A stretch of DNA of 64,000 nucleotides from Nitrososphaerales archaeon (GCA_030038075.1 JASHPO010000091.1:571-64570), one strand, 5' to 3'; counted from the first letter of the stretch, positions 1 to 64,000 are shown. The notes: generated by a model from the letters alone, not told the origin. Translations and numbers: made by a program.

Positions 1-906
1 GATTGCGGCCGACTTTTCGGTCTTTCCCGTCTCTCTTCTGACCTTGAGCAAGCCAGCAAGTGCGGTCGCGCCCGATGGCTCTGCCAGTGCGTGTTCCTTC
101 CTGAGAAGCTGCGCTGTTGCGGCAATAATTTCTTCATCGCTCACCAGCACGATATCATCGACGTATCTCTTCACAAACGAAAAGGTGATCTCGCCGGGCT
201 TGCGAACCGAGAGACCGTCAGCGATCGTCCGGCTCTCTTCCACACTCGAGAGCGCTCCTTTCTTCAGCGAATTGTACATCGATGGCGATCCTTCAGGCTG
301 GACGCCTATCACCCTTGCATGCTTGTGTCCTCCCAGCTTAATCGCACACGCAATCCCGGATATCAGACCGCCGCCGCCGATCGGGACAAACACGCTTTCA
401 AGCTCCGGTACGTCTTCCATGAGCTCGAGGCCGCATGTTCCCTGCCCGGCAATTATCTCAAGATCGTTGAACGGCTGGATGAACGCGAGACCCTCGGATT
501 CCTGGATCTCCTCAGCCTTTTTCATCCGCTCGTCCTGCTGCCTTCCGAAGAATACCGTCCGCGCGCCCAGCGATTTGATCATCTCCAGTTTCTCCGGTAC
601 CACGTTTTCCGGCAGAACTATTGTGGCTCTCATTTTCAATTTGTGGGTGACGTAAGCTACCGCGAGTCCGTGATTTCCGGACGACGCAGTTACAACACCT
701 TTTTTCATTTGATCTTCGGGTAATGAGAGAATCTTGTTCGCTGCCCCGCGAATCTTGAATGACCTCACCGGCTGATAGCATTCCATTTTTAGCCAGACCG
801 ATTTCTCGGAAAATGCGCCGTACGCGGGCGTCCTGTGCGCGTACCCGTGGATCCTCGCTTGCGCCTTCATCAGATCGTTAATCTCAAGAAATTGTTCGGA
901 GTTCAA
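1..906 (-). CDS. PLP-dependent threonine/serine dehydratase-like enzyme; C-terminus runs off the window start
   Basis: Hand reverse translation gives MNSEQFLEINDLMKAQARIHGYAHRTP..MECYQPVRSFKIRGAANK..TASSGNHG..PIGGGGLISG, open to base 1. It is a paralog of 17383..18363. It is absent from the ORF track because it has no in-window stop. TTG 906 is preferred over ATG 870 by alignment to the paralog. Confidence 0.8.
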   Translation of the reverse strand, partial: MNSEQFLEINDLMKAQARIHGYAHRTPAYGAFSEKSVWLKMECYQPVRSFKIRGAANKILSLPEDQMKKGVVTASSGNHGLAVAYVTHKLKMRATIVLPENVVPEKLEMIKSLGARTVFFGRQQDERMKKAEEIQESEGLAFIQPFNDLEIIAGQGTCGLELMEDVPELESVFVPIGGGGLISGIACAIKLGGHKHARVIGVQPEGSPSMYNSLKKGALSSVEESRTIADGLSVRKPGEITFSFVKRYVDDIVLVSDEEIIAATAQLLRKEHALAEPSGATALAGLLKVRRETGKTEKSAAI

Positions 907-1001
907 GTAATTCGCCTTCTAGCAAGTCACCCTTAAACAGTTCTCGAACTCGCCATTTTCCAGGAGAGGATATGTAGGGGAGAAAAATCGAGAGAGCCAA
1001 C

Positions 1002-1901
1002 ATGCCTAGGCTAATGAAAAGAAGAATCAACTCCAAGCCTTCCCTCAGGAAATTGCTTCTGGAAAAAAACCCCATCTTGGCGCCAGGGGCGTACGACGCG
1101 ATGAGCGCGCTGTTGATTCAGAAGGCGGGATTTGACGTGGTCTACATGACGGGCTTCGGAACCTCGGCCTCGCAACTGGGGCAGCCGGATGTGGGCCTTC
1201 TTACAATGCCGGAGATGGTTTCAAACGCGAAACGGATCGTTCAGGCCGTTGACATTCCTGTAATAGCGGACGGAGATACCGGGTACGGTAATCCTCTCAA
1301 CGTAATGCGAACGGTCACAGAATACGAAAATGTCGGAGTTTCCGCAATCCAGGTCGAAGACCAGGTGTCTCCCAAAAAGTGCGGACACATGGAAGGAAAG
1401 CAGGTCATTCCCGCGGAGGAAATGGCAAAGAAGATCGGCGCGGCAGTCGACGCGAGAGAATCAAGGGAATTCATGATAATCGCGCGAACCGACGCGAGGG
1501 CGATTGAAGGCATCGATTCCGCGATAGAAAGAGTCGGAATTTACAAAGATGCGGGAGCGGACATTTTATTCGTCGAGGCACCCCAGAGCGTGGAAGAAAT
1601 CAAAAGGGTAGGCAAGGCGTTCCCCGAGACGCTGTTGCTGTTCAATTGGCTCGAAGGAGGAAAGACGCCACCGGTCAGCTACAACTTTCTGCGAATAAAC
1701 GGATTCAAGATTGTGCTGTTCCCGCTGTGCACAATCTTCGCGGCAAACAAGGCGATAAGAGAGGTTCTTACGGGGATAAAGAAAAATGGGACGCCCGAGA
1801 AAGTAATGTCCAGGTTTCCCACCTTCGACGAGTTTACAGAAATGATAGGACTGCCCGAAATCAAGAAATTGGAAAAACGTTACAAGGTTCAATCAGCTTG
1901 A
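1002..1901 (+). CDS. prpB: methylisocitrate lyase / PEP mutase-isocitrate lyase superfamily enzyme
   Basis: 299 aa with motifs DGDTGYG, KKCGH and ARTDA typical of the ICL/PEP mutase family. prpD and a citrate synthase homolog lie 8-10 kb away. Confidence 0.7.
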   Translation: MPRLMKRRINSKPSLRKLLLEKNPILAPGAYDAMSALLIQKAGFDVVYMTGFGTSASQLGQPDVGLLTMPEMVSNAKRIVQAVDIPVIADGDTGYGNPLNVMRTVTEYENVGVSAIQVEDQVSPKKCGHMEGKQVIPAEEMAKKIGAAVDARESREFMIIARTDARAIEGIDSAIERVGIYKDAGADILFVEAPQSVEEIKRVGKAFPETLLLFNWLEGGKTPPVSYNFLRINGFKIVLFPLCTIFAANKAIREVLTGIKKNGTPEKVMSRFPTFDEFTEMIGLPEIKKLEKRYKVQSA

Positions 1902-2007
1902 AAGTGGAAATGATAAAACACGGAAAAAATCTCATATGAGATTGTTTCAGATCATAAACCAGTACTCAAAAACTCTACTCCGAGTCACCCAAGTTAAGAG
2001 GAGGGAA

Positions 2008-2157
2008 TTAGAGGTAGCCCTCGTCCTCGTTCAAAAACGGCAAAAGTTTCTTCAGTCTCTCATGATTAGCGAGACCTTCGTCCCATCTGTCTTTGTCTTC
2101 CAATTGATACACTCTCTTTTTCACCTCTCCTAGGTGGTAAAGCACGAAATCAGGCAT
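2008..2157 (-). CDS. small hypothetical protein (49 aa)
   Basis: Hand-read ORF MPDFVLYHLGEVKKRVYQLEDKDRWDEGLANHERLKKLLPFLNEDEGYL, ATG to TAA, below the ORF-track cutoff. No homology is claimed. Confidence 0.3.
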   Translation of the reverse strand: MPDFVLYHLGEVKKRVYQLEDKDRWDEGLANHERLKKLLPFLNEDEGYL

Positions 2158-2196
2158 AAAGGTTTGCTATTGACACTATGGAGAAATAATATTGAT

Positions 2197-2222
2197 ATAT
2201 TGAGCATATACAGTCTCAATAT
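2197..2222. promoter_or_regulatory. perfect 8-bp inverted repeat ATATTGAG-N10-CTCAATAT upstream of the AbrB-PhoU gene
   Basis: Read directly. Further ATATTGA(G) copies lie at 2188-2195 and 2265-2272, all within 100 bp of the 2284 start. Confidence 0.4.
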
Positions 2223-2283
2223 AGACACGCTAAATATATGATATTATGAGAAATTTCCAGCGAAATATTGAGAAGAGATAGGT

Positions 2284-3351
2284 ATGAGTCAAGAAGAGGA
2301 AATAATTAAGCAGGAAGGTCAACAGAAGGCGCGTGCAGGAGAAACCCGCAGAGTGCAGCTGACCGGCGGTTCCACTCTGGTCGTATCGCTCCCGAGTGAT
2401 TGGGCGAGGGGCGTTGGCCTGAAGGCGAAAGACGAAGTGTACATGGTTCCCCAGACGGACATGTCACTTCTTGTAATTCCGGGAACAAGAGCGGAAAAGA
2501 TTCCGGAGAGAGTAATCGAGATTTCACAGAAGGAAGACGAGGACGAGATTCTCAGGCAATTCATTGCCTACTACGTTTCCGGCTTTGATGTCATCAGACT
2601 AAAGTTCAAGACTCCTCTTCCCGAGTTGAGATCCAAGCTGAAAGCGCACATCAGGCACAAGCTAATCGGCGTTGAAATTGTCGAAGAAACAACCGACAAC
2701 ATACTCGCGCAGTGCCTCCATGGCAATGTCGACCTTCCCCTGAAAAAGGCGCTGAGCAGAATGTCGATAATCACGAGCTCGATGCAGTTTGACGCCGTGA
2801 AATCTCTCACGACCAGCGACCCGGCGCTCGCAAACGAGATAATCGGCCGCGATGATGAGGTGGACAGATTCGCACACTTTATCTCTAGACAGCTGAACCT
2901 CGCGGTTCATAACAGAGTCATGATCCAGGAGATCGGACTCGCGACCGCGCAAGACTGCATGAACTACAGGATGATAGTGAAGAGTATCGAGAGGATCGCT
3001 GATCACGCGGCCCAGATTGCAGGATCTGAGACATTGCTTGAAAAGAGAAAGATTCCCGCGCCGCTGAACGAGCATATCGTGAAACTCAGCAAAATGTCCA
3101 GCGAGGTCTACGACAACGCGCTTAGGGCGGTACACAGCATGAGTGGAAAGATGGCGAACGAAGCGATATTCAAACTGAAGGGAGTCCTAAAGGAAGAAGA
3201 GTCCGCAACCGAGGAGCTCATAAGTTCGAGACTGGACAACAACGCGGTTGTTTCGCTGAGGCTTGCCTTGGAGAGCCTGCGACGAATTGCAGAGTACTCC
3301 ACGGACATCTGCGAAATCGTCGTGAACATGATAGTCGGCTCGCCTTTCTAG
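2284..3351 (+). CDS. PhoU-family phosphate uptake regulator with N-terminal SpoVT/AbrB-like domain
   Basis: 355 aa. The N-terminus VQLTGGSTLVVSLPSDWARGVGLKAKDEV is AbrB-like. Two PhoU-type helical repeats follow (DDEVDRFAHF.., RRIAEYSTDICE). Confidence 0.8.
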   Translation: MSQEEEIIKQEGQQKARAGETRRVQLTGGSTLVVSLPSDWARGVGLKAKDEVYMVPQTDMSLLVIPGTRAEKIPERVIEISQKEDEDEILRQFIAYYVSGFDVIRLKFKTPLPELRSKLKAHIRHKLIGVEIVEETTDNILAQCLHGNVDLPLKKALSRMSIITSSMQFDAVKSLTTSDPALANEIIGRDDEVDRFAHFISRQLNLAVHNRVMIQEIGLATAQDCMNYRMIVKSIERIADHAAQIAGSETLLEKRKIPAPLNEHIVKLSKMSSEVYDNALRAVHSMSGKMANEAIFKLKGVLKEEESATEELISSRLDNNAVVSLRLALESLRRIAEYSTDICEIVVNMIVGSPF

Positions 3352-3387
3352 AAAAAAATAAAAATCAAAGGCGGTGCCTTACCGACC

Positions 3388-4329
3388 TTGACAGCCGCCG
3401 AGTGCACAGTCAGGCCGCTCGCGGCGGAAGACCTCGACGCGGCTGGCAGGTTGGTCCGTCTCGCCTTCGGGACTTTCTTGCACCTTCCAGATCCGATGGC
3501 GACCTTCGGAGACAGAGACATGATAGGCAAGAGATGGAGCGACACTTCCAAGGCTCTTGGCGCGTACATGGGCCAGAGACTCGTTGGCTTGAATGTCATA
3601 ACGAAGTGGGGAAAATTCGGATGGTTCGGGCCTCTCGCAGTCCATCCTGAATTTTGGGGAAAAGGGATCGCGAAGATACTCATGACCTCGACCATGGACA
3701 TGTTTTCAGACTGGGAGACGACAGCCGAAGGACTGTTCACCTTCTCGGAAAGTCCCAAGCACACGGGGCTGTACGGGAAATTCGGCTTTTATCCACGGTT
3801 CCTGACGCTGGTGATGAGACACGAAGCTGTTGCAGGCAGCGAAGGGTACTCGACCTTGTCTAAATTGGAAGACTCGCAGCAAGAGGATATTCTGCGCCAG
3901 TGCCGAGAAATATCTGCCACGGTTTACCCTGGTTTGGACCTCAGTCAGGAAATTTCCAGCGTCGAAAAGAGAAAACTCGGTGACACGGTATTGCTCATGG
4001 ATGACTCGCGGGTCGAGGGCTTTGCCGTCTGCCACACGGGCGCTGGAACTGAAGCGGGCAGCAACAACTGTTATGTGAAGTTCGCGGCGGTACCTTCTGG
4101 TGATCAATCCCGCGAGAAATTTTCAAATCTCATCGAAGCATGCATGGGATTTGCCGTGTCATCCGGCGCCCAGACGGTAGAGGCGGGAGTGAATCTCGGA
4201 AAGACGCTAACGTTCGAGGAGCTCAAGCGACTGGGATTCACTACCCTGTTTCAGGGGGTAGCCATGCAACGTCCAAACGAGCCCGGATCGAACAGGCCCG
4301 AGGTATTTGCGATAGAAGATTGGAGATAA
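3388..4329 (+). CDS. GNAT family N-acetyltransferase with C-terminal extension
   Basis: 313 aa with an acetyl-CoA binding motif-like segment LAVHPEFWGKGIAKILM. TTG start. Confidence 0.65.
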   Translation: MTAAECTVRPLAAEDLDAAGRLVRLAFGTFLHLPDPMATFGDRDMIGKRWSDTSKALGAYMGQRLVGLNVITKWGKFGWFGPLAVHPEFWGKGIAKILMTSTMDMFSDWETTAEGLFTFSESPKHTGLYGKFGFYPRFLTLVMRHEAVAGSEGYSTLSKLEDSQQEDILRQCREISATVYPGLDLSQEISSVEKRKLGDTVLLMDDSRVEGFAVCHTGAGTEAGSNNCYVKFAAVPSGDQSREKFSNLIEACMGFAVSSGAQTVEAGVNLGKTLTFEELKRLGFTTLFQGVAMQRPNEPGSNRPEVFAIEDWR

Positions 4330-4395
4330 CGGTTTCTAGACTTCAGATAGTCGTATATGCGGGATTCACTCAATCTTGACGAGGAAACCGGCGGT

Positions 4396-5100
4396 ATGAA
4401 ATTTCTTGCTGCGTTCGTTGCGATAGTTGCTCTGACTTTGATTACCTTTGTCCCCAGCGTGTCGGCCCAGACACCGGGCACGCAATACGTCACGTATACA
4501 ATAAATGCGACCACTCCTAACGGCACGGTGTCTGCTACGTTGAATGAAACTGTAACTCCCGGCTCCAACGGTTTGGCCACGGCGGCTTTTCAAATAATTT
4601 CTAGCGAGGCAAACTTGAGCTACTCTAGACTCGTCAACGCATCGCAGGAACTGTTCCCACTGGTTCCGTCAATTGGTACAAGATCGTTAAACCTTACAAT
4701 AACGAATACGACAATATCTGCATCCGTGACCCAGACAGGGACGCAGAGCATTACATTCTCTGGCGCTAGCTATTCGTTGACGACTTATTCGTTCAGCATA
4801 TCCGCTCAAAACGTGCAAGGATCTGGGTTTGCCACCGGTCAGTTCGCTTTATTCCCCTCTGGACTGGTATACTCGACTACAATCAACGCTAACGGGACAA
4901 TTTCGGTAAACACTCAGCTAGTTTCGACGAATCTTCCACTAAGCACTAGCTCGGACGGCTTAAAGGCCACTACCACGATTGTGATTGCTGGAGGCGCGGG
5001 CAGTTTGATTGCCGGAGTGGGCGCATTTGCCTTTTTCAAGAAAGAGAAGAACAGTTCGCCCGGTAGCGGCGACTCAAAGCCCCTACACTGGGTCGATTAG
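4396..5100 (+). CDS. secreted Thr/Ser-rich protein with C-terminal transmembrane anchor
   Basis: ATG 4396 gives the signal peptide MKFLAAFVAIVALTLITFVPSVSAQ. There are many N-x-S/T sequons. The C-terminal TM IVIAGGAGSLIAGVGAFAFF is followed by a KKEK tail. The gene sits first in an apparent operon with the ABC-2 exporter. Confidence 0.7.
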   Translation: MKFLAAFVAIVALTLITFVPSVSAQTPGTQYVTYTINATTPNGTVSATLNETVTPGSNGLATAAFQIISSEANLSYSRLVNASQELFPLVPSIGTRSLNLTITNTTISASVTQTGTQSITFSGASYSLTTYSFSISAQNVQGSGFATGQFALFPSGLVYSTTINANGTISVNTQLVSTNLPLSTSSDGLKATTTIVIAGGAGSLIAGVGAFAFFKKEKNSSPGSGDSKPLHWVD

Positions 5101-6048
5101 CTCCTGAGCATAATCCAATTCTCTGACGCCATCAAGGATTATGGATCAGGAAAGAAAATAGGCCCGATATCTCTTTCAGTGGAAAAGGGAGAGGTTCTCG
5201 GGTTTCTCGGCCCAAACGGCTCGGGCAAGACAACATGCATCAGGCTGCTTTTGGGACTGATGCGCCCGACAACCGGCTCCGTCAGAATTAGAGGGCTTGA
5301 CCCTGTTTCACAGCACCGCAACGCACTCACTAAGGTCGGCTATTCGCCAGAGCTTCCGAACTTGCAGACCTTTCTGACGCCTAGGGAACTGCTTGCCCTA
5401 ACCACTGACGAGTTGCTGATCTCGAAAGCCGAAGCTCCCCACGAGATAGCCAGCTCGCTGGAAATTGTAGGCCTCACCGAGTACACTAACGTGAAGATCT
5501 CGAAGCTCAGCAAGGGAATGGTGCAGCGCCTCAGCATCGCGCAGGCGCTCATTGGATCTCCCGATCTCCTGGTGATGGACGAGCCGATGATAGGCCTCGA
5601 TCCTGCCGGGGCCGCTCACTTTCGAGATGTGTTCAAAAAAATAGCGCAGGAAAAGGGGGGCACGATATTTCTATCGTCGCACATAATGTCCGAAGTAGAA
5701 TCTCTTTGCACAACAGTTTGCATGATTCATAAAGGTCATCTACTTTTCAAAGGATCTATTGAAGAAACGATAGGTAACGTTCTTGGCTCAATCTTCCTGA
5801 TAGTCGAAGCAGACCCTGTAGAAAGATGCTTGGACAGCATAAAGGCGATACCTGGCGTAGAAGATGCGCTCAGGAAAAACGAAAGAACTCTGGAGCTCAA
5901 AATCAGTCGGGGAAAGGACGTCCGGCCTGAAGTCGCAGAAGCAGTCATACGCTCAGGGGCGAAGCTCTACACGCTGAATTACTCTGAGAATTTACTCGAG
6001 AGAACATATCTCGAAGCGCTCAGGAGAGGAACAAACGTTGAGACCTAA
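5101..6048 (+). CDS. ABC transporter ATP-binding protein (ABC-2/DrrA-like); start codon unresolved
   Basis: Walker A GPNGSGKTT, signature LSKGMVQRL and Walker B LLVMDEP are present. Conserved N-terminal sequence IIQFSDAIKDYGSGKKIGPISLSV is encoded at 5110-5178, but the first in-frame ATG/GTG/TTG is GTG 5179. Confidence 0.85.
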   Translation, partial: LLSIIQFSDAIKDYGSGKKIGPISLSVEKGEVLGFLGPNGSGKTTCIRLLLGLMRPTTGSVRIRGLDPVSQHRNALTKVGYSPELPNLQTFLTPRELLALTTDELLISKAEAPHEIASSLEIVGLTEYTNVKISKLSKGMVQRLSIAQALIGSPDLLVMDEPMIGLDPAGAAHFRDVFKKIAQEKGGTIFLSSHIMSEVESLCTTVCMIHKGHLLFKGSIEETIGNVLGSIFLIVEADPVERCLDSIKAIPGVEDALRKNERTLELKISRGKDVRPEVAEAVIRSGAKLYTLNYSENLLERTYLEALRRGTNVET

Positions 6049-6898
6049 AGTGATCTCCACCTTCATCCGCTACGAGATAAAGAGATCAGTGGCGAGAAGG
6101 AAAATCATCGTGCTCGGGTTCTTTACGCTCCTCATCGGCACGGTACCGTATGTGGGACTCGCGAGTCTTCACCACGCCCTGTCGCTGATTCCAACGAAAG
6201 ATTATCCGTACCTCTGGGTTGCAGGAGTTTTTCTGCCCCAGGGTCTGTTCATCCAATTTACGGCGATACTCATAGCGGCCGGTGCAATGTCTGAAGAATA
6301 CGAGCAAGGAACGGCTGAGCTTCTCCTGTCAAAGCCAGTCACAAAGGTGGAATATTTTCTTGGAAAGTTCTTCGGTGGTTACTCGCTTCTCGCTTTCATA
6401 ATTTTGCTCAACATGATACTCGCCGTGATATCGGCGACTATAACCTTCGGACAGCAAAACGGTCTTGGGACTCTTCCTGGAGTTTACTTGGGGCAGGCTT
6501 TTGCCGCGCTTCTATTCTTCACGGTCGCTTTCATGGTGGGCGAACTGATCAGGAGGTCGTCCCTCTCTTACATATTTTCGACCGCGCTGTTTTTCACGAG
6601 CACGATTTTTGGAATATATCTGGGAATAATATACGAACTCACCGGCAATCTGTTCTACAAGCATTTGCAGCTCTACATCCCGTCGTCCCCAATTACTTCT
6701 CTGTCCTTGCTGTATGTCACCGGTTCCCTTCCTTCAGGCGTAGCCTCGCTCCTCACAACAATCGAAGGACTCACGGGTGGCGCCGTCGAAAGTTCGATAG
6801 CGTTTTCGATACTTTTGATCTTCATCTACTTTGCCGCGGCTTTCATCATTGCGTTTGTTTTCTTTGAAAGATCAGACGTCTCAAGAAAAGTTAGCTAG
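6038..6898 (+). CDS. ABC-2 type transporter permease
   Basis: 286 aa, multi-pass hydrophobic protein that overlaps the ATPase stop. Confidence 0.75.
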   Translation: MRPKVISTFIRYEIKRSVARRKIIVLGFFTLLIGTVPYVGLASLHHALSLIPTKDYPYLWVAGVFLPQGLFIQFTAILIAAGAMSEEYEQGTAELLLSKPVTKVEYFLGKFFGGYSLLAFIILLNMILAVISATITFGQQNGLGTLPGVYLGQAFAALLFFTVAFMVGELIRRSSLSYIFSTALFFTSTIFGIYLGIIYELTGNLFYKHLQLYIPSSPITSLSLLYVTGSLPSGVASLLTTIEGLTGGAVESSIAFSILLIFIYFAAAFIIAFVFFERSDVSRKVS

Positions 6899-6931
6899 TC
6901 ACGGAGTGCTTATAGTAGTTCCGTCCAGTAG

Positions 6932-7108
6932 CTACTGCTTTGACATTTCGTGTTTCTCTGAAGCTAGATATTCTTTGTAGCAATCAGGACTGTCGTACAC
7001 GTGATCTAGATATTCGTCGAGAGGAAATTCCTTATTGCACGCTTTGCAGAAACGGAGCCCAGTTGACACTGGCTTTGTTGGTCGCTCCGCTGGCTTTTGC
7101 AAATTCAA
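6932..7108 (-). CDS. small hypothetical Cys/His-containing protein (58 aa)
   Basis: Hand-read ORF running TTG..TAG: MNLQKPAERPTKPVSTGLRFCKACNKEFPLDEYLDHVYDSPDCYKEYLASEKHEMSKQ. CxxC plus a distal H/C suggests a zinc knuckle. It is below the track cutoff. Confidence 0.25.
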   Translation of the reverse strand: MNLQKPAERPTKPVSTGLRFCKACNKEFPLDEYLDHVYDSPDCYKEYLASEKHEMSKQ

Positions 7109-7258
7109 TCACCACTTTCCAATGAATGCTTCTTGCTCTTTAAAGTTTCGATAGAAATTTCACTATTTTGAGCATGGGATTTAGAACTCTCGAAGGAACG
7201 ATACAAATTTTGATTTTAAGCATACATAGATGCAGGTATTTAATTTTGAGTGAAAAAT

Positions 7259-7429
7259 TTACATTATCATCTTTTCTAGGCGAGCTATTCTAGCTTTAAG
7301 ATCTTCCACTTTCAGTTTCGAAACTTCATGATAAAACATCGAAACAGTCCGTTCAACGTGTTGCTGTTGTTCAATCGGTCCATCTATTCTTTTGCTCATT
7401 TCTGCCAATATTTCCAAGATACTCTTCAT
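7259..7429 (-). CDS. small hypothetical coiled-coil-like protein (56 aa)
   Basis: Hand-read ORF running ATG..TAA: MKSILEILAEMSKRIDGPIEQQQHVERTVSMFYHEVSKLKVEDLKARIARLEKMIM, in an AT-rich intergenic stretch. Confidence 0.25.
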   Translation of the reverse strand: MKSILEILAEMSKRIDGPIEQQQHVERTVSMFYHEVSKLKVEDLKARIARLEKMIM

Positions 7430-7635
7430 TCACGCTAGCTCATTGATTGCCGAAGAAACTGTTTCGAACTCCAAAGTATGTCGCCCTCTAAGGAGAAGAC
7501 ACATCGATCTTTCGTGTTTCTCTAAATAGAAACTATATTTCTATTTAGGCGGTTTGCTCCAAATTCTTTGAGAAACACTTGCTATACACTCTTTCCTTTC
7601 TCGCTTAAATAATCGAACAATTTTATCTCAGTGAC

Positions 7636-8013
7636 ATGAACAGTATAGTTCATTTCGAGATACCGGTGAACAATAGGAAGCGCGCGGAGACCTTTTACAG
7701 CCAGGCTTTCGGCTGGATGATAAACAATATGCCAGAGATGGATTACAGCATGGCTGGCACCACGGCGTCAAACGAGCAGGGCGTACCGAAAGAACCTGGG
7801 GCTATCAACGGAGGATTGCCGACGAGGGGCAAACCGATAGAGCACACGGTTGTAACGATTCACGTCGATGATATCGACGCTGCCCTAAAAAAGGTCGAGC
7901 AACTAGGCGACAAGACTATGCAAAAGAAGATGCCAGTAGGAGACATGGGATTTACCGCTTACTTCAAAGATACCGAGGGAAACGTCGTGGGTCTATGGGC
8001 CCCTGCAATGTAG
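7636..8013 (+). CDS. VOC (glyoxalase/bleomycin resistance/dioxygenase) family protein
   Basis: 125 aa. N-terminus VHFEIPVNNRKRAETFYSQAFGW and C-terminus FKDTEGNVVGLW fit the VOC fold pattern. Confidence 0.75.
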   Translation: MNSIVHFEIPVNNRKRAETFYSQAFGWMINNMPEMDYSMAGTTASNEQGVPKEPGAINGGLPTRGKPIEHTVVTIHVDDIDAALKKVEQLGDKTMQKKMPVGDMGFTAYFKDTEGNVVGLWAPAM

Positions 8014-8026
8014 AGGCTTTTCGGAA

Positions 8027-8431
8027 ATGCTGTCCAAAGCTGGATTTGCCACGCTCATTCCCGTCCGAAACATGGATAGGGCGCTAAAGTTCTATACGAA
8101 GACGCTCGGCGCCAAGCTTCAGATGCGCGCCGAGGGCGACATGAAGGACATGTTCGCCTCGCTAAAGTTAGGAAAGGAAGAATTCTGGCTTGTACATCCA
8201 CCAGACTCTCAGGAGAAAAAGCCGGATGTTGCGTATAGTGCCTTCGTGGTCAAGGACATCAAGGCTGAAGTGACCGAACTAAGGAAACGCGGCGCCAAAT
8301 TCGAGCGTGTCGAGAAGATGGAGTGGACAACTAAGACAGACGGCCCAATCGCGTACGACCCCATGGGAGCCACGGCTTTCCTCAAAGACACCGAAGGCAA
8401 CCTGCTCATGCTCTGGCACGGTGAGATGTAG
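8027..8431 (+). CDS. VOC family protein
   Basis: 134 aa with LIPVRNMDRALKFYTKTLG and LKDTEGNLLML. It is a tandem paralog-like neighbour of 7636..8013. Confidence 0.7.
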   Translation: MLSKAGFATLIPVRNMDRALKFYTKTLGAKLQMRAEGDMKDMFASLKLGKEEFWLVHPPDSQEKKPDVAYSAFVVKDIKAEVTELRKRGAKFERVEKMEWTTKTDGPIAYDPMGATAFLKDTEGNLLMLWHGEM

Positions 8432-8490
8432 CTCTCCGTGTCAGAAAATGCTGAGAGCGGGCGTAAAAGCTTCAAGCCTAGATACTATTG

Positions 8491-8862
8491 CTAGGGAATG
8501 AATTCGACTCCTTTCAGTCTTTCAAAAGAAGGATCACCGGTCAAAAATTTAATGCCAATTTTCCTAGAAAGAAAATAGCCAAGGGCATCCGCATAGGAAA
8601 TGTTCAGTCTCTTTCGCTTCAGCTCCAAGCGCAGAGTCATAGCGCGCGAAATGTCACCACTGTCAAACTCAATCAAGTACTTGTAAAAGCTGGTCAAGAG
8701 GTCGGTGGCCACTTTCAAGTTGTATTCCTCAAGAGATCTGTAGAAAATTTCCAAAAGGTTGAGCTTTGTTAAAACACCCTCATTTTCATCGAAGTAGCGC
8801 CTGTAAGTTTCATGGCCACTGGAATAAGCTAACACTGCGTAGCTATCGAAGAAGTATTTCAT
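8491..8862 (-). CDS. vapC: PIN-domain toxin VapC
   Basis: 123 aa with N-terminal FFDSYA and later SYADALG acidic positions. It lies immediately downstream of an AbrB-type antitoxin. Confidence 0.75.
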   Translation of the reverse strand: MKYFFDSYAVLAYSSGHETYRRYFDENEGVLTKLNLLEIFYRSLEEYNLKVATDLLTSFYKYLIEFDSGDISRAMTLRLELKRKRLNISYADALGYFLSRKIGIKFLTGDPSFERLKGVEFIP

Positions 8863-8872
8863 TGGAAGCCTG

Positions 8873-9082
8873 CTAATCCCATCCGTCCTTCATCTTTTCC
8901 TTTTGTTTTTGAAGATCACTGAAGGGATACCTTCCGAAAATATGCTTGATGTCGGATGTCTTCGTTACTGAAACTTGAACCTCCTCGCCTTCCTTTAATC
9001 CCTCTTTTTCCACCATCTCTTTTGGTATGAGGACACCGAACGAGTTTCCCCATCGCTTTAGTTTTGACTTGCGCGTAATCAT
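8873..9082 (-). CDS. vapB: AbrB/MazE/SpoVT-type antitoxin VapB
   Basis: 69 aa with the hallmark KLKRWGNSFGVLIPKEMVEKEGLKEGEEV. Confidence 0.75.
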   Translation of the reverse strand: MITRKSKLKRWGNSFGVLIPKEMVEKEGLKEGEEVQVSVTKTSDIKHIFGRYPFSDLQKQKEKMKDGWD

Positions 9083-9659
9083 AATTATACTTGTTTAAAC
9101 ACGGAATTAAAAGCACTTTCTCTCGTGCAGCTGAGCAAAAAATATCCCAAATATCGCTAACGTGTCGTTTAAACAAGATTCAAGGTAACAAGATTGCTTT
9201 TACACCCGCGTAATCGAGAAGATTCTATTTCTCACTAACGATTTTTGAGACAAGCTCCTGAAAGCCTTCGTCGAACATCTCACGAGTAGCGTTATGAACC
9301 TGAACAAAGCGCGGATCTTTCAAAAGAACTTTGAGCCAAGCGGCCCATCAAGCTCTGATACGAGGACTCTTTGATAGCTTTTTCTTGGCTTCGGAACTGG
9401 AATATGAAGACTAGCAAAGTGAGATGACTACCGTTTGAACTAGGGTAGCTATTATTATGAGAGTTGTAGTCTCGACCAATTCGTCTGAATCGGTTACGTG
9501 AGAAGTATATAGACCGTTTCGTATGACGCGAATATATCAAAAAAGGGTGCTCATATCCTGAGAGTCAACTGTACAGGCTTCCTCTGTTGGCTTTGAAAGA
9601 GAGGTTCGCGTACCTTTCAGCAGAAATTTAATACCCCACTTCAGCTCAAACTACAACCC

Positions 9660-10775
9660 ATGTCTGAGACAATTATTGTTCCAAAGGGACTCTATGGCGT
9701 TGCAGTTTCTGAGACGGGCATCGCCAAGAGCACTTCAGACGGCACTCTCACCTACCGCGGGTACAGCGTAGAAGACCTTTTTGAAAATTCCAGTTTCGAG
9801 GAAACTGCTTTTCTGATTCTTTACGGGCGGTTGCCGTCGAAAAAAGAGCTCCTTTCATTTTCTTCGGCTCTAAAGACTAACGCCAGAGTCCCTGAACAGA
9901 TCTACGGGATCATGAAGAATTTGCGCAAAGATGCGCACCCAATGGACGTACTCCGCACTGCAGTATCAGCGCTAGGAGCAAACGAGCACAGGCTTTCCTC
10001 AGAGGAACAGAAGCAATCCCTGATCGCAAAAATGCCCGCTCTGGTCGCCAACTGTTATAGGATCACAAACGGAATGGACACAATCGATCCAGATCACGAC
10101 CTTGACACGGCGGCGAACCTTCTCTACATGATCAGCGGCGGGCGTCCGGAAAAATTCGACGCGTGGGCCTTCGAACGCGAGTTGATACTCTATATGGAGC
10201 ATGACTTGAACGCTTCGGCTTTCGCCGTTCGGGTGATCGCTTCGACACTCGCGGACGTTTACGCGGCGTGCACGGGTGGCATCGCGGCCCTAAAAGGACC
10301 CCTCCACGGGGGAGCCAATGAGGCAGCGATAGAAATGCTGCTAAAATTCAAAAGTCCTGATGAGGCTGCAATTAGAATCCAAGAAATGCTGGCGAGAGGC
10401 GAGAAAATAATGGGGTTCGGCCACAGAATATACAAGACCAGAGACCCGCGCGCGCAGCTCAGTAAGCAGATGCTGAAGAATCTGCTCAAAGAGAAGAAAA
10501 AGGAAGAGACGATGTATGAGTTGTGCGACGCCGTGGAGAAGAAGATGTGGGAACTGAAAAAACTCCCGGCGAACCTTGATTTCTACGCGGCTCCGACCTT
10601 CTATACACTGGGAATTCCGATCGAAGTTTACACTCCAATTTTCGCTGCGAGCAGAATAGTCGGTTGGGTCTCCCACTATAACGAGCAGCTCCAAGACAAC
10701 AAGCTCTTCAGACCGGACGCAATTTACACTGGGCCCAACAAACTGGATTACGTCTCGATGGACAAGCGCTCATGA
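9660..10775 (+). CDS. citrate synthase family enzyme, possibly 2-methylcitrate synthase
   Basis: 371 aa with GPLHGGANE and GFGHRIYKTRDPR motifs. It converges on and overlaps prpD by 6 nt. Confidence 0.85.
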   Translation: MSETIIVPKGLYGVAVSETGIAKSTSDGTLTYRGYSVEDLFENSSFEETAFLILYGRLPSKKELLSFSSALKTNARVPEQIYGIMKNLRKDAHPMDVLRTAVSALGANEHRLSSEEQKQSLIAKMPALVANCYRITNGMDTIDPDHDLDTAANLLYMISGGRPEKFDAWAFERELILYMEHDLNASAFAVRVIASTLADVYAACTGGIAALKGPLHGGANEAAIEMLLKFKSPDEAAIRIQEMLARGEKIMGFGHRIYKTRDPRAQLSKQMLKNLLKEKKKEETMYELCDAVEKKMWELKKLPANLDFYAAPTFYTLGIPIEVYTPIFAASRIVGWVSHYNEQLQDNKLFRPDAIYTGPNKLDYVSMDKRS

Positions 10776-12137
10776 TCTGACGACGCAAAGCCCAAACAGT
10801 GGGGAAATATCTCTCCGCTCGTCCAAATTCCAGACATACTCGAAGATCCGATTGATCTGATTCTCAGTCAGTGAACTCCTCGTAAGACCTCTGAATTTTT
10901 GTTCGATCTCATCTTTTGTCATGGGATTGCTTGGATGACCTTTAGGGACATCCACCTGCCTTGTAATCTCTTCTCCGTTGGAAAGCTCGACCGTAATCCT
11001 GTTGGCAATCTTTCTAGGATATTCCTTGGTGAGCTCGGCGTCTTCCTCGACACTAATTTTTTCTAGCAGTTTCAAGATTTCCGGACCAGCAATTCTTCTT
11101 TTAGAATAACTGGAATTATCTACCTTCCCCGCGATTAGAGCAGTTCCGACAATGTAGGGAAGGCTGTGGTCTGCCGTCTCTTTTGTCTTTGGCACCCATT
11201 TTTCCCTGTCCTTTCCCAGAATCGTGTATCCTGCCTCATGCGTCTCGATTTTTATTGACCTGATCTCTTGGAGATTGTTTACTTCCTTCCGTAACTCAAG
11301 AGCTGCCCATATCGCGCTTTGCGCGTGATATTCGGCCGGAAAGAACTTGATGTAGGTCTCGGGCAGCTTGAATGATCCCCCTTTCCCACCAAAGGTGCCA
11401 AAATCGAGATCGAACTCTCCCGAAACTTGCTTGAAAAATCCCATCTCACCTTCGAAGATTGGGGACGGACCCGAAATCCCCTGCTTCGCGAGGAGTGAAG
11501 AAAAAACGGCGTTGCGAGACGCGTTTGCAAACGAAAATCCTTTCCAGTCTGATAGCTCGCCAGCCCTAACTTGGCGCATCGCTATGTGGGAATTCAGCGA
11601 GATGTTCACGGCATTTTCCATTTCTTCCGCGGATAGTCCGAGTAGTCTCCCTGCTGCTAACGCGCTTGAAACAAGCCCGTAACAAACGTGATCCCATCCT
11701 CTTGACCTTAGGCTCGCCGAGTCGCAGAGTCTGCACTGAACTTCATAAGCCAGCGCGATAGCTAAGAGAAGATCCTTACCGGACTTGTGGTTCATTTCGG
11801 CGATGGCAAGACACGAGGAAATGTTGTCGCTCGGATGAGCAGGTTCTTTCGAGAGATACGTGTCATTGAAATCAAAGTACCGAATCATGGAGCCATTCAC
11901 GAATGTCGCCATGTCGGGACTGGATTTCTTCCTCGTTCCGAGGATTGTGGAAGATCTCCCCGCGTAATTCTGCTCTATCACACCCCTAGCAGACTTTACG
12001 GGTGTCTCTCTGAAGGCGCCAATTGCGCAACCCAGACTATCAAGGATTCTTTTCTTTCCTTCAAGAAGGACGTCCTCGCCCAAATCATTGAATCGCAAAG
12101 AGATTGCATAGTTGGCAAGCTGCCGCGCGATGGTCAT
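10770..12137 (-). CDS. prpD: 2-methylcitrate dehydratase (MmgE/PrpD family)
   Basis: 455 aa with typical length and N-terminal pattern (LANYAISLRFNDLGEDVL..LDSLGCAIGA). Confidence 0.8.
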   Translation of the reverse strand: MTIARQLANYAISLRFNDLGEDVLLEGKKRILDSLGCAIGAFRETPVKSARGVIEQNYAGRSSTILGTRKKSSPDMATFVNGSMIRYFDFNDTYLSKEPAHPSDNISSCLAIAEMNHKSGKDLLLAIALAYEVQCRLCDSASLRSRGWDHVCYGLVSSALAAGRLLGLSAEEMENAVNISLNSHIAMRQVRAGELSDWKGFSFANASRNAVFSSLLAKQGISGPSPIFEGEMGFFKQVSGEFDLDFGTFGGKGGSFKLPETYIKFFPAEYHAQSAIWAALELRKEVNNLQEIRSIKIETHEAGYTILGKDREKWVPKTKETADHSLPYIVGTALIAGKVDNSSYSKRRIAGPEILKLLEKISVEEDAELTKEYPRKIANRITVELSNGEEITRQVDVPKGHPSNPMTKDEIEQKFRGLTRSSLTENQINRIFEYVWNLDERRDISPLFGLCVVRS

Positions 12138-12253
12138 AATTTTTCGTCGATTCTCAATAACCTATAAACTATGAACCAAGCGTTTCCCCATGATATTCAC
12201 TATTTATTAATCAAGCCAAAACATCGAAAATCTGGAGTCCGTTGCAAAGGAAC

Positions 12254-12557
12254 ATGAAGGTAAGTAGAAGGTTCTTCTACTTCCTGATTATAGTCTCAGT
12301 AATCGTTGCGCTGTTTTACTCTATTCTAGGAGGACTAGTTGTACTCATCATCGCTATTGGCTATTACTACTACATTAGGAGGTCGTCAATCAGATCTAAC
12401 GAGATCCCGTAGGTGGAGAAGTTCAAAATCCCCCGTTCAGAAAGAAACGATCATTCAGAAGGAAGTTGTCAAGATCCCTTGCAAATATTGCGGCACGCTA
12501 CTAAATCCAGTGCAGGACAAGACCTGCCCAAACTGTGGCGCGCCCGTGAATTTCTAG
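12254..12557 (+). pseudogene. TM-anchor plus zinc-ribbon small protein split by a frameshift
   Basis: ATG 12254 encodes MKVSRRFFYFLIIVSVIVALFYSILGGLVVLIIAIGYYYYIRRS.. and ends at TAG 12410-12412. The zinc ribbon KIPCKYCGTLLNPVQDKTCPNCGAPVNF is in the -1 frame and has no start codon of its own near it. Confidence 0.4.
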
Positions 12558-12568
12558 ACTGAATTGAT

Positions 12569-13453
12569 TTAATCATTTTCAAATTTTTTGGCGACCCGCT
12601 CGGCAGCCTGCGTTGCCGCATCCACAGCATTCATGATGCTCGTCCTGATGGAACCTTTCTCGAGCTCGTATATGCCGGCGATAGTCGTCCCTGCCGGAGT
12701 CGTCACTGTGTCTCTCAACTCGGCGGGATGCATCTGTTTCTGGCTCAGGAGATCCGCCGTGCCAGTCAGGGTTTTTGTGACAAGTTTGAAAGCAATGTCT
12801 CTGGGCATTCCCACCTTCAGACCGGCGCTAACCATAGCTTCTATTAGAATCGCGATGTAGGCCGGACCGCTTCCGCTCAGCGCCGTAACGGCATCCATCA
12901 GATTTTCCGGCACCTGGATGCAATCGCCGAAGCAGCAGAGTATGAATTCCACGCGCTCCAGATCCTTTTTCGAAAGTTTTGGACTCGTTGCGTAGGCGGT
13001 AATAGCTTCGCCGATGGTTGCAGCAATATTTGGCATAGCGCGAACGACCTTTGCGCTCGGGATTGTCGATTCTATCCTTTTGATTGATACCGCTGCCATG
13101 AGGGAGATTACGATCTTTTTCGAAACAAATTCCGATATTTCCTCGAGGACGTGCTTCGCATCACCCGCCTTGACGGAGATTATTACAATGTCCGATTCCT
13201 TTGCCGCCTTCTGGTTGTCTTGGGTGATTACGATCCTGTCAGACTGAAGGCTTCGTATCGTGGAGATATTTCTCTTGGTGACCGTGACCTTCGTAATTTC
13301 GTGCGACTTTGCCAAGCCTCTTGTAACGGCTTCGCCGATTTTTCCTCCTCCGATTACTGCTACTTTCACTTGAACATCCTTCTGGATTTTTGGAATTTTA
13401 AATCGGGTGCCTATATCTTTCTTTTCGGAACAGGAGAGGCAAATTGCGGACAA
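12569..13453 (-). CDS. proC: pyrroline-5-carboxylate reductase
   Basis: 294 aa with Rossmann motif VAVIGGGKIGEAV and C-terminal P5CR pattern SGSGPAYIAILIEAM..VTTPAGTT. Confidence 0.85.
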   Translation of the reverse strand: MSAICLSCSEKKDIGTRFKIPKIQKDVQVKVAVIGGGKIGEAVTRGLAKSHEITKVTVTKRNISTIRSLQSDRIVITQDNQKAAKESDIVIISVKAGDAKHVLEEISEFVSKKIVISLMAAVSIKRIESTIPSAKVVRAMPNIAATIGEAITAYATSPKLSKKDLERVEFILCCFGDCIQVPENLMDAVTALSGSGPAYIAILIEAMVSAGLKVGMPRDIAFKLVTKTLTGTADLLSQKQMHPAELRDTVTTPAGTTIAGIYELEKGSIRTSIMNAVDAATQAAERVAKKFEND

Positions 13454-13568
13454 TTCGCGAATCCCCAGAGTTTCTGTACAATGGTTTCAAGCTCGAGATA
13501 TATTCCGTACAGTTACATGACAATCAATAATAGCAAGATTGGCCATTGATCAAACAGGCGGAAGATGT

Positions 13569-13955
13569 TTGAAGAAAATTGAAGCGATAGTAAGAAGAGA
13601 GTCGTTCCCCGATATTGACAATGCCCTAAAGGTTGCGGGGATCGGTGGTCTGACCTTCTTCGATGCAGAAGGGAGGGGACGGGCCAAAGGAAGGGAAATG
13701 ATTGAAGGCCGCGGCGCTAGGACTTACCAATCGGAGTATGTAGAAAGAACGAAACTAGAAGTCATCGTGAAGGATTCCGAAGCAAAGAAAGTTGTTGACA
13801 TTATTCTTTCACACGCGAAAACTGGAAACGCAGGCGACGGCAAGATTTTCGTCTCCAGCGTGGAGGAAGGTTACGACATCACTTCGGGTCTGGTCGGCGA
13901 AGATTCGATAAAGGCGTCGGAGCAGCAATCGTACGCAGTGGCGAAGAGCCGCTGA
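13569..13955 (+). CDS. PII (GlnB/GlnK) family nitrogen regulatory protein
   Basis: TTG 13569 gives MKKIEAIVRRE.., the canonical PII N-terminus. GDGKIFV is present. The track ORF starts 30 nt earlier. Confidence 0.8.
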   Translation: MKKIEAIVRRESFPDIDNALKVAGIGGLTFFDAEGRGRAKGREMIEGRGARTYQSEYVERTKLEVIVKDSEAKKVVDIILSHAKTGNAGDGKIFVSSVEEGYDITSGLVGEDSIKASEQQSYAVAKSR

Positions 13956-13968
13956 GCCTCCGAATTTT

Positions 13969-14430
13969 TTAAAACTTCGGAAGCTGTTCCTTAACGACGG
14001 AGAGCACGATGTGCGTCTCTGTCCTGTTTACGTTTGGAATCCCCTGGATCGCCTTTGCGAATTTACTCAATTCGCCGGTTGATCTGAATTTTCCTATAAC
14101 AATGGCGTCTGTGGTCCCTGCAACATCGTAGACGGCGTTCGCCTGAGGCATTTGAGAGAGTTTGTTCTCGACCTCCGGAAGTCTTCCGCCGATTGTTGTT
14201 ATTTCAGTTATCGCAGTCACTGTGAGCCCGAGCTTTTCGTAATCGAGAACTGCAGTATACCCCTTTAGTATACCCTCGCTCTCCAACTTTTTCGTGCGTG
14301 CCTGAACCGTTGAAACGGCGACGCCTATTTTTTTCGCTACTTGGTGATATGACTGCCTCGCGTCAGCCACATACTGCCCAATTATCTTTCTATCAATGTC
14401 ATCAATTTCAAGCACAGAAACCGAGCTCAT
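13969..14430 (-). CDS. Lrp/AsnC family transcriptional regulator
   Basis: 153 aa. The N-terminal HTH (DDIDRKIIGQYVADARQSYHQVAKKIGVAVSTVQARTKKLE) is followed by a RAM-like C-terminal domain. It is divergent from amt. Confidence 0.8.
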   Translation of the reverse strand: MSSVSVLEIDDIDRKIIGQYVADARQSYHQVAKKIGVAVSTVQARTKKLESEGILKGYTAVLDYEKLGLTVTAITEITTIGGRLPEVENKLSQMPQANAVYDVAGTTDAIVIGKFRSTGELSKFAKAIQGIPNVNRTETHIVLSVVKEQLPKF

Positions 14431-14733
14431 AACGAAATCTATGACGCATGATAATGAATTTACCGGTTCGGCGCTTTAAGATGTGCGTCGTAATTCGAGG
14501 AGTTTTGAATTTCCCGAGTACCGTACAATTTTGATTGCTGGAGCAAATTGATTTTTTGCTCTGATGGTCCAGTCATAGAGTACTGTCAGGAATCATCTGA
14601 ATTCTGATTCGTGTTTAGGCCAGTTTTTTACAATCGTCGAGCAGAAGCAATAAATATGTATTCCTTGAAGGCAAGCAGCGATACGAATGTTCAGTTGCGC
14701 CCTGTTTATTCCTACATATGAACGGAGTAGCGT

Positions 14734-16215
14734 TTGGTGAAAGCCATGGAACAGATCTCGCAGATAGACAAGCCGACTATCTTCAGCTCGTTTGGATTTA
14801 GCAAAAAAACCTACATTCTCGTCATGTGTTCAGTTGTGGTTTTCCTCATTCTTGCTTTGATGCCCTTGGTTCATGCCCAAAATTCGACTTCTTACACTCC
14901 TCCGGCTAACCTGAACAGTTTTCCCACACCAGCTGTGCCTCAGTGGCTGGACACCGGTAGCAATTCTTGGATGCTGACCGCCGGTACCTTAGTCGGCCTG
15001 CAAAGTATACCGGGATTGTGCGTGTTTTACGGCGGTTTGGCTAAGAAAAAGTATGCTGTAAACACAATGCTCTTGGTATTCTACGGATTTGCTGCCGTGC
15101 TGGTAGAATTCATGCTTCTCGGGTACAAATTTGGCTTTGGGGGTGGAGCTGCGATGCTCCAGGTCGGAAAGTATTCGATATTCGCTTGGCCGGGCTCTGC
15201 AATGTCCGGGCTTTACGAGAGCTCTGAAGCAATAGTTGGTCCAGCTTCAGCTGCCCTAAACGTTCCGACCGCGACTATCATATGGTTCCAGTTTGTTTTC
15301 GCGGCGATCACGCCAGCTTTGTTCGTCGGTGCAGTCATCGAGAGAGTCAATTTCAAGGCGTGGATGATTTTCGTGCCTGTGTGGTCATTCCTCGTTTACA
15401 GCCCGCTGGCTTACTGGCTCTTTGCGGGAGGATGGCTAGCGCAAATGGGAGCTGTTGACTTTTCCGGTGGCTACGTCATCCACTTGTCTGCAGGTATTAC
15501 GGCACTGGCGGCAGCGATAGCTGTAGGTCCGCGTATAGCATCTGAAAGGAGACTCAAACCCAACAACCTCGGTCTCGTTGTGATCGGCGCCGGGCTCATC
15601 TGGCTCGGTTGGAACGGATTCAACGGAGGCGACCCATACGGTTCAACCATCGATGCCTCGGTTGCAGTCCTTAACACCGAGCTTGCCGCAGCCGCGAGCG
15701 TTGTTGCTTGGATTTTGATGGACATGAGCTTCATTAAAAAGCCCACACTTGTTGGCGCGACGACTGCTTGTGTCACCGGTCTGGTCGCGATTACACCGGC
15801 CGCGGGATACGTGAACGGCTACGGTGCCTTGCTAATCGGGGTCGCTGCAGGAACGATACCCTGGATATCCCTGAACAAGCTGTCGCCAAAACTCCCGGTT
15901 GACGACTCTCTCGGCGTATTTCCTGCTCACGGAATTGCTGGACTGGTAGGCGGTTTGATGACTGGCTTGCTCGCTGATCCCAATGTCACTAAATTCGTTG
16001 ACCCTGGACTAACTGGCGCTTTCTACGGCAATCCGATGCAGTTTGTCATACAGCTGGAGGCGGCGATCATCGTGATAGCTTACGTCTTCGCAGTGTCGTT
16101 TGTGCTGCTGAAGATTATCGGCGTGTTTATTCCACTGCAGGAGCCCCAAGAAAAACTCAAGGTAGGAGACGAAGCGATACACGGCGAAGTCGCTTACGAC
16201 TTTGCGGAGGTCTAA
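14734..16215 (+). CDS. amt: ammonium transporter (Amt family) with N-terminal signal/extension
   Basis: 493 aa, multi-pass, with [14 protein letters not shown] and GWNGFNGG motifs. Alternative starts are GTG 14737 and ATG 14746. Confidence 0.9.
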
Positions 16216-16585
16216 CCGACTAGTGCAAACCTCTGTTTCACTCAAAATCGTCGAGGCAATCGTCCGAAAGGAAAAGTTCACAGACGTCGACACGGCTCTG
16301 AAGGAGATTGCAATAAGCGGGCTAACCTTCTTCGATGTTGAAGGTAGAGGTCGCGCCAAAGGAATGGAGATGGTCTCCGGAAGAGGAGCTGCTACGTATC
16401 ACCCCGAATTCATCGAACGCGTCAAACTGGAAGTTCTCGTCAAAGAAACAGACGCTCAGAAGGTCGTGAATGCGATAGCGAAAGCCGCAAAGACTGGCGA
16501 AGTCGGAGACGGAAAAATTCTCGTCCTGCCTGTAGAGAACGTCTGGGACATTACCAGTGGTGCCTCGGGCGCAGCCGCCGTCTAA
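16202..16585 (+). CDS. glnK: PII protein GlnK, co-located with amt
   Basis: Contains [20 protein letters not shown] and overlaps the amt stop. Alternative start GTG 16223. Confidence 0.85.
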
Positions 16586-17373
16586 TCAACGACCGGGTAG
16601 TACCGGTCGTTCCAGCGTTTTATCGTGACGTTCACTTCGTAGCATTTGCTGAGATTTTCTTCTGTTATGACTTTACTCATTGCTCCGGAAGCGAAGACTC
16701 TTCCTTTCATCAGCAAAAGCGCGTGCTCGAAAATGCCAGGAATTTCGTCGATCCGGTGAGTAACATAGATCATTGAAAGCGAGTGGTTCTTTTTTGCGAT
16801 GGTTTCTAGCCCCTTCAGGAACAACTCTCTCCCGCCCAGATCGAGCGAAGCACATGGTTCGTCAAACGTCAGTAACACAGGGTCAGGCATCATGGACCTC
16901 GCAATGAGAATCTTCTGCCTCTCGCCCTGAGAAAGTTCTGAGAGTCTTCTGTCTTCAAATTTGCCACAGCCCAGCTGCCTCATTAGTCGCCTCGCCCGCT
17001 GAACCACTTCGTACGGGGGAACCTCCCAGAGTCTTGTAGCCCCATACTTCCCGCTGACCACGATGTCCAGCACAGAATCCTCGCTTTCCAGTAGAGTATC
17101 GAGAAACGAGCTCACAAATCCTGTCCTCTTCCTCACTCTGTCAAGCTCAACTTCATCATCCTCTCTGTCGAATGACGCCCGACCACTGGAAGGACGAAGA
17201 TACCCGTTGACTATCCGTAGAAGAGTTGTCTTTCCGGAACCGTTGGGGCCGACAATCGCCCATCTCTCGCCGGTCCTTACGGAGAAATTTACATCTGATA
17301 GGATCTTTTTGTCTTTAATTCGCACGCCCACGCGCGAGAGGTCCACTATAAGTTCAGAAGATTTCTTTGACAT
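16582..17373 (-). CDS. ABC transporter ATP-binding protein (no adjacent permease)
   Basis: 263 aa with Walker A GPNGSGKTT, signature LSQGERQK and Walker B LLTFDEP. Confidence 0.8.
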   Translation of the reverse strand: MSKKSSELIVDLSRVGVRIKDKKILSDVNFSVRTGERWAIVGPNGSGKTTLLRIVNGYLRPSSGRASFDREDDEVELDRVRKRTGFVSSFLDTLLESEDSVLDIVVSGKYGATRLWEVPPYEVVQRARRLMRQLGCGKFEDRRLSELSQGERQKILIARSMMPDPVLLTFDEPCASLDLGGRELFLKGLETIAKKNHSLSMIYVTHRIDEIPGIFEHALLLMKGRVFASGAMSKVITEENLSKCYEVNVTIKRWNDRYYPVVD

Positions 17374-17382
17374 TTTTTCAGA

Positions 17383-18363
17383 TTATTTAGGCGCTCGGGA
17401 GGAAAATGCCTCATTTAGCAATTCTTGAAGAAGCGTGTAAGCTATATTTCCTCCACTGATAATGGCTGCGATTCTTTCTCCAGCTTTGAATTTGTATGCT
17501 CCGGAAAGTAGAGCGGCGATCGGGGCAGCGCCCGAGGGTTCCGCCAGGATGTGAGCGTCCAGTAAAAGGGATTTCACGGCTTCTCTCATCTGGTCGTCGG
17601 TAACAAGAACGACATCGTCAACGTCGCGCTCTGCTATCTCGAAATTCATTTTTCCGATGGTCTGTCCTACGAGTCCATCAGCGATGGTCTGAGGGTGTTC
17701 GATCGTCACGAGTTTCTTTTTCTTCATCGATTCGTAGAGCGAGGGAACGCCGGTTGCTTCGACGCCGATTACTTTGCACTTGGGCGAAATTGCTTTGAAC
17801 GCGGTAGACACTCCGGAAATCAGTCCGCCGCCTCCAACCGGAACTATGACTGCGTCCAGAGCTGAAACATCCTCCAAGATTTCAAGTCCGCAAGTCCCCT
17901 GTCCAGCGATCACGGAGGGATCGTCAAACGGATGAATGAAGAATAGTCCTCTCTCATTAGCCAATTCGCGCGCTTTGCCTATGATTGAATCGGTGGTGGG
18001 GCCGTCTTCGACGATTTTAGCTCCAAACAGCTCTATCATTTTCAGCTTGTCAGGATTGGCTCCATTGTTCACAACGACCGTGCAATCTACTCCGAGCGTT
18101 TTTGCCGCGTAAGCTACAGAGAAACCGTGGTTACCCGATGATGCAGTTACTACTCCCGAGTCTCTGATTTTTTCCAGATTCTCGAGCTCAATATTGTACG
18201 CGCCCCTTATCTTGAATACTCCGGTAGGCTGATAGCATTCCAGCTTCAGGAAAATTTCTGCGCCGGTTTTCTTGCTTAGAAAGAGACTCGGATAGCAGGG
18301 AGTTCTGAAAATGTGGTCTTTGATTCTCTCGTGCGCTTTCTCGATGTCAGTCAGTGCGATCAT
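17383..18363 (-). CDS. threonine/serine dehydratase (PLP, Trp-synthase beta fold)
   Basis: 326 aa with FKIRGAYN (PLP lysine), SSGNHG and GGGGLISG. Confidence 0.85.
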   Translation of the reverse strand: MIALTDIEKAHERIKDHIFRTPCYPSLFLSKKTGAEIFLKLECYQPTGVFKIRGAYNIELENLEKIRDSGVVTASSGNHGFSVAYAAKTLGVDCTVVVNNGANPDKLKMIELFGAKIVEDGPTTDSIIGKARELANERGLFFIHPFDDPSVIAGQGTCGLEILEDVSALDAVIVPVGGGGLISGVSTAFKAISPKCKVIGVEATGVPSLYESMKKKKLVTIEHPQTIADGLVGQTIGKMNFEIAERDVDDVVLVTDDQMREAVKSLLLDAHILAEPSGAAPIAALLSGAYKFKAGERIAAIISGGNIAYTLLQELLNEAFSSRAPK

Positions 18364-18460
18364 TACGTTGCCCTCCGAGATTAGATACTAGGAATTTACA
18401 AATAAGCGGAAATTTGGCGGTAAAGAGTGTTTTCCCCAAGTTATGTACAGCTGATTGTGG

Positions 18461-19402
18461 CTAGAGTACTTCCAGCTCGCCAATGATTTCTGCGGACAAA
18501 TTAACGTCCGCTCCTTTTGCAGGTTCTTCCAGTTGCTCGGGTCTGGAAGCGCCCACGACAGCCGTAGTGACCCTCTTTTCTCTTAGAATCCAGGCAATCG
18601 CAATAGCTGGAAGGCTCAATCCTGTTTTCTTAGCCACTTCTTTGATCTTGTCCAGTTTTTCAAAATTCTCTCTGCTGCTCACTTTGTCCCACCAGCCGCC
18701 CTGCCTGTAGAACGCTCGCGAACCCTGAGGCGGCGGTTTGCCTTTTTCATATCTGCCTGCCAGCAATCCTCCAAAGAGCGGGCTGTACGCGAGTACTCCA
18801 ACATTGTTTTCAACGCAATACGGGATTACGGAGGTTTCTATGTCACGCTCGAACAAATTGTACTGATTTTGAACCGCAATATAGTTCTCCAATCCCAGCT
18901 TCTCCACGATCTCGCGGGATTCCTCTATCTGTTCTGCCGAATGGTTTGAGCACGCAATGTATCTGACCTTGCCGGCTTTTACGAGCGAGTCCATGGTCTT
19001 CATAGTCTCTTCAAGAGGCACGTCTGTGTCGTACGCGTGGATGTAATACAGATCGATGTAGTCGGTCTGCAGCTTGATTAGGCTCTGGTTGAGCCGGTAG
19101 ATTATGTTCTTCCTTGACACACCTATTTTATTGGCGTCCAAGTCACCGAGGAAAGCTTCTCTGCCCACCTTCGTGGATAAAATGACATCCTCTCTGCGAT
19201 CCTTGATGAATTGTCCAATTATTTTTTCCGAGTTGCCCCTGGCATAGCCGTCCGCGGTGTCGATCATGTTTATTCCCATATCTAGAGCTTGGCTCATGAT
19301 TTTATTGCAAGTCTGCTGATCAGCTCCAGTGCCAAAATTGTTTGTCCCAAGGCAAATTCTCGGGACGACAAGACCGCTCCGGCCCAACCTCATGGTCTGC
19401 AT
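18461..19402 (-). CDS. aldo/keto reductase
   Basis: 313 aa with MRLGRSGLVVPRICLGT, DTADGY and LYYIHAYD, typical AKR motifs. Confidence 0.85.
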   Translation of the reverse strand: MQTMRLGRSGLVVPRICLGTNNFGTGADQQTCNKIMSQALDMGINMIDTADGYARGNSEKIIGQFIKDRREDVILSTKVGREAFLGDLDANKIGVSRKNIIYRLNQSLIKLQTDYIDLYYIHAYDTDVPLEETMKTMDSLVKAGKVRYIACSNHSAEQIEESREIVEKLGLENYIAVQNQYNLFERDIETSVIPYCVENNVGVLAYSPLFGGLLAGRYEKGKPPPQGSRAFYRQGGWWDKVSSRENFEKLDKIKEVAKKTGLSLPAIAIAWILREKRVTTAVVGASRPEQLEEPAKGADVNLSAEIIGELEVL

Positions 19403-19504
19403 TTTCGAGCTTTCGGTTGATCAGCGAGTTTATCTAGATTTCTCGTGAGGGAAATAGATTATTTACGGGCAGAACAAGATACTTTCTCTTGAGGAGGGTT
19501 TGAA

Positions 19505-20482
19505 TTGGAGGGCCAGCCCATTAGTTCAGAAAAGTCGATTTCCTGCAACCAGCTGACAAAAATTTACAGCGGGAAAAAGAAAAACAAGGCTCTCGATTCT
19601 TTAACTTTTTCCGTTCCTGCGACTGGCATATTCGTACTTATCGGACGAAACGGCTCTGGAAAAACGACCCTAGTGCGAATTCTCTCGACGGAGCTTGCCC
19701 CAACATTTGGAAGAGCAACGATAGACGGCATGGACGTGATGAGAGACGCCGTAAATTTGAGAGACCGGATAGCGATTGTCCCACAGGAAGCGAGAGCCGT
19801 GCCTTGGATGACACCCGAACAGACGATCTTGTCGTATCTACTCTGGCGAGGCTTCGATTATCGAGAAGCAAAACAGAGGGCTCTGGACACGCTCGAAAAG
19901 GTCGGGCTGGGCAAGCAGGCCGATTCACTGAACCGCATGCTGTCTGGGGGAATGAAAAGAAAGGTCTTGGTTGCGACAGTACTTGCCTCCGAAGCGGAAA
20001 TCATCTTTCTTGACGAGCCTACGACCGGTCTTGACCCGATTTCTAGGAGAGAATTCTGGGAGCTCTTGAAGGAGATTGGTAAGGAACGCTTCACATTCCT
20101 CACTACGCACTACCTTGAAGAGGCTGAGGAGCTAGCTGACCGAATTGGAATTCTCGACCGAGGAAAGATGATCGGAGTTGGGACTCTCGACGAACTGAGA
20201 CGCAGCGTCAGTTACAACTACAGCATGAAGATTCCATCCGCCTCTGCGACAAGCATCCCTCAGGTTCGCAGCGGCGAGATAATCAAGAGCAAAGACAGCT
20301 ACAGGATTCTCACTTCCGAGGAGGAGGCGTTCAACATTTCGAGGGAACTGTCAAGGCAAGGAACGAAATTTACCATCACCCCAATATCGCTCGATGATAT
20401 TTTCTTCTATCTTGTAAACCGCGAAGGAGGAATCAAAACAATTGGAAACGAGAGAGAGCTCGAGGCCACGCCGGAAGAATAG
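19505..20482 (+). CDS. ABC-2 type transporter ATP-binding protein
   Basis: 325 aa with GRNGSGKTT, LSGGMKRK and IIFLDEPTTGLD. Confidence 0.85.
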   Translation: MEGQPISSEKSISCNQLTKIYSGKKKNKALDSLTFSVPATGIFVLIGRNGSGKTTLVRILSTELAPTFGRATIDGMDVMRDAVNLRDRIAIVPQEARAVPWMTPEQTILSYLLWRGFDYREAKQRALDTLEKVGLGKQADSLNRMLSGGMKRKVLVATVLASEAEIIFLDEPTTGLDPISRREFWELLKEIGKERFTFLTTHYLEEAEELADRIGILDRGKMIGVGTLDELRRSVSYNYSMKIPSASATSIPQVRSGEIIKSKDSYRILTSEEEAFNISRELSRQGTKFTITPISLDDIFFYLVNREGGIKTIGNERELEATPEE

Positions 20483-21218
20483 GAACGGGTTTAGCCAGAT
20501 TCTTGCGGGAATTCTGGTTAATTCCATTTACGAGATGAAAAACTACCCGGTTGTGCTCATAAACACCGTCCTTTCACCTCTTTCGTTTCTGATCCTCATC
20601 ACCTTTGTGAGCCGCGGGTCTCTGATCGGCGAAGCCGTCGAAGGAGGCTTGCTGATGAGCATGTTTTCTGCGGGAACTTCTTTGCAGGGAGACATGTCTC
20701 ACTTGAAGAACGATTTCAAACTCCAGGACATGGTGGTGAGCTCACCGACGAGGTGGCCAAATTACCTGATCGGCATCGCATTCTCTGAGATAGTGTATTC
20801 TGTTCCAGCTTTGGCGGTGTTGGGAATTCTGGCAGTTTATCTTGTCCACCTGACCCCATTCGGTGTTCTGCAGCTTATCGCGGTGCTTTTGATGATGTTC
20901 GTGACATCCATCGCGCTGGGCTTTACGTTTGCGACGTTTTCAAGCGATATTGTCCAGAGCTTCGCATTCTCAAGACTTGTTTCAACTCTTTTTTCTACTC
21001 TGCCCCCGGTATATTATCCGATTACTTACATTCCACTTCCGTTCAGGTATCTTGCCTACATTTCGCCAACTACTTACGCAGCTGAGATCGCACAAAACGC
21101 TGCGGGCTATATTCATCTATCAGCCTTGATGGTCTCAATCGACTGGAGTGTTTTGATAGCGGTAACCGTAATACTTACACTCCTATGCAGCACGAAAGCA
21201 AGATGGAGAGAAATCTAG
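20442..21218 (+). CDS. ABC-2 type transporter permease
   Basis: 258 aa polytopic protein. Its TTG start overlaps the upstream ATPase. Confidence 0.7.
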   Translation: METRESSRPRRKNRNGFSQILAGILVNSIYEMKNYPVVLINTVLSPLSFLILITFVSRGSLIGEAVEGGLLMSMFSAGTSLQGDMSHLKNDFKLQDMVVSSPTRWPNYLIGIAFSEIVYSVPALAVLGILAVYLVHLTPFGVLQLIAVLLMMFVTSIALGFTFATFSSDIVQSFAFSRLVSTLFSTLPPVYYPITYIPLPFRYLAYISPTTYAAEIAQNAAGYIHLSALMVSIDWSVLIAVTVILTLLCSTKARWREI

Positions 21219-21225
21219 AGCTTTT

Positions 21226-22695
21226 TCAGAAGGCCGTAAAGAAACCTACAATGCAGTCTCGCAACGAATCAAGAAAAGTGTGTCTGATCGCGCTCTCTCT
21301 TCCAGCCAGAGCCGACAAGCGTGATATTCTAAAATAAATCGGCGGATGAGGGTCGAAGTTGAACCAATCAAGCAATTTTCCAAATCGGTTGTATTTTTCC
21401 ATGTATAACTGCTTGAACCCGATCTTCGTCAGCGAAGTCGCTAGTCCCTGAGCGCTTCCGAGAACAACCGCAGATTCGGTATCGGCTCTCGTTTCCAGAA
21501 CCTTTCCGACCGCGAACAACACTCCAAACGCGATGACATAATAGAACAGCCCCAGAAACAGAAAGAGGGGATACCAAAGATAAAATGCTCCGGTGTAAAC
21601 GACCGCACTTGTTGCAAACAGTATTACCGGATCATGGCCCTTAACATGACCCAGCTCGTGCCCCACGACTGATTCCAACTCGTCATCGGTAAGATCTATG
21701 AGTGATCCGGCCGTGATCATTATCGCGGAGTGCTTTGAAGAAATTCCTGTCGCCATTGCGTTTGAAACTACGCTGTTTCCAATTACGATTTTTGGGACGG
21801 GCCTGCCAAATTTGGCAGCAACTTTTTCTACCAAGCTGTAAACATTTCTGGTCTTAATCTCAACGTCATCTTGGGAAGTATGTATTCCATTTCGCGAGAG
21901 TATTGCCATGACTGATGCTTTGATGTCACTCTGCGTCGCCGCATCGGCGCCACTTCGTATGACAAGATGACCCACCTCCTCTCGAATTTCCGATAGTATT
22001 CGCTTTCCGTGGGAGCCAAGAAATTCAAGAGTATCTGTCTTCGACCTGACGCTTACTACTGCCGCTAACGGTCTCTCAATGGTTGGTCGCACATTCCCAA
22101 GATTCATTGTAATGACGTCAGCGAAAACCAAGTAAACGAGCAGCAAGCCAATGATCAAGATTACAGTCAGGTCTCCGATAAACAGGAAAAGCACGAAGCT
22201 CAAAACAAGCGAAAGCAAAAAGACGTTTGTCGTGTTACCGGAAAAAATCCTGCGCATTATGTTTCGAGACGCGTTACTCTTGCTCGGCGCCTCCGAATGG
22301 TTTCCCCCTTCTGCCGAACCGATGACGAAGTACATGGTGCTCTTCTTGGCGTTTTGCAGATAGGTCCAAACCAGGTTTCGTATTTGATCCAGAGTTCTTG
22401 TGTACAGAGCAAGTTGAGATTGGTTTTTCTGGTCAATGTCGCCAAAACTCGCTTCGACCGTACGACCGATCTTTAGGTTGACCGAAAGACTTGCTTGATG
22501 GTCAGACGAATGTTGCTCCCACGAAAACGAAGTTTCGCCTTTACTTTCGATCTTTCTGTAAGAGCTATCAACAATCAGATTCAATTTTGGTGCTGAACAG
22601 TACATATCGATGAATTTTACCAGTCCCGAAACATCAGATTCTGAGATTTCTTTCTCGATAGTAACGCTCTTTGCAAAGGGGGAGAGTTCAGCCAA
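21226..22695 (-). CDS. M48-family (HtpX-like) zinc metalloprotease with long N-terminal domain
   Basis: 489 aa with HELGHVKGHD (HExxH) and flanking TM segments. Confidence 0.75.
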   Translation of the reverse strand: MAELSPFAKSVTIEKEISESDVSGLVKFIDMYCSAPKLNLIVDSSYRKIESKGETSFSWEQHSSDHQASLSVNLKIGRTVEASFGDIDQKNQSQLALYTRTLDQIRNLVWTYLQNAKKSTMYFVIGSAEGGNHSEAPSKSNASRNIMRRIFSGNTTNVFLLSLVLSFVLFLFIGDLTVILIIGLLLVYLVFADVITMNLGNVRPTIERPLAAVVSVRSKTDTLEFLGSHGKRILSEIREEVGHLVIRSGADAATQSDIKASVMAILSRNGIHTSQDDVEIKTRNVYSLVEKVAAKFGRPVPKIVIGNSVVSNAMATGISSKHSAIMITAGSLIDLTDDELESVVGHELGHVKGHDPVILFATSAVVYTGAFYLWYPLFLFLGLFYYVIAFGVLFAVGKVLETRADTESAVVLGSAQGLATSLTKIGFKQLYMEKYNRFGKLLDWFNFDPHPPIYFRISRLSALAGRESAIRHTFLDSLRDCIVGFFTAF

Positions 22696-22838
22696 AAGGA
22701 AAGAGCCTCAAATCGCTTTACATACGGTTCTCTTCTTTATGGATTTGTACTTGAGATCCTTGATCTGCGTGGGACATGTCCGATGCACTTTTTTAATGAA
22801 AGAGTTTAATTGAAACATTAGCCAAGGTAGTCTTTGTT

Positions 22839-23786
22839 TTGGGTTCGTGCCCGCAGTGCGGCGCCGAGGTGCCGGCGAACGCAAGCTTTTGCCCCGCGTG
22901 CGGAGAAGATCTTCATCCAGCAGTAGCGGACAGCGCGGTCGCCCAGAGTGATGTCAAGAAATGTTACTTCTGCTCAAAACCCTTTGTGGGCGAGGATGCT
23001 TACTATTTCAAGTGCAGGTACTGCGAGCACGATTTTTGTTCAGAGCACAGGCTGCCGGAGAACCACCTCTGTAAGAGCAGTCCGCTTCGAAGAAACATTC
23101 CAACGACTTCGATGCCGTATTATTCAACATCGAGCGGATACTACACCAGTAGCGGACAATCTAGTCGCGGAGGTCTCTCTCTAAGCCTATCAAAACAGGG
23201 AAGAAATCTAATCATCCTTATTGCATCAGGAGTGGTAATCGGTCTTCTAGCATCGTTTATTTTCGTAGACAATATTCAGGTGCTGCTTTTTCTGCTTCAG
23301 GATAATTATCTTGTTTACCACGGATGGCTGCCGGCACTTGTCACTTCGATCATTGTCGTCGCGCCCAACATTCTCGGATTGGAGGACATTTTCTTCAACG
23401 CAATTGCGGTTTTCTTCATCGATGGCCTCCTAAGAAATGTTTACTCGCCCAAGCAATACTATGTGGTATTCCTGTTGACCGCGATAGCAGGCAATGTCGT
23501 GAGTTTGTTTGGATACGGTCCGGGAGGCGGAATAGTAGCTACTACTCTCAGTTTCGGTGCGTCTGGAGGCATATTCGGTCTAGTGGCCGGCGCTGTTTCA
23601 GCAGATTATGCCTTTAATCGGAGGGTGAACACTGCTTTAGTTATATGGTTCCTCATTATCTTCGTTTGGAGTGCTCTCGGAGGCAGCGTTGATATTTTCG
23701 CCCATTTGGGCGGGGCACTCGTAGGATTAGCGATGGGGTTCGTAATCGGCGAACGGAGAAGAACCAGCTATCGCCATTCGAGATAA
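22839..23786 (+). CDS. rhomboid intramembrane serine protease with N-terminal zinc ribbon and AN1-type zinc finger
   Basis: CPQCGAEVPANASFCPACG is a zinc ribbon. CYFC-x13-CRYC-x4-C-x2-H-x5-H-x-C fits the AN1 spacing. GASGGIFG and AHLGGALVG are the catalytic Ser/His motifs. Confidence 0.8.
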   Translation: MGSCPQCGAEVPANASFCPACGEDLHPAVADSAVAQSDVKKCYFCSKPFVGEDAYYFKCRYCEHDFCSEHRLPENHLCKSSPLRRNIPTTSMPYYSTSSGYYTSSGQSSRGGLSLSLSKQGRNLIILIASGVVIGLLASFIFVDNIQVLLFLLQDNYLVYHGWLPALVTSIIVVAPNILGLEDIFFNAIAVFFIDGLLRNVYSPKQYYVVFLLTAIAGNVVSLFGYGPGGGIVATTLSFGASGGIFGLVAGAVSADYAFNRRVNTALVIWFLIIFVWSALGGSVDIFAHLGGALVGLAMGFVIGERRRTSYRHSR

Positions 23787-23807
23787 AGTCTTGCGACGCA
23801 CTCTCTT

Positions 23808-24455
23808 TTATTTTACGCGCGAAAGAAAATCTACGGTTCTCGCCCATGCGTCTTTGGCGGAAGGTTCATGGTAAGTCATTGGATTAAACCTGTTATGAAA
23901 CGCGTGCTTTGCCTCGGGATAAACGTGAACCTCTACTTTTTTCTTGTACTTCACCACAGCAGGGAGAAAAGTGCTGTACGCCCACGGCGTTATTCTCGTG
24001 TCTTCCGATCCCAAGAAAAGCAGAACGGGACCCCTCAAGTTAACAGTCTCATCAGCGTTTTCAATTGATCCGTAATAGTCCACGCAAAATGTCACCTCAG
24101 CATTGTTGCACGCGGCAAGGAGTGCGAATCCCCCTCCCATGCAAAAGCCCAGTGTTCCAAGTTTTGAAGCTCCCGCTCCCTTCAAGGCCTTCAGTCCCGC
24201 GCTAATCCCGGCTAGAGTTTGGTCTCTCGTGAGACCTTCTCGAATTTTGGCAGCCTCCTCGTACGATTTTGCCATCTTTCCGTGGTAGAGGTCCACCGCG
24301 GCCGCAGTGTGCCCGCTAGCTGAAAGAGTGTCGGCAACCGACTTGATATAATCATTGAATCCATACACCTCGTGTATAACGACCAGCCCCAAACCAGAGT
24401 TCCCCTTCGTGACATACGCATCGAACCCGTCAGACTTGACCATGGTACCGCTCAA
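23808..24455 (-). CDS. dienelactone hydrolase family protein
   Basis: 215 aa with nucleophile elbow GFCMGGG and alpha/beta hydrolase layout. Confidence 0.75.
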   Translation of the reverse strand: MSGTMVKSDGFDAYVTKGNSGLGLVVIHEVYGFNDYIKSVADTLSASGHTAAAVDLYHGKMAKSYEEAAKIREGLTRDQTLAGISAGLKALKGAGASKLGTLGFCMGGGFALLAACNNAEVTFCVDYYGSIENADETVNLRGPVLLFLGSEDTRITPWAYSTFLPAVVKYKKKVEVHVYPEAKHAFHNRFNPMTYHEPSAKDAWARTVDFLSRVK

Positions 24456-24602
24456 ATCCGAATAAACCAGTTTCAGTGTCCTTTGATCGGATTATTTAAC
24501 CGTTGGGCTGGAACGTGTACGTCACCTCTTGCGATCAGCAGCTGTTTGCCCTAAAACTCTATACGGGGAATCCTGAAATAAGATGGGACGAGTCATTCTC
24601 AT

Positions 24603-25553
24603 ATGACTCTGCTTCTTTCAGAATCTGATTTTCTCTCGCTGGCTTCTATGCCGGAGACAGTCGAATGTATCGAAAACTGCTTTCTGAACATGAAAGACCA
24701 GACGGCGGAAAACTTTCCACGGACGAGGGCCAGGTCTCCTAGTGGCAGCTTGCAGGTAATGTACACTCTTCTTCCCTACCTGGGCAGATCGGGCTCGAAG
24801 CTTTACACGGTCTCCGCAAGCGGGGCCAAGTTCGTAATCTTACTCTTCGACGTAAGGAGCGGCGAGCTCCTGTCCGTGATGGGCGCTAGAAACTTGGGCA
24901 AATATCGGACGGGGGCTGCCTCAGCGGTTGCCACCAAGTACTTGACTGGATTGAAAAGCTTCAAACTGGCTATGGCGGGTACGGGTGGTCAGTCGCTGAC
25001 TCAGATAACGGCCCAAATGCAGATTGCCAACATCGAGAGTGTCCATGTCTGGAGTCCGACCAGGGAGCACAGAGAAGCTTTCGCGAAAGAGGTGAGCAGA
25101 AATCAAGGACTCGATTGCCACGCGGAAGACACGGTCGAAAATGCGTTTCGAAGATGTGATGTTGCGACGGCGATAACAACCGCGAAGGATCCCTTCATCA
25201 CGAAGAAGGTGGCGGAAGGCCCAAGGCACATCAACGCTTGCGGTGCAAACGGTCTCGATCGAGCAGAATTATTTACCAACACTCTTGAAATCTTCGACAC
25301 GATCTGCGTTGACGATAAAAGGCAGGCGAAGATGGAAGCAAAGGAATTGAACGAGTCAGTCACCGCCGGGAAATATACTTGGGAAGATTTTGTGGAACTC
25401 AAAGACATTGTCCAGTCGAAAGTAAAACCTGGCAAGATAACGTTTTTCAAATCTCTCGGCATAGCCACCGAAGACATCGCACTCTCCAGTCTGATATATG
25501 ACAAGGCGATCAAATCTGGGGAGTTTGAGAACAAGCAGTTCAGATTTTTTTGA
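24603..25553 (+). CDS. ornithine cyclodeaminase / mu-crystallin family protein
   Basis: 316 aa with the Rossmann segment MAGTGGQS and typical length. Confidence 0.7.
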   Translation: MTLLLSESDFLSLASMPETVECIENCFLNMKDQTAENFPRTRARSPSGSLQVMYTLLPYLGRSGSKLYTVSASGAKFVILLFDVRSGELLSVMGARNLGKYRTGAASAVATKYLTGLKSFKLAMAGTGGQSLTQITAQMQIANIESVHVWSPTREHREAFAKEVSRNQGLDCHAEDTVENAFRRCDVATAITTAKDPFITKKVAEGPRHINACGANGLDRAELFTNTLEIFDTICVDDKRQAKMEAKELNESVTAGKYTWEDFVELKDIVQSKVKPGKITFFKSLGIATEDIALSSLIYDKAIKSGEFENKQFRFF

Positions 25554-25624
25554 ACTCTGAAATTACTTGAGATGAAAGACAGAAAACAATAATTTACCTT
25601 GCGAACTATTGACGGTGCTCATCC

Positions 25625-26089
25625 ATGACCGAATCGAAGAAGCTTCGAAAACGAAAGATTCCCCGAACGGAATCAGAAGAATCGCAGAAAGCTGATTCGA
25701 AGTCGGTGAACATGGACGCAATCAGCCAAGAGCTCGCAAAACTCGATTCGAGAAGACAGGATCTCGCGAAGAAGCTCGACGAGGCTCAAAAAACCTCAGA
25801 TTACGATACATTCCAGAAGATCGGGAACAGTTATCTCGGGACAATACTGGAGAGCATAAACCTCTACATTGATTTGATAAAGGAGATTAGTTCCGATCCG
25901 GTTGCGGGTGAACTCAAGACCGAGTTTGCCGGCATCGTGAAGAAAGGCAGCAACACCAAGGGGCTTGAAGGACAGTCTGAGTGGATATCAAACGACGTAT
26001 CACCGCTTTACGAGAAGGTCAGACAGATTTGCGCTTGCGTTTACGCCGCGGTCGCAAAGATAGACCAAGAAGCTAACAAAGTTGCCTAG
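25625..26089 (+). CDS. hypothetical protein, basic N-terminus and helical
   Basis: 154-aa ORF with coding-like composition. No motif recognised. Confidence 0.5.
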   Translation: MTESKKLRKRKIPRTESEESQKADSKSVNMDAISQELAKLDSRRQDLAKKLDEAQKTSDYDTFQKIGNSYLGTILESINLYIDLIKEISSDPVAGELKTEFAGIVKKGSNTKGLEGQSEWISNDVSPLYEKVRQICACVYAAVAKIDQEANKVA

Positions 26090-26280
26090 CGGCGGATGCC
26101 CGCTTCGCGAAGCATCTCCCTGCCACGAACCTCGGCGTCGCGAAGGTGGTTCGGACACCTCGTGATGGACTCTCCATAAACGTCGGCCCATAACCAGCCT
26201 TTGGCAAACAAGGATTGTGCAGTACTCTTCGCGGATATACCGCAGACATCACAGTGAAGTTCCAAAAGTTCCTCTTTCAT
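26086..26280 (-). CDS. small hypothetical Cys-containing protein
   Basis: 64-aa ORF (CDVC...CPNH). It overlaps the stop of the convergent neighbour by 4 nt. Confidence 0.35.
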   Translation of the reverse strand: MKEELLELHCDVCGISAKSTAQSLFAKGWLWADVYGESITRCPNHLRDAEVRGREMLREAGIRR

Positions 26281-26343
26281 TTTCGACGATGGGAGAATAA
26301 GTGAGATAGAAAAGTTTTGAGGAGGATTTCTTTTTTTCGAACG

Positions 26344-27621
26344 TTAACTAGAGTACGTCGCGTTAACGTCAAACTGGAGCGAAGAGCCAAACGGCGTCTC
26401 GATCTGGATCGTATACTGTTGACCGCCGATGATGCTCTGCGGTGCGTAAGGCGGGGTAAGGCTGTTCAGTGCGTTGATTGGTCCGAAATAGAACAACACC
26501 ACGACTTGGTACGGCTTGATTGTTAGACCAATCTGGTTCTGAGGTATCGGCGCGCTGTCCGGGTTGGGCTGGACTACAGATCCGTTGGTGAGTATCAAAA
26601 ACGTTGCAACAGTGGATTCAGAAGAGTTTTCTGTTGAGGGAGAAGGTTGCGGATCTGCAGGCGAAGAGTTCGTTCCTCCGTTTGAAGTGCCAGTGATCGT
26701 TGTCACTTCAGTGATTGTCGTCGTAATGGTGGACACAATCGTTGAAGTGCTGACGGTTACGTTACTCTGGGTTGACTCGGTTCCCATCGTGAGAACATCC
26801 AACGCCGAGATTGTCACGGGAGTGCTACCGGTGTTATTGAGTATCACAAGAAGCGTCGTCGGGTAAAGCTCCGAGCCGCGCACCACTGTTAGGTTGTCTC
26901 CGATTGGTGTCGGGGCTTCCCACCAAGACTCGGAAGCGATGTTTTGAATCGTTGACCCCGTCGTTGCAAGGCTATCATTCCAAGACTGTGAAGGGATTGC
27001 CAGACCTTGAGCCGCTGTCACGATTTCAAAACTGGGCATGCCGCCATTGTTCGTAGCCAGCACCGTGGGCGAGATGTCAAGTACAAATCCCGCGGAGGAA
27101 TTGGGATTTACAAGAGCCCCCCCGTTTGATAACGTCACCACGATCTCGTTTAGCGGGACTGAAGCCGTGTAATTTATTCCACCAAAAGTCACCGACGCAT
27201 TTGTAATGTCAAATCTTGCCTGGCTGTATGTCCCGCTGAAAACTTGCGCGCTGCCCAGCGTCAAGCCAGTGTTCACCACCGAAAGGAGATCTATCGTTCC
27301 TGCATTTGCGACCGTCTCCCATATCTGGTTCCCGTTCTGATCGGTGGCCGCTTCAATGTCCGAATAATTAATGTAAACATGAGTGGTACCCGCGGGCACG
27401 TTTGGAGGATCAGGCGGGTCTGTAATTTGGGCGGCGAGGATTCCGGTCGGCAAGGGATTCGAAGTAGTTGTGGTCACCGTTGTCCTGCTGGTAACAGTCG
27501 AAGAGCTCGGACCGGTTATGACCTTGCCCTGTTCTAGGGCGTTGACTCCACCGATGATCGCCGCGGCGATCAAAACGCCCACTAGGACCATCAGCATGAG
27601 GCTCCTCGCCACAGCTTTCAT
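26344..27621 (-). CDS. secreted, N-terminally anchored protein with DUF4382-like domain
   Basis: 425 aa with signal/anchor MKAVARSLMLMVLVGVLIAAAIIGG. The segment ITDPPD..HVYINYSDIE..WETV..GTIDLL..SGTYSQARFDI matches my recollection of the DUF4382 pattern. Thr-rich with many sequons. Confidence 0.55.
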   Translation of the reverse strand: MKAVARSLMLMVLVGVLIAAAIIGGVNALEQGKVITGPSSSTVTSRTTVTTTTSNPLPTGILAAQITDPPDPPNVPAGTTHVYINYSDIEAATDQNGNQIWETVANAGTIDLLSVVNTGLTLGSAQVFSGTYSQARFDITNASVTFGGINYTASVPLNEIVVTLSNGGALVNPNSSAGFVLDISPTVLATNNGGMPSFEIVTAAQGLAIPSQSWNDSLATTGSTIQNIASESWWEAPTPIGDNLTVVRGSELYPTTLLVILNNTGSTPVTISALDVLTMGTESTQSNVTVSTSTIVSTITTTITEVTTITGTSNGGTNSSPADPQPSPSTENSSESTVATFLILTNGSVVQPNPDSAPIPQNQIGLTIKPYQVVVLFYFGPINALNSLTPPYAPQSIIGGQQYTIQIETPFGSSLQFDVNATYSS

Positions 27622-28123
27622 AGGAAAGCAAATTCCTCATTGCCGCTTATTGAGCTTTAGGTATAGTTTGTTTTGTTGTAACGCTCTAGAGAAAGCAATG
27701 GTATCACTTTGACCAAATACATTATCTACGCTCTGCAAACTTTAGTGCTTGAAGATTTTTCGTCTCAATATAACTGCAGTATGTTCAAGTCGGATCTTCG
27801 GTTGTAGACTACAAACCGTAGTGTGGAAGGTTTTAGACACTAGGTTACACTCCGCTTAACAGCTGTACTCAAATTAAACGCGTAAAAGAGAGAAAAACTG
27901 GAACTCGTAGCAGTAATTTTCTCATGACATTTGCAATCAAATCCGTTAAGCAATCATATTCGCCAGAGCCTGAAATTGCTGAACTAATGGGATCTTTCAG
28001 GAACGCAGTGGATCTGGGGCGCCGCTAATCCTGCAAGTCGATGCTTCCAAGTTGAGTAATAGGTTTTTACAACCGAAGACTTGACAGAGCCTTTAAGTCA
28101 AAGAATTACGGGTTTGAAAAAAG

Positions 28124-28552
28124 ATGACAGTCGGAGCAGACGGCGCAGACTTGAAGGGTAACACTCTGCGAGTCTACACTTATCTCTTTAGAGTACAGAG
28201 ATCTGGCGTCAGGGAAGCCCAACGTACCCTGGGTTTCAAAAGCGCGTCCCTCGCTCAATACCATCTTGATAAGCTCGTTTCACTCGGTCTCGCGACGAAG
28301 GACGATCTCGGGAATTATTTGCTCGCCAAGGAAATCAAGATCGAGGCCCTCGAACAATTCCTGAAGATTGGTACCTACCTCATTCCAAGGTTTGTTCTTT
28401 ACTCGGTAATGCTGACGTTTCTTTTCGTTTATTTCGTCGTCGCCGTGGGGGATGTAATCTCAACGATAAGCGTGTGGGCATACATCTTCGCCTTCGCGGG
28501 TCTCGGAATCACGTGGTACGAAACCGCGAGAGCGTGGCGCAGAAGCCCTTAG
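28124..28552 (+). CDS. membrane-anchored winged-helix DNA-binding protein (wHTH plus 2 TM)
   Basis: 142 aa. GNTLRVYTYLFR..REAQRTLGFKSASLAQYHLDKLVSLGL is wHTH-like and is followed by two hydrophobic helices. Paralog of 36947..37408. Confidence 0.65.
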   Translation: MTVGADGADLKGNTLRVYTYLFRVQRSGVREAQRTLGFKSASLAQYHLDKLVSLGLATKDDLGNYLLAKEIKIEALEQFLKIGTYLIPRFVLYSVMLTFLFVYFVVAVGDVISTISVWAYIFAFAGLGITWYETARAWRRSP

Positions 28553-28626
28553 ATCGACAAAAATTGTCAAAGAATAGTTAAAAACCTCGAAAATCAAAGG
28601 CTTGCGCATCTGGAGATGCCTATCGT

Positions 28627-28923
28627 ATGTCAACCGCCGCAGAAAAACGTGAAAAGAAGAGAATTGAAAACGAGGACAAAGTCCAGAAAGCCCTCACGAC
28701 TCTGTCTCAGGTCGTAGAGAGCAACATCACCCCAAGGAACATTCGAAAGATCGTAAAGGACGCGATCAACATGCTTACGGACTCGAAGATTTCCGTGGGC
28801 GTGCGAGCGGCAAACGCAATCTCAATTTTGGAGGAAGTCAGCCAAGATCCAAACATGCCGTCTTTCAGCAGGGTCACTATCTGGTCTGCAGTTTCTACTC
28901 TCGAATCCGTGCGAGAGTCCTAA
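28627..28923 (+). CDS. UPF0147 family protein
   Basis: 98 aa. ITPRNIRK..VGVRAANAISILEEVSQDPNMPSFSRVTIWSAVSTLE matches the archaeal UPF0147 pattern as I recall it. Confidence 0.65.
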   Translation: MSTAAEKREKKRIENEDKVQKALTTLSQVVESNITPRNIRKIVKDAINMLTDSKISVGVRAANAISILEEVSQDPNMPSFSRVTIWSAVSTLESVRES

Positions 28924-30872
28924 TCGCCTGACTTTACTTGTTCTTCGAGCTCTAGGACAGCTCGCTTTACTTCCTCAACGGAAGCTTGATCTTCAAGTGT
29001 CGTTACATCGCCCACGTTTTGCATACCGTTCGCCACTGCTTTGACGACTCGGCGCATTATTTTCCCCGATCGAGTTTTGGGAAGAGATTTTACAAAATGA
29101 ATCTCTTCTGGAGTCGCCAGTGGCCCGATGGCTTTCCTGACGTGCTCCCTCAATTCCCTCGACAGTTCTTCCGTCGGCTTGTGTCCGGCCTTGACTATGA
29201 CAAACGCAACTATCCTCTCCCCCTTTAATTCGTCCGCCTTGCCCGCAACAGCAGACTCGGCTACGGCCGGATGGGAAACTAGGGCGTCCTCAATTTCGAT
29301 CGTACCCAGTCTGTGACCAGACACCTTCAACACTTCGTCGGCCCTCCCTAAGAGCCAGAAGTAACCTTCGTCGTCCCTCACGCAATAATCGCCAGCGTAA
29401 TACACACCGGGGAACTTGCTCCAGTAGACCTGCCTGTATCTCTCTTCATCATGATACAGCGTTTGAAGCATTCCGGGCCACGGCTGTTTAATCACGATGT
29501 AGCCCTTCTCATTTGTCTTTGCGGGTTTGCCATCGTCGTTAAGCACTTCCGCCTCTATGCCGGGAAGCGGGAACGTGGCAGAACCAGGCTTCAGCGGCAC
29601 GAGACCCAACCGTGGACTCGCTGAGATCAAAATCCCGCCGGTTTCAGTCTGCCACCACGTGTCCACTATCGGACACCGGCCACCTCCGATATTGTGAAAA
29701 TACCACAGCCAAACGTGCGGATTTATCGGCTCTCCTACCGAGCCCAGAATGCGCAGCGAGTGAAGGTCGTGCCTTGACGGCGGCTCATCCCCGTATCGCA
29801 TCATTCCTCTAAGTGCCGTCGGGCTGGTGTAGAGGATGTTAACGCCGTACCTTTCTACCATTTCCCAGAGTCTGTCGTTTTGCGGATAATCAGGTACGCC
29901 TTCGTAAAGGACCGAGGTCATTCCAAGAGAGAGCGGCCCGAAGACTATGTAGCTGTGCCCAGTTACCCAACCAATGTCCGCGGCGCACCAGTAGACATCG
30001 CTTGGCTTTGGATCGAACACCCACTGCGTGGTCGCATTGACGTATGTCAAATATCCACCGGTGCCGTGCACTATCGCCTTGGGCTTTCCAGTCGTCCCTG
30101 AAGAGTACAGCAAATAAAGCGGATGCGTGGACTCCAGCTCTTCCGGTTTCACAAATTCATTTTTGGTGTTTGCGACGAGGTCAGACCACCAGAGGTCGCG
30201 ACCCTGCTTCATCTGGACATTTTCGTTCGTTCGCTTGTAAACAATCACGTGGTCTACCTTCGGCGAATCTTCAAGAGCTTCATCCGAGATGGTCTTGAGC
30301 GGAATTATCTTGCCGCGCCTATAGCCGCCGTCCGCTGTGATTAAGACCGAGGACTCGGAGTCGTTCATCCTGTCGGATAGAGCTTGACTCGAGAATCCCG
30401 AAAATACTACTGTGAAAGCCGCGCCCAGTCTCGCGCAGGCGAGCATCGCGACCGGAAGTTCGGGAATCATTGGAAGATATATCGTGACTCTTTTTTTCTG
30501 AGTCACTCCCAGTTCTTTTAGGACGCTAGCGAATTTGTTTACTTCAGAGAACAGGTCTTGGTAGGAGAGGGTCCGAGTATCTCCTTTCTCACCCTCCCAG
30601 TAGTAAGCTACTTTGTTTCTGTTCGGAGAATCAAGATGCCTGTCTACGCAGTTGTATGAAACGTTTAGTTTTCCTCCGACGAACCATTTTGCAAAAGGAA
30701 TGTTCCAATCTAGGATTTTATCCCAGGTCTTGAACCACGTTATGTTTTCCTTTGCCGTCTTTGCCCAGAATTCCTCGATGTTTTCCAGAGAGCGCCGCTG
30801 GAAATCAAAATACCTGTTGACGGGAAAAATCCTCGAAGTGGTTGGGAGTGTGTTCTCGTCTGGAGCGCTCAT
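28920..30872 (-). CDS. acs: acetyl-CoA synthetase (AMP-forming)
   Basis: 650 aa with YLLYSSGTTGKPKA (AMP-binding), YWCAADIGWVTGHSY and SLPKTRSGKIMRR. Confidence 0.95.
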   Translation of the reverse strand: MSAPDENTLPTTSRIFPVNRYFDFQRRSLENIEEFWAKTAKENITWFKTWDKILDWNIPFAKWFVGGKLNVSYNCVDRHLDSPNRNKVAYYWEGEKGDTRTLSYQDLFSEVNKFASVLKELGVTQKKRVTIYLPMIPELPVAMLACARLGAAFTVVFSGFSSQALSDRMNDSESSVLITADGGYRRGKIIPLKTISDEALEDSPKVDHVIVYKRTNENVQMKQGRDLWWSDLVANTKNEFVKPEELESTHPLYLLYSSGTTGKPKAIVHGTGGYLTYVNATTQWVFDPKPSDVYWCAADIGWVTGHSYIVFGPLSLGMTSVLYEGVPDYPQNDRLWEMVERYGVNILYTSPTALRGMMRYGDEPPSRHDLHSLRILGSVGEPINPHVWLWYFHNIGGGRCPIVDTWWQTETGGILISASPRLGLVPLKPGSATFPLPGIEAEVLNDDGKPAKTNEKGYIVIKQPWPGMLQTLYHDEERYRQVYWSKFPGVYYAGDYCVRDDEGYFWLLGRADEVLKVSGHRLGTIEIEDALVSHPAVAESAVAGKADELKGERIVAFVIVKAGHKPTEELSRELREHVRKAIGPLATPEEIHFVKSLPKTRSGKIMRRVVKAVANGMQNVGDVTTLEDQASVEEVKRAVLELEEQVKSGD

Positions 30873-30931
30873 TTTCAGACACGCAAAGACCGACGCCAGA
30901 ATTTAAAGCTGCGGCAGTTTTGCTGAAGAGA

Positions 30932-31270
30932 TCACTGTTGCTGCTTTTTCGAGAGCTTCCACGCGAGCTCTGTTGCAATCTCCGACTTTGTCTTTCCTCT
31001 AATGTCAATGCCTTCCTTCTCAGCGGCTGCGTAGAGCGGCTCGTCGGCAGAGAGAACTTGCGAGACTGGAGCAGGACCTTGCATCGGTGGCGGCATTGGA
31101 GCTGCGGCAGGTGTAGAAGTGACTCCTTGTGGTTGGCTTTGCGAACCCTTTGTAAATTCGGCCTTTGCTTCGCCCAGAGCTCTTGCGAACTTTGGAATCC
31201 TACTCGCGCCAAACAAAACCACGACCACAACTAAGATTAGGACCCATACAACTGGATCGTCGAAAGCCAT
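30932..31270 (-). CDS. tatA: Sec-independent translocase subunit TatA/E
   Basis: ATG 31270 gives MAFDDPVVWVLILVVVVVLFGASRIPKFARALGEAKAEFTKG, a TatA-like TM plus amphipathic helix. The track ORF starts 36 nt earlier. Confidence 0.7.
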   Translation of the reverse strand: MAFDDPVVWVLILVVVVVLFGASRIPKFARALGEAKAEFTKGSQSQPQGVTSTPAAAPMPPPMQGPAPVSQVLSADEPLYAAAEKEGIDIRGKTKSEIATELAWKLSKKQQQ

Positions 31271-31434
31271 AGAGATATTCCCGATATGCAGGGTATCAAT
31301 CTCCAAGTATTAAAGCGCTTTTTACAAATTGTTCCGAGGCGTCTCAACGGCGTGGGCGATGATTGTAAGGCTCGAAAAATCGAGTCCGTATATAAGCGAC
31401 GGAGTCAAAGTACAGATTATTAGTCGTACGCCCG

Positions 31435-32940
31435 TCAGGAAGGTATCTCTTGTGCTATTTCGATGGAGCTTTCCTGCGGCACTGGCTGGAAGTGCTTTGT
31501 CAGGTTCATTGATTTCAGTGTGAAGAGGCCATACCCCGCTAGCGAAAGGCCAAGGAACCACACCCCATGAAGAAATACAAGTCCTGCGAGCACCAATCCT
31601 GTGCAGGCAAGGAATCCCTCGACGATCCCATTGCGGTCGTTTCGCAGCGTCTGGAAGTACTTTGTTTTCGTCATCTCCTTTGCCGAGCCTGATTTCGGTG
31701 TTCTGTAGAGGAAGAATCCCATCTTGTCGAAGACTCCGTAGAAAAATCCTATCGAGCCGAGCGTGATCATGCATCCCGAAGCGTAGCCCAGCATCGGAAT
31801 TATCGCCAAGTTCGTGGGCGTCATCTGGCCCGCTGCGTAAAGCGCCCACACACCAGACAAGAGCGATACCGCGAAGGGAATCGCCACAATCGCTACGTAA
31901 ATCGGGCTGCTAAAGATCGAGTTCGCGGGCGCGACGAGATTCAGAACCACAGCAGACGCCGAGAGAAACGTAACCAATATCCAGCTCAGGCTTGAAAAGG
32001 GCGGAAGCAGCATCATGATGAGACCCAGTCTCTTGCGGATGGAAACCTTCCCGTTGCCTAGTATCTGGCTCCAGTAGTGCGCAATGCATCTCCACCATCC
32101 CTGCGACGTTCTTCCTACCTGTTTTTTCCAAGCTTCTAAGGTCGAGGGATCTTCGCTCATTATTTTGACATTGCTCAAGTAAATTCCTCGCTTGCCAGCC
32201 ATGTACATCTTTATCGAAATGTCAGTGTCGTCCGCGATTCGCTGGTTTGTCCACAGCCCGACTTCTCTCAAGTCCTTTGCCCTCACTAGAGTAAAACCTC
32301 CCTGACAGGAAAACGGCGTGTCCAATCGGTAAGATCCCATTTTCGACAGAGTGTCGCCCAGATCCTGGCTCAGGGCAAAGAGCCTCGTGACAACATTGTA
32401 ATTCCTGTTATAGTGGCCATAGCGGAACGAAACAAATCCAGTGCCTGGATGGCTCTCCAATGCATCGATCCCTTTGTTCAAGATGTCAGGAGGAATGACA
32501 GAATCGGAATCCAATAACAAAACGTAATCTCCTTTCACGTACTCCATCGCCTTGTTTAGGGCGCCGCACTTGAAGTGTTCTCTGTTCGGCCTCCGGGACA
32601 CCTTGGCGCTGATCCCCGAGCGGTTCAGATCCTGAACCTTTCTGTCAATTACGCCGATCGTTTCGTCGGTTGAATCATCCGCAACGATGACCTGAATCTT
32701 GTCCTTCGGATAGTCCAGGTGCTTCATCGCTTCGAGCGACTTTTCGATCACGAATTTTTCGTTGAACGTCGCTATGAGAATAGTAACGGGAGGATGGTAC
32801 GGAAGACGGACATCACCGGCTCCAAGCTCTCTCGGATATTTCAGCGAAGATACAAAGAGGATGACCCAGTAATACGAGAGCGCTAGGACGGGAATGCTTA
32901 GCAGGAGTGCAATCAAGTCAATTACGAGCCACAATTGCAT
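31435..32940 (-). CDS. membrane-bound family 2 glycosyltransferase
   Basis: 501 aa with VTILIATFNE, VADDSTDET, LLLDSDS and the QGWWRC region, plus N- and C-terminal TM helices. Confidence 0.8.
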   Translation of the reverse strand: MQLWLVIDLIALLLSIPVLALSYYWVILFVSSLKYPRELGAGDVRLPYHPPVTILIATFNEKFVIEKSLEAMKHLDYPKDKIQVIVADDSTDETIGVIDRKVQDLNRSGISAKVSRRPNREHFKCGALNKAMEYVKGDYVLLLDSDSVIPPDILNKGIDALESHPGTGFVSFRYGHYNRNYNVVTRLFALSQDLGDTLSKMGSYRLDTPFSCQGGFTLVRAKDLREVGLWTNQRIADDTDISIKMYMAGKRGIYLSNVKIMSEDPSTLEAWKKQVGRTSQGWWRCIAHYWSQILGNGKVSIRKRLGLIMMLLPPFSSLSWILVTFLSASAVVLNLVAPANSIFSSPIYVAIVAIPFAVSLLSGVWALYAAGQMTPTNLAIIPMLGYASGCMITLGSIGFFYGVFDKMGFFLYRTPKSGSAKEMTKTKYFQTLRNDRNGIVEGFLACTGLVLAGLVFLHGVWFLGLSLAGYGLFTLKSMNLTKHFQPVPQESSIEIAQEIPS

Positions 32941-33117
32941 AAGCTATAGGCCTGTTTGCTTCTAGCCCTCAACCATCCTTATTTTAACTAGCTCATGAGG
33001 GCCAAAATCCTTCAAATCAAGCGATTACGTTTATCTCAGAGCAAGAAATTGGGCCGAACTCAAAAATTCTTATACTCATTACCGATCAAGAAATATTTCT
33101 GGCAGAGAGAGCGGTAC

Positions 33118-34293
33118 GTGCAAAAAATCTACTTTGCCATTTTTGGCTCGGGACTAGGCCACGTAACTCGAATTCTCGACATTTCCGAGCGGCTCAGGAA
33201 CTACGGGGACAGCCAGTTCTGCTACTCTTCATTTGATCAAGCACTGAAGTACCTGGATGCGCACAAAGACTCTTCCAGCGTGGTCGAAAGCCCCAGGCTG
33301 GACGTCGAGTGGACTTCCGAAGGCAGCTTTTCTTCCCGGGATGTTCTTCCCCGATTTCCATTCATGTTCAATTCCTTTCTGAGGCAGGTTGCTTTCGAAG
33401 CAGAAAGTCTCGTAAAGTTTAATCCGAAACTTGTAGTATCCGACTCGAGGCTTTCGGCCGTTCTCGCCGCATGGGCCAAGTCCTATCCCGTGATCACAAT
33501 GCTAAACCAATTCAAGGTTACACTGCCGCCGCGTTTCAGCGGAAAGCTTCTCGGCGGCATTTATGAAAGAATTGCAGGAAACGTCCTTGGGCTCTTGTGG
33601 TCTTTGAGCGACAGTGTGCTGATGACGGACCTTCCTCCGCCGTACACGATAGGAGAGGCAAATCTGGAGGGAACCGAAATCTCTAGAATTGTAAAGTACG
33701 TTGGCTTTGTCTCCCCCAGTTTGGGTATGAACGGAGAGAGACTCGAAAAAGCTAGGCGCTCTCTCTCGCTTGATCACAGGCCGTTCATCTTTTTTCAGAT
33801 CAGCGGCCCGGACGCGACGAAGAAAAGATTTGTTGAAGTTGCCCTTCAAGCTAGCGACGAGCTCTCGAAAAGATACAACATCGCAATCTCGATGGGCTAC
33901 TCCGGCGGATCTGTCGAACCGAAGAGACTTGCCAACGGAACGTGGATCTACGACTGGTGTCCTATCAAGGACGAATTGTTCCTCCTGTCGAGCTTGGTCG
34001 TAGCGAGATCTGGCCACAGGACGATAGGAGAGTGCATCGACGCCGGCAAGCCAGCGGTGCTCGTCCCGATTCACAATCACTCTGAGCAGATCGGAAACGC
34101 CGACAAATTTCGCAGACTGGGTCTGGGTATCGACCTCAGATCTGAGCGCATGACTACGGAAAGATTGATCGAATGCGTGGATGCGTGCATAAATGATTCC
34201 AGATACAAAGAGAACATTGAAAAAATCAGAGCCATCTCGGAGAAATACAACGGAATCGAAAGAAGCGTCGAAATAATCAAGTCATATTCGTAG
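33118..34293 (+). CDS. MurG-like / GT28 C-terminal domain glycosyltransferase
   Basis: GTG 33118 gives MQKIYFAIFGSGLGHVTR. The C-terminal ARSGHRTIGECIDAGKPAVLVPIHNHSEQIGNA resembles Glyco_tran_28_C. Confidence 0.7.
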   Translation: MQKIYFAIFGSGLGHVTRILDISERLRNYGDSQFCYSSFDQALKYLDAHKDSSSVVESPRLDVEWTSEGSFSSRDVLPRFPFMFNSFLRQVAFEAESLVKFNPKLVVSDSRLSAVLAAWAKSYPVITMLNQFKVTLPPRFSGKLLGGIYERIAGNVLGLLWSLSDSVLMTDLPPPYTIGEANLEGTEISRIVKYVGFVSPSLGMNGERLEKARRSLSLDHRPFIFFQISGPDATKKRFVEVALQASDELSKRYNIAISMGYSGGSVEPKRLANGTWIYDWCPIKDELFLLSSLVVARSGHRTIGECIDAGKPAVLVPIHNHSEQIGNADKFRRLGLGIDLRSERMTTERLIECVDACINDSRYKENIEKIRAISEKYNGIERSVEIIKSYS

Positions 34294-34322
34294 AGTATCC
34301 TAACCGCTGATGTCATTCCAGT

Positions 34323-34367
34323 GTTCTAATAATGAGAACAGCCTTGCTATGACGTAGGTTCAAATAA
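34323..34367 (+). promoter_or_regulatory. 45-bp family leader copy 1 (GTTCT-N7-AGAAC ... TTCAAATAA)
   Basis: Inverted repeat at 34323-34339 and a TATA-like end at 34359-34367. The first G is 76 nt upstream of TTG 34399. Confidence 0.6.
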
Positions 34368-34398
34368 GTCAGAGGACATTCCCACTTTGTGTCTTACA

Positions 34399-35850
34399 TT
34401 GGCAAAAGCAAAGAGCGCAATCTCCCTTGGAGTTTCTGCCGTCATTGTTATTGTACTAATCCTCGTAGTAGGTTTTGGAGTATTCCTAAGCAATGACCTC
34501 AATTCAACTAACACAATTACTACCGCTGATTACTCCGGTTCAAGCTCCAGTTCTACCGAGAGTTCCCAGACGGCCACGACGACCATCTTCCTGCCTACCG
34601 AACAAAGCTCATCATCCACGTCTGCATCCGGCCTCAGCCTGGACCTTTTTATTGCGCCGTCAAACGGTTCGCTGGGGGAAGTGATTGAAGTAAATGAAAT
34701 CAACACGCTGGACTCTATTAACAACGTAAGTCTTGCCGATAATTGGCTCTATCCACAATCGTCCCTGGATCCCTATGCTCCTTGCAGCCTAACCGGGGCA
34801 GTAGGCTTTGCGATCTTTCAGGGAAATTATGGCCTGAACAACTACACCCACGCAAGTGCTCTTGCCTTGTACAATACGAGCGATGTCTTTTCTTGCACGA
34901 CAGCGACCTACCAGAACGCCTACTATTCGTTCATGCCGCAAAGTGATCAAGCCAATCTGGTTTATTCGCAGATGGTGATCCCAAGCGCGACCACGACGCT
35001 GTCGCTCTCATTTATCGCGAAGGGATTCTGGACCGGCGGCTCGGCTTCGGGGCAAACTCCGACATTTCACGCGTTTCAAGGCAACTACACGGTACTTGCG
35101 GCAGATGAATGGGGCAAGGTCGTTCTGATTCATTTCACCGCGAGCAGTGCCGGCATTTCCTCAGGAACAACGTCTACGACGGGATATGTTACATCGAACT
35201 CAAGCTCTCCGACAGTTACGACGACAAGCACCGTGAACTGGAATTATGGAATGCTTGCAAATTTGACGTTAAATTCTCCAAAAGTCCTACCGTATATCGA
35301 GAGTGCCTACTCCTACGTTGTCTCGATGTATCCAGATCATTATGGTCCAAACCTTATGACTGTCATTATTGATGTGAACGGTAGCCAGAGTGTAGTAGGA
35401 AACTACACGACAGGTTACACCATAACTTACAGCGGAATTAAGGTACTGAATGCAACTGTTCAATTTATCACGCCCAGCAGTTACTTCTTGGCCGGAGTTG
35501 GTGTCACCAACCTTCCGAACCAAACAGAATCAGTTTCATTTTCATCGCAAGAGCAGCACATAGTCCAGGTCGCGCTGTCGAACAGCACGGTACAGAAGCT
35601 AATGGGCGCTACATCTTCTTACTACGTAGAATATATCGATCAATTTCCGATACAGAATGGCACTTATGGAGGGGATTATTTTGTTTTCTTGTTTCAGATA
35701 AACGGAACGCGAACGATAGGAATATTCGTCAACCCAGGAATTACGGCAGTGGTGAATGCGTACGCCGATACTAGGATTATCACGTTTTGCTATGGTCCCC
35801 TTACTCCAGGTGCATGCTTCACCAGTCCATGGAATGCCACCACCAGTTAG
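34399..35850 (+). CDS. N-terminally anchored, sequon-rich surface protein, leader-family member 1
   Basis: The TTG start is set by alignment with paralogs: MAKAKSAISLGVSAVIVIVLILVVGFGVFL. Ser/Thr linker and many N-x-S/T sequons. The ectodomain is homologous to member 4 (..FQGNYGLNN.. and ..AADEWGKVVLIHFT). Confidence 0.8.
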   Translation: MAKAKSAISLGVSAVIVIVLILVVGFGVFLSNDLNSTNTITTADYSGSSSSSTESSQTATTTIFLPTEQSSSSTSASGLSLDLFIAPSNGSLGEVIEVNEINTLDSINNVSLADNWLYPQSSLDPYAPCSLTGAVGFAIFQGNYGLNNYTHASALALYNTSDVFSCTTATYQNAYYSFMPQSDQANLVYSQMVIPSATTTLSLSFIAKGFWTGGSASGQTPTFHAFQGNYTVLAADEWGKVVLIHFTASSAGISSGTTSTTGYVTSNSSSPTVTTTSTVNWNYGMLANLTLNSPKVLPYIESAYSYVVSMYPDHYGPNLMTVIIDVNGSQSVVGNYTTGYTITYSGIKVLNATVQFITPSSYFLAGVGVTNLPNQTESVSFSSQEQHIVQVALSNSTVQKLMGATSSYYVEYIDQFPIQNGTYGGDYFVFLFQINGTRTIGIFVNPGITAVVNAYADTRIITFCYGPLTPGACFTSPWNATTS

Positions 35851-36156
35851 ATGAAGTAGTCGCACGGCCTCATCAGAGCAAAGAGGGGATTCACAGTACC
35901 AGAGCCAAAAAGATCCATCGGGACAACAATAACATAGCATGCGGCTAGGAGCAAGTAGTCGTCAGTTGGACAAATTGGGCTATCTCTGAATCGGCAGTGG
36001 CGGCTGCCTTTCTGCCTCTCTCAATTGCGGATTCGTTAGGAAATGATGGAGGCGGCAGATTCGCAGAGGGAGGACGTATCCTTGTCCTGTAGTGTGAAAC
36101 TGAAAGCCGTTGCTTTGTTTTTACCAATGAAAGACAGCGTCAATGATTTTGCTTAT

Positions 36157-36747
36157 CTACGACCATGTGCCCTGGAAGCCGAAGTACGCGTCGCTGTCTG
36201 CAGGATACGAGCCATAGCTGTCGACAAGTTTAACCTCAAAGCCCCCCTCGGCAGCCGACCCGCTGGCCTGATGGGAGAGCACTGACGTCTGGACTGTGCA
36301 GGTAGCGGAAACCTGTGAGTTGGCGGCAATGCCTGCTGTCGCTGGGCCGCCCATAGTACCATTGACAGCGACTGATTCGGTGACCCTACCGCTGGAGCCA
36401 GCAATTACCGTGATCTCGCACGCTACCAAGTCTAGGGATGCGTTGCTGTTGTTGACTATCGTCATCGTACAGACGCCGCTCGCAAGAGAACAGGAGACGT
36501 TGCTTGCTGATAGTTCACCCAACAGGAGTGCAGGGGGAGATATGGGACCGCTGGAATTTCCTGTAGGCGAACCTGTGGCCGTGATGGTTGTTGTTATTCC
36601 GCCTAAAGTATTGCTTACGGTTCCTGAACTAACAGAAGCTGTACTGTTCTGCTGCTGAGGCAAATAGACTATGCCCAAGCCCAAGCCAAGTCCAACTATT
36701 ATCGCCAAAGCCGATCCAAGCACTATTTGTCGTCTGTATTCTGACAA
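36157..36747 (-). CDS. N-terminally anchored secreted protein
   Basis: 196 aa with anchor RRQIVLGSALAIIVGLGLGLGIVYL and a Ser/Thr/Gly-rich ectodomain. It is divergent from a wHTH-TM regulator gene. Confidence 0.65.
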   Translation of the reverse strand: MSEYRRQIVLGSALAIIVGLGLGLGIVYLPQQQNSTASVSSGTVSNTLGGITTTITATGSPTGNSSGPISPPALLLGELSASNVSCSLASGVCTMTIVNNSNASLDLVACEITVIAGSSGRVTESVAVNGTMGGPATAGIAANSQVSATCTVQTSVLSHQASGSAAEGGFEVKLVDSYGSYPADSDAYFGFQGTWS

Positions 36748-36826
36748 TTTTGATTTTAACCGTCTGGAGTGATAATGGACTAGTCAGATACTTAGCTCTA
36801 CGTTTTCGGATGTGCTTCACATGGTC

Positions 36827-36844
36827 TATACTAACTTTAGTATA
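36827..36844. promoter_or_regulatory. perfect inverted repeat TATACTAA-CT-TTAGTATA in a divergent intergenic region
   Basis: Read directly. A third half-site, TTAGTATA, lies at 36870-36877. The site sits between the starts at 36747 (-) and 36947 (+). Confidence 0.45.
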
Positions 36845-36946
36845 GGAATTCCAGCGTCTTATGCTACTTTTAGTATAACAAAAGCCATACTTAATCGGCA
36901 ATGGTTGTCATGGGCGAACCTACCTGAAACTTATCGCTAGGGAACG

Positions 36947-37408
36947 ATGACGATAGAAGTGGCGAAACCAACCGATAACAAAGAGAAGGCTGCAGATTCC
37001 ACATCTGTCTTGTCGGGAACGACCTTACGGGTCTATCGATTCCTATACAGGGAAGGAAGACCTACAAACATTCATGATGTACAGAGAGGTCTCGGCCTCA
37101 GTTCTGCCTCTGTCGCGCAGTACCACTTGAAGAAGCTTCTCCAAGCGGGTCTTGTCAAGGAGCAGAACGAGGGATACGTTGTTGATAGGATGGTCTTTGA
37201 GAACATGATCAGAATCAGGCGTGCAGTTATTCCCTTCCAAATTGCTTATGCGGTCTTCTTTGGAACGCTACTTGCTGTCCTGCTAATATTTTTGAGGAAC
37301 ACAAGTCAGATAAGTTCCGTCTTTCTCTTTGCCCTTACCGTGAATGTTTCTGCATTGGTTCTCTTTAGTTTCGAGACTTTGAGAAGCTTTAAACAGCGAT
37401 CAATCTAG
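36947..37408 (+). CDS. membrane-anchored winged-helix DNA-binding protein (wHTH plus 2 TM)
   Basis: 153 aa with GTTLRVYRFLYR..VQRGLGLSSASVAQYHLKKLLQAGL followed by two TM helices. Paralog of 28124..28552. Confidence 0.65.
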   Translation: MTIEVAKPTDNKEKAADSTSVLSGTTLRVYRFLYREGRPTNIHDVQRGLGLSSASVAQYHLKKLLQAGLVKEQNEGYVVDRMVFENMIRIRRAVIPFQIAYAVFFGTLLAVLLIFLRNTSQISSVFLFALTVNVSALVLFSFETLRSFKQRSI

Positions 37409-37618
37409 CTTCATCAAGCCTTGTTCTAAGTCAGCCAGAACAGGCGGCATTATTTTTCATAGTTCGCTTGCACTCGATAAGTGTCCAAATCCATAACGTA
37501 TGGATATTAAGGTCGTATTGGGGAAAAAGGTTGATAGACAAACAGATGCCCACTCAGTTTGAATAGATAACAGAAAACAGAGACCACCCCGCGGGACGAA
37601 GCAATCGGAAAGATTCTC

Positions 37619-37939
37619 ATGAAGCGTTATCCTGGAAGGCGAGCGGAACTCGTCGTTTTCGCAACAACATTGCTCGCGACTCAGAACGTCGATTTCGATT
37701 ATTTGCTAAACCATGCGAAGGAACAAGGGTTGGAGAACAAAGTACTTGCGATTCTCTTGGAGATCGACAAAACACTTGCTTTCGCGAACCCTGACGTAGA
37801 AGACGTTCGAACGCTACAAGCTGAAAAATTGTACCAACAAGTGTGTCGGCGACTGCTCAAGTCGATCCAGCGAATTCAATTGGCCAATAAGAAACATGTA
37901 ATAACAATATACCAAAGTCCAAACGAAATAGTCGAGTAG
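37619..37939 (+). CDS. hypothetical protein
   Basis: 106-aa ORF with helical composition. No motif recognised. Confidence 0.4.
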   Translation: MKRYPGRRAELVVFATTLLATQNVDFDYLLNHAKEQGLENKVLAILLEIDKTLAFANPDVEDVRTLQAEKLYQQVCRRLLKSIQRIQLANKKHVITIYQSPNEIVE

Positions 37940-38081
37940 GCCGGAAAGCAACTTGGAATAAGAGGCTAAGACAGACCTGCCATAGAGGCTCGTAAGAGTA
38001 TCTACTTAGTTTGAATCGGGGATATTTTGTTACTTCGGGTATGAAACCTTAATAATGGGGACAACCGTCTAAATTGGGGAA

Positions 38082-38333
38082 ATGGCCCAGGTCACAAAAG
38101 TCGATGATAGGGGCAGAATCAAGCTCTCAAAAAGCATAGCCGAGCCGGGTAATTCTGTCGTAATAATTGATGCCGAGACTTATTTCCTAGGCATTCCAAT
38201 CGAAAGAAATCCCGTACCCGCTTCGGGATCATGGATGAAAACGACTAGAGACGTTCAGTCCTTGAAAAAAATAGCTGAATATGAAGCATCCAAAGATGCA
38301 TTAGCCAGAGCCAAGCACCATAAACAAATTTAG
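38082..38333 (+). CDS. vapB: AbrB/SpoVT-type antitoxin VapB
   Basis: 83 aa with VTKVDDRGRIKLSKSI, a swapped-hairpin-like N-terminus. It sits directly upstream of a PIN gene. Confidence 0.65.
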   Translation: MAQVTKVDDRGRIKLSKSIAEPGNSVVIIDAETYFLGIPIERNPVPASGSWMKTTRDVQSLKKIAEYEASKDALARAKHHKQI

Positions 38334-38355
38334 CTCACCTGATCGATCTGAGAAA

Positions 38356-38775
38356 TTGCTTCTAGAAAGCGATGTTCTATTCGCGCACATTAAGGAAACT
38401 GATTGGCTGAAGAAAGATGCGGATCGACTACTTTCAGAGGTTGAGAGGGGTAGTTTCGGCACAATATATGCGAGTCGGGAAACACTCCATGAACTATACT
38501 ACCTCTCCCCGAAAGTTGGCTGGAAGCCTCAGGAGGCTCTTTCCAAGATAGCTTCTCTAACCCAAATCAAAAATTTATCCTGGCCTCCAACTACAACAGA
38601 TGTTGATCTTCTAGCCCTTTCCCTACTTTCGACTTATGATATTTCGTCAATTTTTGATGCATATCATGCCGCTGCTTGTTTGTTAAACGATCCTGAACAC
38701 ATCATAGTTTCAACCGACGATGTCTATGATAAGATAAAGAATCTTACAAGAGTAGAACCCAAGTCGGTTCATTGA
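38356..38775 (+). CDS. vapC: PIN-domain toxin VapC
   Basis: 139 aa with LLESDVLFAH at the N-terminus and IFDAYHAA later. Operon with 38082..38333. Confidence 0.7.
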   Translation: MLLESDVLFAHIKETDWLKKDADRLLSEVERGSFGTIYASRETLHELYYLSPKVGWKPQEALSKIASLTQIKNLSWPPTTTDVDLLALSLLSTYDISSIFDAYHAAACLLNDPEHIIVSTDDVYDKIKNLTRVEPKSVH

Positions 38776-38978
38776 AACAGTCGGGTCCTGATTTGAGCAA
38801 AGTCGAAGAGTTTGCGAACAAATTTCAGTTAGAAGAAAAAATAATCGAGAACTTGAAAGCCCTTCGTCGACGCAGAATCAAGATTAACAATTCGGACAAG
38901 CTGTCATTATTTCATAAGAATCGTGATCTGAAGAACCAATTTCAAAGTACATTTGAGCGCAACGACATATTTCGATAG
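38772..38978 (+). CDS. hypothetical small protein
   Basis: 68-aa ORF overlapping the VapC stop. Lys/Asn-rich and weakly supported. Confidence 0.25.
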   Translation: MKQSGPDLSKVEEFANKFQLEEKIIENLKALRRRRIKINNSDKLSLFHKNRDLKNQFQSTFERNDIFR

Positions 38979-39022
38979 ACTTTTTCTTGCTGACAAAATT
39001 GCGAGGGGCTGTTGAGGAACAT

Positions 39023-39067
39023 GTTCTAATTTCCAGAACAGTTCTGCTATTGCATATACTCAAATAA
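39023..39067 (+). promoter_or_regulatory. 45-bp family leader copy 2
   Basis: Sequence GTTCTAATTTCCAGAACAGTTCTGCTATTGCATATACTCAAATAA, 77 nt upstream of TTG 39100. Confidence 0.6.
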
Positions 39068-39099
39068 GCCTGAGCTGATTTTGATAACTGTTACCCGAA

Positions 39100-40017
39100 T
39101 TGGCAAAAGCAAACGAAGCAATCTCTACGGGAGTATCTGCACTTATTGTCATTGTAATAGTTCTCATTGTTGGATTCGGAGTCTATCTCGATGCTACCAT
39201 CAACACCGCCAGCACGAGTAGCGTCAGTAATGGAAGTTCCAAGACCGCAACCATTAATTCGACTTTTAGTGCGAACAACACAGAAACAGAAAGCCCAGTT
39301 AGTAACTACACTGCGACGACGGCTACTGTCGTCACTTCAGAAACTCCTCCATGCACTCCTTCCAGTGCATATATTTCGACATCTACTTTATCTGAGCAGT
39401 CTAGTATAACAACAGTTCAGGTGGCATATGATGGCACGACATGTAATTTCGGAAATAGTTTGTTTGAACCTCCCTCGGCAATCCTAATTCCCGCAAATAC
39501 TCTCGTCTGGACAAACTTCCAATTGCAAGTTAATAACAGCTATTTTGTTAATGCTGCAATTCATTTCTTACCTTTCCCTGCTGTAGTAGGCGCTAACATA
39601 ACCGTGGCTGTTTATTTGAATGACATTCTCAACTCGAGCTCGACAACACCAGTAACTCAGTTGCCGAATGCGGTAACCAATTCTTCATTGATCCCCACAT
39701 CTAACTCTTCAAATTCGATTTTCGCGCTAACGGGCGTGACTCCAACTGGGGGAGTAGGCATGCAAACAGGATCCGCGGTAAATCTCAACGGCACGACTAT
39801 CACTATTGCCATTCTAAGTGACAAGCCTCTCTGGCTTTCCGGTTGGACTCCAGAAGATATGTCAAAGGGCACGGGTGCGCAATTTGGACAATCAACAGGG
39901 CAGCTCAGTGGCACCTACGAATGGCCTGACTCTGGATTATCTCTTCCCAATTCATTACCGCAACCAACAACCAAGTTGACCTTTGAACTTCAGATTTCAG
40001 GGGATTACTTTTCATAA
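39100..40017 (+). CDS. N-terminally anchored surface protein, leader-family member 2
   Basis: 305 aa with TTG start and MAKANEAISTGVSALIVIVIVLIVGFGVYL. Ser/Thr-rich with many sequons. The ectodomain is unrelated to members 1 and 4. Confidence 0.8.
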   Translation: MAKANEAISTGVSALIVIVIVLIVGFGVYLDATINTASTSSVSNGSSKTATINSTFSANNTETESPVSNYTATTATVVTSETPPCTPSSAYISTSTLSEQSSITTVQVAYDGTTCNFGNSLFEPPSAILIPANTLVWTNFQLQVNNSYFVNAAIHFLPFPAVVGANITVAVYLNDILNSSSTTPVTQLPNAVTNSSLIPTSNSSNSIFALTGVTPTGGVGMQTGSAVNLNGTTITIAILSDKPLWLSGWTPEDMSKGTGAQFGQSTGQLSGTYEWPDSGLSLPNSLPQPTTKLTFELQISGDYFS

Positions 40018-40193
40018 AAAGTGTCGATTACTTCGGCGTCACCTTTGAAACCCTTCGTGCTCTGACTGTGTCAACAATGAGAAATTCCAAAGAATAGTGA
40101 ATCCGTTGTAAACTTCAGAAGCGGTCAGCCCGCCAATTCCGAAATCCCTTTGTTCGTTGGGTAATTTTTATATTACCATCTGTGTATTACCAT

Positions 40194-40460
40194 ATGAACA
40201 TGGCCGAAGTCGTAAGTATCAAAGTCGACAAGAAGACAAAAGAGAGAATGCAGCGGTTCTCGAACATAAACTGGAGCGACACCATTCGCAATGCTATACG
40301 AAGTAGATTGGAGGAAGAGGAATTGAAGGACCGAAGAAACTTGGACCTGAAGGAGTTAGACGAAGCTTCCAAAATTTCAGACTCTATACGTAGGCCTTCT
40401 GCTCTTGGCTGGAATTCAACGGCGGAAATAAGGAAATGGAGAGACGCGAGAAAGAGGTAA
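40194..40460 (+). CDS. vapB: ribbon-helix-helix-like antitoxin VapB
   Basis: The MNMAEVVSIKVDKKTKERMQRF.. N-terminus is followed by a charged tail ending EIRKWRDARKR. It overlaps the downstream PIN gene. Confidence 0.6.
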   Translation: MNMAEVVSIKVDKKTKERMQRFSNINWSDTIRNAIRSRLEEEELKDRRNLDLKELDEASKISDSIRRPSALGWNSTAEIRKWRDARKR

Positions 40461-40867
40461 TCGTCGTTGACGCCTCGGTGATCGTGAAATGGTTTGTCGA
40501 AGAGGATTATACGAGGCATGCGCTCAGGATGCGGGATGACTACAAGAAGGGAATCATAGACATTTGGTCGACAGAACTGATGCCGTTCGAAGTAATTAAT
40601 GCGCTTCGATATAATTCGGAACTTGGACAGCAAGAGATTGGCAAGGTGACCAAGTCACTTTCTAAATTCAAGATTGCCCTTTATCCATTGTTGAAGGAGC
40701 TCGGCGATTTGAGTATTGAGCTCGCACTAAAATACGGCTTGACAATCTATGACTCTTCTTACTTGGCACTCGGTCGGACATTTGATAAAGCACTGTACAC
40801 GGCCGATGAAAAGATGATGTCGAAGATCTCAGGCAAAGAGAGAGTAACCCACCTGAAAGAATATTGA
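40436..40867 (+). CDS. vapC: PIN-domain toxin VapC
   Basis: 143 aa with VIVVDASVIVKWF and IYDSSYLALG, the classic PIN acidic positions. Confidence 0.85.
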   Translation: MERREKEVIVVDASVIVKWFVEEDYTRHALRMRDDYKKGIIDIWSTELMPFEVINALRYNSELGQQEIGKVTKSLSKFKIALYPLLKELGDLSIELALKYGLTIYDSSYLALGRTFDKALYTADEKMMSKISGKERVTHLKEY

Positions 40868-40929
40868 TTTCGCTCCCGCTAACAGGAACGGTATCACTGA
40901 AAGTGAGTTCTAACAGGATATGCTCTGAC

Positions 40930-41280
40930 TCATTGTCGTGGCGGAATACAAGTCATTGCTATGTCTGTTACTGTGGTCACAAGACTAGATGGATTGTAAT
41001 ATGACAGGCTCGTCTGATTTGAAGTTGTCACGCATGTTGGGTCATACTGGTAGACCTAGACTCCTTGCTTGGTTATGGTCAACACGGCGTAGGTCTGAAT
41101 TGAAACAATGGTTACGCTTGTTGTTTCCGTCTGCGTAGAACCTGTGAGAGTTTGAGTTACGATCTAATTCTTTCCAGAAGAGACCGCGTATCCAATAGAG
41201 GCTCCTGGCCCCAAAGCGATTAGAATGAACACAACTGAAACAAGAAGCATTGTGCGAGGCGACAAGTTAGGATTTCTCAC
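40930..41280 (-). pseudogene. anchor-type secreted protein gene interrupted by two in-frame TAG codons
   Basis: Hand RC translation gives VRNPNLSPRTMLLVSVVFILIALGPGASIGYAVSSGKN*IVTQTLTGSTQTETTSVTIVSIQTYAVLTITKQGV*VYQYDPTCVTTSNQTSLSYYNPSSLVTTVTDIAMTCIPPRQ*. The TAG codons are at 41164-41166 and 41056-41058 (complement). Confidence 0.55.
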
Positions 41281-41327
41281 CGATTATTTTCGGAACTGTA
41301 AAGATAAATTGTCGTCTGGAGGCAACT

Positions 41328-41372
41328 GTTCTAATCATCAGAACAAGTTTGCTATTGCATATTCTCAAATAC
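41328..41372 (+). promoter_or_regulatory. 45-bp family leader copy 3
   Basis: Sequence GTTCTAATCATCAGAACAAGTTTGCTATTGCATATTCTCAAATAC, 75 nt upstream of TTG 41403. Confidence 0.6.
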
Positions 41373-41402
41373 GACTGACGGCTTTTCGAATATTGTCTTA
41401 CA

Positions 41403-41981
41403 TTGGCAAAAGCACGCAGAGCAATCTCGCTTAGAGTTTCAGTGATAGTTGTCATCGCGCTAATTCTGGTAGTCGGTTTCGGAGTTTATCTCAACGATAC
41501 ATTCAACACCTCAAACACTGCTACGAGCGTTTTTGCTAGTAATACCAGTTCCTCAACATCGAGTGGTAGCGCATCCGTTATTACCACTCAAAACACTACA
41601 TCCAAGATCATTCTCTCTCAAGGAACGACCTATCAGGTACAATCGAGCTACGATTGCGTGGCCGGTCATTTTGCACAGCCGTTCAACATAACCACAATTT
41701 CCTACCTTGAGGGCGGAATAAACGTGACAAATCCAGGAGTCACGGTTTATGTTTCAACTACTCAGCAAGCTCAGACGACCAACTTGGGTCACCCAATCCA
41801 GTGGGCCTATTCTGCAAATGTGACAAATTCGACAACGTTCAAGGTTATTCTCCCTTCAGGGTCCTACGTCCTGTGGATCGAAGGCGCAGACATGGGATGC
41901 GGGGCGACGATTGTCACGCCGCTCGAACAGTTGACTGTGGTCACAGTAACCCAGGCCATCATGGTCACACCCGAATCTTAG
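41403..41981 (+). CDS. N-terminally anchored surface protein, leader-family member 3
   Basis: 192 aa with TTG start and MAKARRAISLRVSVIVVIALILVVGFGVYL. Small distinct ectodomain. Confidence 0.8.
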   Translation: MAKARRAISLRVSVIVVIALILVVGFGVYLNDTFNTSNTATSVFASNTSSSTSSGSASVITTQNTTSKIILSQGTTYQVQSSYDCVAGHFAQPFNITTISYLEGGINVTNPGVTVYVSTTQQAQTTNLGHPIQWAYSANVTNSTTFKVILPSGSYVLWIEGADMGCGATIVTPLEQLTVVTVTQAIMVTPES

Positions 41982-42002
41982 ATCGTTCTGAACAGCCCAG
42001 TT

Positions 42003-42045
42003 GTTTTAATCATCAGAAGTCTCGCTATTGCGTATTCCCAAATAA
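42003..42045 (+). promoter_or_regulatory. orphan, degenerate family leader copy with no downstream family gene
   Basis: Sequence GTTTTAATCATCAGAAGTCTCGCTATTGCGTATTCCCAAATAA. Both half-sites are mutated and the copy is 2 nt shorter. It is followed 22 nt later by the 3' end of a convergent vapC. Confidence 0.55.
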
Positions 42046-42066
42046 CGGCAAGACAGAGTATGCCTT

Positions 42067-42567
42067 CTATTGAGATCCCAATACAATCAACTTAACCTCA
42101 TGATCTCCAAGAAGTCTTTCAGCTTTTGAAAAGTCGGAGTCCGATGTGAGAAGTGATTCAATGTTGAAACCTCTATTTTTCAAGGAGATCAAATGAGCAA
42201 TGTGGAGCAAATCTAGACTCCTGAGCTTGACATCGGAGGCTAGAGCAAGACAGGAGCCAGATTCCAAATCAACCTTCCCAAACGGCGTCGCCACTTGCTC
42301 GACTGCAGGAGGTAGGAGTTTCACATCGTACTTTGACATCAAATGAACTAGATATGCCAATAGTACCGTGGAAGGTTGGACATCTTCGACCGGAACCGCG
42401 GAGATTAGCTCTGGCTTCCGCGAAATAGACGCTGCTAACTCGACGAGAAAGAGCTCTGATACTACTTTTTCTCTGGTTCTGGCCAAGAGCGTGGCAGCTT
42501 CTCTGCTCCTTTGGCGCGTTGACGTATCCATGGCAGCAATTACCAGACTCGTGTCGATGTAATTCAT
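42067..42567 (-). CDS. vapC: PIN-domain toxin VapC
   Basis: 166 aa with MNYIDTSLVIAAMD at the N-terminus and LLTSDSDF at the C-terminal motif. 4-nt overlap with the upstream antitoxin. Confidence 0.75.
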   Translation of the reverse strand: MNYIDTSLVIAAMDTSTRQRSREAATLLARTREKVVSELFLVELAASISRKPELISAVPVEDVQPSTVLLAYLVHLMSKYDVKLLPPAVEQVATPFGKVDLESGSCLALASDVKLRSLDLLHIAHLISLKNRGFNIESLLTSDSDFSKAERLLGDHEVKLIVLGSQ

Positions 42568-42800
42568 CTGAATTCCCTATCCAGTTTGACCCCAGCGAAA
42601 TTCAATTTGCCAGCAGAGTCCAAATTTTGGATGATTTTGACTAGCTTACCAAGCTGTTTGAGTTCTTCTTGAGAGTCTAGCCCTCTCTTCATCAATTCTC
42701 GAATTGCTTCACTTCTGTTGGAATATAGCCCGGTCTTCACGAATAGGTCGATGGTCTCCAGAGTTTCTCGATTTAGCCTCACAGGAATAGTTTCAGTCAT
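42564..42800 (-). CDS. vapB: ribbon-helix-helix (CopG-like) antitoxin VapB
   Basis: 78 aa with IPVRLNRETLETIDLFVKTGLYSNRSEAIRELMKRG, an RHH pattern. Confidence 0.75.
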   Translation of the reverse strand: MTETIPVRLNRETLETIDLFVKTGLYSNRSEAIRELMKRGLDSQEELKQLGKLVKIIQNLDSAGKLNFAGVKLDREFR

Positions 42801-43100
42801 TTTATATACGTATGCGAATACGTATATAAAAGATAAGCGATATTCTTTATGGTCGAGCCTGGCTACTCTATGTCCCGATTAAGAGCTCCCGGCTGGCATC
42901 TGTTGGGCAAGCAGTCGTAGAGCGAACCAACCGCGCTCGGAACAGCATGAACAAGAACACCGAGGGCCACGAATGAGGATACGGCTGAACCCCAATCGCA
43001 ACCGCCTACAATGATCCCATTATTGCCTGAATGCCATTCCCATGAATTCGAGTCGTCTCTACGGACCAGGGATTCGAGTGTGAGAAGCCTGGCAATGATC

Positions 43101-43145
43101 GTTCTAATCATCAGAACAGTTCTGCTATTGCATATTCTCAAATAA
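43101..43145 (+). promoter_or_regulatory. 45-bp family leader copy 5
   Basis: Sequence GTTCTAATCATCAGAACAGTTCTGCTATTGCATATTCTCAAATAA, 77 nt upstream of TTG 43178. Confidence 0.6.
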
Positions 43146-43177
43146 TACCATATCGCCTTTGATATTCGTTACCCGAA

Positions 43178-44374
43178 TTGACTATAGCACGCAGAGCTAT
43201 CTCGTTAGGTGTATCTGCCCTGATAGTCATTATTATCATCTTGATAGTCGGTTTTGGTATCTTGCTCAATGCTACTTTCAACACTACAACCACGGCAAGC
43301 ATCTCATCAAGCACTTCGTTCTCGACGCTTGTAAGTAATTCCTCTTTCGCGACAACCCAAAGCTCGAACGCTACTCTTTCCTCGTCATCGATTTCGACGG
43401 CATCAACATTAGTTACAGCGCAAACCACAAACTCGACTTTGGGTCTAGAACTCTCAGTATCTGTAAATTCGACCAGCGTCCCTAGCGAGGACGCAATCCA
43501 GGTATCGGGTTCCATTACAAATACACTATCGACCGTAAACAACTTGACGGCAGCAAACGACTGGCCGATTCAAGGGCCTGCTGGTCTGCTCGCGCTACTC
43601 TCTGGGCCCTGTGATCTCGGAAATGGCACAAACAAACTCTATTCCCCTATTGGTTTTGGAGTTTTCGCGGGGTTCTACGGGCTGAACAATATTTCCAGTG
43701 CCGGAAATCCCCTGCCGATATGGGCATTCATTACGTGTCCTGCTGATTTTGCATTCAATGGCTCAAGTTTAATCGGTTTGCTTCAGAACATCACGAGCTA
43801 TTCATTCCTCCCAAAGTCTGATAGTGGATACTACTCTGCATACTACTCAGGTTCTGAAGGGTTAGCGAAAGGAGTGTTACAGGCCACAATTGCAGATAGC
43901 GCAACGGTCTCTGCGAGCAACAGCACGGGAACACTTCCACCGCCCTATGATACGCTCGGCTCCTCACTACCTCAGAACTATACTCTGGTTGCCGGTGACG
44001 AGTGGGGTCAAATCGTATTATTGCAATTCACAGTCACTCCATCGAACAATCTCCCAGTTTTCGGCGAGTTTCTTTCATCTCTAGCCTTGGAAGGTTGTTC
44101 GGAAGGCGGCGTCCCTATTCCATGCATCTCATTTCAATTTGCTGGTGCAATCCTTTTCAACTGTGCTCTCGAGGCCGCAACATCCTCTGGTTGTATTGAG
44201 CATCTCAGTTCAGATTTGGGAAACTATACGATCACAACTTGGTATCCTTACGTCGACCAGGCAAACGAACCAACGTCAGCAAATTGCTGGTTCAGCGAGA
44301 GCGGTTATGCTACGCCTCCCTATGGGTACTGTTTCTTGATAAACTCGACAGCATTTGTCTATAGTGTTGTGTAG
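43178..44374 (+). CDS. N-terminally anchored surface protein, leader-family member 4
   Basis: 398 aa with TTG start and MTIARRAISLGVSALIVIIIILIVGFGILL. The ectodomain aligns with member 1 (..FAGFYGLNN.. and ..VAGDEWGQIVLLQFT). Confidence 0.8.
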   Translation: MTIARRAISLGVSALIVIIIILIVGFGILLNATFNTTTTASISSSTSFSTLVSNSSFATTQSSNATLSSSSISTASTLVTAQTTNSTLGLELSVSVNSTSVPSEDAIQVSGSITNTLSTVNNLTAANDWPIQGPAGLLALLSGPCDLGNGTNKLYSPIGFGVFAGFYGLNNISSAGNPLPIWAFITCPADFAFNGSSLIGLLQNITSYSFLPKSDSGYYSAYYSGSEGLAKGVLQATIADSATVSASNSTGTLPPPYDTLGSSLPQNYTLVAGDEWGQIVLLQFTVTPSNNLPVFGEFLSSLALEGCSEGGVPIPCISFQFAGAILFNCALEAATSSGCIEHLSSDLGNYTITTWYPYVDQANEPTSANCWFSESGYATPPYGYCFLINSTAFVYSVV

Positions 44375-44486
44375 TTTGATCTGGTTTGACCTCAACTCGA
44401 ACCAATTTTGGAAAGACAAAAGCAAACCACTATGACGGAAGTAATCACTCTGTGCCACCAACAGACCTATACTAATTCTTCAACCA

Positions 44487-44912
44487 GTGGTTAGCAAGTT
44501 TGCAACTTCAAAAGGCATCACTCACGTTCTTTCAATTGTAATCATAATTGTAATTGTCGCGGTTGCGTTCGGAGGATACTTTTTCGGCTCCGCCAACGTA
44601 TCTACCAATACCACCAAAATCTTCCAGAAAAGCGAAGTTACAGAGACGCTTGTTCAGGTGAGCCAAGTTACAGAAACCAACCCGATGGCTGTCGAAACCA
44701 TCACTGAGGTAGTACTGATATACACCGGAACCAATGCCGGCGAGGGGTTTTGCGAATCAGATGCTCTCAATAATACAAACTGTATAGGCATGTCGATTGT
44801 TAGCGTCACAACGAGCACAACGATGCTTTACATTAATCCGCCAAACGCCGCGCAGGGCTACGTCAACGTTACGGTTACGGAAGTTACTTCGTACAGCTCT
44901 CTTTCCTGTTAG
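44487..44912 (+). CDS. small secreted protein with pilin-like (class III-like) N-terminus
   Basis: 141 aa with GTG start. MVSKFATSKG-ITHVLSIVIIIVIVAVAFGGYFF has a KG followed by a hydrophobic stretch. Thr/Val-rich. Confidence 0.6.
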   Translation: MVSKFATSKGITHVLSIVIIIVIVAVAFGGYFFGSANVSTNTTKIFQKSEVTETLVQVSQVTETNPMAVETITEVVLIYTGTNAGEGFCESDALNNTNCIGMSIVSVTTSTTMLYINPPNAAQGYVNVTVTEVTSYSSLSC

Positions 44913-45108
44913 AACGCATTGACAAACTATACCACAATCACATCAAACACCAACAAGACCACAATTGACTGGTCGTGGACCTGCTCAGGGTGACCGAACC
45001 GATCTGCCATCTTCAAGAGCCATCAGCCCAACACAACAAGTCGGAAGGATTATGCCATTGAGTATTGTTTAATATCGGAAAGTGGTAAGGACTGGTGGAA
45101 ACAATCGG

Positions 45109-45699
45109 ATGAAGAAACGAAACGTATGGATTGCATTGATCACCGCAGCCATCCTAGGTGTCCTCATCTATGCTCCGGTTATACCCATTCCTCCCTTTTC
45201 TAGTGGATTTTCCGGTGTGTACACTCCTCCTCATACTCTTGATTCTGTCGCAATGAAGTTTCTCAACTTTGGCACACAGTATCACGGACCCTATGCACCT
45301 TACTACGCCCATGGAACACTTGAGTTCTGCTTAGTTCAGTATTGTGGTCCTACCCCATTTGGTGCGTTGCTCTGGGCTGATTTCCTCGTCGCAATTGCGG
45401 CAATCGACGTTGGTCTGCTCGTAAGTTTCATTCTGACAAAGAAAGGCTTGACCGGAGCATTGTCCCAACTAGGTTTTGGAGTCCTCGCGGTAATCTCTCC
45501 GGTCCTTGTTCTTTTTCTAGGAATTTCCCCGGTGTGGATGAGCATTAACCGTCTCGTGAAAGAAGAGATCATTGTTACAGGCGCGGTTCTAGTCTTGACT
45601 GCAGTAGCTGAAATATGCTGGTTCAGGAAAAGCAAGCAAAACCAATTCCTCAGGCAGTCAGAGAAACTTGAAAGTGACCATCAAGTACGCGCGCAATGA
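45109..45699 (+). CDS. polytopic membrane protein, unknown function
   Basis: ATG 45109 gives MKKRNVWIALITAAILGVLIY, and several further TM helices follow. Confidence 0.55.
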   Translation: MKKRNVWIALITAAILGVLIYAPVIPIPPFSSGFSGVYTPPHTLDSVAMKFLNFGTQYHGPYAPYYAHGTLEFCLVQYCGPTPFGALLWADFLVAIAAIDVGLLVSFILTKKGLTGALSQLGFGVLAVISPVLVLFLGISPVWMSINRLVKEEIIVTGAVLVLTAVAEICWFRKSKQNQFLRQSEKLESDHQVRAQ

Positions 45700-45805
45700 A
45701 GCCTTAGAGATAGGTAGGAATACGGATTCCTCTGGAATCCTTAAAATGATATTTCTGATGACATAAGTTTCTCATGATATTGGACTGGAGAGCAGTGGGC
45801 TGGAT

Positions 45806-46001
45806 CAATGCGAAACTGCAATCTGAGAAAGTTGCTTTAGTACGCCCTTTTTCTTGATGCCCCAAAGCTCGATTCCCATTACTTCACGTCTCGGTCCAGT
45901 TCAACTATCACATTATCCTCCACTTCCTTCACGCTATCAGAAGGACCCTTCCTGAAATGCGTGTATGGGATGTCCTCTTTGGAATCGTAACTGACTTTCA
46001 T
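45806..46001 (-). pseudogene. DUF2283-like gene with a frameshift
   Basis: MKVSYDSKEDIPYTHFRKGPSDSVKEVEDNVIVELDRDVK* continues in another frame as EVMGIELWGIKKKGVLKQL..*. The joined sequence fits the DUF2283 pattern (..D.DG.VVGIE..). The 196-nt span is not a multiple of 3. Confidence 0.55.
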
Positions 46002-46284
46002 TTAAGGGGACCCAAGACCCAAAGCACCTCCCCACTTTCTTTCTAATAAGCCTGTCAACCTTTCGATGAGCGATAAAACGGTGATAACTCTGTTCGTTTC
46101 TTCGGGCGCATAAACAACTACAAGACTTTTTTTGATCAACCGGTTTCACCGCAACCATGGCGTCCGACTCGATGTCCTTGTAAATGGAATCTGGGCTGGC
46201 TGTACCTGAAATTACGTCCTGCCTTTTCACAATTCGATCCCGCATTTTCTCTGTTGCGTGTCGGCTAAACTCGACTCGATACAA
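46002..46284 (-). pseudogene. DUF4258-like gene with a frameshift at an A7 run
   Basis: The N-terminal half is MYRVEFSRHATEKMRDRIVKRQDV..AVKPVDQKK. After the T7 run at 46127-46133 (A7 on the coding strand), the protein-like frame is SLVVVYAPEETNRVITVLSLIE.., ending at TAA 46002-46004. The frame used in the ORF track turns Cys/Arg/His-rich. Confidence 0.5.
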
Positions 46285-46793
46285 AAGTCACCTTCCGTCT
46301 CCTTTTTGTTTACCTGGAATTGAATGTTCTGAGCATCACGCAAGCCAAGTCCAATAAATGCTCCTGATTCCATATGCCGAGCCTGTTAGATGGATACTCT
46401 ATCACATGAGGCGAGCAGAATTTCCTGTGGTAACCAAAAATGGAATCTTCTGAACCAACCTTCACAACCCCGGGTTTCTAGGGACGATGTCCCATCTAAA
46501 CATGATTGGACGAACTTTGGAAGAGATGATCAACCGTTCAGAATTTGGCCAAGTATTCGTCGCACTGCTTTTTCCGGGTTACAATCAAATGAGCGCGATC
46601 ATTGTATTCATGCGGTCAAACGTGGAACTCGAGGCAGATTCTTCCGAGCATAAGAGTAGCGCTGTTGTTTCGGTCTGTTTTTAATTGTTCCTCTTGGGAG
46701 CTCATTGAGCACGCCCGAACGGGTAACAGTACGTACAGGATAAATCTAAAAGTCGTGGACTCCTGCGCTTGAATTAATGAGGTAGAAACTACA

Positions 46794-47102
46794 ATGATGA
46801 ACGAAGGCTATAGGACATGCTCGGGATGTAATAGAGAGATAATGGTTTCATCCAGAGGTTTATTTTTGCCTCATAAGGACAAGAAAAAGAAAATCGTTTG
46901 CCCCATGTCTGGCAAAGCACCTAACTATGATATATGCGATTTATGCGGAAAGAAAATTGCAAACCCTGACAATGAAACTAGGTATTGTTCAGAAGAATGT
47001 GAGAAAAAAGATTCTCGCCGTCACTTGATGCCTGTTAATCAGGAAATTTCCAAACGAAAAATCAAGTCATTAAAATTTTCAAACCCGCTTTACTTTGATT
47101 GA
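46794..47102 (+). CDS. small Cys-rich (zinc-binding-like) protein
   Basis: 102 aa with CSGC..CPMSG..CDLCG..CSEEC pairs. Confidence 0.45.
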   Translation: MMNEGYRTCSGCNREIMVSSRGLFLPHKDKKKKIVCPMSGKAPNYDICDLCGKKIANPDNETRYCSEECEKKDSRRHLMPVNQEISKRKIKSLKFSNPLYFD

Positions 47103-47119
47103 TGGAAATTATTCCCAAA

Positions 47120-47866
47120 TTATCCAATAGCTGGTTTCAGATAACTCGTCCCGACGAGTTGGGCTAGGAACAAGTCGCTGTCGGTGAAAGCTGGGCAGGA
47201 AGTATTCAGTCCTGAAGAGCCATCTCCGTTTGTCTGCGCAATTCCTATCCCGAACAGTGAGCTACCGCATCTGACGTACTGTGGAAAGAAGTATGAAAAA
47301 ATGAAAGACCACTGAAAGTCGTAGACAACGATTATTGATTCACCAGTCGAATTGAAGAGCGCCTGCTCGGGAAAAGCGTAAACTGCGTCGTATGGATACG
47401 GACCGCCCTGCGATGCATTTCCGAAGCTATCCGTTATGTACATCGATCCGGTAAAGTTTGCATCGAAGCTTCCATTCGTGGTCAGACTAGAGTCATTCTG
47501 CGGATAGTAGGCGTATTTCATGCAGATCTGAGCAAAATTCATCGTGAAATTGCTGATGATAAAGTAGGTTGAGCTGTTCAAATTGAATCCTGATGGATAA
47601 TTTTCTAGGCAGGTCGTGGGAAAATTTGCCGGAAGGGATTGCTTCACGTATTCCGACCCACTCGCAATCTCAGTTACAGTCTTCGTAGAGATGACTGTCT
47701 GTGTGCTCGTGAGGGTGGTCTCGATTGTCGCAACACTTGTTTGCTCGGGAAGTGGAGATGAACTTGAGCTGTATTCGTAAAAAAGGACGCCGAGAGCAGA
47801 AGATAGAACGATTATCGCAAGCACTAGACCGGCAACAACTCCAGAGACACCCGTCTTTGATGCCAA
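47120..47866 (-). CDS. N-terminally anchored secreted protein
   Basis: 248 aa with MASKTGVSGVVAGLVLAIIVLSSALGVLFY, a Ser/Thr linker and sequons. It is divergent from leader copy 6. Confidence 0.65.
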   Translation of the reverse strand: MASKTGVSGVVAGLVLAIIVLSSALGVLFYEYSSSSSPLPEQTSVATIETTLTSTQTVISTKTVTEIASGSEYVKQSLPANFPTTCLENYPSGFNLNSSTYFIISNFTMNFAQICMKYAYYPQNDSSLTTNGSFDANFTGSMYITDSFGNASQGGPYPYDAVYAFPEQALFNSTGESIIVVYDFQWSFIFSYFFPQYVRCGSSLFGIGIAQTNGDGSSGLNTSCPAFTDSDLFLAQLVGTSYLKPAIG

Positions 47867-47919
47867 ACTCGCAACCTTACATCCAGCCGTTGTATATGAG
47901 ACTACCCAACGGCTTGCCT

Positions 47920-47964
47920 GTTCTGATCTTTAGAACACGACCAGAGGATGGTAGTTTCAAATAA
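47920..47964 (+). promoter_or_regulatory. 45-bp family leader copy 6 (diverged)
   Basis: Sequence GTTCTGATCTTTAGAACACGACCAGAGGATGGTAGTTTCAAATAA. It keeps the palindrome and the TATA-like end, and lies 74 nt upstream of TTG 47994. Confidence 0.55.
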
Positions 47965-47993
47965 CACGAATAGTCTTATCAGCATGTCTCTCA

Positions 47994-48447
47994 TTGGCAA
48001 AAGCAAAGAGTACGGTTTCGTTAGCATTTTCTGCAATCATTGTAATTGTACTAATCGCCATAGCAGGCTTTGGGATCTTTCTCGATGTCACTTAAACCGA
48101 AGTGCAACCAATTGCTGTACAACGACTGTCAGCAACGCTCCCAAGCTTCCTCCTCGTCCAATGTGACAACTTCCATAACAACCTGCGTTCAAACTGCTCA
48201 ATCTGGGATTTACGTTTTGGTTCTAAACGATTCTTCAGGTGCGGCACTCGAAGGAGTTCAGATAGCTGGGAATGTCAAGTGGCTCTGCGGTTCTTACGCG
48301 CCACCAGGTTATTTTGTTGCAACACAGAATATCAGCGCAACGAATACTTCTTCCGATGGAACGCTCTTCATTGGTTCTATCGTTGGAAACTATTCACTAA
48401 CTCTTCCGCTGTCGTGTGTTCCTATATCTGAAAGTGGCAAGGACTAG
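47994..48447 (+). pseudogene. leader-family member 5, frameshifted just after the TM anchor
   Basis: TTG 47994 encodes MAKAKSTVSLAFSAIIVIVLIAIAGFGIFLDVT and stops at TAA 48093-48095. The ectodomain (SLKPKCNQ..GIYVLVLNDSSGAALEGVQIAGN..) continues in the +1 frame to 48447. Confidence 0.6.
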
Positions 48448-48452
48448 AAGCC

Positions 48453-48770
48453 ATGCAGAAAAAAGAACAAAACTCTCCACATGTCGCCACCAGACCGGAA
48501 GAATTGGCACGCTTCTGCCTTTTCATTTACATTGCCGCCACTGTTTCCTCCACTTTTCTGTTCCTCGTTTCACTAGCAAATCCTTACAACAATGTGTTAG
48601 ATGGTTACACCTTCGCTGGTGCTCTGGGTTTATGGTTTGTAGCACTTTTCAGCGGAGCGTTCGAGTGGAATTACTCCAAAAGAGCATCAGTTATCATGCT
48701 TGTTGCTCTTCTGCTCTTGACTGTCGTCGGCGTACTCCGATGGATGTTCGTCCTTCAGGGTATTGATTAG
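48453..48770 (+). CDS. small membrane protein
   Basis: 105 aa with three predicted hydrophobic helices. Confidence 0.5.
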   Translation: MQKKEQNSPHVATRPEELARFCLFIYIAATVSSTFLFLVSLANPYNNVLDGYTFAGALGLWFVALFSGAFEWNYSKRASVIMLVALLLLTVVGVLRWMFVLQGID

Positions 48771-48873
48771 TTTCCTCGTGCTTTTCAATTCGTCCCATCT
48801 CTTCCTCCTCGTAGTGGTCGATTCTAACCTGGTGAAAATATTTAGATAATCGGATGTAAGTACCAATTCCGAT

Positions 48874-49128
48874 TTGCCTTCTCAGTCGGAAGTCACACTG
48901 AAAGTTGGAAAGAAAGGAGAAATATTCACCAGCGCCGAACTGAGAAAACGAGCCAGAATTAAGGAAGGCGGCCAGGTAAAAGCTAGCGTCGTAGGAAATA
49001 AGCTCATCATAGAAGCGATACCTTCAATCGAAGAGCTGTTGAGCAGACCGCCGATCATGCGTACTACAACAAGAGTAATTGAGAAGATCAATGAAGAAAT
49101 CCAAAAGGCAGAGGGAATCTATGGATGA
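48874..49128 (+). CDS. vapB: AbrB/SpoVT-type antitoxin VapB
   Basis: 84 aa with EVTLKVGKKGEIFTSAELRKRARIKEGGQV. 8-nt ATGGATGA overlap with the toxin gene. Confidence 0.65.
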   Translation: MPSQSEVTLKVGKKGEIFTSAELRKRARIKEGGQVKASVVGNKLIIEAIPSIEELLSRPPIMRTTTRVIEKINEEIQKAEGIYG

Positions 49129-49597
49129 ACTTTTGCTTGATTCTTCATATCTTTTTCCTCTATTCGGCATAAAGTTAGAATACAAGAACTTTGAAGCGGT
49201 ATTTCCAAGTTCGTTATCTCAAAGATTTGTCGTGAAGTACAATCCAGTTTCACTGATTGAGGCAAAATGGTACGTTCTTAGAGAGTCAAAGAAGAAGCGA
49301 GAACACGAAAACCTCGTTAAGAGCTATCGGACAGGGTTGTCGTCCCTCCAAAGGGATAAGAGACTTGAAAGTACTTTGCTAACAAACGAAAGGATCGAAG
49401 AGCTGTCTGACTCTTTACTAGCTACATTTGAGGTCAAGGATTATTTTGACAGAATAATCTATTCAACAGCCGCTAATTTGCAATGTACATTCCTAACCGA
49501 AGATGACCAGCTACATAACTTGTTTGACAACGCTAAGAATAACCTAATGAAACCAAAAGAGATCAAGAAGTGGAAAGATATTCTGCCCAGCCTTTGA
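49121..49597 (+). CDS. vapC: PIN-domain toxin VapC
   Basis: ATG 49121 gives MDELLLDSSYLFPLFG, and a later segment reads IIYSTAANLQCTFLTEDDQL. Confidence 0.65.
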   Translation: MDELLLDSSYLFPLFGIKLEYKNFEAVFPSSLSQRFVVKYNPVSLIEAKWYVLRESKKKREHENLVKSYRTGLSSLQRDKRLESTLLTNERIEELSDSLLATFEVKDYFDRIIYSTAANLQCTFLTEDDQLHNLFDNAKNNLMKPKEIKKWKDILPSL

Positions 49598-49742
49598 CGT
49601 AAACAGTTCGAGAGAAGTGTCGAAAGTCATATTCAAAGACCTGATCTGTTTTTCTGTACCCGTACCTAAATCAAATGATGTGCCGGAGTGAAATGACGTC
49701 ATACAAATTTTGCAAGAAATTAATTGTTATCATTGGAATAAT

Positions 49743-49859
49743 CATTGAAAACAATAGGGGACCCCCTAGGAGGGGGATCGAAGCTAGCTAATGTCTTTCG
49801 AGTCATGGCAGGTCTTTGGTACAGGTCTTTTGTTCAGGTCTCCCATCTCGTCAAACGTC
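49743..49859 (+). repeat. inverted-repeat copy A (core 117 bp)
   Basis: It aligns to the reverse complement of 58019..58134. The last 52 nt differ at 2 positions. It contains 3x CAGGTCT at 13-bp spacing and G/C palindromes. Weaker similarity continues to about 49925. Confidence 0.85.
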
Positions 49860-49960
49860 GAGTTTCCTCTCGGATGTTTTCGCCCTATGTTATGGGAAAA
49901 TGTTTCGAGAGTGCCGCAATTGATAACGATTAATAGTATGATAGCTCAATAAGAAAGCAA

Positions 49961-50242
49961 ATGAGCGCAATATCAGCCATAGTCCCGATAATCCTCCTAT
50001 TCGCTGACGGCCTTATCTTCGGCGTCGCGGCGAAAAAGGGAGTAATGTCCGCAATACTCATAATCGTCGGCCTGATTCTCGCAGGTGCAATCGGACTGAC
50101 AATTCCGTTCCTCACGACGGCAAACATCTGGAGCCACGTCGTCAACATAGCCACTTCCCAGGCAAAGCACATCGGACCTGTATTCTACACGATGCCGATC
50201 TTCTGGATCATCGGATTTGGAATCGGCCTCTGGAAAGGCTAG
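49961..50242 (+). CDS. small three-TM membrane protein
   Basis: 93-aa hydrophobic ORF about 100 nt downstream of repeat A. Confidence 0.55.
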   Translation: MSAISAIVPIILLFADGLIFGVAAKKGVMSAILIIVGLILAGAIGLTIPFLTTANIWSHVVNIATSQAKHIGPVFYTMPIFWIIGFGIGLWKG

Positions 50243-50277
50243 CTTTACATATTTAGCCGCTACGCCTCATTGAAAAG

Positions 50278-50595
50278 ATGCGCCACCCCGTCACCGATAT
50301 CGCGCTGCTCGCTTACATCGCCAAGAAAAACGCGCGGGTGGTTAGTTATACGGAAGCTACGAAGGCTTGCAAGAGCAGCAGCTCAGCTTCAAGGGCGCTC
50401 CACCAGCTCATAGGCGAGGGACTTATAGAACCCAAGCCGAAATTACAGGGACTGCGCTACGTCACGCAGTACGTGGTAACTCCACGCGGAAGGCAGGTCG
50501 CAGAACTCGCGCTACAGCTGACGCAACTGAGAGAAGCCGCAAGATCAAACTCTGAAGAAGCGCCAAAGGCGGCGAAGAAAGCATCACTTTCTTGA
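50278..50595 (+). CDS. winged-helix (MarR-like) DNA-binding protein
   Basis: 105 aa. YTEATKACKSSSSASRALHQLIGEGLIE is HTH-like. Basic C-terminal tail. Confidence 0.5.
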   Translation: MRHPVTDIALLAYIAKKNARVVSYTEATKACKSSSSASRALHQLIGEGLIEPKPKLQGLRYVTQYVVTPRGRQVAELALQLTQLREAARSNSEEAPKAAKKASLS

Positions 50596-53262
50596 GACGG
50601 TCTTTTTCAGCACGTAATCGAGTATCCCGCCGCTGGTAAAGTAATCCTTCTCGACAAGAGAGTCAATCCTCACAATCAAGTCAGCCGAGACTTTTTCCCC
50701 GTTCTTCCGGGTAACAGTCAAGCGCGCAGTAGATCCATTCTCCACAGCCGCCTTTATTTCGCTAACGTCGTACGTCTCGCTCCCGTCAAGAGACAAGGAC
50801 TTTACGCTCGCGTCCTTTAGCTGAAGCGGAAGCACGCCCATTCCAACAAGGTTGCTCCTGTGAATTCGCTCGAAACTTTCCGCGATGACCGCCTTGATAC
50901 CGAGGAGCTTCTGACCCTTTGCAGCCCAATCTCTTGAGCTGCCGCTTCCAAATCCCTTCCCTGCGACGACAACTAACGGAACTCCTTCCTCCTGATATTT
51001 CATAGACGCGTCATAAATTGGAAGTACTTCTCCGTCCGGAAAATGCTTTGTCTGCGCCCCCTCGGTACCGCCCATGATTGCATTCTTGATCCTGGGGTTT
51101 GCAAACGTCCCCCTGATCATCACTAGGTGATTCCCTCTTCTCGAACCGTAGGTGTTGAAATCATCTTCCGCAACGCCCTTTGAGAGAAGGTACTTGCCCG
51201 CGACAGATTTCGAGCTGAAAGCTCCCGCCGGAGAAATGTGGTCCGTGGTGACGTAATCCCCGAGGATCAAAAGCGGCCTCGCTGACCTAATATCCGAAAT
51301 CTCCTCTTCGCGCCCCATCCTCTCCTGATAATCGACAAAATAGGGCGGCTGCTGGATATACGTGCTATTTTCGTCCCACTCGTATTGCAGTCCGGTCGGC
51401 GCCTCTAGTTTGTTCCACTCTGAATTCTGGTTGTATACCTGCGCGTACCTTGACCTGAACATATCTTGGCGAATCTTCGTCTCGTATTCGAGTACCTGCT
51501 TGCCCGAGGGCCAGACATCCTTCAAATAAACCGGATGTCCATCTCTATCCTTTCCAAGCTCTTCTCTAGTGAGATCTTTCAAGACACTACCGGCGAGCGC
51601 AAAAGCCACAACCAGCGGCGGCGACATCAAAAAGTTCGCCCGAACGTCCTGATGAATTCTCGCCTCAAAATTTCTGTTACCCGACAGCACGGCAGCGGTC
51701 GTCAGGTTGTTCTCCCTGATTGCCTTGCTCACCGGTTCAGGAAGTGGCCCGCTGTTTCCAATGCAAGTAGTGCAACCGTACCCTACGATTCCGAAACCGA
51801 GCTTGTCCAAGTATTGGAGCAGACCTGTCGCTTTGAGATATTCCGTGACCACCATCGAGCCCGGCGCCATGCTCGTCTTGATCACTCTCGGCACTTCGAG
51901 ACCAAGCTCGACCGCCCTCTTTGCAAGGAGACCGGCCGCAATCATCACGCTAGGATTGCTCGTGTTCGTGCAGCTTGTGATCGCAGCGATGACAATGTCC
52001 CCGTCGGAAAGCGTGTAATCCTTGCCCTCGTAGCTCAGCGCAGCTTTTTTCTTTCCAATCGAGGGAAACGCCTCAGCAAAGTGAGTGCCCACATTTCTGA
52101 GATCAACTCTTTCCTGTGGGAGCGTAGGCCCCGCAACGCTTGTCTCCACATTTGCAAGGTCGATCTCGATTTCCTGCGTGTAATCGATTTGCCCGTCAGC
52201 GGGGACGCCGAACATTTCTTGGGCGATAAAATATTTCTTTACGAGATCAATGTGCGCGTCAGATCTCCCGGTCAACTTCAAGTATCGAAGGGTCTCTTCA
52301 TCCACCGGAAACAGCGACGCGGTTGCGCCGAACTCCGGCGTCATGTTGGAAATCGTTGCTCTTTCCGCGACCGTGAGCGCCTTTACTCCCTCACCGAAAA
52401 ACTCCACGAACGCGTCCACCACTCCTACCTCGCGAAGCTTCTGCGTGACAGTCAGTACTAAATCAGTGGCAGTAACTCCTTCTCTCAGACGACCTGTAAG
52501 ATGCACCCCAAAAACCTTGGGCGTGACGAACGTGACTGGCTGCCCCAATAGCGCCGCCTCTGCCTCGATTCCTCCTACTCCCCATCCGAGGATTCCCAGA
52601 CCGTTGATCATCGGAGTGTGAGAATCCGTTCCAACCAGCGAGTCAGGGTACGCCAGAGTTTTCCCGCCGAGGTCTTGTTGCATCACGACGCTCGCAAGAA
52701 ATTCCAGATTTACCTGATGAACGATTCCAGTGTCAGGCGGCACGAGCTTTAATTTGTGAAACGCCTGCTGGGCCCACTTTAAGAATTTGTAGCGCTCCCT
52801 GTTTCTCTCAATCTCCTTCTCCGCGTTGATCTGAAACGCGGCGCTGCTTCTGAACGCATCAACCTGGATCGAATGGTCTATTACAAGGTCAATAGGAATC
52901 TCGGGCTCTATCACCTTCGGATCCAGTTTCAATGACGCCGCCGCGTCGCGCATTGCAGCAAGATCAACTAGCGCTGGAACGCCTGTCAGGTCCTGCATCA
53001 AAACCCTCCCGACCTTGAACGGTATCTCTCTGTCAGCGGGAGACGGCGCATTCCAGTTGGCAAGAGCTTCAATGTCAGAATCGGTTACGGCCTTCCCGTC
53101 CTTGTTTCGAAGCAATGACTCGAGCAAGATTCGGATTGAAATCGGAAGCCGAGATATTTTTACGCCCAACAGCCTTTGGAGATTGGGAAGAGAGTAATAC
53201 TCGATCCTCTTCCCCGAAATTGTAAATTCATCTACTACATTGACTAACTGAAGGTCTGGCAT
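50584..53262 (-). CDS. acnA: aconitate hydratase (AcnA/IRP type)
   Basis: 892 aa with the cluster-ligand region ITSCTNTSNP and GCTTCIGNSG, plus typical N- and C-terminal domains. Confidence 0.95.
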   Translation of the reverse strand: MPDLQLVNVVDEFTISGKRIEYYSLPNLQRLLGVKISRLPISIRILLESLLRNKDGKAVTDSDIEALANWNAPSPADREIPFKVGRVLMQDLTGVPALVDLAAMRDAAASLKLDPKVIEPEIPIDLVIDHSIQVDAFRSSAAFQINAEKEIERNRERYKFLKWAQQAFHKLKLVPPDTGIVHQVNLEFLASVVMQQDLGGKTLAYPDSLVGTDSHTPMINGLGILGWGVGGIEAEAALLGQPVTFVTPKVFGVHLTGRLREGVTATDLVLTVTQKLREVGVVDAFVEFFGEGVKALTVAERATISNMTPEFGATASLFPVDEETLRYLKLTGRSDAHIDLVKKYFIAQEMFGVPADGQIDYTQEIEIDLANVETSVAGPTLPQERVDLRNVGTHFAEAFPSIGKKKAALSYEGKDYTLSDGDIVIAAITSCTNTSNPSVMIAAGLLAKRAVELGLEVPRVIKTSMAPGSMVVTEYLKATGLLQYLDKLGFGIVGYGCTTCIGNSGPLPEPVSKAIRENNLTTAAVLSGNRNFEARIHQDVRANFLMSPPLVVAFALAGSVLKDLTREELGKDRDGHPVYLKDVWPSGKQVLEYETKIRQDMFRSRYAQVYNQNSEWNKLEAPTGLQYEWDENSTYIQQPPYFVDYQERMGREEEISDIRSARPLLILGDYVTTDHISPAGAFSSKSVAGKYLLSKGVAEDDFNTYGSRRGNHLVMIRGTFANPRIKNAIMGGTEGAQTKHFPDGEVLPIYDASMKYQEEGVPLVVVAGKGFGSGSSRDWAAKGQKLLGIKAVIAESFERIHRSNLVGMGVLPLQLKDASVKSLSLDGSETYDVSEIKAAVENGSTARLTVTRKNGEKVSADLIVRIDSLVEKDYFTSGGILDYVLKKTVSRK

Positions 53263-53278
53263 ACTCAGTTATTCGGCT

Positions 53279-55012
53279 TTACAATATTTCAGCCTTGCCG
53301 GTTACATCTGCACTGAGTCTCGGCGAGCAAACCGCTCCGTCGGAAGCGGAGCCCACGAGCGACGCGTATTTAGCCAGCGCGCCCCACTCGTAATTCGGCT
53401 TTGGTGCTTTCCATTTTGCTCGTCTCTTCGCGATTTCCTTCTCAGAGACAAGGAGATCAATAGTTTGCTTTTCAATGTCGATTAGAACATCGTCTCCTTC
53501 TTGAACCAGAGCAATCGGACCTCCAACCATGGCTTCAGGAGAAACATGCCCGACCATTATGCCGCGCGTAGCACCTGAAAACCTGCCGTCGGTGACTAGC
53601 GCGACCTTTTCGCCGAGGCCCTGCCCGACAATCGCCGCGGTAACCTGAAGCATTTCCCTCATGCCCGGCCCACCCTTTGGACCCTCATACCTGATGACTA
53701 GGATGTCGCCCTTTGATATGCTCTTCTTGTCAACAGCGTCAAAAGCTAATTCCTCCCTGTCGAAGACCCTCGCCCTACCCTTGAACTTCCTGATGTCCAG
53801 TCCGGCCACTTTGACGACAGCGCCTTCGGGAGCAAGCGATCCTCGCAAAATGACGTCGGTTCCCATCGGCCTTATCGGCGAATCAACCGAGCGGACCACG
53901 TCCTGATCCTTGAGAAACTTTGAGGCCCTAACATTTTCCCTGACGGTCTTGCCGGTAATCGTAAGGCAGTCGTCGTGGAGCAGTTTCTTCTCGAGCAGCT
54001 TCTGCATGATCAGGGGAACGCCACCGACTTTGTCGAGGTCGTACATCACGTACTTTCCGCCGGGGCGAAGATCGGCAATATGCGGAACTTTCTTTCGTAT
54101 CCGCTCGAAATCATCCAGGTCCAGTTTAACACCGCTCTCCTTTCCGAGCGCGATCAAGTGCATGATCGCGTTCGTCGAACCTCCAATAGCTTGCAAAACG
54201 CAAATCCCGTTCTCGAACGCCTCGAAAGTTAGAATGTCCCTCGGTTTCAAGTCCTCCATTATCGCATTAAGGACGGTTCGGCCGGTCTCAAAGACTGCCA
54301 GGGCCCTTCTCCCATCAACGGCCGGCGGCGTCGCGCTCCCCGGCAGCGCCAGTCCGAGTGCTTCACTCATGCACGCCATCGTGTTCGCGGTGTAAAGGCC
54401 CCCGCAGGAGCCGGCCCCAGGACAAGACGCGTCTTCCACCTTCTTCAGATCCTCCATGGAAATACGGCCGCTCTCGAAAGCGCCTACAGCCTCGAAGACA
54501 TCCTGTATCGTGACATTCCTTCCGTCAACAACTCCAGGCATTATGGTGCCGCCGTAAACAAACGCGGAAGGCAGGTTTAGCCTCGCCATCGCCATCATCA
54601 TTCCAGGAAGACTCTTGTCGCACCCGGCAATCCCGACGAACCCGTCATACTGGTGCGCCCTGATCATCAATTCCACAGAGTCCGCGATGATCTCCCTGCT
54701 CACGAGAGATGATTTCATCCCCTCCGTTCCCATCGCGATTCCATCGCTCACAGCTATAGTCACAAACTGCCTAGGAGTGCCGCCGGCTACCGCGATCCCT
54801 TCTGAAGCTTTGTTCGCGAGCAAGTTCAGGTGGACGTTGCAGGGAGTCGCCTCATTCCAGGTGTTTGCAACTCCCACGAGCGGTTTCGTAAGATCCAAAT
54901 CGCTGAGGCCCATTGCTTTGTAGTACGATCTGTGGGGCGCGTTTTTTGCCCCCTCGAGAACGGCGGCGCTGGCGAGCTTTCTTTTCTGGGAGGAGACGAG
55001 CTTTTGAGGCAA
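53279..55012 (-). CDS. ilvD: dihydroxy-acid dehydratase
   Basis: 577 aa with [26 protein letters not shown] and TDGRFSG motifs. Confidence 0.95.
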
Positions 55013-55066
55013 TCTATTTCACGGAGTTTTTAATCTGGACATGCAATTACCTATAATGGTTATGTC

Positions 55067-55321
55067 ATGACGACGCACCGGATCACAGTCTTGTCGAAAG
55101 AGGGATGCCACTTGTGCGAAAGGGCGATCAGCACTCTGAAGGAACTCTCGGGAGATTTTGTCCTAGAAATAATTGACGTTTCAAAAGACTGTTCGCTTGA
55201 AGAATATCTTCTCAGGATTCCGGTCGTTCTAAAGGACGGCGAGATAGTCTTCGAGGCAGAACAGTTAGCTTTGCTGGATGATTGCAAAAGAAATCTTTCA
55301 AAGCTCGCTTGCAGTACGTGA
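55067..55321 (+). CDS. glutaredoxin-like thioredoxin-fold protein (CxxC)
   Basis: 84 aa with ITVLSKEGCHLCERA. Confidence 0.65.
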   Translation: MTTHRITVLSKEGCHLCERAISTLKELSGDFVLEIIDVSKDCSLEEYLLRIPVVLKDGEIVFEAEQLALLDDCKRNLSKLACST

Positions 55322-55370
55322 CCCAATTTCTTTTATCCGAGAAAATCGCCCGTTTGAGACAAGTTCAGTC

Positions 55371-56648
55371 TTGACAGACAGCCTCTCAGTAAAGGACAAT
55401 CGCACCGGAAAACAGTACGAAATTCCGATTGCTGAAGATGCGATAAGAGCTGCGGAGCTAAGAAAGATCAAGGTCTCAGATTCCGAGCTCGGCGTGCTGT
55501 CTTATGATCCGTCACTTGCAAACACCGCATCATGCCGTAGCAAGATCACCTTCATCGACGGCGACGCGGGGATATTGAGATACCGCGGCTATCCGATCGA
55601 AGAGATTGCCGAGAAAAAGGAATACCTCGAAGTCGCCTACCTCCTGATCAACGGAGAGTTCCCCTCGAAGGGCGAGTACGAGACGTGGTCCAAAAATATC
55701 ACCTACCACACGAACGTCCACGAGAACGTCAAAAAGTTCATGGACGGCTTTCACTACGACGCGCATCCTATGGGAATGCTCGTTAGCTCCGTCGCGGCGC
55801 TTTCGACTTTCTACCCTGACGCGAAGCAGATTTTCCAGGAACAATCAAGGCAGCTCCAAATTTACAGACTCGTTGGAAAAATCCCGACTCTGGCAGCCTT
55901 CGCGTACCGGCACTCGCAGGGAATGCCCTACAACTATCCGAGAAACGATCTCTCGTACTCCGAGAATTTCCTCTCGATGATGTTTCGCCCGCCCGGGTAC
56001 TCGCCCTACCACCCCGATCCAGTGCTCGCAAAGGCCTTGAACGTGCTTTTCATCCTGCACGCAGACCACGAGCAAAACTGCAGCTCGACCGCCATGAGAG
56101 TCGTCGGCAGCTCGCACGTCGATCCTTTCAGCGCGGCCGCCGCAGCAATCGCCGGATTGTACGGACCCCTGCACGGCGGGGCGAACGAAGAGGTCGTGAG
56201 GATGCTCGAGGAGATCGGCTCGAAGGAAAAGGTGCCGGAAATAATAAGACAGGTGAAAGAGGGAAAGAGGCTTCTCTTCGGCTTTGGACACCGCATATAC
56301 AAAAATTACGACCCGCGAGCGCAAATAATCAAAAAGATGGCGGACAACGTCTTCGGCGTAACGGGGAAAAACAGTCTCCTCGAAATCGCGCTCGAACTTG
56401 AGAAAACGGCCCTTTCGGATGACTATTTCATAAAGAGAAAATTGTATCCCAACGTCGACTTTTACTCCGGCCTGATTTATCAGGCGATCGGGCTCCCAGT
56501 TGAAATGTTCCCCGTCGTTTTCGCGATAGCGAGAATGTCCGGCTGGCTCGCGCAGTGGCAGGAGATGCTGCTCGACTCCGAGCAAAAGATTGCGAGGCCG
56601 CGGCAGATCTACACCGGCTATGCCGAGCGGCACATCGACAGCAAATGA
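55371..56648 (+). CDS. gltA: citrate synthase (longer type)
   Basis: GPLHGGANEE, GFGHRIYKNYDPRA and MSGWLAQW are present. TTG 55371 gives MTDSLSVKDNRTGKQYEIPI. The track ORF starts at 55278 and overlaps the upstream gene. Confidence 0.9.
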   Translation: MTDSLSVKDNRTGKQYEIPIAEDAIRAAELRKIKVSDSELGVLSYDPSLANTASCRSKITFIDGDAGILRYRGYPIEEIAEKKEYLEVAYLLINGEFPSKGEYETWSKNITYHTNVHENVKKFMDGFHYDAHPMGMLVSSVAALSTFYPDAKQIFQEQSRQLQIYRLVGKIPTLAAFAYRHSQGMPYNYPRNDLSYSENFLSMMFRPPGYSPYHPDPVLAKALNVLFILHADHEQNCSSTAMRVVGSSHVDPFSAAAAAIAGLYGPLHGGANEEVVRMLEEIGSKEKVPEIIRQVKEGKRLLFGFGHRIYKNYDPRAQIIKKMADNVFGVTGKNSLLEIALELEKTALSDDYFIKRKLYPNVDFYSGLIYQAIGLPVEMFPVVFAIARMSGWLAQWQEMLLDSEQKIARPRQIYTGYAERHIDSK

Positions 56649-56676
56649 AATATGCACGTGATCTTCGTTTAATACT

Positions 56677-57021
56677 ATGATAAACAAGATAACGTCGTTC
56701 GCGGTCGTCGTGCGCGACGAGAAAGCTTCGGCAAAGTGGTTCAAGGAGAAACTGGGCTTTGAGGTAAAGTCGAGCGACGGGCACTGGGTCACTGTCGCCC
56801 CCAAGGGCGCTCGAGGTCCTGTCCTGCATTTGTGCAAGACAAAGCCGCTCGAAAAGGGAAACACCGGAATCGCTTTTCTCACCAAAGATCTGGAAAAAGA
56901 ATATGAGATTCTCTCCAAAAAGGGAGTAAAGTTTACCGTAAAGCCCCGAGACGACGGCTGGGGTTTGTACTCGATGTTCAAAGACCCTGACGGGAACGTC
57001 TTTTGGCTCATGCCCGACTAG
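56677..57021 (+). CDS. VOC (glyoxalase) family protein
   Basis: 114 aa with FAVVVRDEKASAKWFKEKLGF and FKDPDGNVFWL. Confidence 0.7.
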   Translation: MINKITSFAVVVRDEKASAKWFKEKLGFEVKSSDGHWVTVAPKGARGPVLHLCKTKPLEKGNTGIAFLTKDLEKEYEILSKKGVKFTVKPRDDGWGLYSMFKDPDGNVFWLMPD

Positions 57022-57803
57022 ATCGACATTAAAAATTCGTTCAGGTGCCGGTTAAAGTCCGCCGGCCTCTCGATCATAGGAAGGTGCGATGCGTCCCTGA
57101 TGACGACGAACTTTGCCTTTGGGATGTTTTCCTTGAGATACACCGACCACGGCACCGGCGACATCTTGTCCTCTTCGCCGGCGATTATCAATATGGGGAG
57201 ACTGATTGATCTTAGCTTCTGCCTTACGTCGAAGCTGTTGCAGGCGTCGAAATCCGCGGCCGCGACCATGCTGTCGCACTTTAGAATTTCGTTCGTGACA
57301 AAGCGAATCGTGTCGAGGTTTGTCTTTGAGGAAAACTGCCTCGGGCCTACAACGGTTTTTACGGTCTCCTCGAACCTTGCCCTAAGACCTTCCCTGATGG
57401 ACGGCAGTATGCCAAGCTTCGCGCCGGCGGAGACTATGACAGCTCCCTTCAGGTTGTCGCAGTGCTCTATCACGTTCATTAGAGCTATTGCTCCTCCCAA
57501 AGAGTGCCCGACTACGATCGCCTTTTCGGGGCAGGTCTTTTTGATAAACTCGGAGACGATTTCCGAATAGGATTTTACGAGTATCTCGCCTTCTATCGGC
57601 TCTGACTTGCCGTGGCCCGGGAGATCTACTGTTATGATTCTGTACCTGTCGGAGAGGGGCTTTTGCTGGTTCCAGAATGAAGAGTTCTCGCACGCGCCGT
57701 GGACGAAGACGACCGATTTCCCGCGGCCCCCTTCTTCATAAGCCACGGATTTTCCCCTGATTTTGATCGAGGGCACCATCGTCGTTTTTTCTTCTACCCT
57801 CAT
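57018..57803 (-). CDS. alpha/beta hydrolase
   Basis: 261 aa with VVFVHG, the GHSLGG nucleophile elbow and a C-terminal His region (DASHLP). Confidence 0.8.
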   Translation of the reverse strand: MRVEEKTTMVPSIKIRGKSVAYEEGGRGKSVVFVHGACENSSFWNQQKPLSDRYRIITVDLPGHGKSEPIEGEILVKSYSEIVSEFIKKTCPEKAIVVGHSLGGAIALMNVIEHCDNLKGAVIVSAGAKLGILPSIREGLRARFEETVKTVVGPRQFSSKTNLDTIRFVTNEILKCDSMVAAADFDACNSFDVRQKLRSISLPILIIAGEEDKMSPVPWSVYLKENIPKAKFVVIRDASHLPMIERPADFNRHLNEFLMSI

Positions 57804-58018
57804 GGCAGAAACATCCTTGACAAGTGGTAAAACGATTTCTTCGCGGCGCTTATCAATCTAGTGTTTCTGGCCTGCTTTGACTTTGAGAATAGACATCTCT
57901 ACACTGTATTTTTGTGAAAATGCGACAAAAGGGAAACGAGCTGCTTTGCAACCTCAAACATGATCATTTTTTCCTAGAAATTCTCAACGGCAAAAACATC
58001 CTCCAGATCAAAAACTCA

Positions 58019-58134
58019 ACGTTTGACGAGATGGGAGACCTGAACAAAAGACCTGTACCCGAGACCTGCCCTAACTAGAGAGACAATAGCTAGCTCCCCC
58101 CTCCCCCTAGGGGGTACCCCCTCATTTTCAATGA
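58019..58134 (-). repeat. inverted-repeat copy B (core 116 bp)
   Basis: Reverse complement of repeat A. It contains the overlapping palindromes GGGGGTACCCCCTAGGGGG and AGCTAGCT. Weaker similarity continues down to about 57945. Confidence 0.85.
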
Positions 58135-58402
58135 CATTTTGTAAGAAGACAATTCGGATGTTACAAATATTGCAGCTCGTGAAATTTTTCGAGGCGGGGG
58201 TGGTAAAGGTACGAAGGTACGGCGCGGCAGCTTGGGTCATTAGGGCATACGTAAGCGTCCGACCGGGGGTTATAAGTGCTATGTAAATTAATTAACTGTT
58301 TAACTGATTAACTGAACGACTTTGACAAAGGATATTAGTCTCAATGGCAACTACTGACTGGCTTTTTGAGCCAACTCCTTTCAATCAGATCTTGATTTGA
58401 AG

Positions 58403-59848
58403 ATGAAAGCTGTCGTTCTCGCCGCCGGTGAGGGTACGAGGCTGAGGCCCTTGACTTTTGACTACCCAAAGCCGATGATTCCTGTCGGACCTGTCCCCAC
58501 AATACAATACGTTATTTCACATATTTCCAGAGTGGGCATTGCGGATATAGTGATAATCGTCGGGTACAAGGGAAACCAGATCATGAGCTATTTGGGAGAT
58601 GGCGCAAAGTTCGGGCTTCGTATAACCTACGCGGTAAAGCCCGATAAATTTCTCTGCGGGACCGCCGGGAGCCTCAAGCTGATCGAGCACTTGCTGGACG
58701 ACACGTTTCTCGTAGCACAATCGGATACGTTGAGCGAGATTCCACTTGGAGAGGCAATCGCTTTCCATCAAAAGAGCCGTGCCTATGCTACAGTGGTACT
58801 AACCAGAGTTCAAGACCCCACCGGATTCGGAGTAGCAGTTCTCGACGGCAAAGGGGAGATTACGGAATTTCAGGAAAAACCAAAACCGGGGGCGGCGAAA
58901 AGTAACCTTGTGAGCACCGGTTTCTACGTGCTCGAGCCCGAGGCGCTTGATTACGTTGAAAGTGAGACTTTTGATTTCGCGGGAGACCTGTTTCCTCACC
59001 TTCTCAAGCTTCGCAAGAGGATTTCGGGCTTTGCTTCGGATGCTTTCTGGGTGGATATCGGGACTCTGGAAGGCTACCTTCGTGGAACAAAATGGGCGCT
59101 GGACGGGCTTGCGCGGGCTCCATTTGCCAATTTGAGGGCCATTGATACGTCGAATCAGATAATCCTGGCGGGGGACGCGCAGGTTCATCCTGGTGCTCAA
59201 TTGATTGGTCCGGCGCTGATAGAGGAAGGGGCAGTTATCGAGGAAGGTGCGAGGATCGGGCCGTATTCCGTGGTCAAGAAAAATGCCCAAGTCTCTGGAG
59301 GTACGATAATCGAAAGGAGCGTCGTACTTGAGAGGGCGAGGATTGGACGGGAGTGCAACGTCTTCGACAGTGCGATCGGGCAATCTGCGCTACTGTGGGA
59401 AAATGTCACCGCCAGAGGATCGATAGTGGGGCCGGGAAGCGTGATAGGGGATCGAGCTAACCTGCTGGAAGGCAGCAGGATCTGGCCGAACGTACATGTA
59501 GCAGTGGCTCAAACCGTGAGCGGAATAATCTTCGCGCCGCTCGAAGAATCTTTTCAATTTTACACGTCGCTCGGTCAGTACACGGGCATCACCGCATCTA
59601 CCGCGAGCGGCTTCATAGAAGCGCTCGAAAAAGCGCCAATCCAATCGATCGAGTTCCACGCGAAGAGGCGAGACTTCGAAAAATGGGTGAGGGGAGTACT
59701 CGAATCAAACGAACTGGCGGATGAAATCGAAGCTATTCGGAGAAAAGCCGTGATGGAGGAGGAGCTGCGAGCGGACCTCATAAGCGTGACCAAAAAATGG
59801 GCCGAGGAGGTCTCGACTCCGAGAATCGCAGTGACCCAAGCGAGCTAG
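58403..59848 (+). CDS. sugar-1-phosphate nucleotidylyltransferase with left-handed beta-helix and extra C-terminal domain
   Basis: ATG 58403 gives MKAVVLAAGEGTRLRPLT. Hexapeptide-like repeats lie in the middle. A C-terminal domain of about 100 aa has unknown function. Confidence 0.8.
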   Translation: MKAVVLAAGEGTRLRPLTFDYPKPMIPVGPVPTIQYVISHISRVGIADIVIIVGYKGNQIMSYLGDGAKFGLRITYAVKPDKFLCGTAGSLKLIEHLLDDTFLVAQSDTLSEIPLGEAIAFHQKSRAYATVVLTRVQDPTGFGVAVLDGKGEITEFQEKPKPGAAKSNLVSTGFYVLEPEALDYVESETFDFAGDLFPHLLKLRKRISGFASDAFWVDIGTLEGYLRGTKWALDGLARAPFANLRAIDTSNQIILAGDAQVHPGAQLIGPALIEEGAVIEEGARIGPYSVVKKNAQVSGGTIIERSVVLERARIGRECNVFDSAIGQSALLWENVTARGSIVGPGSVIGDRANLLEGSRIWPNVHVAVAQTVSGIIFAPLEESFQFYTSLGQYTGITASTASGFIEALEKAPIQSIEFHAKRRDFEKWVRGVLESNELADEIEAIRRKAVMEEELRADLISVTKKWAEEVSTPRIAVTQAS

Positions 59849-60011
59849 AAGAGGGCTATAATTGTGCGGTTGGAAAGACTGGCCTTCAGCGGAGCACAGT
59901 TCAAACTATTACACTAAAGGCGAGTTTTCTTGGCCGTGGGAATTCCCAAGTATCGCGAATCTTTCTTCTTATTTTGAAGAATCTATATATCGATAGATCT
60001 CTCCTTTGCTT

Positions 60012-60368
60012 ATGGGATTGACATACACCGACGTTATTGTCCAAGGAGAAGAAGGGCACCGTAAAACCTTCAATCTTCTGGTCGACACTGGCTCTGTCTT
60101 CACCTGGATCGACGGTGATGCACTGAGAAGCCTTGGAATAAAGCCCAAATCTCAAAAGAAATTCAGAACCATCGAAGGAAGGGAAATTTCAAGAACCGCG
60201 GGAGAGGCAGTGTTAGAGCTCAGCGGGGAGAGAGCGACATCAGTGGTAGTCTTTGCCGAGAAAGGAGATGCGTCTGTTCTCGGTGTAACATCACTGGAGG
60301 TTCTAGGATTCGAGGTCGATCCTTCGAGCAAGAGTCTTAAGAAAATCGAAGCCTTTGCTGCTTACTAG
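60012..60368 (+). CDS. retropepsin-like (clan AA) aspartic protease
   Basis: LLVDTGS active-site motif and small single-domain size. ATG 60012. Confidence 0.65.
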   Translation: MGLTYTDVIVQGEEGHRKTFNLLVDTGSVFTWIDGDALRSLGIKPKSQKKFRTIEGREISRTAGEAVLELSGERATSVVVFAEKGDASVLGVTSLEVLGFEVDPSSKSLKKIEAFAAY

Positions 60369-60496
60369 ACTCCCCACATATTCCACGGCAAATCCGGAAA
60401 GCTCGAAGGAAAAGTGATGCCCTGCCAAATCTTTCGAAGAGTCGTTTGGCGACGGAGGCGAGGCCGCGAGACGGGCGGCAATCGAGATATCGATCG

Positions 60497-60926
60497 ATGG
60501 AAGGAAAGAAGTTGACTCTGAGCGCAAGAAGCTATCTGTTTGATGCTGGTGCGCTCTTCCTGTATTAGTCTGGGGACGAGAGGGTCAGACTTTACTTTGA
60601 TCGAGTCCTTTCAAATCATGCAACTGGATTCGTCTCCGAGATCAACCTGGCCGAATTCTATTACAAGACTGTAGAAAAATTCGGGGCGCGCAAACCGCAG
60701 AACCCTGGTACATGCAGGTTTTTAGGCTATCCCGTCTTAATCCCGTTGCCCGGATGAAACAATTACAAGAAATGCTGCCATGTGGAAATCCAAGAGAATA
60801 GACATCTCATTTGCCGACTGCTACGCTTTGGTGACCCAGCAGGAAATGGCCCAAGTACTCGTCACAACAGATCCAGTTCCAGCTAAAATCAAAGGAATAA
60901 GAATTGTGCACATTGAGCTTGATTGA
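60497..60926 (+). pseudogene. decayed PIN-domain (VapC) gene
   Basis: MEGKKLTLSARSYLFDAGALFLY is followed by an in-frame TAG (60566-60568). It then reads SGDERVRLYFDRVLSNHATGFVSEINLAEFYYKTVEKFG. Two frame changes are needed to reach ..PDETITRNAAMWKSKRIDISFADCYALVTQQEMAQVLVTTD..*. Confidence 0.6.
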
Positions 60927-61125
60927 TGATCATGACATTTGCGTCTTTCGTTTCATTTGGGTGGATTAGAATGAAGGGCAATTATCCCCGAATGCAGAGT
61001 CAATATCATCCCTCCCTCAACTTGCCGCTGGATTATATTAGATTCTCCTAACTCGGAAAAAATGTAAAGACTCGGGGAATCCACCACAATCATTAGGCGA
61101 ATTCCTACGAGAATGAAGTCTCGTG

Positions 61126-62361
61126 CTATTTCATGCCTGTCTTGATCTGTACGACGAGAAGAACCATCGCCGCCGAGAATGCCATTGCGAAAGCGAAGCC
61201 ATATCCCACCAACTGACTTATGCTCAGCAGAGCACCCATAACAAGGTTAGATACGAACAAACCTAGGCCTCGGCCCGCGCCCAACCAACCCATGGCGCTA
61301 GACATCTCAGTGGATTTGACGACCGTTGAAGTGATAACCGGCTCGAATGTTTCAACAGAACCCGTGCCAAAACCCAAGCCAGCAGCAGCAAGGTAGTATG
61401 GAACAAGACCTACATTGAACTGATAGATGAACCCAATCGCCAGCGAGGAAAAAGCGGCAAGAAGATACCCGAGTCGCCAGAGTGTCCCAAGTGGTGTTCC
61501 TCCTCTCTTTGATCCAAGCACAAAGCCCGCTAGTCCTGAGAAAGCAAGGAAGATTCCAGCTTCTATTACTCCCAGTGCGAGACTATGCATAGATAGTGAA
61601 ACGGTTAGAACCACAAATCCTGGCGAATAGTACGCGAAACCGAACATCGTGGCAGTGAGAAGCACCGCACGATAGACGAATCTATTGTGTTTTGTCTTCA
61701 GTTCACTCTCTACTTCTTGTTTAAGATCATCTTTTACTGAAACCGAGGAGGCTGCCGCATTTTTATTTTCCGTCCATTCTGGAGGCGGAGTGTTTCTTGC
61801 CTGTGCCATAAGCAGGCAAATGCTAGACACAAGCAGGGGGAGAATGGTTACAAGGATTATCTGTCTAAGCATAAAGCCCAGAACAACAAGTATTACTGTA
61901 TAGACGGTCGCCAGCATGCCACCTCCGACGTCGAGAGCTTGAAGGAGACCGAAGATTTTTGATCTGTGTTCTGGTCTTGATAAATTCACTAACCAAGCTT
62001 GTCTTGGGGCAGTACGAAAGTATCTTGCGCCCAAGCCGCCTATGAATAAAAGCGCCATCAGAAATGGGCTGGGAGAGATAGCGGTCAATGACATGAGAGC
62101 TATCACTAGGTTTCCGATTATCGACACTCTTTTCTTGCTGAACTTGTCTCCAAGCTTTCCACCCACGACGGAAAGTAAAGATCCGCCTCCATAACCGACC
62201 GCAAGAATTATCCCGTAGATGTATATCGGTTCGTGCATCTCGATCACCAAGAGTAGTGGGAAGAGCGCGCTCACTGACTGCCAACCTAGATCTGCAAAGA
62301 ATGCCGAGAAGCAAAGCAGAAGAGAATCTCTATTGAGCCAAGCCGTCTGCTGAGAACTCAT
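61126..62361 (-). CDS. MFS transporter
   Basis: 411 aa with about 12 hydrophobic helices and a GGKLGDKFSKKR loop motif. Confidence 0.8.
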   Translation of the reverse strand: MSSQQTAWLNRDSLLLCFSAFFADLGWQSVSALFPLLLVIEMHEPIYIYGIILAVGYGGGSLLSVVGGKLGDKFSKKRVSIIGNLVIALMSLTAISPSPFLMALLFIGGLGARYFRTAPRQAWLVNLSRPEHRSKIFGLLQALDVGGGMLATVYTVILVVLGFMLRQIILVTILPLLVSSICLLMAQARNTPPPEWTENKNAAASSVSVKDDLKQEVESELKTKHNRFVYRAVLLTATMFGFAYYSPGFVVLTVSLSMHSLALGVIEAGIFLAFSGLAGFVLGSKRGGTPLGTLWRLGYLLAAFSSLAIGFIYQFNVGLVPYYLAAAGLGFGTGSVETFEPVITSTVVKSTEMSSAMGWLGAGRGLGLFVSNLVMGALLSISQLVGYGFAFAMAFSAAMVLLVVQIKTGMK

Positions 62362-62684
62362 CGTGGAAGCATCACTGTATCGTCAGCAACTTATTGCGTC
62401 TATTCAGTCCTACGGTTACTGCGTTTCCGCCTGAGACGAGTGTAACGAAGAACGGCAATATCGGGTCGCTATTTCGTGGCTTATGTCAAAGAATAGACTT
62501 GTGAAGCGAATCCCAACGACGTTTCTGCTCAAGAGGTAGTGAGGATTATTATTGCCTGGCACGAAATTGCCGCGTCTCGGGTCATATGGTTTTCCTTCTT
62601 TCCCGCATACATCAAAAAGGTTCACGTCTTTGAGCTTATGTAACCATTGTTACATTTATAACCCCTGACCGCTCACTTTAGACC

Positions 62685-63152
62685 ATGCCAAAAATAATGA
62701 AGAATGAACGATCTGCAGGTGTAATAGTATTCTCCAATGATCAAAGCGATCTTTCGTTTCTGCTGCTCAAACATAAGGATGGACACTGGGGGTTTCCCAA
62801 GGGTCATATGAATCCAGGGGAGGATGAGATCGATTGTGCAATTAGAGAGTTATCTGAAGAAACAGGCATCTCTAGAAAAGAGTTAGAGTTTGAGCCAGGT
62901 TTTCAGCGTATGGTCGATTACAGCTATAGGCGTAACAACGAAGATGTTCATGAGGACACAACTTACCTTCTCGGAGCTGTACCAAACCCTTCAAATATTA
63001 CGCTTTCCAATGAAGAGCACACCACCTTCGCGTGGGCGAATATTCAAGAAGGCCTTACTCTTCTACAGCACGAGAATCTTCGTTGGGTGTTAAAGTCAGC
63101 TGAGAAATTCCTCAAAGACGAACAGCCTAGGATCAAATCTTCAACTCATTAG
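62685..63152 (+). CDS. NUDIX hydrolase
   Basis: 155 aa with Nudix box GHMNPGEDEIDCAIRELSEETGI. Confidence 0.85.
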   Translation: MPKIMKNERSAGVIVFSNDQSDLSFLLLKHKDGHWGFPKGHMNPGEDEIDCAIRELSEETGISRKELEFEPGFQRMVDYSYRRNNEDVHEDTTYLLGAVPNPSNITLSNEEHTTFAWANIQEGLTLLQHENLRWVLKSAEKFLKDEQPRIKSSTH

Positions 63153-63327
63153 GTACATTCTTGGCCCATCAAGGAAACTCTTGAATTCTCAAGTCCAAGC
63201 TTTATACCGAACTTTTTGTGAACCTCCAAGCTATTTACTTTCAGTCGCTTTCTATGGTTGATAACGCCGAACTGAGCCCTACAAATCAGGTTTAAATGTA
63301 ACTATCGTTACATACTAGACGTGGAAA

Positions 63328-64000
63328 TTGAAAATTATTCAATCTGGGCCTTGGCTGGTCGTGCTGCTTATAGTCTTCACAGTCTTGGTCGTAAATTTAG
63401 CATTCAGTGTCAAAAGCTTCAATGCTAACCCAAAGACCGATACAATATCGGTTCAGAGTTCTGTAATCTCTTCGACGATTACTCAGCATTCACTAGGAGC
63501 TACAATAGTGGGAACAAATTCAGGATATCTGTTCTACTACTATCTTAGCGGCGGCGTTTTCCTTTTGGTTGCCTTGATTGTTTATTCTCGGCTTAGAGCA
63601 CTGAGGAGAAAAAAGCCCTTGCAATATTTCTATCAGTTCTCTTCCATTCCTGAAGGACCCTTGTCCACCTTGATAGCAATTGGACTAATCGTGCTCGCTT
63701 TCTTGGGACCAATAGGGGCGGTTTACTATCTGGGAAATTACGTAATGAGAAATAGTTACAGTGGAAGCCCCTTCAACATCGAACCATACATCGCAGTATT
63801 TGGATTTGTGGCAGTAAGTGCAGCTTCAGCATTTGGGCTCTTTCTTTTCTATAGATCTGGAAGAAAGAGCGTAGCTGTAGCGAACCAAGTTCTTGACGTT
63901 AAACGATCTCCGGAGAAAGTAAAGGAGTTCAAGGCTATTCTCGAAAATGTAGCGTATTCTTTGGATTATGGCCGTGATTATAGGTCTACCATAATTCAAA
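63328..64000 (+). CDS. membrane protein, partial (runs off window end)
   Basis: Hand-read frame opens after TAG 63316-63318. TTG 63328 gives LKIIQSGPWLVVLLIVFTVLVV... Further TM helices follow and there is no stop before 64000. It is absent from the track because it is truncated. Confidence 0.5.
   Translation, partial: MKIIQSGPWLVVLLIVFTVLVVNLAFSVKSFNANPKTDTISVQSSVISSTITQHSLGATIVGTNSGYLFYYYLSGGVFLLVALIVYSRLRALRRKKPLQYFYQFSSIPEGPLSTLIAIGLIVLAFLGPIGAVYYLGNYVMRNSYSGSPFNIEPYIAVFGFVAVSAASAFGLFLFYRSGRKSVAVANQVLDVKRSPEKVKEFKAILENVAYSLDYGRDYRSTIIQ

Follow-up and report, generated by a model that had tools for sequence, protein, structure and literature searches.

In archaea, transcription factors that bind upstream of the TATA box act as activators. 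To our knowledge little is known about transcription regulation in the Nitrososphaerales (Thaumarchaeota), which are abundant in soil and peat, and we know of no genetic tools for this clade; the lineage concerned here is largely uncultured. Among the closest described systems are the ArnR boxes of the Sulfolobus acidocaldarius flaB (archaellin) promoter, 15-bp inverted repeats (TCGAC-N5-GTCGA) located from -43 to -84, which act positively and activate a surface-structure operon (PMC6396743). Lrp/AsnC- and TrmB-type operators are sites of dimeric helix-turn-helix proteins, 13-19 bp long and with an A/T-rich centre (PMC6396743).

The sequence analysed here is a window of 64,000 nt from a Nitrososphaerales archaeon (GCA_030038075.1 JASHPO010000091.1:571-64570; positions are counted from its first letter). 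It carries repeated copies of a 45-bp element made of a 19-bp palindrome with an A/T-rich centre, TGTTCT-N7-AGAACA, followed by 20 bp and TCAAATA. Like the ArnR/ArnR1 boxes, the element presents an inverted repeat of short half-sites upstream of the BRE/TATA region of cell-surface genes, at a predicted -50 to -68. It differs from them in sequence and spacing, and whereas ArnR needs two boxes and serves one pilus/archaellum operon in another phylum, one palindrome per locus mostly suffices here and precedes dozens of unrelated anchored proteins. Lrp/TrmB operators, such as the Ptr2 upstream activating sites and the TGM (TATCAC-N5-GTGATA), are alike in size and A/T-rich centre but show no sequence resemblance and control metabolic genes rather than envelope proteins. 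As is typical of such operators, whose inverted repeats span 13-19 bp, the half-sites of the element are conserved and its A/T-rich centre varies. The category itself, a factor-binding site beside a TATA box, is ordinary.

Bacterial genes for variable surface lipoproteins, of the Mycoplasma vsp/vlp type, are clustered, combine a conserved promoter-plus-signal-peptide block with divergent ectodomains and include decayed copies. The window likewise shows a conserved upstream and anchor block, clustering and decayed copies, but it has no homopolymer or invertible switch, its copies are old and its cis element also serves non-homologous anchors. The sugar-binding proteins of the Sulfolobus bindosome, which carry class III (type IV pilin-like) signal peptides, resemble the proteins of the window in a basic N-terminus (...[KR]xA-IS...), a hydrophobic stretch and a Ser/Thr-rich linker. 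The strict FlaFind-type pattern, [KRDE][GA][ALIFQMVED][ILMVTAS]x3 where the hydrophobic stretch begins, is not matched by the MAKA-type anchor (R-A-I-S-L-G) because of the Gly at the last position, the only mismatch. Proteins with the MAKA anchor gave no Pfam match to pilin families at E <= 0.1, and the window holds no prepilin peptidase or pilus genes.

Exact matches to GTTCT-N7-AGAAC lie at 34323, 39023, 41328, 43101 and 47920, all on the plus strand. With one mismatch permitted there are 8 matches, against 3.0 +/- 2.0 in shuffled sequences, the 3 extra matches being unrelated. A profile built from the five 45-mers and run against the whole 64 kb returned on the plus strand those five and a degenerate copy at 42003 (E = 5e-6). 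The six copies listed in the initial annotation were thus all recovered by pattern and profile scans, and a seventh promoter arm, on the minus strand (47936..47893, E = 1e-5), had been missed; its palindrome is that of copy 47920. The inverted repeat, said to be kept in every copy, is intact in five and broken in 42003 (Table 1). The element ends in TCAAATAA in four copies, in TCAAATAC in 41328 and in CCAAATAA in 42003. Copies 39023, 41328 and 43101 had been described as about 4 of 45 positions apart, which is only partly right because 43101 differs from each of the others at 4/45 and 39023 differs from 41328 at 8/45. The spacing from the first G of the palindrome to the TTG, given earlier as 74-77 nt, was measured as 76, 77, 75, 77 and 74 nt in the five intact copies (in order of position), and the palindrome of the minus-strand arm lies 70 nt from its TTG.

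Table 1. Promoter elements and associated genes in the window.
Feature	Coordinates	Strand	Description
Promoter module 1	34322..34367	+	Exact palindrome T-GTTCTAATAATGAGAAC-A (34322-34340), TATA-like TCAAATAA (34360-34367); sequence read, profile E = 7e-11
Family member 1	34399..35850	+	TTG at +76; MAKAKSAISLGVS...; signal anchor, Ser/Thr-rich stalk, ectodomain
Promoter module 2	39022..39067	+	Palindrome and TCAAATAA; pattern, sequence, profile
Family member 2	39100..40017	+	TTG at +77; MAKANEAISTGVS...; anchor; ectodomain unlike other members
Promoter module 3	41327..41372	+	Palindrome and TCAAATAC; pattern, sequence, profile
Family member 3	41403..41981	+	TTG at +75; MAKARRAISLRVS...; anchor
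Decayed orphan copy	42003..42045	+	GTTTT..AGAA, 2-bp deletion, CCAAATAA; profile E = 5e-6
Promoter module 4	43101..43145	+	Palindrome and TCAAATAA; pattern, sequence, profile
Family member 4	43178..44374	+	TTG at +77; MTIARRAISLGVS...; anchor; beta-sandwich ectodomain
Seventh motif-driven gene	47120..47866	-	TTG, 70 nt from palindrome; MASKTGVSGVVAGLVLAIIVL...; anchor, Ser-rich stalk
Bidirectional module	47892..47964	both	One palindrome (47920-47936) between two symmetric TATA-like boxes, TCAAATAA 47957-47964 (+) and TCATATAC 47892-47899 in + coordinates (minus strand); profile
Family member 6, frameshifted	47994..48447	+	Anchor ORF (TTG 47994) stops at 48093-48095

The element is conserved on its own account. 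Among the window copies mean pairwise identity is 0.26 in the 30 nt upstream and 0.81 in the 45-mer, compared with 0.73, 0.86 and 0.43 at codon positions 1, 2 and 3 of the adjacent anchor; the earlier view that the non-coding element is under its own constraint is borne out by the excess over third codon positions. In the wider collection, the invariance of half-sites and spacing is by construction, since the scans fixed both. Positions free of the pattern are still conserved, namely T(-1) (76%), A18 (88%), C25 (74%) and A27 (72%), and the inner palindrome positions are symmetric (R6/Y12 and A7/T11). Between palindrome and TATA box, positions 23-32 and 33-36 (TA, G/T) are conserved as well. 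The BRE/TATA-like region reads (T/C)TGC.AT.GCATAG.. followed by TCAAATA(A), its centre ~33 bp downstream of the palindrome centre. Information content is ~0 upstream of the element and again from the TATA box to the start codon.

Searches beyond the window placed the element almost exclusively in one archaeal order, with 15 of 17 matches among species-representative genomes in Nitrososphaerales or Nitrososphaerota MAGs, and upstream of starts rather than inside genes. The architecture recurs on about 90 metagenome contigs; the scans gave 96 metagenome stretches, the majority belonging to a handful of sample series from peat and soil, and there was one viral match. The 98 unique instances, many of which are homologous promoters and so not independent events, comprise 80 with an anchored ORF downstream, 8 with another ORF, 7 with no ORF and 3 at contig ends. 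An intergenic, correctly oriented element stands 55-150 nt ahead of an ORF in 88 of the 95 evaluable unique instances, and in 80 (84%) the ORF encodes an N-terminal membrane anchor, the median distance from the first G to its start being 76 nt (interquartile range 73-81). Anchors are more frequent in downstream ORFs (53/62) than in neighbouring control ORFs (125/315; Fisher p = 2e-11).

The downstream ectodomains fall into at least 31 groups, joined to many unrelated anchor sequences in different MAGs, so the element is not hitch-hiking with one gene family. The initial annotation had tied it to the TTG-initiated MAKA family; this proved too narrow, as genes with many unrelated anchor types, one for a SAM-methyltransferase and one for a large polytopic membrane protein, have the element in front of them too. 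Its retention beside family genes in relatives holds for 23 of 26 MAKA-type genes in the sequences examined, the exceptions including L018 (no palindrome) and L027 (degenerate copy only), and fails for distant homologues of the member-4 ectodomain, which often lack it (L018, L020, L022). Passive paralogy, in which the 45-mer arose merely by duplication of a single gene family's 5' end and works only as an ordinary promoter, would account for this high frequency among MAKA-type genes and for the extent of the repeat in the window, which runs from the palindrome through ~35 codons (repeats D1, D2). Such an origin is highly improbable, being largely refuted by the diversity of ectodomains and non-homologous anchors across MAGs, by the complete randomisation of the flanks and by a motif more conserved than neighbouring synonymous sites.

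One palindrome serves two divergent promoters at equal TATA distance at five loci (the window, L028, L062, L073 and L074), two palindromes stand in tandem at L019, and 718 kb of sequence contain 15 additional palindromes whose TATA boxes are variants, against ~0.8 expected. In its arrangement the palindrome behaves as one symmetric unit. TCAAATA(A) ends 28-32 nt ahead of the start codon, and other genes of the window have TATA-like boxes 28-40 nt before ATG; position and spacing suggest that TCAAATAA is the TATA box. In control promoters from the same contigs ATTTAA, TTAAAT and TAAATA are enriched 9-17-fold and TCAAAT is not (5 observed vs 3.2 expected). In sequence, TCAAATA differs from the generic TTTAAAT-type TATA box of the same organisms. 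Thaumarchaeota have many TFB paralogues, and the unusual box, together with conservation at positions 23-32 and 33-36, could mean that TAG-N3-TCAAATA is read by a specialised TFB/TBP paralogue, with no dedicated regulator and the palindrome accessory or architectural, comparable to a bacterial alternative-sigma regulon. This appears improbable, for it does not explain why a 19-bp palindrome of perfect symmetry stands 20 bp upstream, nor why palindromes are found in tandem or with variant TATA boxes.

The 45-bp unit is instead likely to be a composite promoter, in which the site of a dimeric factor precedes a TATA box, weak or specialised, by ~33 bp and defines a cell-surface regulon. TGTTCT-N7-AGAACA would be the candidate site, most likely bound by a dimeric helix-turn-helix transcription factor. 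Transcription would start ~25 nt past the TATA box, which would leave only ~8-10 nt ahead of the start codon, make the mRNA nearly leaderless and put the palindrome at roughly -50 to -68, within the range bound by archaeal activators such as ArnR. The factor would most likely recruit TBP/TFB to the weak core promoter and turn on the gene set together. The predicted targets are surface proteins with an N-terminal anchor, rich in Ser/Thr and N-x-S/T and probably glycosylated, together with a few enzymes related to the envelope. A repressor operator or dual-function site, keeping the surface genes off until a signal arrives, is unlikely. The palindrome and its conservation would suit a repressor equally well, and the conserved box at 23-32 could extend a footprint into the BRE. 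However, the palindrome stops 19 bp short of the TATA box and overlaps neither the BRE/TATA nor the predicted start, whereas such overlap is usual among characterised archaeal repressors. The non-consensus core TATA suggests dependence on an activator, and service in both directions at a fixed distance is reminiscent of an upstream activating site. On position, an activator is the likelier of the two.

Since the unit precedes many unrelated membrane-anchored surface proteins, it probably marks a co-regulated, previously undescribed set of cell-surface genes in soil and peat Nitrososphaerales. The earlier proposal of one operator/promoter module for anchored surface proteins is supported by its confinement to this lineage, its fixed spacing, the 80/95 anchored products and conservation beyond that of flanks and synonymous sites; nothing favours the alternative then offered, variable expression by switching, over co-regulation. 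Site-specific recombination or inversion at the palindrome (phase or antigenic variation) would fit inverted copies 4.7 kb apart (I1), variable surface proteins downstream, and anchors and ectodomains joined in mosaic combinations across loci. However, spacers differ among copies, and the arms of the sole long inverted pair, at 43101 and 47936, share only 73% identity. Pfam scans of the window ORFs returned no recombinase or integrase domain among the matches listed (in one scan, the best 25 families). Invertible-promoter or shufflon phase variation was rejected given arms of 73% identity and no recombinase among these matches. An RNA hairpin or terminator fares no better, as the palindromes form weak hairpins (-3.4 to -6.3 kcal/mol) with no T-run after them and conserve the stem sequence, not merely its pairing; the window gave no Rfam match to structured RNA. 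The chance that the palindrome is a recombination site or a hairpin is regarded as negligible.

Local wHTH proteins had been put forward as binders of the palindrome. A homologue of the membrane-tethered wHTH protein encoded at 36947 (wHTH-TM) occurs in 9 motif loci, including L061 and L074, which share promoter and downstream protein. On the upstream side of the motif, the distance from the end of its gene is ~25-70 bp in L048, L061/L074 and L111, and 467 bp in L108. The palindrome is absent from the surrounding 4 kb in all five independent homologue loci (L119-L131), which makes these proteins poor candidates. What always accompanies the wHTH-TM gene is instead an MSEY-type anchored protein, with palindromes of another kind. 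No Lrp or TrmB genes were linked to the motif in the loci examined, and ArnR-type HAMP-domain factors were not found adjoining it.

The element would offer a concrete cis-regulatory code with ~100 natural variants in hand, usable for discovery of the cognate factor by DNA-affinity methods or DAP-seq, for annotating cell-surface regulons in MAGs and for regulated promoters in this clade. The fixed distance of the TTG from the motif could also allow start-codon calls to be corrected. Islands of fast-evolving surface glycoproteins, likely relevant to interactions with viruses and the environment, are flagged by it.

Additional information can be garnered from the genes behind the window copies. 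The start codon position is taken as real because relatives (L012, L015, L024) have ATG where the window has TTG. The anchor-coding regions are 66-79% identical between copies, and the surface-protein gene copies are old. As noted earlier, the ectodomains are unrelated except for those of members 1 and 4 (29.5% identity over 176 aa, E = 1e-9). Member 1 matches no Pfam or NCBIfam family, the member 3 ectodomain groups with the motif-downstream protein of L006, and that of member 4 has 74 homologues, of which all with a named source are Nitrososphaerales/Nitrososphaerota MAG proteins. The product of the minus-strand gene begins MASKTGVSGVV. Behind copy 42003 there is no family gene; a downstream TTG persists and runs into the 3' end of a convergent PIN (VapC-like) gene (42567..42067), and Pfam matches nearby are PIN and RHH. 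The module probably multiplied along with the MAKA-type signal anchor through birth-and-death evolution of a surface-protein island, of which four genes remain intact and one is frameshifted, next to an orphan relic and a divergent partner. It is conceivable, though distinctly unlikely, that promoter, TTG and signal anchor form a portable expression-and-export cassette recombined in the course of evolution onto unrelated ectodomains, with a single envelope-sensing factor deploying, through the palindrome, a fast-changing repertoire of surface glycoproteins and the conserved weak TTG acting as a translational throttle; if so, uncultured Nitrososphaerales of soil and peat would have a lineage-specific means of diversifying their cell surface, e.g. 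against viruses. The frameshift in the gene behind copy 47920 had gone unrecorded in the initial annotation; its ectodomain is picked up again in the +1 frame (48070-48447) and shares 51% identity with the protein that the motif precedes in L056.

An exact GTTCT-N7-AGAAC palindrome was found five times by pattern search of the window, always on the plus strand, and inspection of the sequence showed that every one of these copies extends into a common 45-mer whose 3' end reads TCAAATA(A/C). When the entire 64-kb window was searched with a profile made from these copies, the only matches were the five exact copies, the degenerate copy at 42003 and one on the minus strand (E = 1e-5). The six copies listed in the initial annotation were all recovered in this way, and a seventh, which it had missed, was added. 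This minus-strand copy, reading GTTCTAAAGATCAGAACAGGCAAGCCGTTGGGTAGTCTCATATAC, has one palindrome in common with copy 47920 and precedes a seventh motif-driven gene. The distance from the first G to the TTG start, annotated as 74-77 nt, was measured as 76, 77, 75, 77 and 74 nt in five copies. The estimate of about 4 differences in 45 positions holds for 39023 against 43101 and for 41328 against 43101 (4 each); 39023 and 41328 differ at 8. Pairwise comparison of the ectodomains, i.e. the parts of the surface proteins beyond the N-terminal anchor, found only members 1 and 4 related, as had been claimed.

Motif copies, associated genes and neighbouring features in the window and in comparison loci (L numbers, fetched from other genomes and metagenomes)
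Feature	Position or locus	Strand	Details
Motif copy, member 1	34323	+	exact; TTG start 34399
Motif copy, member 2	39023	+	exact; TTG start 39100
Motif copy, member 3	41328	+	exact; TTG start 41403
Motif copy, decayed	42003		degenerate
Motif copy, member 4	43101	+	exact; TTG start 43178
Motif copy, member 6	47920	+	exact; TTG start 47994
Motif copy, seventh	47936..47893	-	shares the palindrome of 47920
Seventh motif-driven gene	47866..47120	-	TTG start 70 nt from palindrome; N-terminal membrane anchor
Further TTG starts	L023-L118		
VapBC-like pairs and PIN gene	38082-38775, 40182-40867, 42067-42800, 49079-49597		
VapBC-like module beside 42003	42067-42567, 42564-42800		PIN gene, RHH gene
wHTH-TM/MSEY cassette	36157-37408; L005, L040, L048, L074, L108, L111, L119, L129		paralogue 28124-28552
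Loci of the two motif subtypes	L034, L036, L041, L049, L057; L001, L014, L037, L084		before SAM-methyltransferase; before polytopic membrane protein

Among the four intact window copies that precede genes with the MAKA-type anchor (the shared N-terminal signal anchor), mean pairwise identity is 0.26 over the 30 nt 5' of the palindrome, 0.81 over the 45-mer (0.68 at its positions outside the later search anchors), 0.51 over the 12 nt ahead of the start codon, and 0.73, 0.86 and 0.43 at codon positions 1, 2 and 3 of the first 30 anchor codons. Conservation of the element thus exceeds that of synonymous sites a few dozen bases from it (0.81 vs 0.43), which agrees with the earlier view that it is under its own constraint. 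Recent gene conversion among the window copies was rejected; none is nearer to its neighbours than to copies on other contigs, and they are old paralogues rather than recent duplicates.

The anatomy of the element was derived from about 93 unique instances. The search itself fixed the half-sites, their spacing and most of TCAWATA, so that their invariance is no evidence. Positions left free and nevertheless conserved include T at -1 (76%), A18 (88%) and G19 (63%), along with the symmetric pairs R6/Y12 and A7/T11 inside the palindrome, and together these argue for a full palindrome TGTTCT-(RAT.ATY)-AGAACA with an A/T-rich centre. A second conserved box at positions 23-32, comprised of T23, G24, C25, A27, T28, G30 and C31, is followed by TA, G35 and T36. 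Information content is about zero across the 20 nt upstream and low from the TATA box to the start codon. The palindrome also acts as a unit in itself. Divergent promoter pairs with equidistant TATA boxes on a single palindrome occur in the window and in L028, L062, L073 and L074, and L019 carries two palindromes 47 bp apart. Within 718 kb of fetched archaeal DNA, 15 further exact palindromes lack the exact TATA part, with about 0.8 expected; several of these carry near-canonical variants, e.g. TTGAAATA or TCAAGTA, or are spaced 2 bp differently.

The scan of related genomes proposed in the initial annotation, using GTTCT-N7-AGAACA-N14-TA-N3-TCAWATA on one genome per prokaryotic species, gave 17 matches, 15 of them in Nitrososphaerales/Nitrososphaerota MAGs; the remaining two, in an alphaproteobacterium and a Clostridium, are chance matches as expected. 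With a slightly looser pattern, 96 metagenome stretches were obtained, most of which come from a small number of peat and soil sample series, and the IMG/VR viral collection yielded one match. A viral or mobile origin of the motif was rejected on the basis of this single viral match and of copies flanked by neither terminal repeats nor target-site duplications. Once duplicates and obvious non-archaeal matches were dropped, 98 unique instances remained. An ORF with an N-terminal hydrophobic anchor lies downstream of 80 of these, starting at a median of 76 nt past the first G (interquartile range 73-81); 8 precede an ORF without an anchor, 7 have no downstream ORF of at least 60 aa, and 3 lie too near a contig end. 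When compared with other long ORFs on the same contigs (at least 100 aa), anchors are strongly enriched downstream of the motif (53/62 vs 125/315; Fisher p = 2e-11), and Ser/Thr content over residues 35-100 is 33% vs 19% in other same-contig ORFs. By ectodomain, the proteins behind the motif sort into at least 31 groups, and they carry many unrelated anchors, e.g. MAKA..., MRNSLIAIAV..., MNRLAGILLIL..., MKKKNANRKALATAVGF... and MSSRRTVILST....

Non-anchored targets include a SAM-dependent methyltransferase (Pfam), preceded by the motif subtype GTTCTGATCTATAGAACG..TGTGCAA..TGTAATCTCAAATAG, and a polytopic membrane protein of 490-510 aa, preceded by the subtype GTTCTAAGCGCGAGAACATCGAATCTGATGCCTAGTCTCAAATAA and having a weak, below-cut-off match to a putative glycosyltransferase family. 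These hint that the regulon may also take in envelope-modifying enzymes. That the 45-mer was merely copied along with a gene family appears excluded by the element's own constraint, the diversity of its targets across genomes and the conserved free positions. The cross-genome and constraint tests uphold the proposal of one operator/promoter module for anchored surface proteins as a real, conserved cis-regulatory module. In uncultured Nitrososphaerales this module most likely marks out a cell-surface regulon, and it would give a testable entry to transcription control and surface-protein biology, both almost unstudied in this clade.

Searches of the window surface proteins against Pfam and NCBIfam returned nothing meaningful. 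The AlphaFold2 model of member 4 (mean pLDDT 65.5) has a beta-sandwich core, and in a Foldseek search of the PDB nothing matched at E <= 0.001, generic beta-sandwiches being all that came up. The member-4 ectodomain has 74 homologues without a Pfam domain, all source-named ones being Nitrososphaerales/Nitrososphaerota MAG proteins, and is joined to differing anchors, MAKA-type or MSEY-type among others. When four loci of such homologues were fetched irrespective of the motif, it was present in one (L019, before the first gene of a tandem pair) and absent from three (L018, L020/L021 and L022). Of the 26 unique MAKA-type N-termini in all fetched sequences, a count biased by most contigs having been picked via the motif, the exact motif accompanies 23, variants of it accompany two (L027, L073), and one is without the palindrome (L018). 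The link between motif and protein is strong, but it is one-to-one with no protein family.

The 3' part of the element, TCAAATA, ends 28-32 nt ahead of the start codon, and other window genes have A/T-rich boxes 28-40 nt ahead of ATG. The generic boxes of control promoters on all fetched contigs, and of window genes 9660, 16582, 18461, 23808 and 28920, are TTTAAAT or TAAATAA-type at about 28-40 nt before the start, a spacing which implies that leaders would be very short genome-wide. Control upstream regions (260, same contigs) are enriched 9-17-fold for the hexamers ATTTAA, TTAAAT, TTTAAT and TAAATA, and not enriched for TCAAAT (5 observed, 3.2 expected). By position TCAAATA would fit a TATA box, yet not the generic box of these organisms. 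Activator-dependent promoters usually pair a non-consensus core with an upstream dyad, and from this combination of non-consensus TATA and upstream palindrome it is inferred that the motif promoters are probably activator-dependent. Two other arrangements may apply: the palindrome-binding factor may be a repressor rather than an activator, or a specialised TFB/TBP paralogue may read the unusual BRE/TATA. Activator dependence, if true, would mean that basal activity is weak and is rescued by a consensus TATA (TTTAAATA replacing TCAAATA).

Among 21 unique MAKA-type genes from various contigs, 20 have a TTG start, 73-77 nt past the first G. TTG is a genuine, conserved start codon, because three relatives (L012, L015, L024), which have between them two distinct promoter sequences, carry ATG in its place, and because the codons ahead of the membrane segment are more conserved at positions 1 and 2 than at position 3, as expected for coding sequence. 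Immediately 5' of TTG, around the expected transcription start, is a conserved (T)GTCTTACA, and no Shine-Dalgarno-like sequence is present before TTG. For a weak start codon to be conserved on what is probably a near-leaderless mRNA is unusual.

Two other roles for the repeat were considered and rejected. As an RNA hairpin or terminator, its stems are weak (-3.4 to -6.3 kcal/mol), with no T-run behind and no Rfam match; the window as a whole has no Rfam family and no tRNA. As a recombination or inversion site, its spacers vary among copies, the sole long inverted pair shares 73% identity, and among the Pfam families listed for the window there is no recombinase domain.

Candidate binding factors were sought among the regulators nearby. 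The window paralogues 28124 and 36947, winged-HTH proteins each with two C-terminal membrane segments (wHTH-TM), match HTH_20 and, weakly, Lrs14 and DUF7087. Homologues of 36947 occur in nine motif loci, and in L048, L061, L074 and L111 (L061 and L074 being the same sequence) the homologue ends about 25-70 bp 5' of the palindrome. The family has at least 221 members, and in all five independent loci fetched via the wHTH-TM protein the palindrome is absent within 4 kb. Moreover, the wHTH-TM gene is paired in every case, motif-adjacent ones included, with a gene for an MSEY[KR]xQI-type anchored protein. On these two grounds wHTH-TM was rejected as the palindrome binder. The two genes look like a separate cassette in the same islands, in which the wHTH-TM gene stands with a divergent or adjacent gene for a Ser/Thr-rich anchored protein. 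The intergenic region of the window cassette (36748-36946) has repeats of its own, CTATACTAAcTTTAGTATAG and TACTTTTAGTATAA, differing from the palindrome and probably forming the operator of the wHTH-TM factor. The further winged-HTH protein 50278 was rejected as binder, since none of the motif loci encodes a homologue. No Lrp-, TrmB- or MarR-type gene is among the best 25 Pfam families of the window scan, and when all ORFs within 4 kb of motifs were clustered, every family was confined to 8 or fewer of about 100 loci.

Full-text literature searches turned up no description of the motif. The closest functional analogue is the pair of ArnR boxes at the Sulfolobus flaB promoter, 15-bp inverted repeats (TCGAC-N5-GTCGA) located from -43 to -84, which membrane-bound HTH factors require to activate a surface-structure operon (PMC6396743). 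The motif resembles these boxes in type of geometry and in target class. It differs in sequence and in usually being one site, not two, its targets are far broader and more heterogeneous, and its host belongs to a different phylum.

The copies sit in a stretch of lower G+C (0.43-0.48 vs 0.50-0.53 on both sides), bounded by glycosyltransferase genes (31435-34293) and the aconitase gene, with three VapBC-like toxin-antitoxin pairs and an extra PIN-domain gene scattered among the family genes. This stretch looks like a variable genomic island. Behind the orphan copy 42003, which still has a TTG, comes straight away the 3' end of the convergent PIN gene, which suggests that a toxin-antitoxin insertion probably destroyed or replaced a family member there. 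The gene behind 47920 (47994-48447) is frameshifted: its anchor ORF ends at a TAA (48093-48095), whereas the ectodomain is read on in the +1 frame. The ectodomain shares 51% identity with its counterpart in L056, an intact motif-driven protein (E = 1e-22). Either the gene is a pseudogene or the assembly is in error here. The picture is of a window family that would evolve by birth and death.

Elsewhere, the housekeeping genes of window 1-25600 include methylcitrate-cycle-like ones (PrpD, a PEP mutase/isocitrate lyase family protein and citrate synthase), others for an ammonium transporter with P-II proteins, and ABC transporters. Ammonia monooxygenase was not among the genes noted, and this gene context would fit a non-ammonia-oxidising Nitrososphaerales lineage, 64 kb being too little to decide. 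Inside the island, adjoining the bidirectional module, 46794-47102 encodes a small Cys-rich zinc-ribbon-like protein with weak Pfam matches to Ecl1 and PLATZ.
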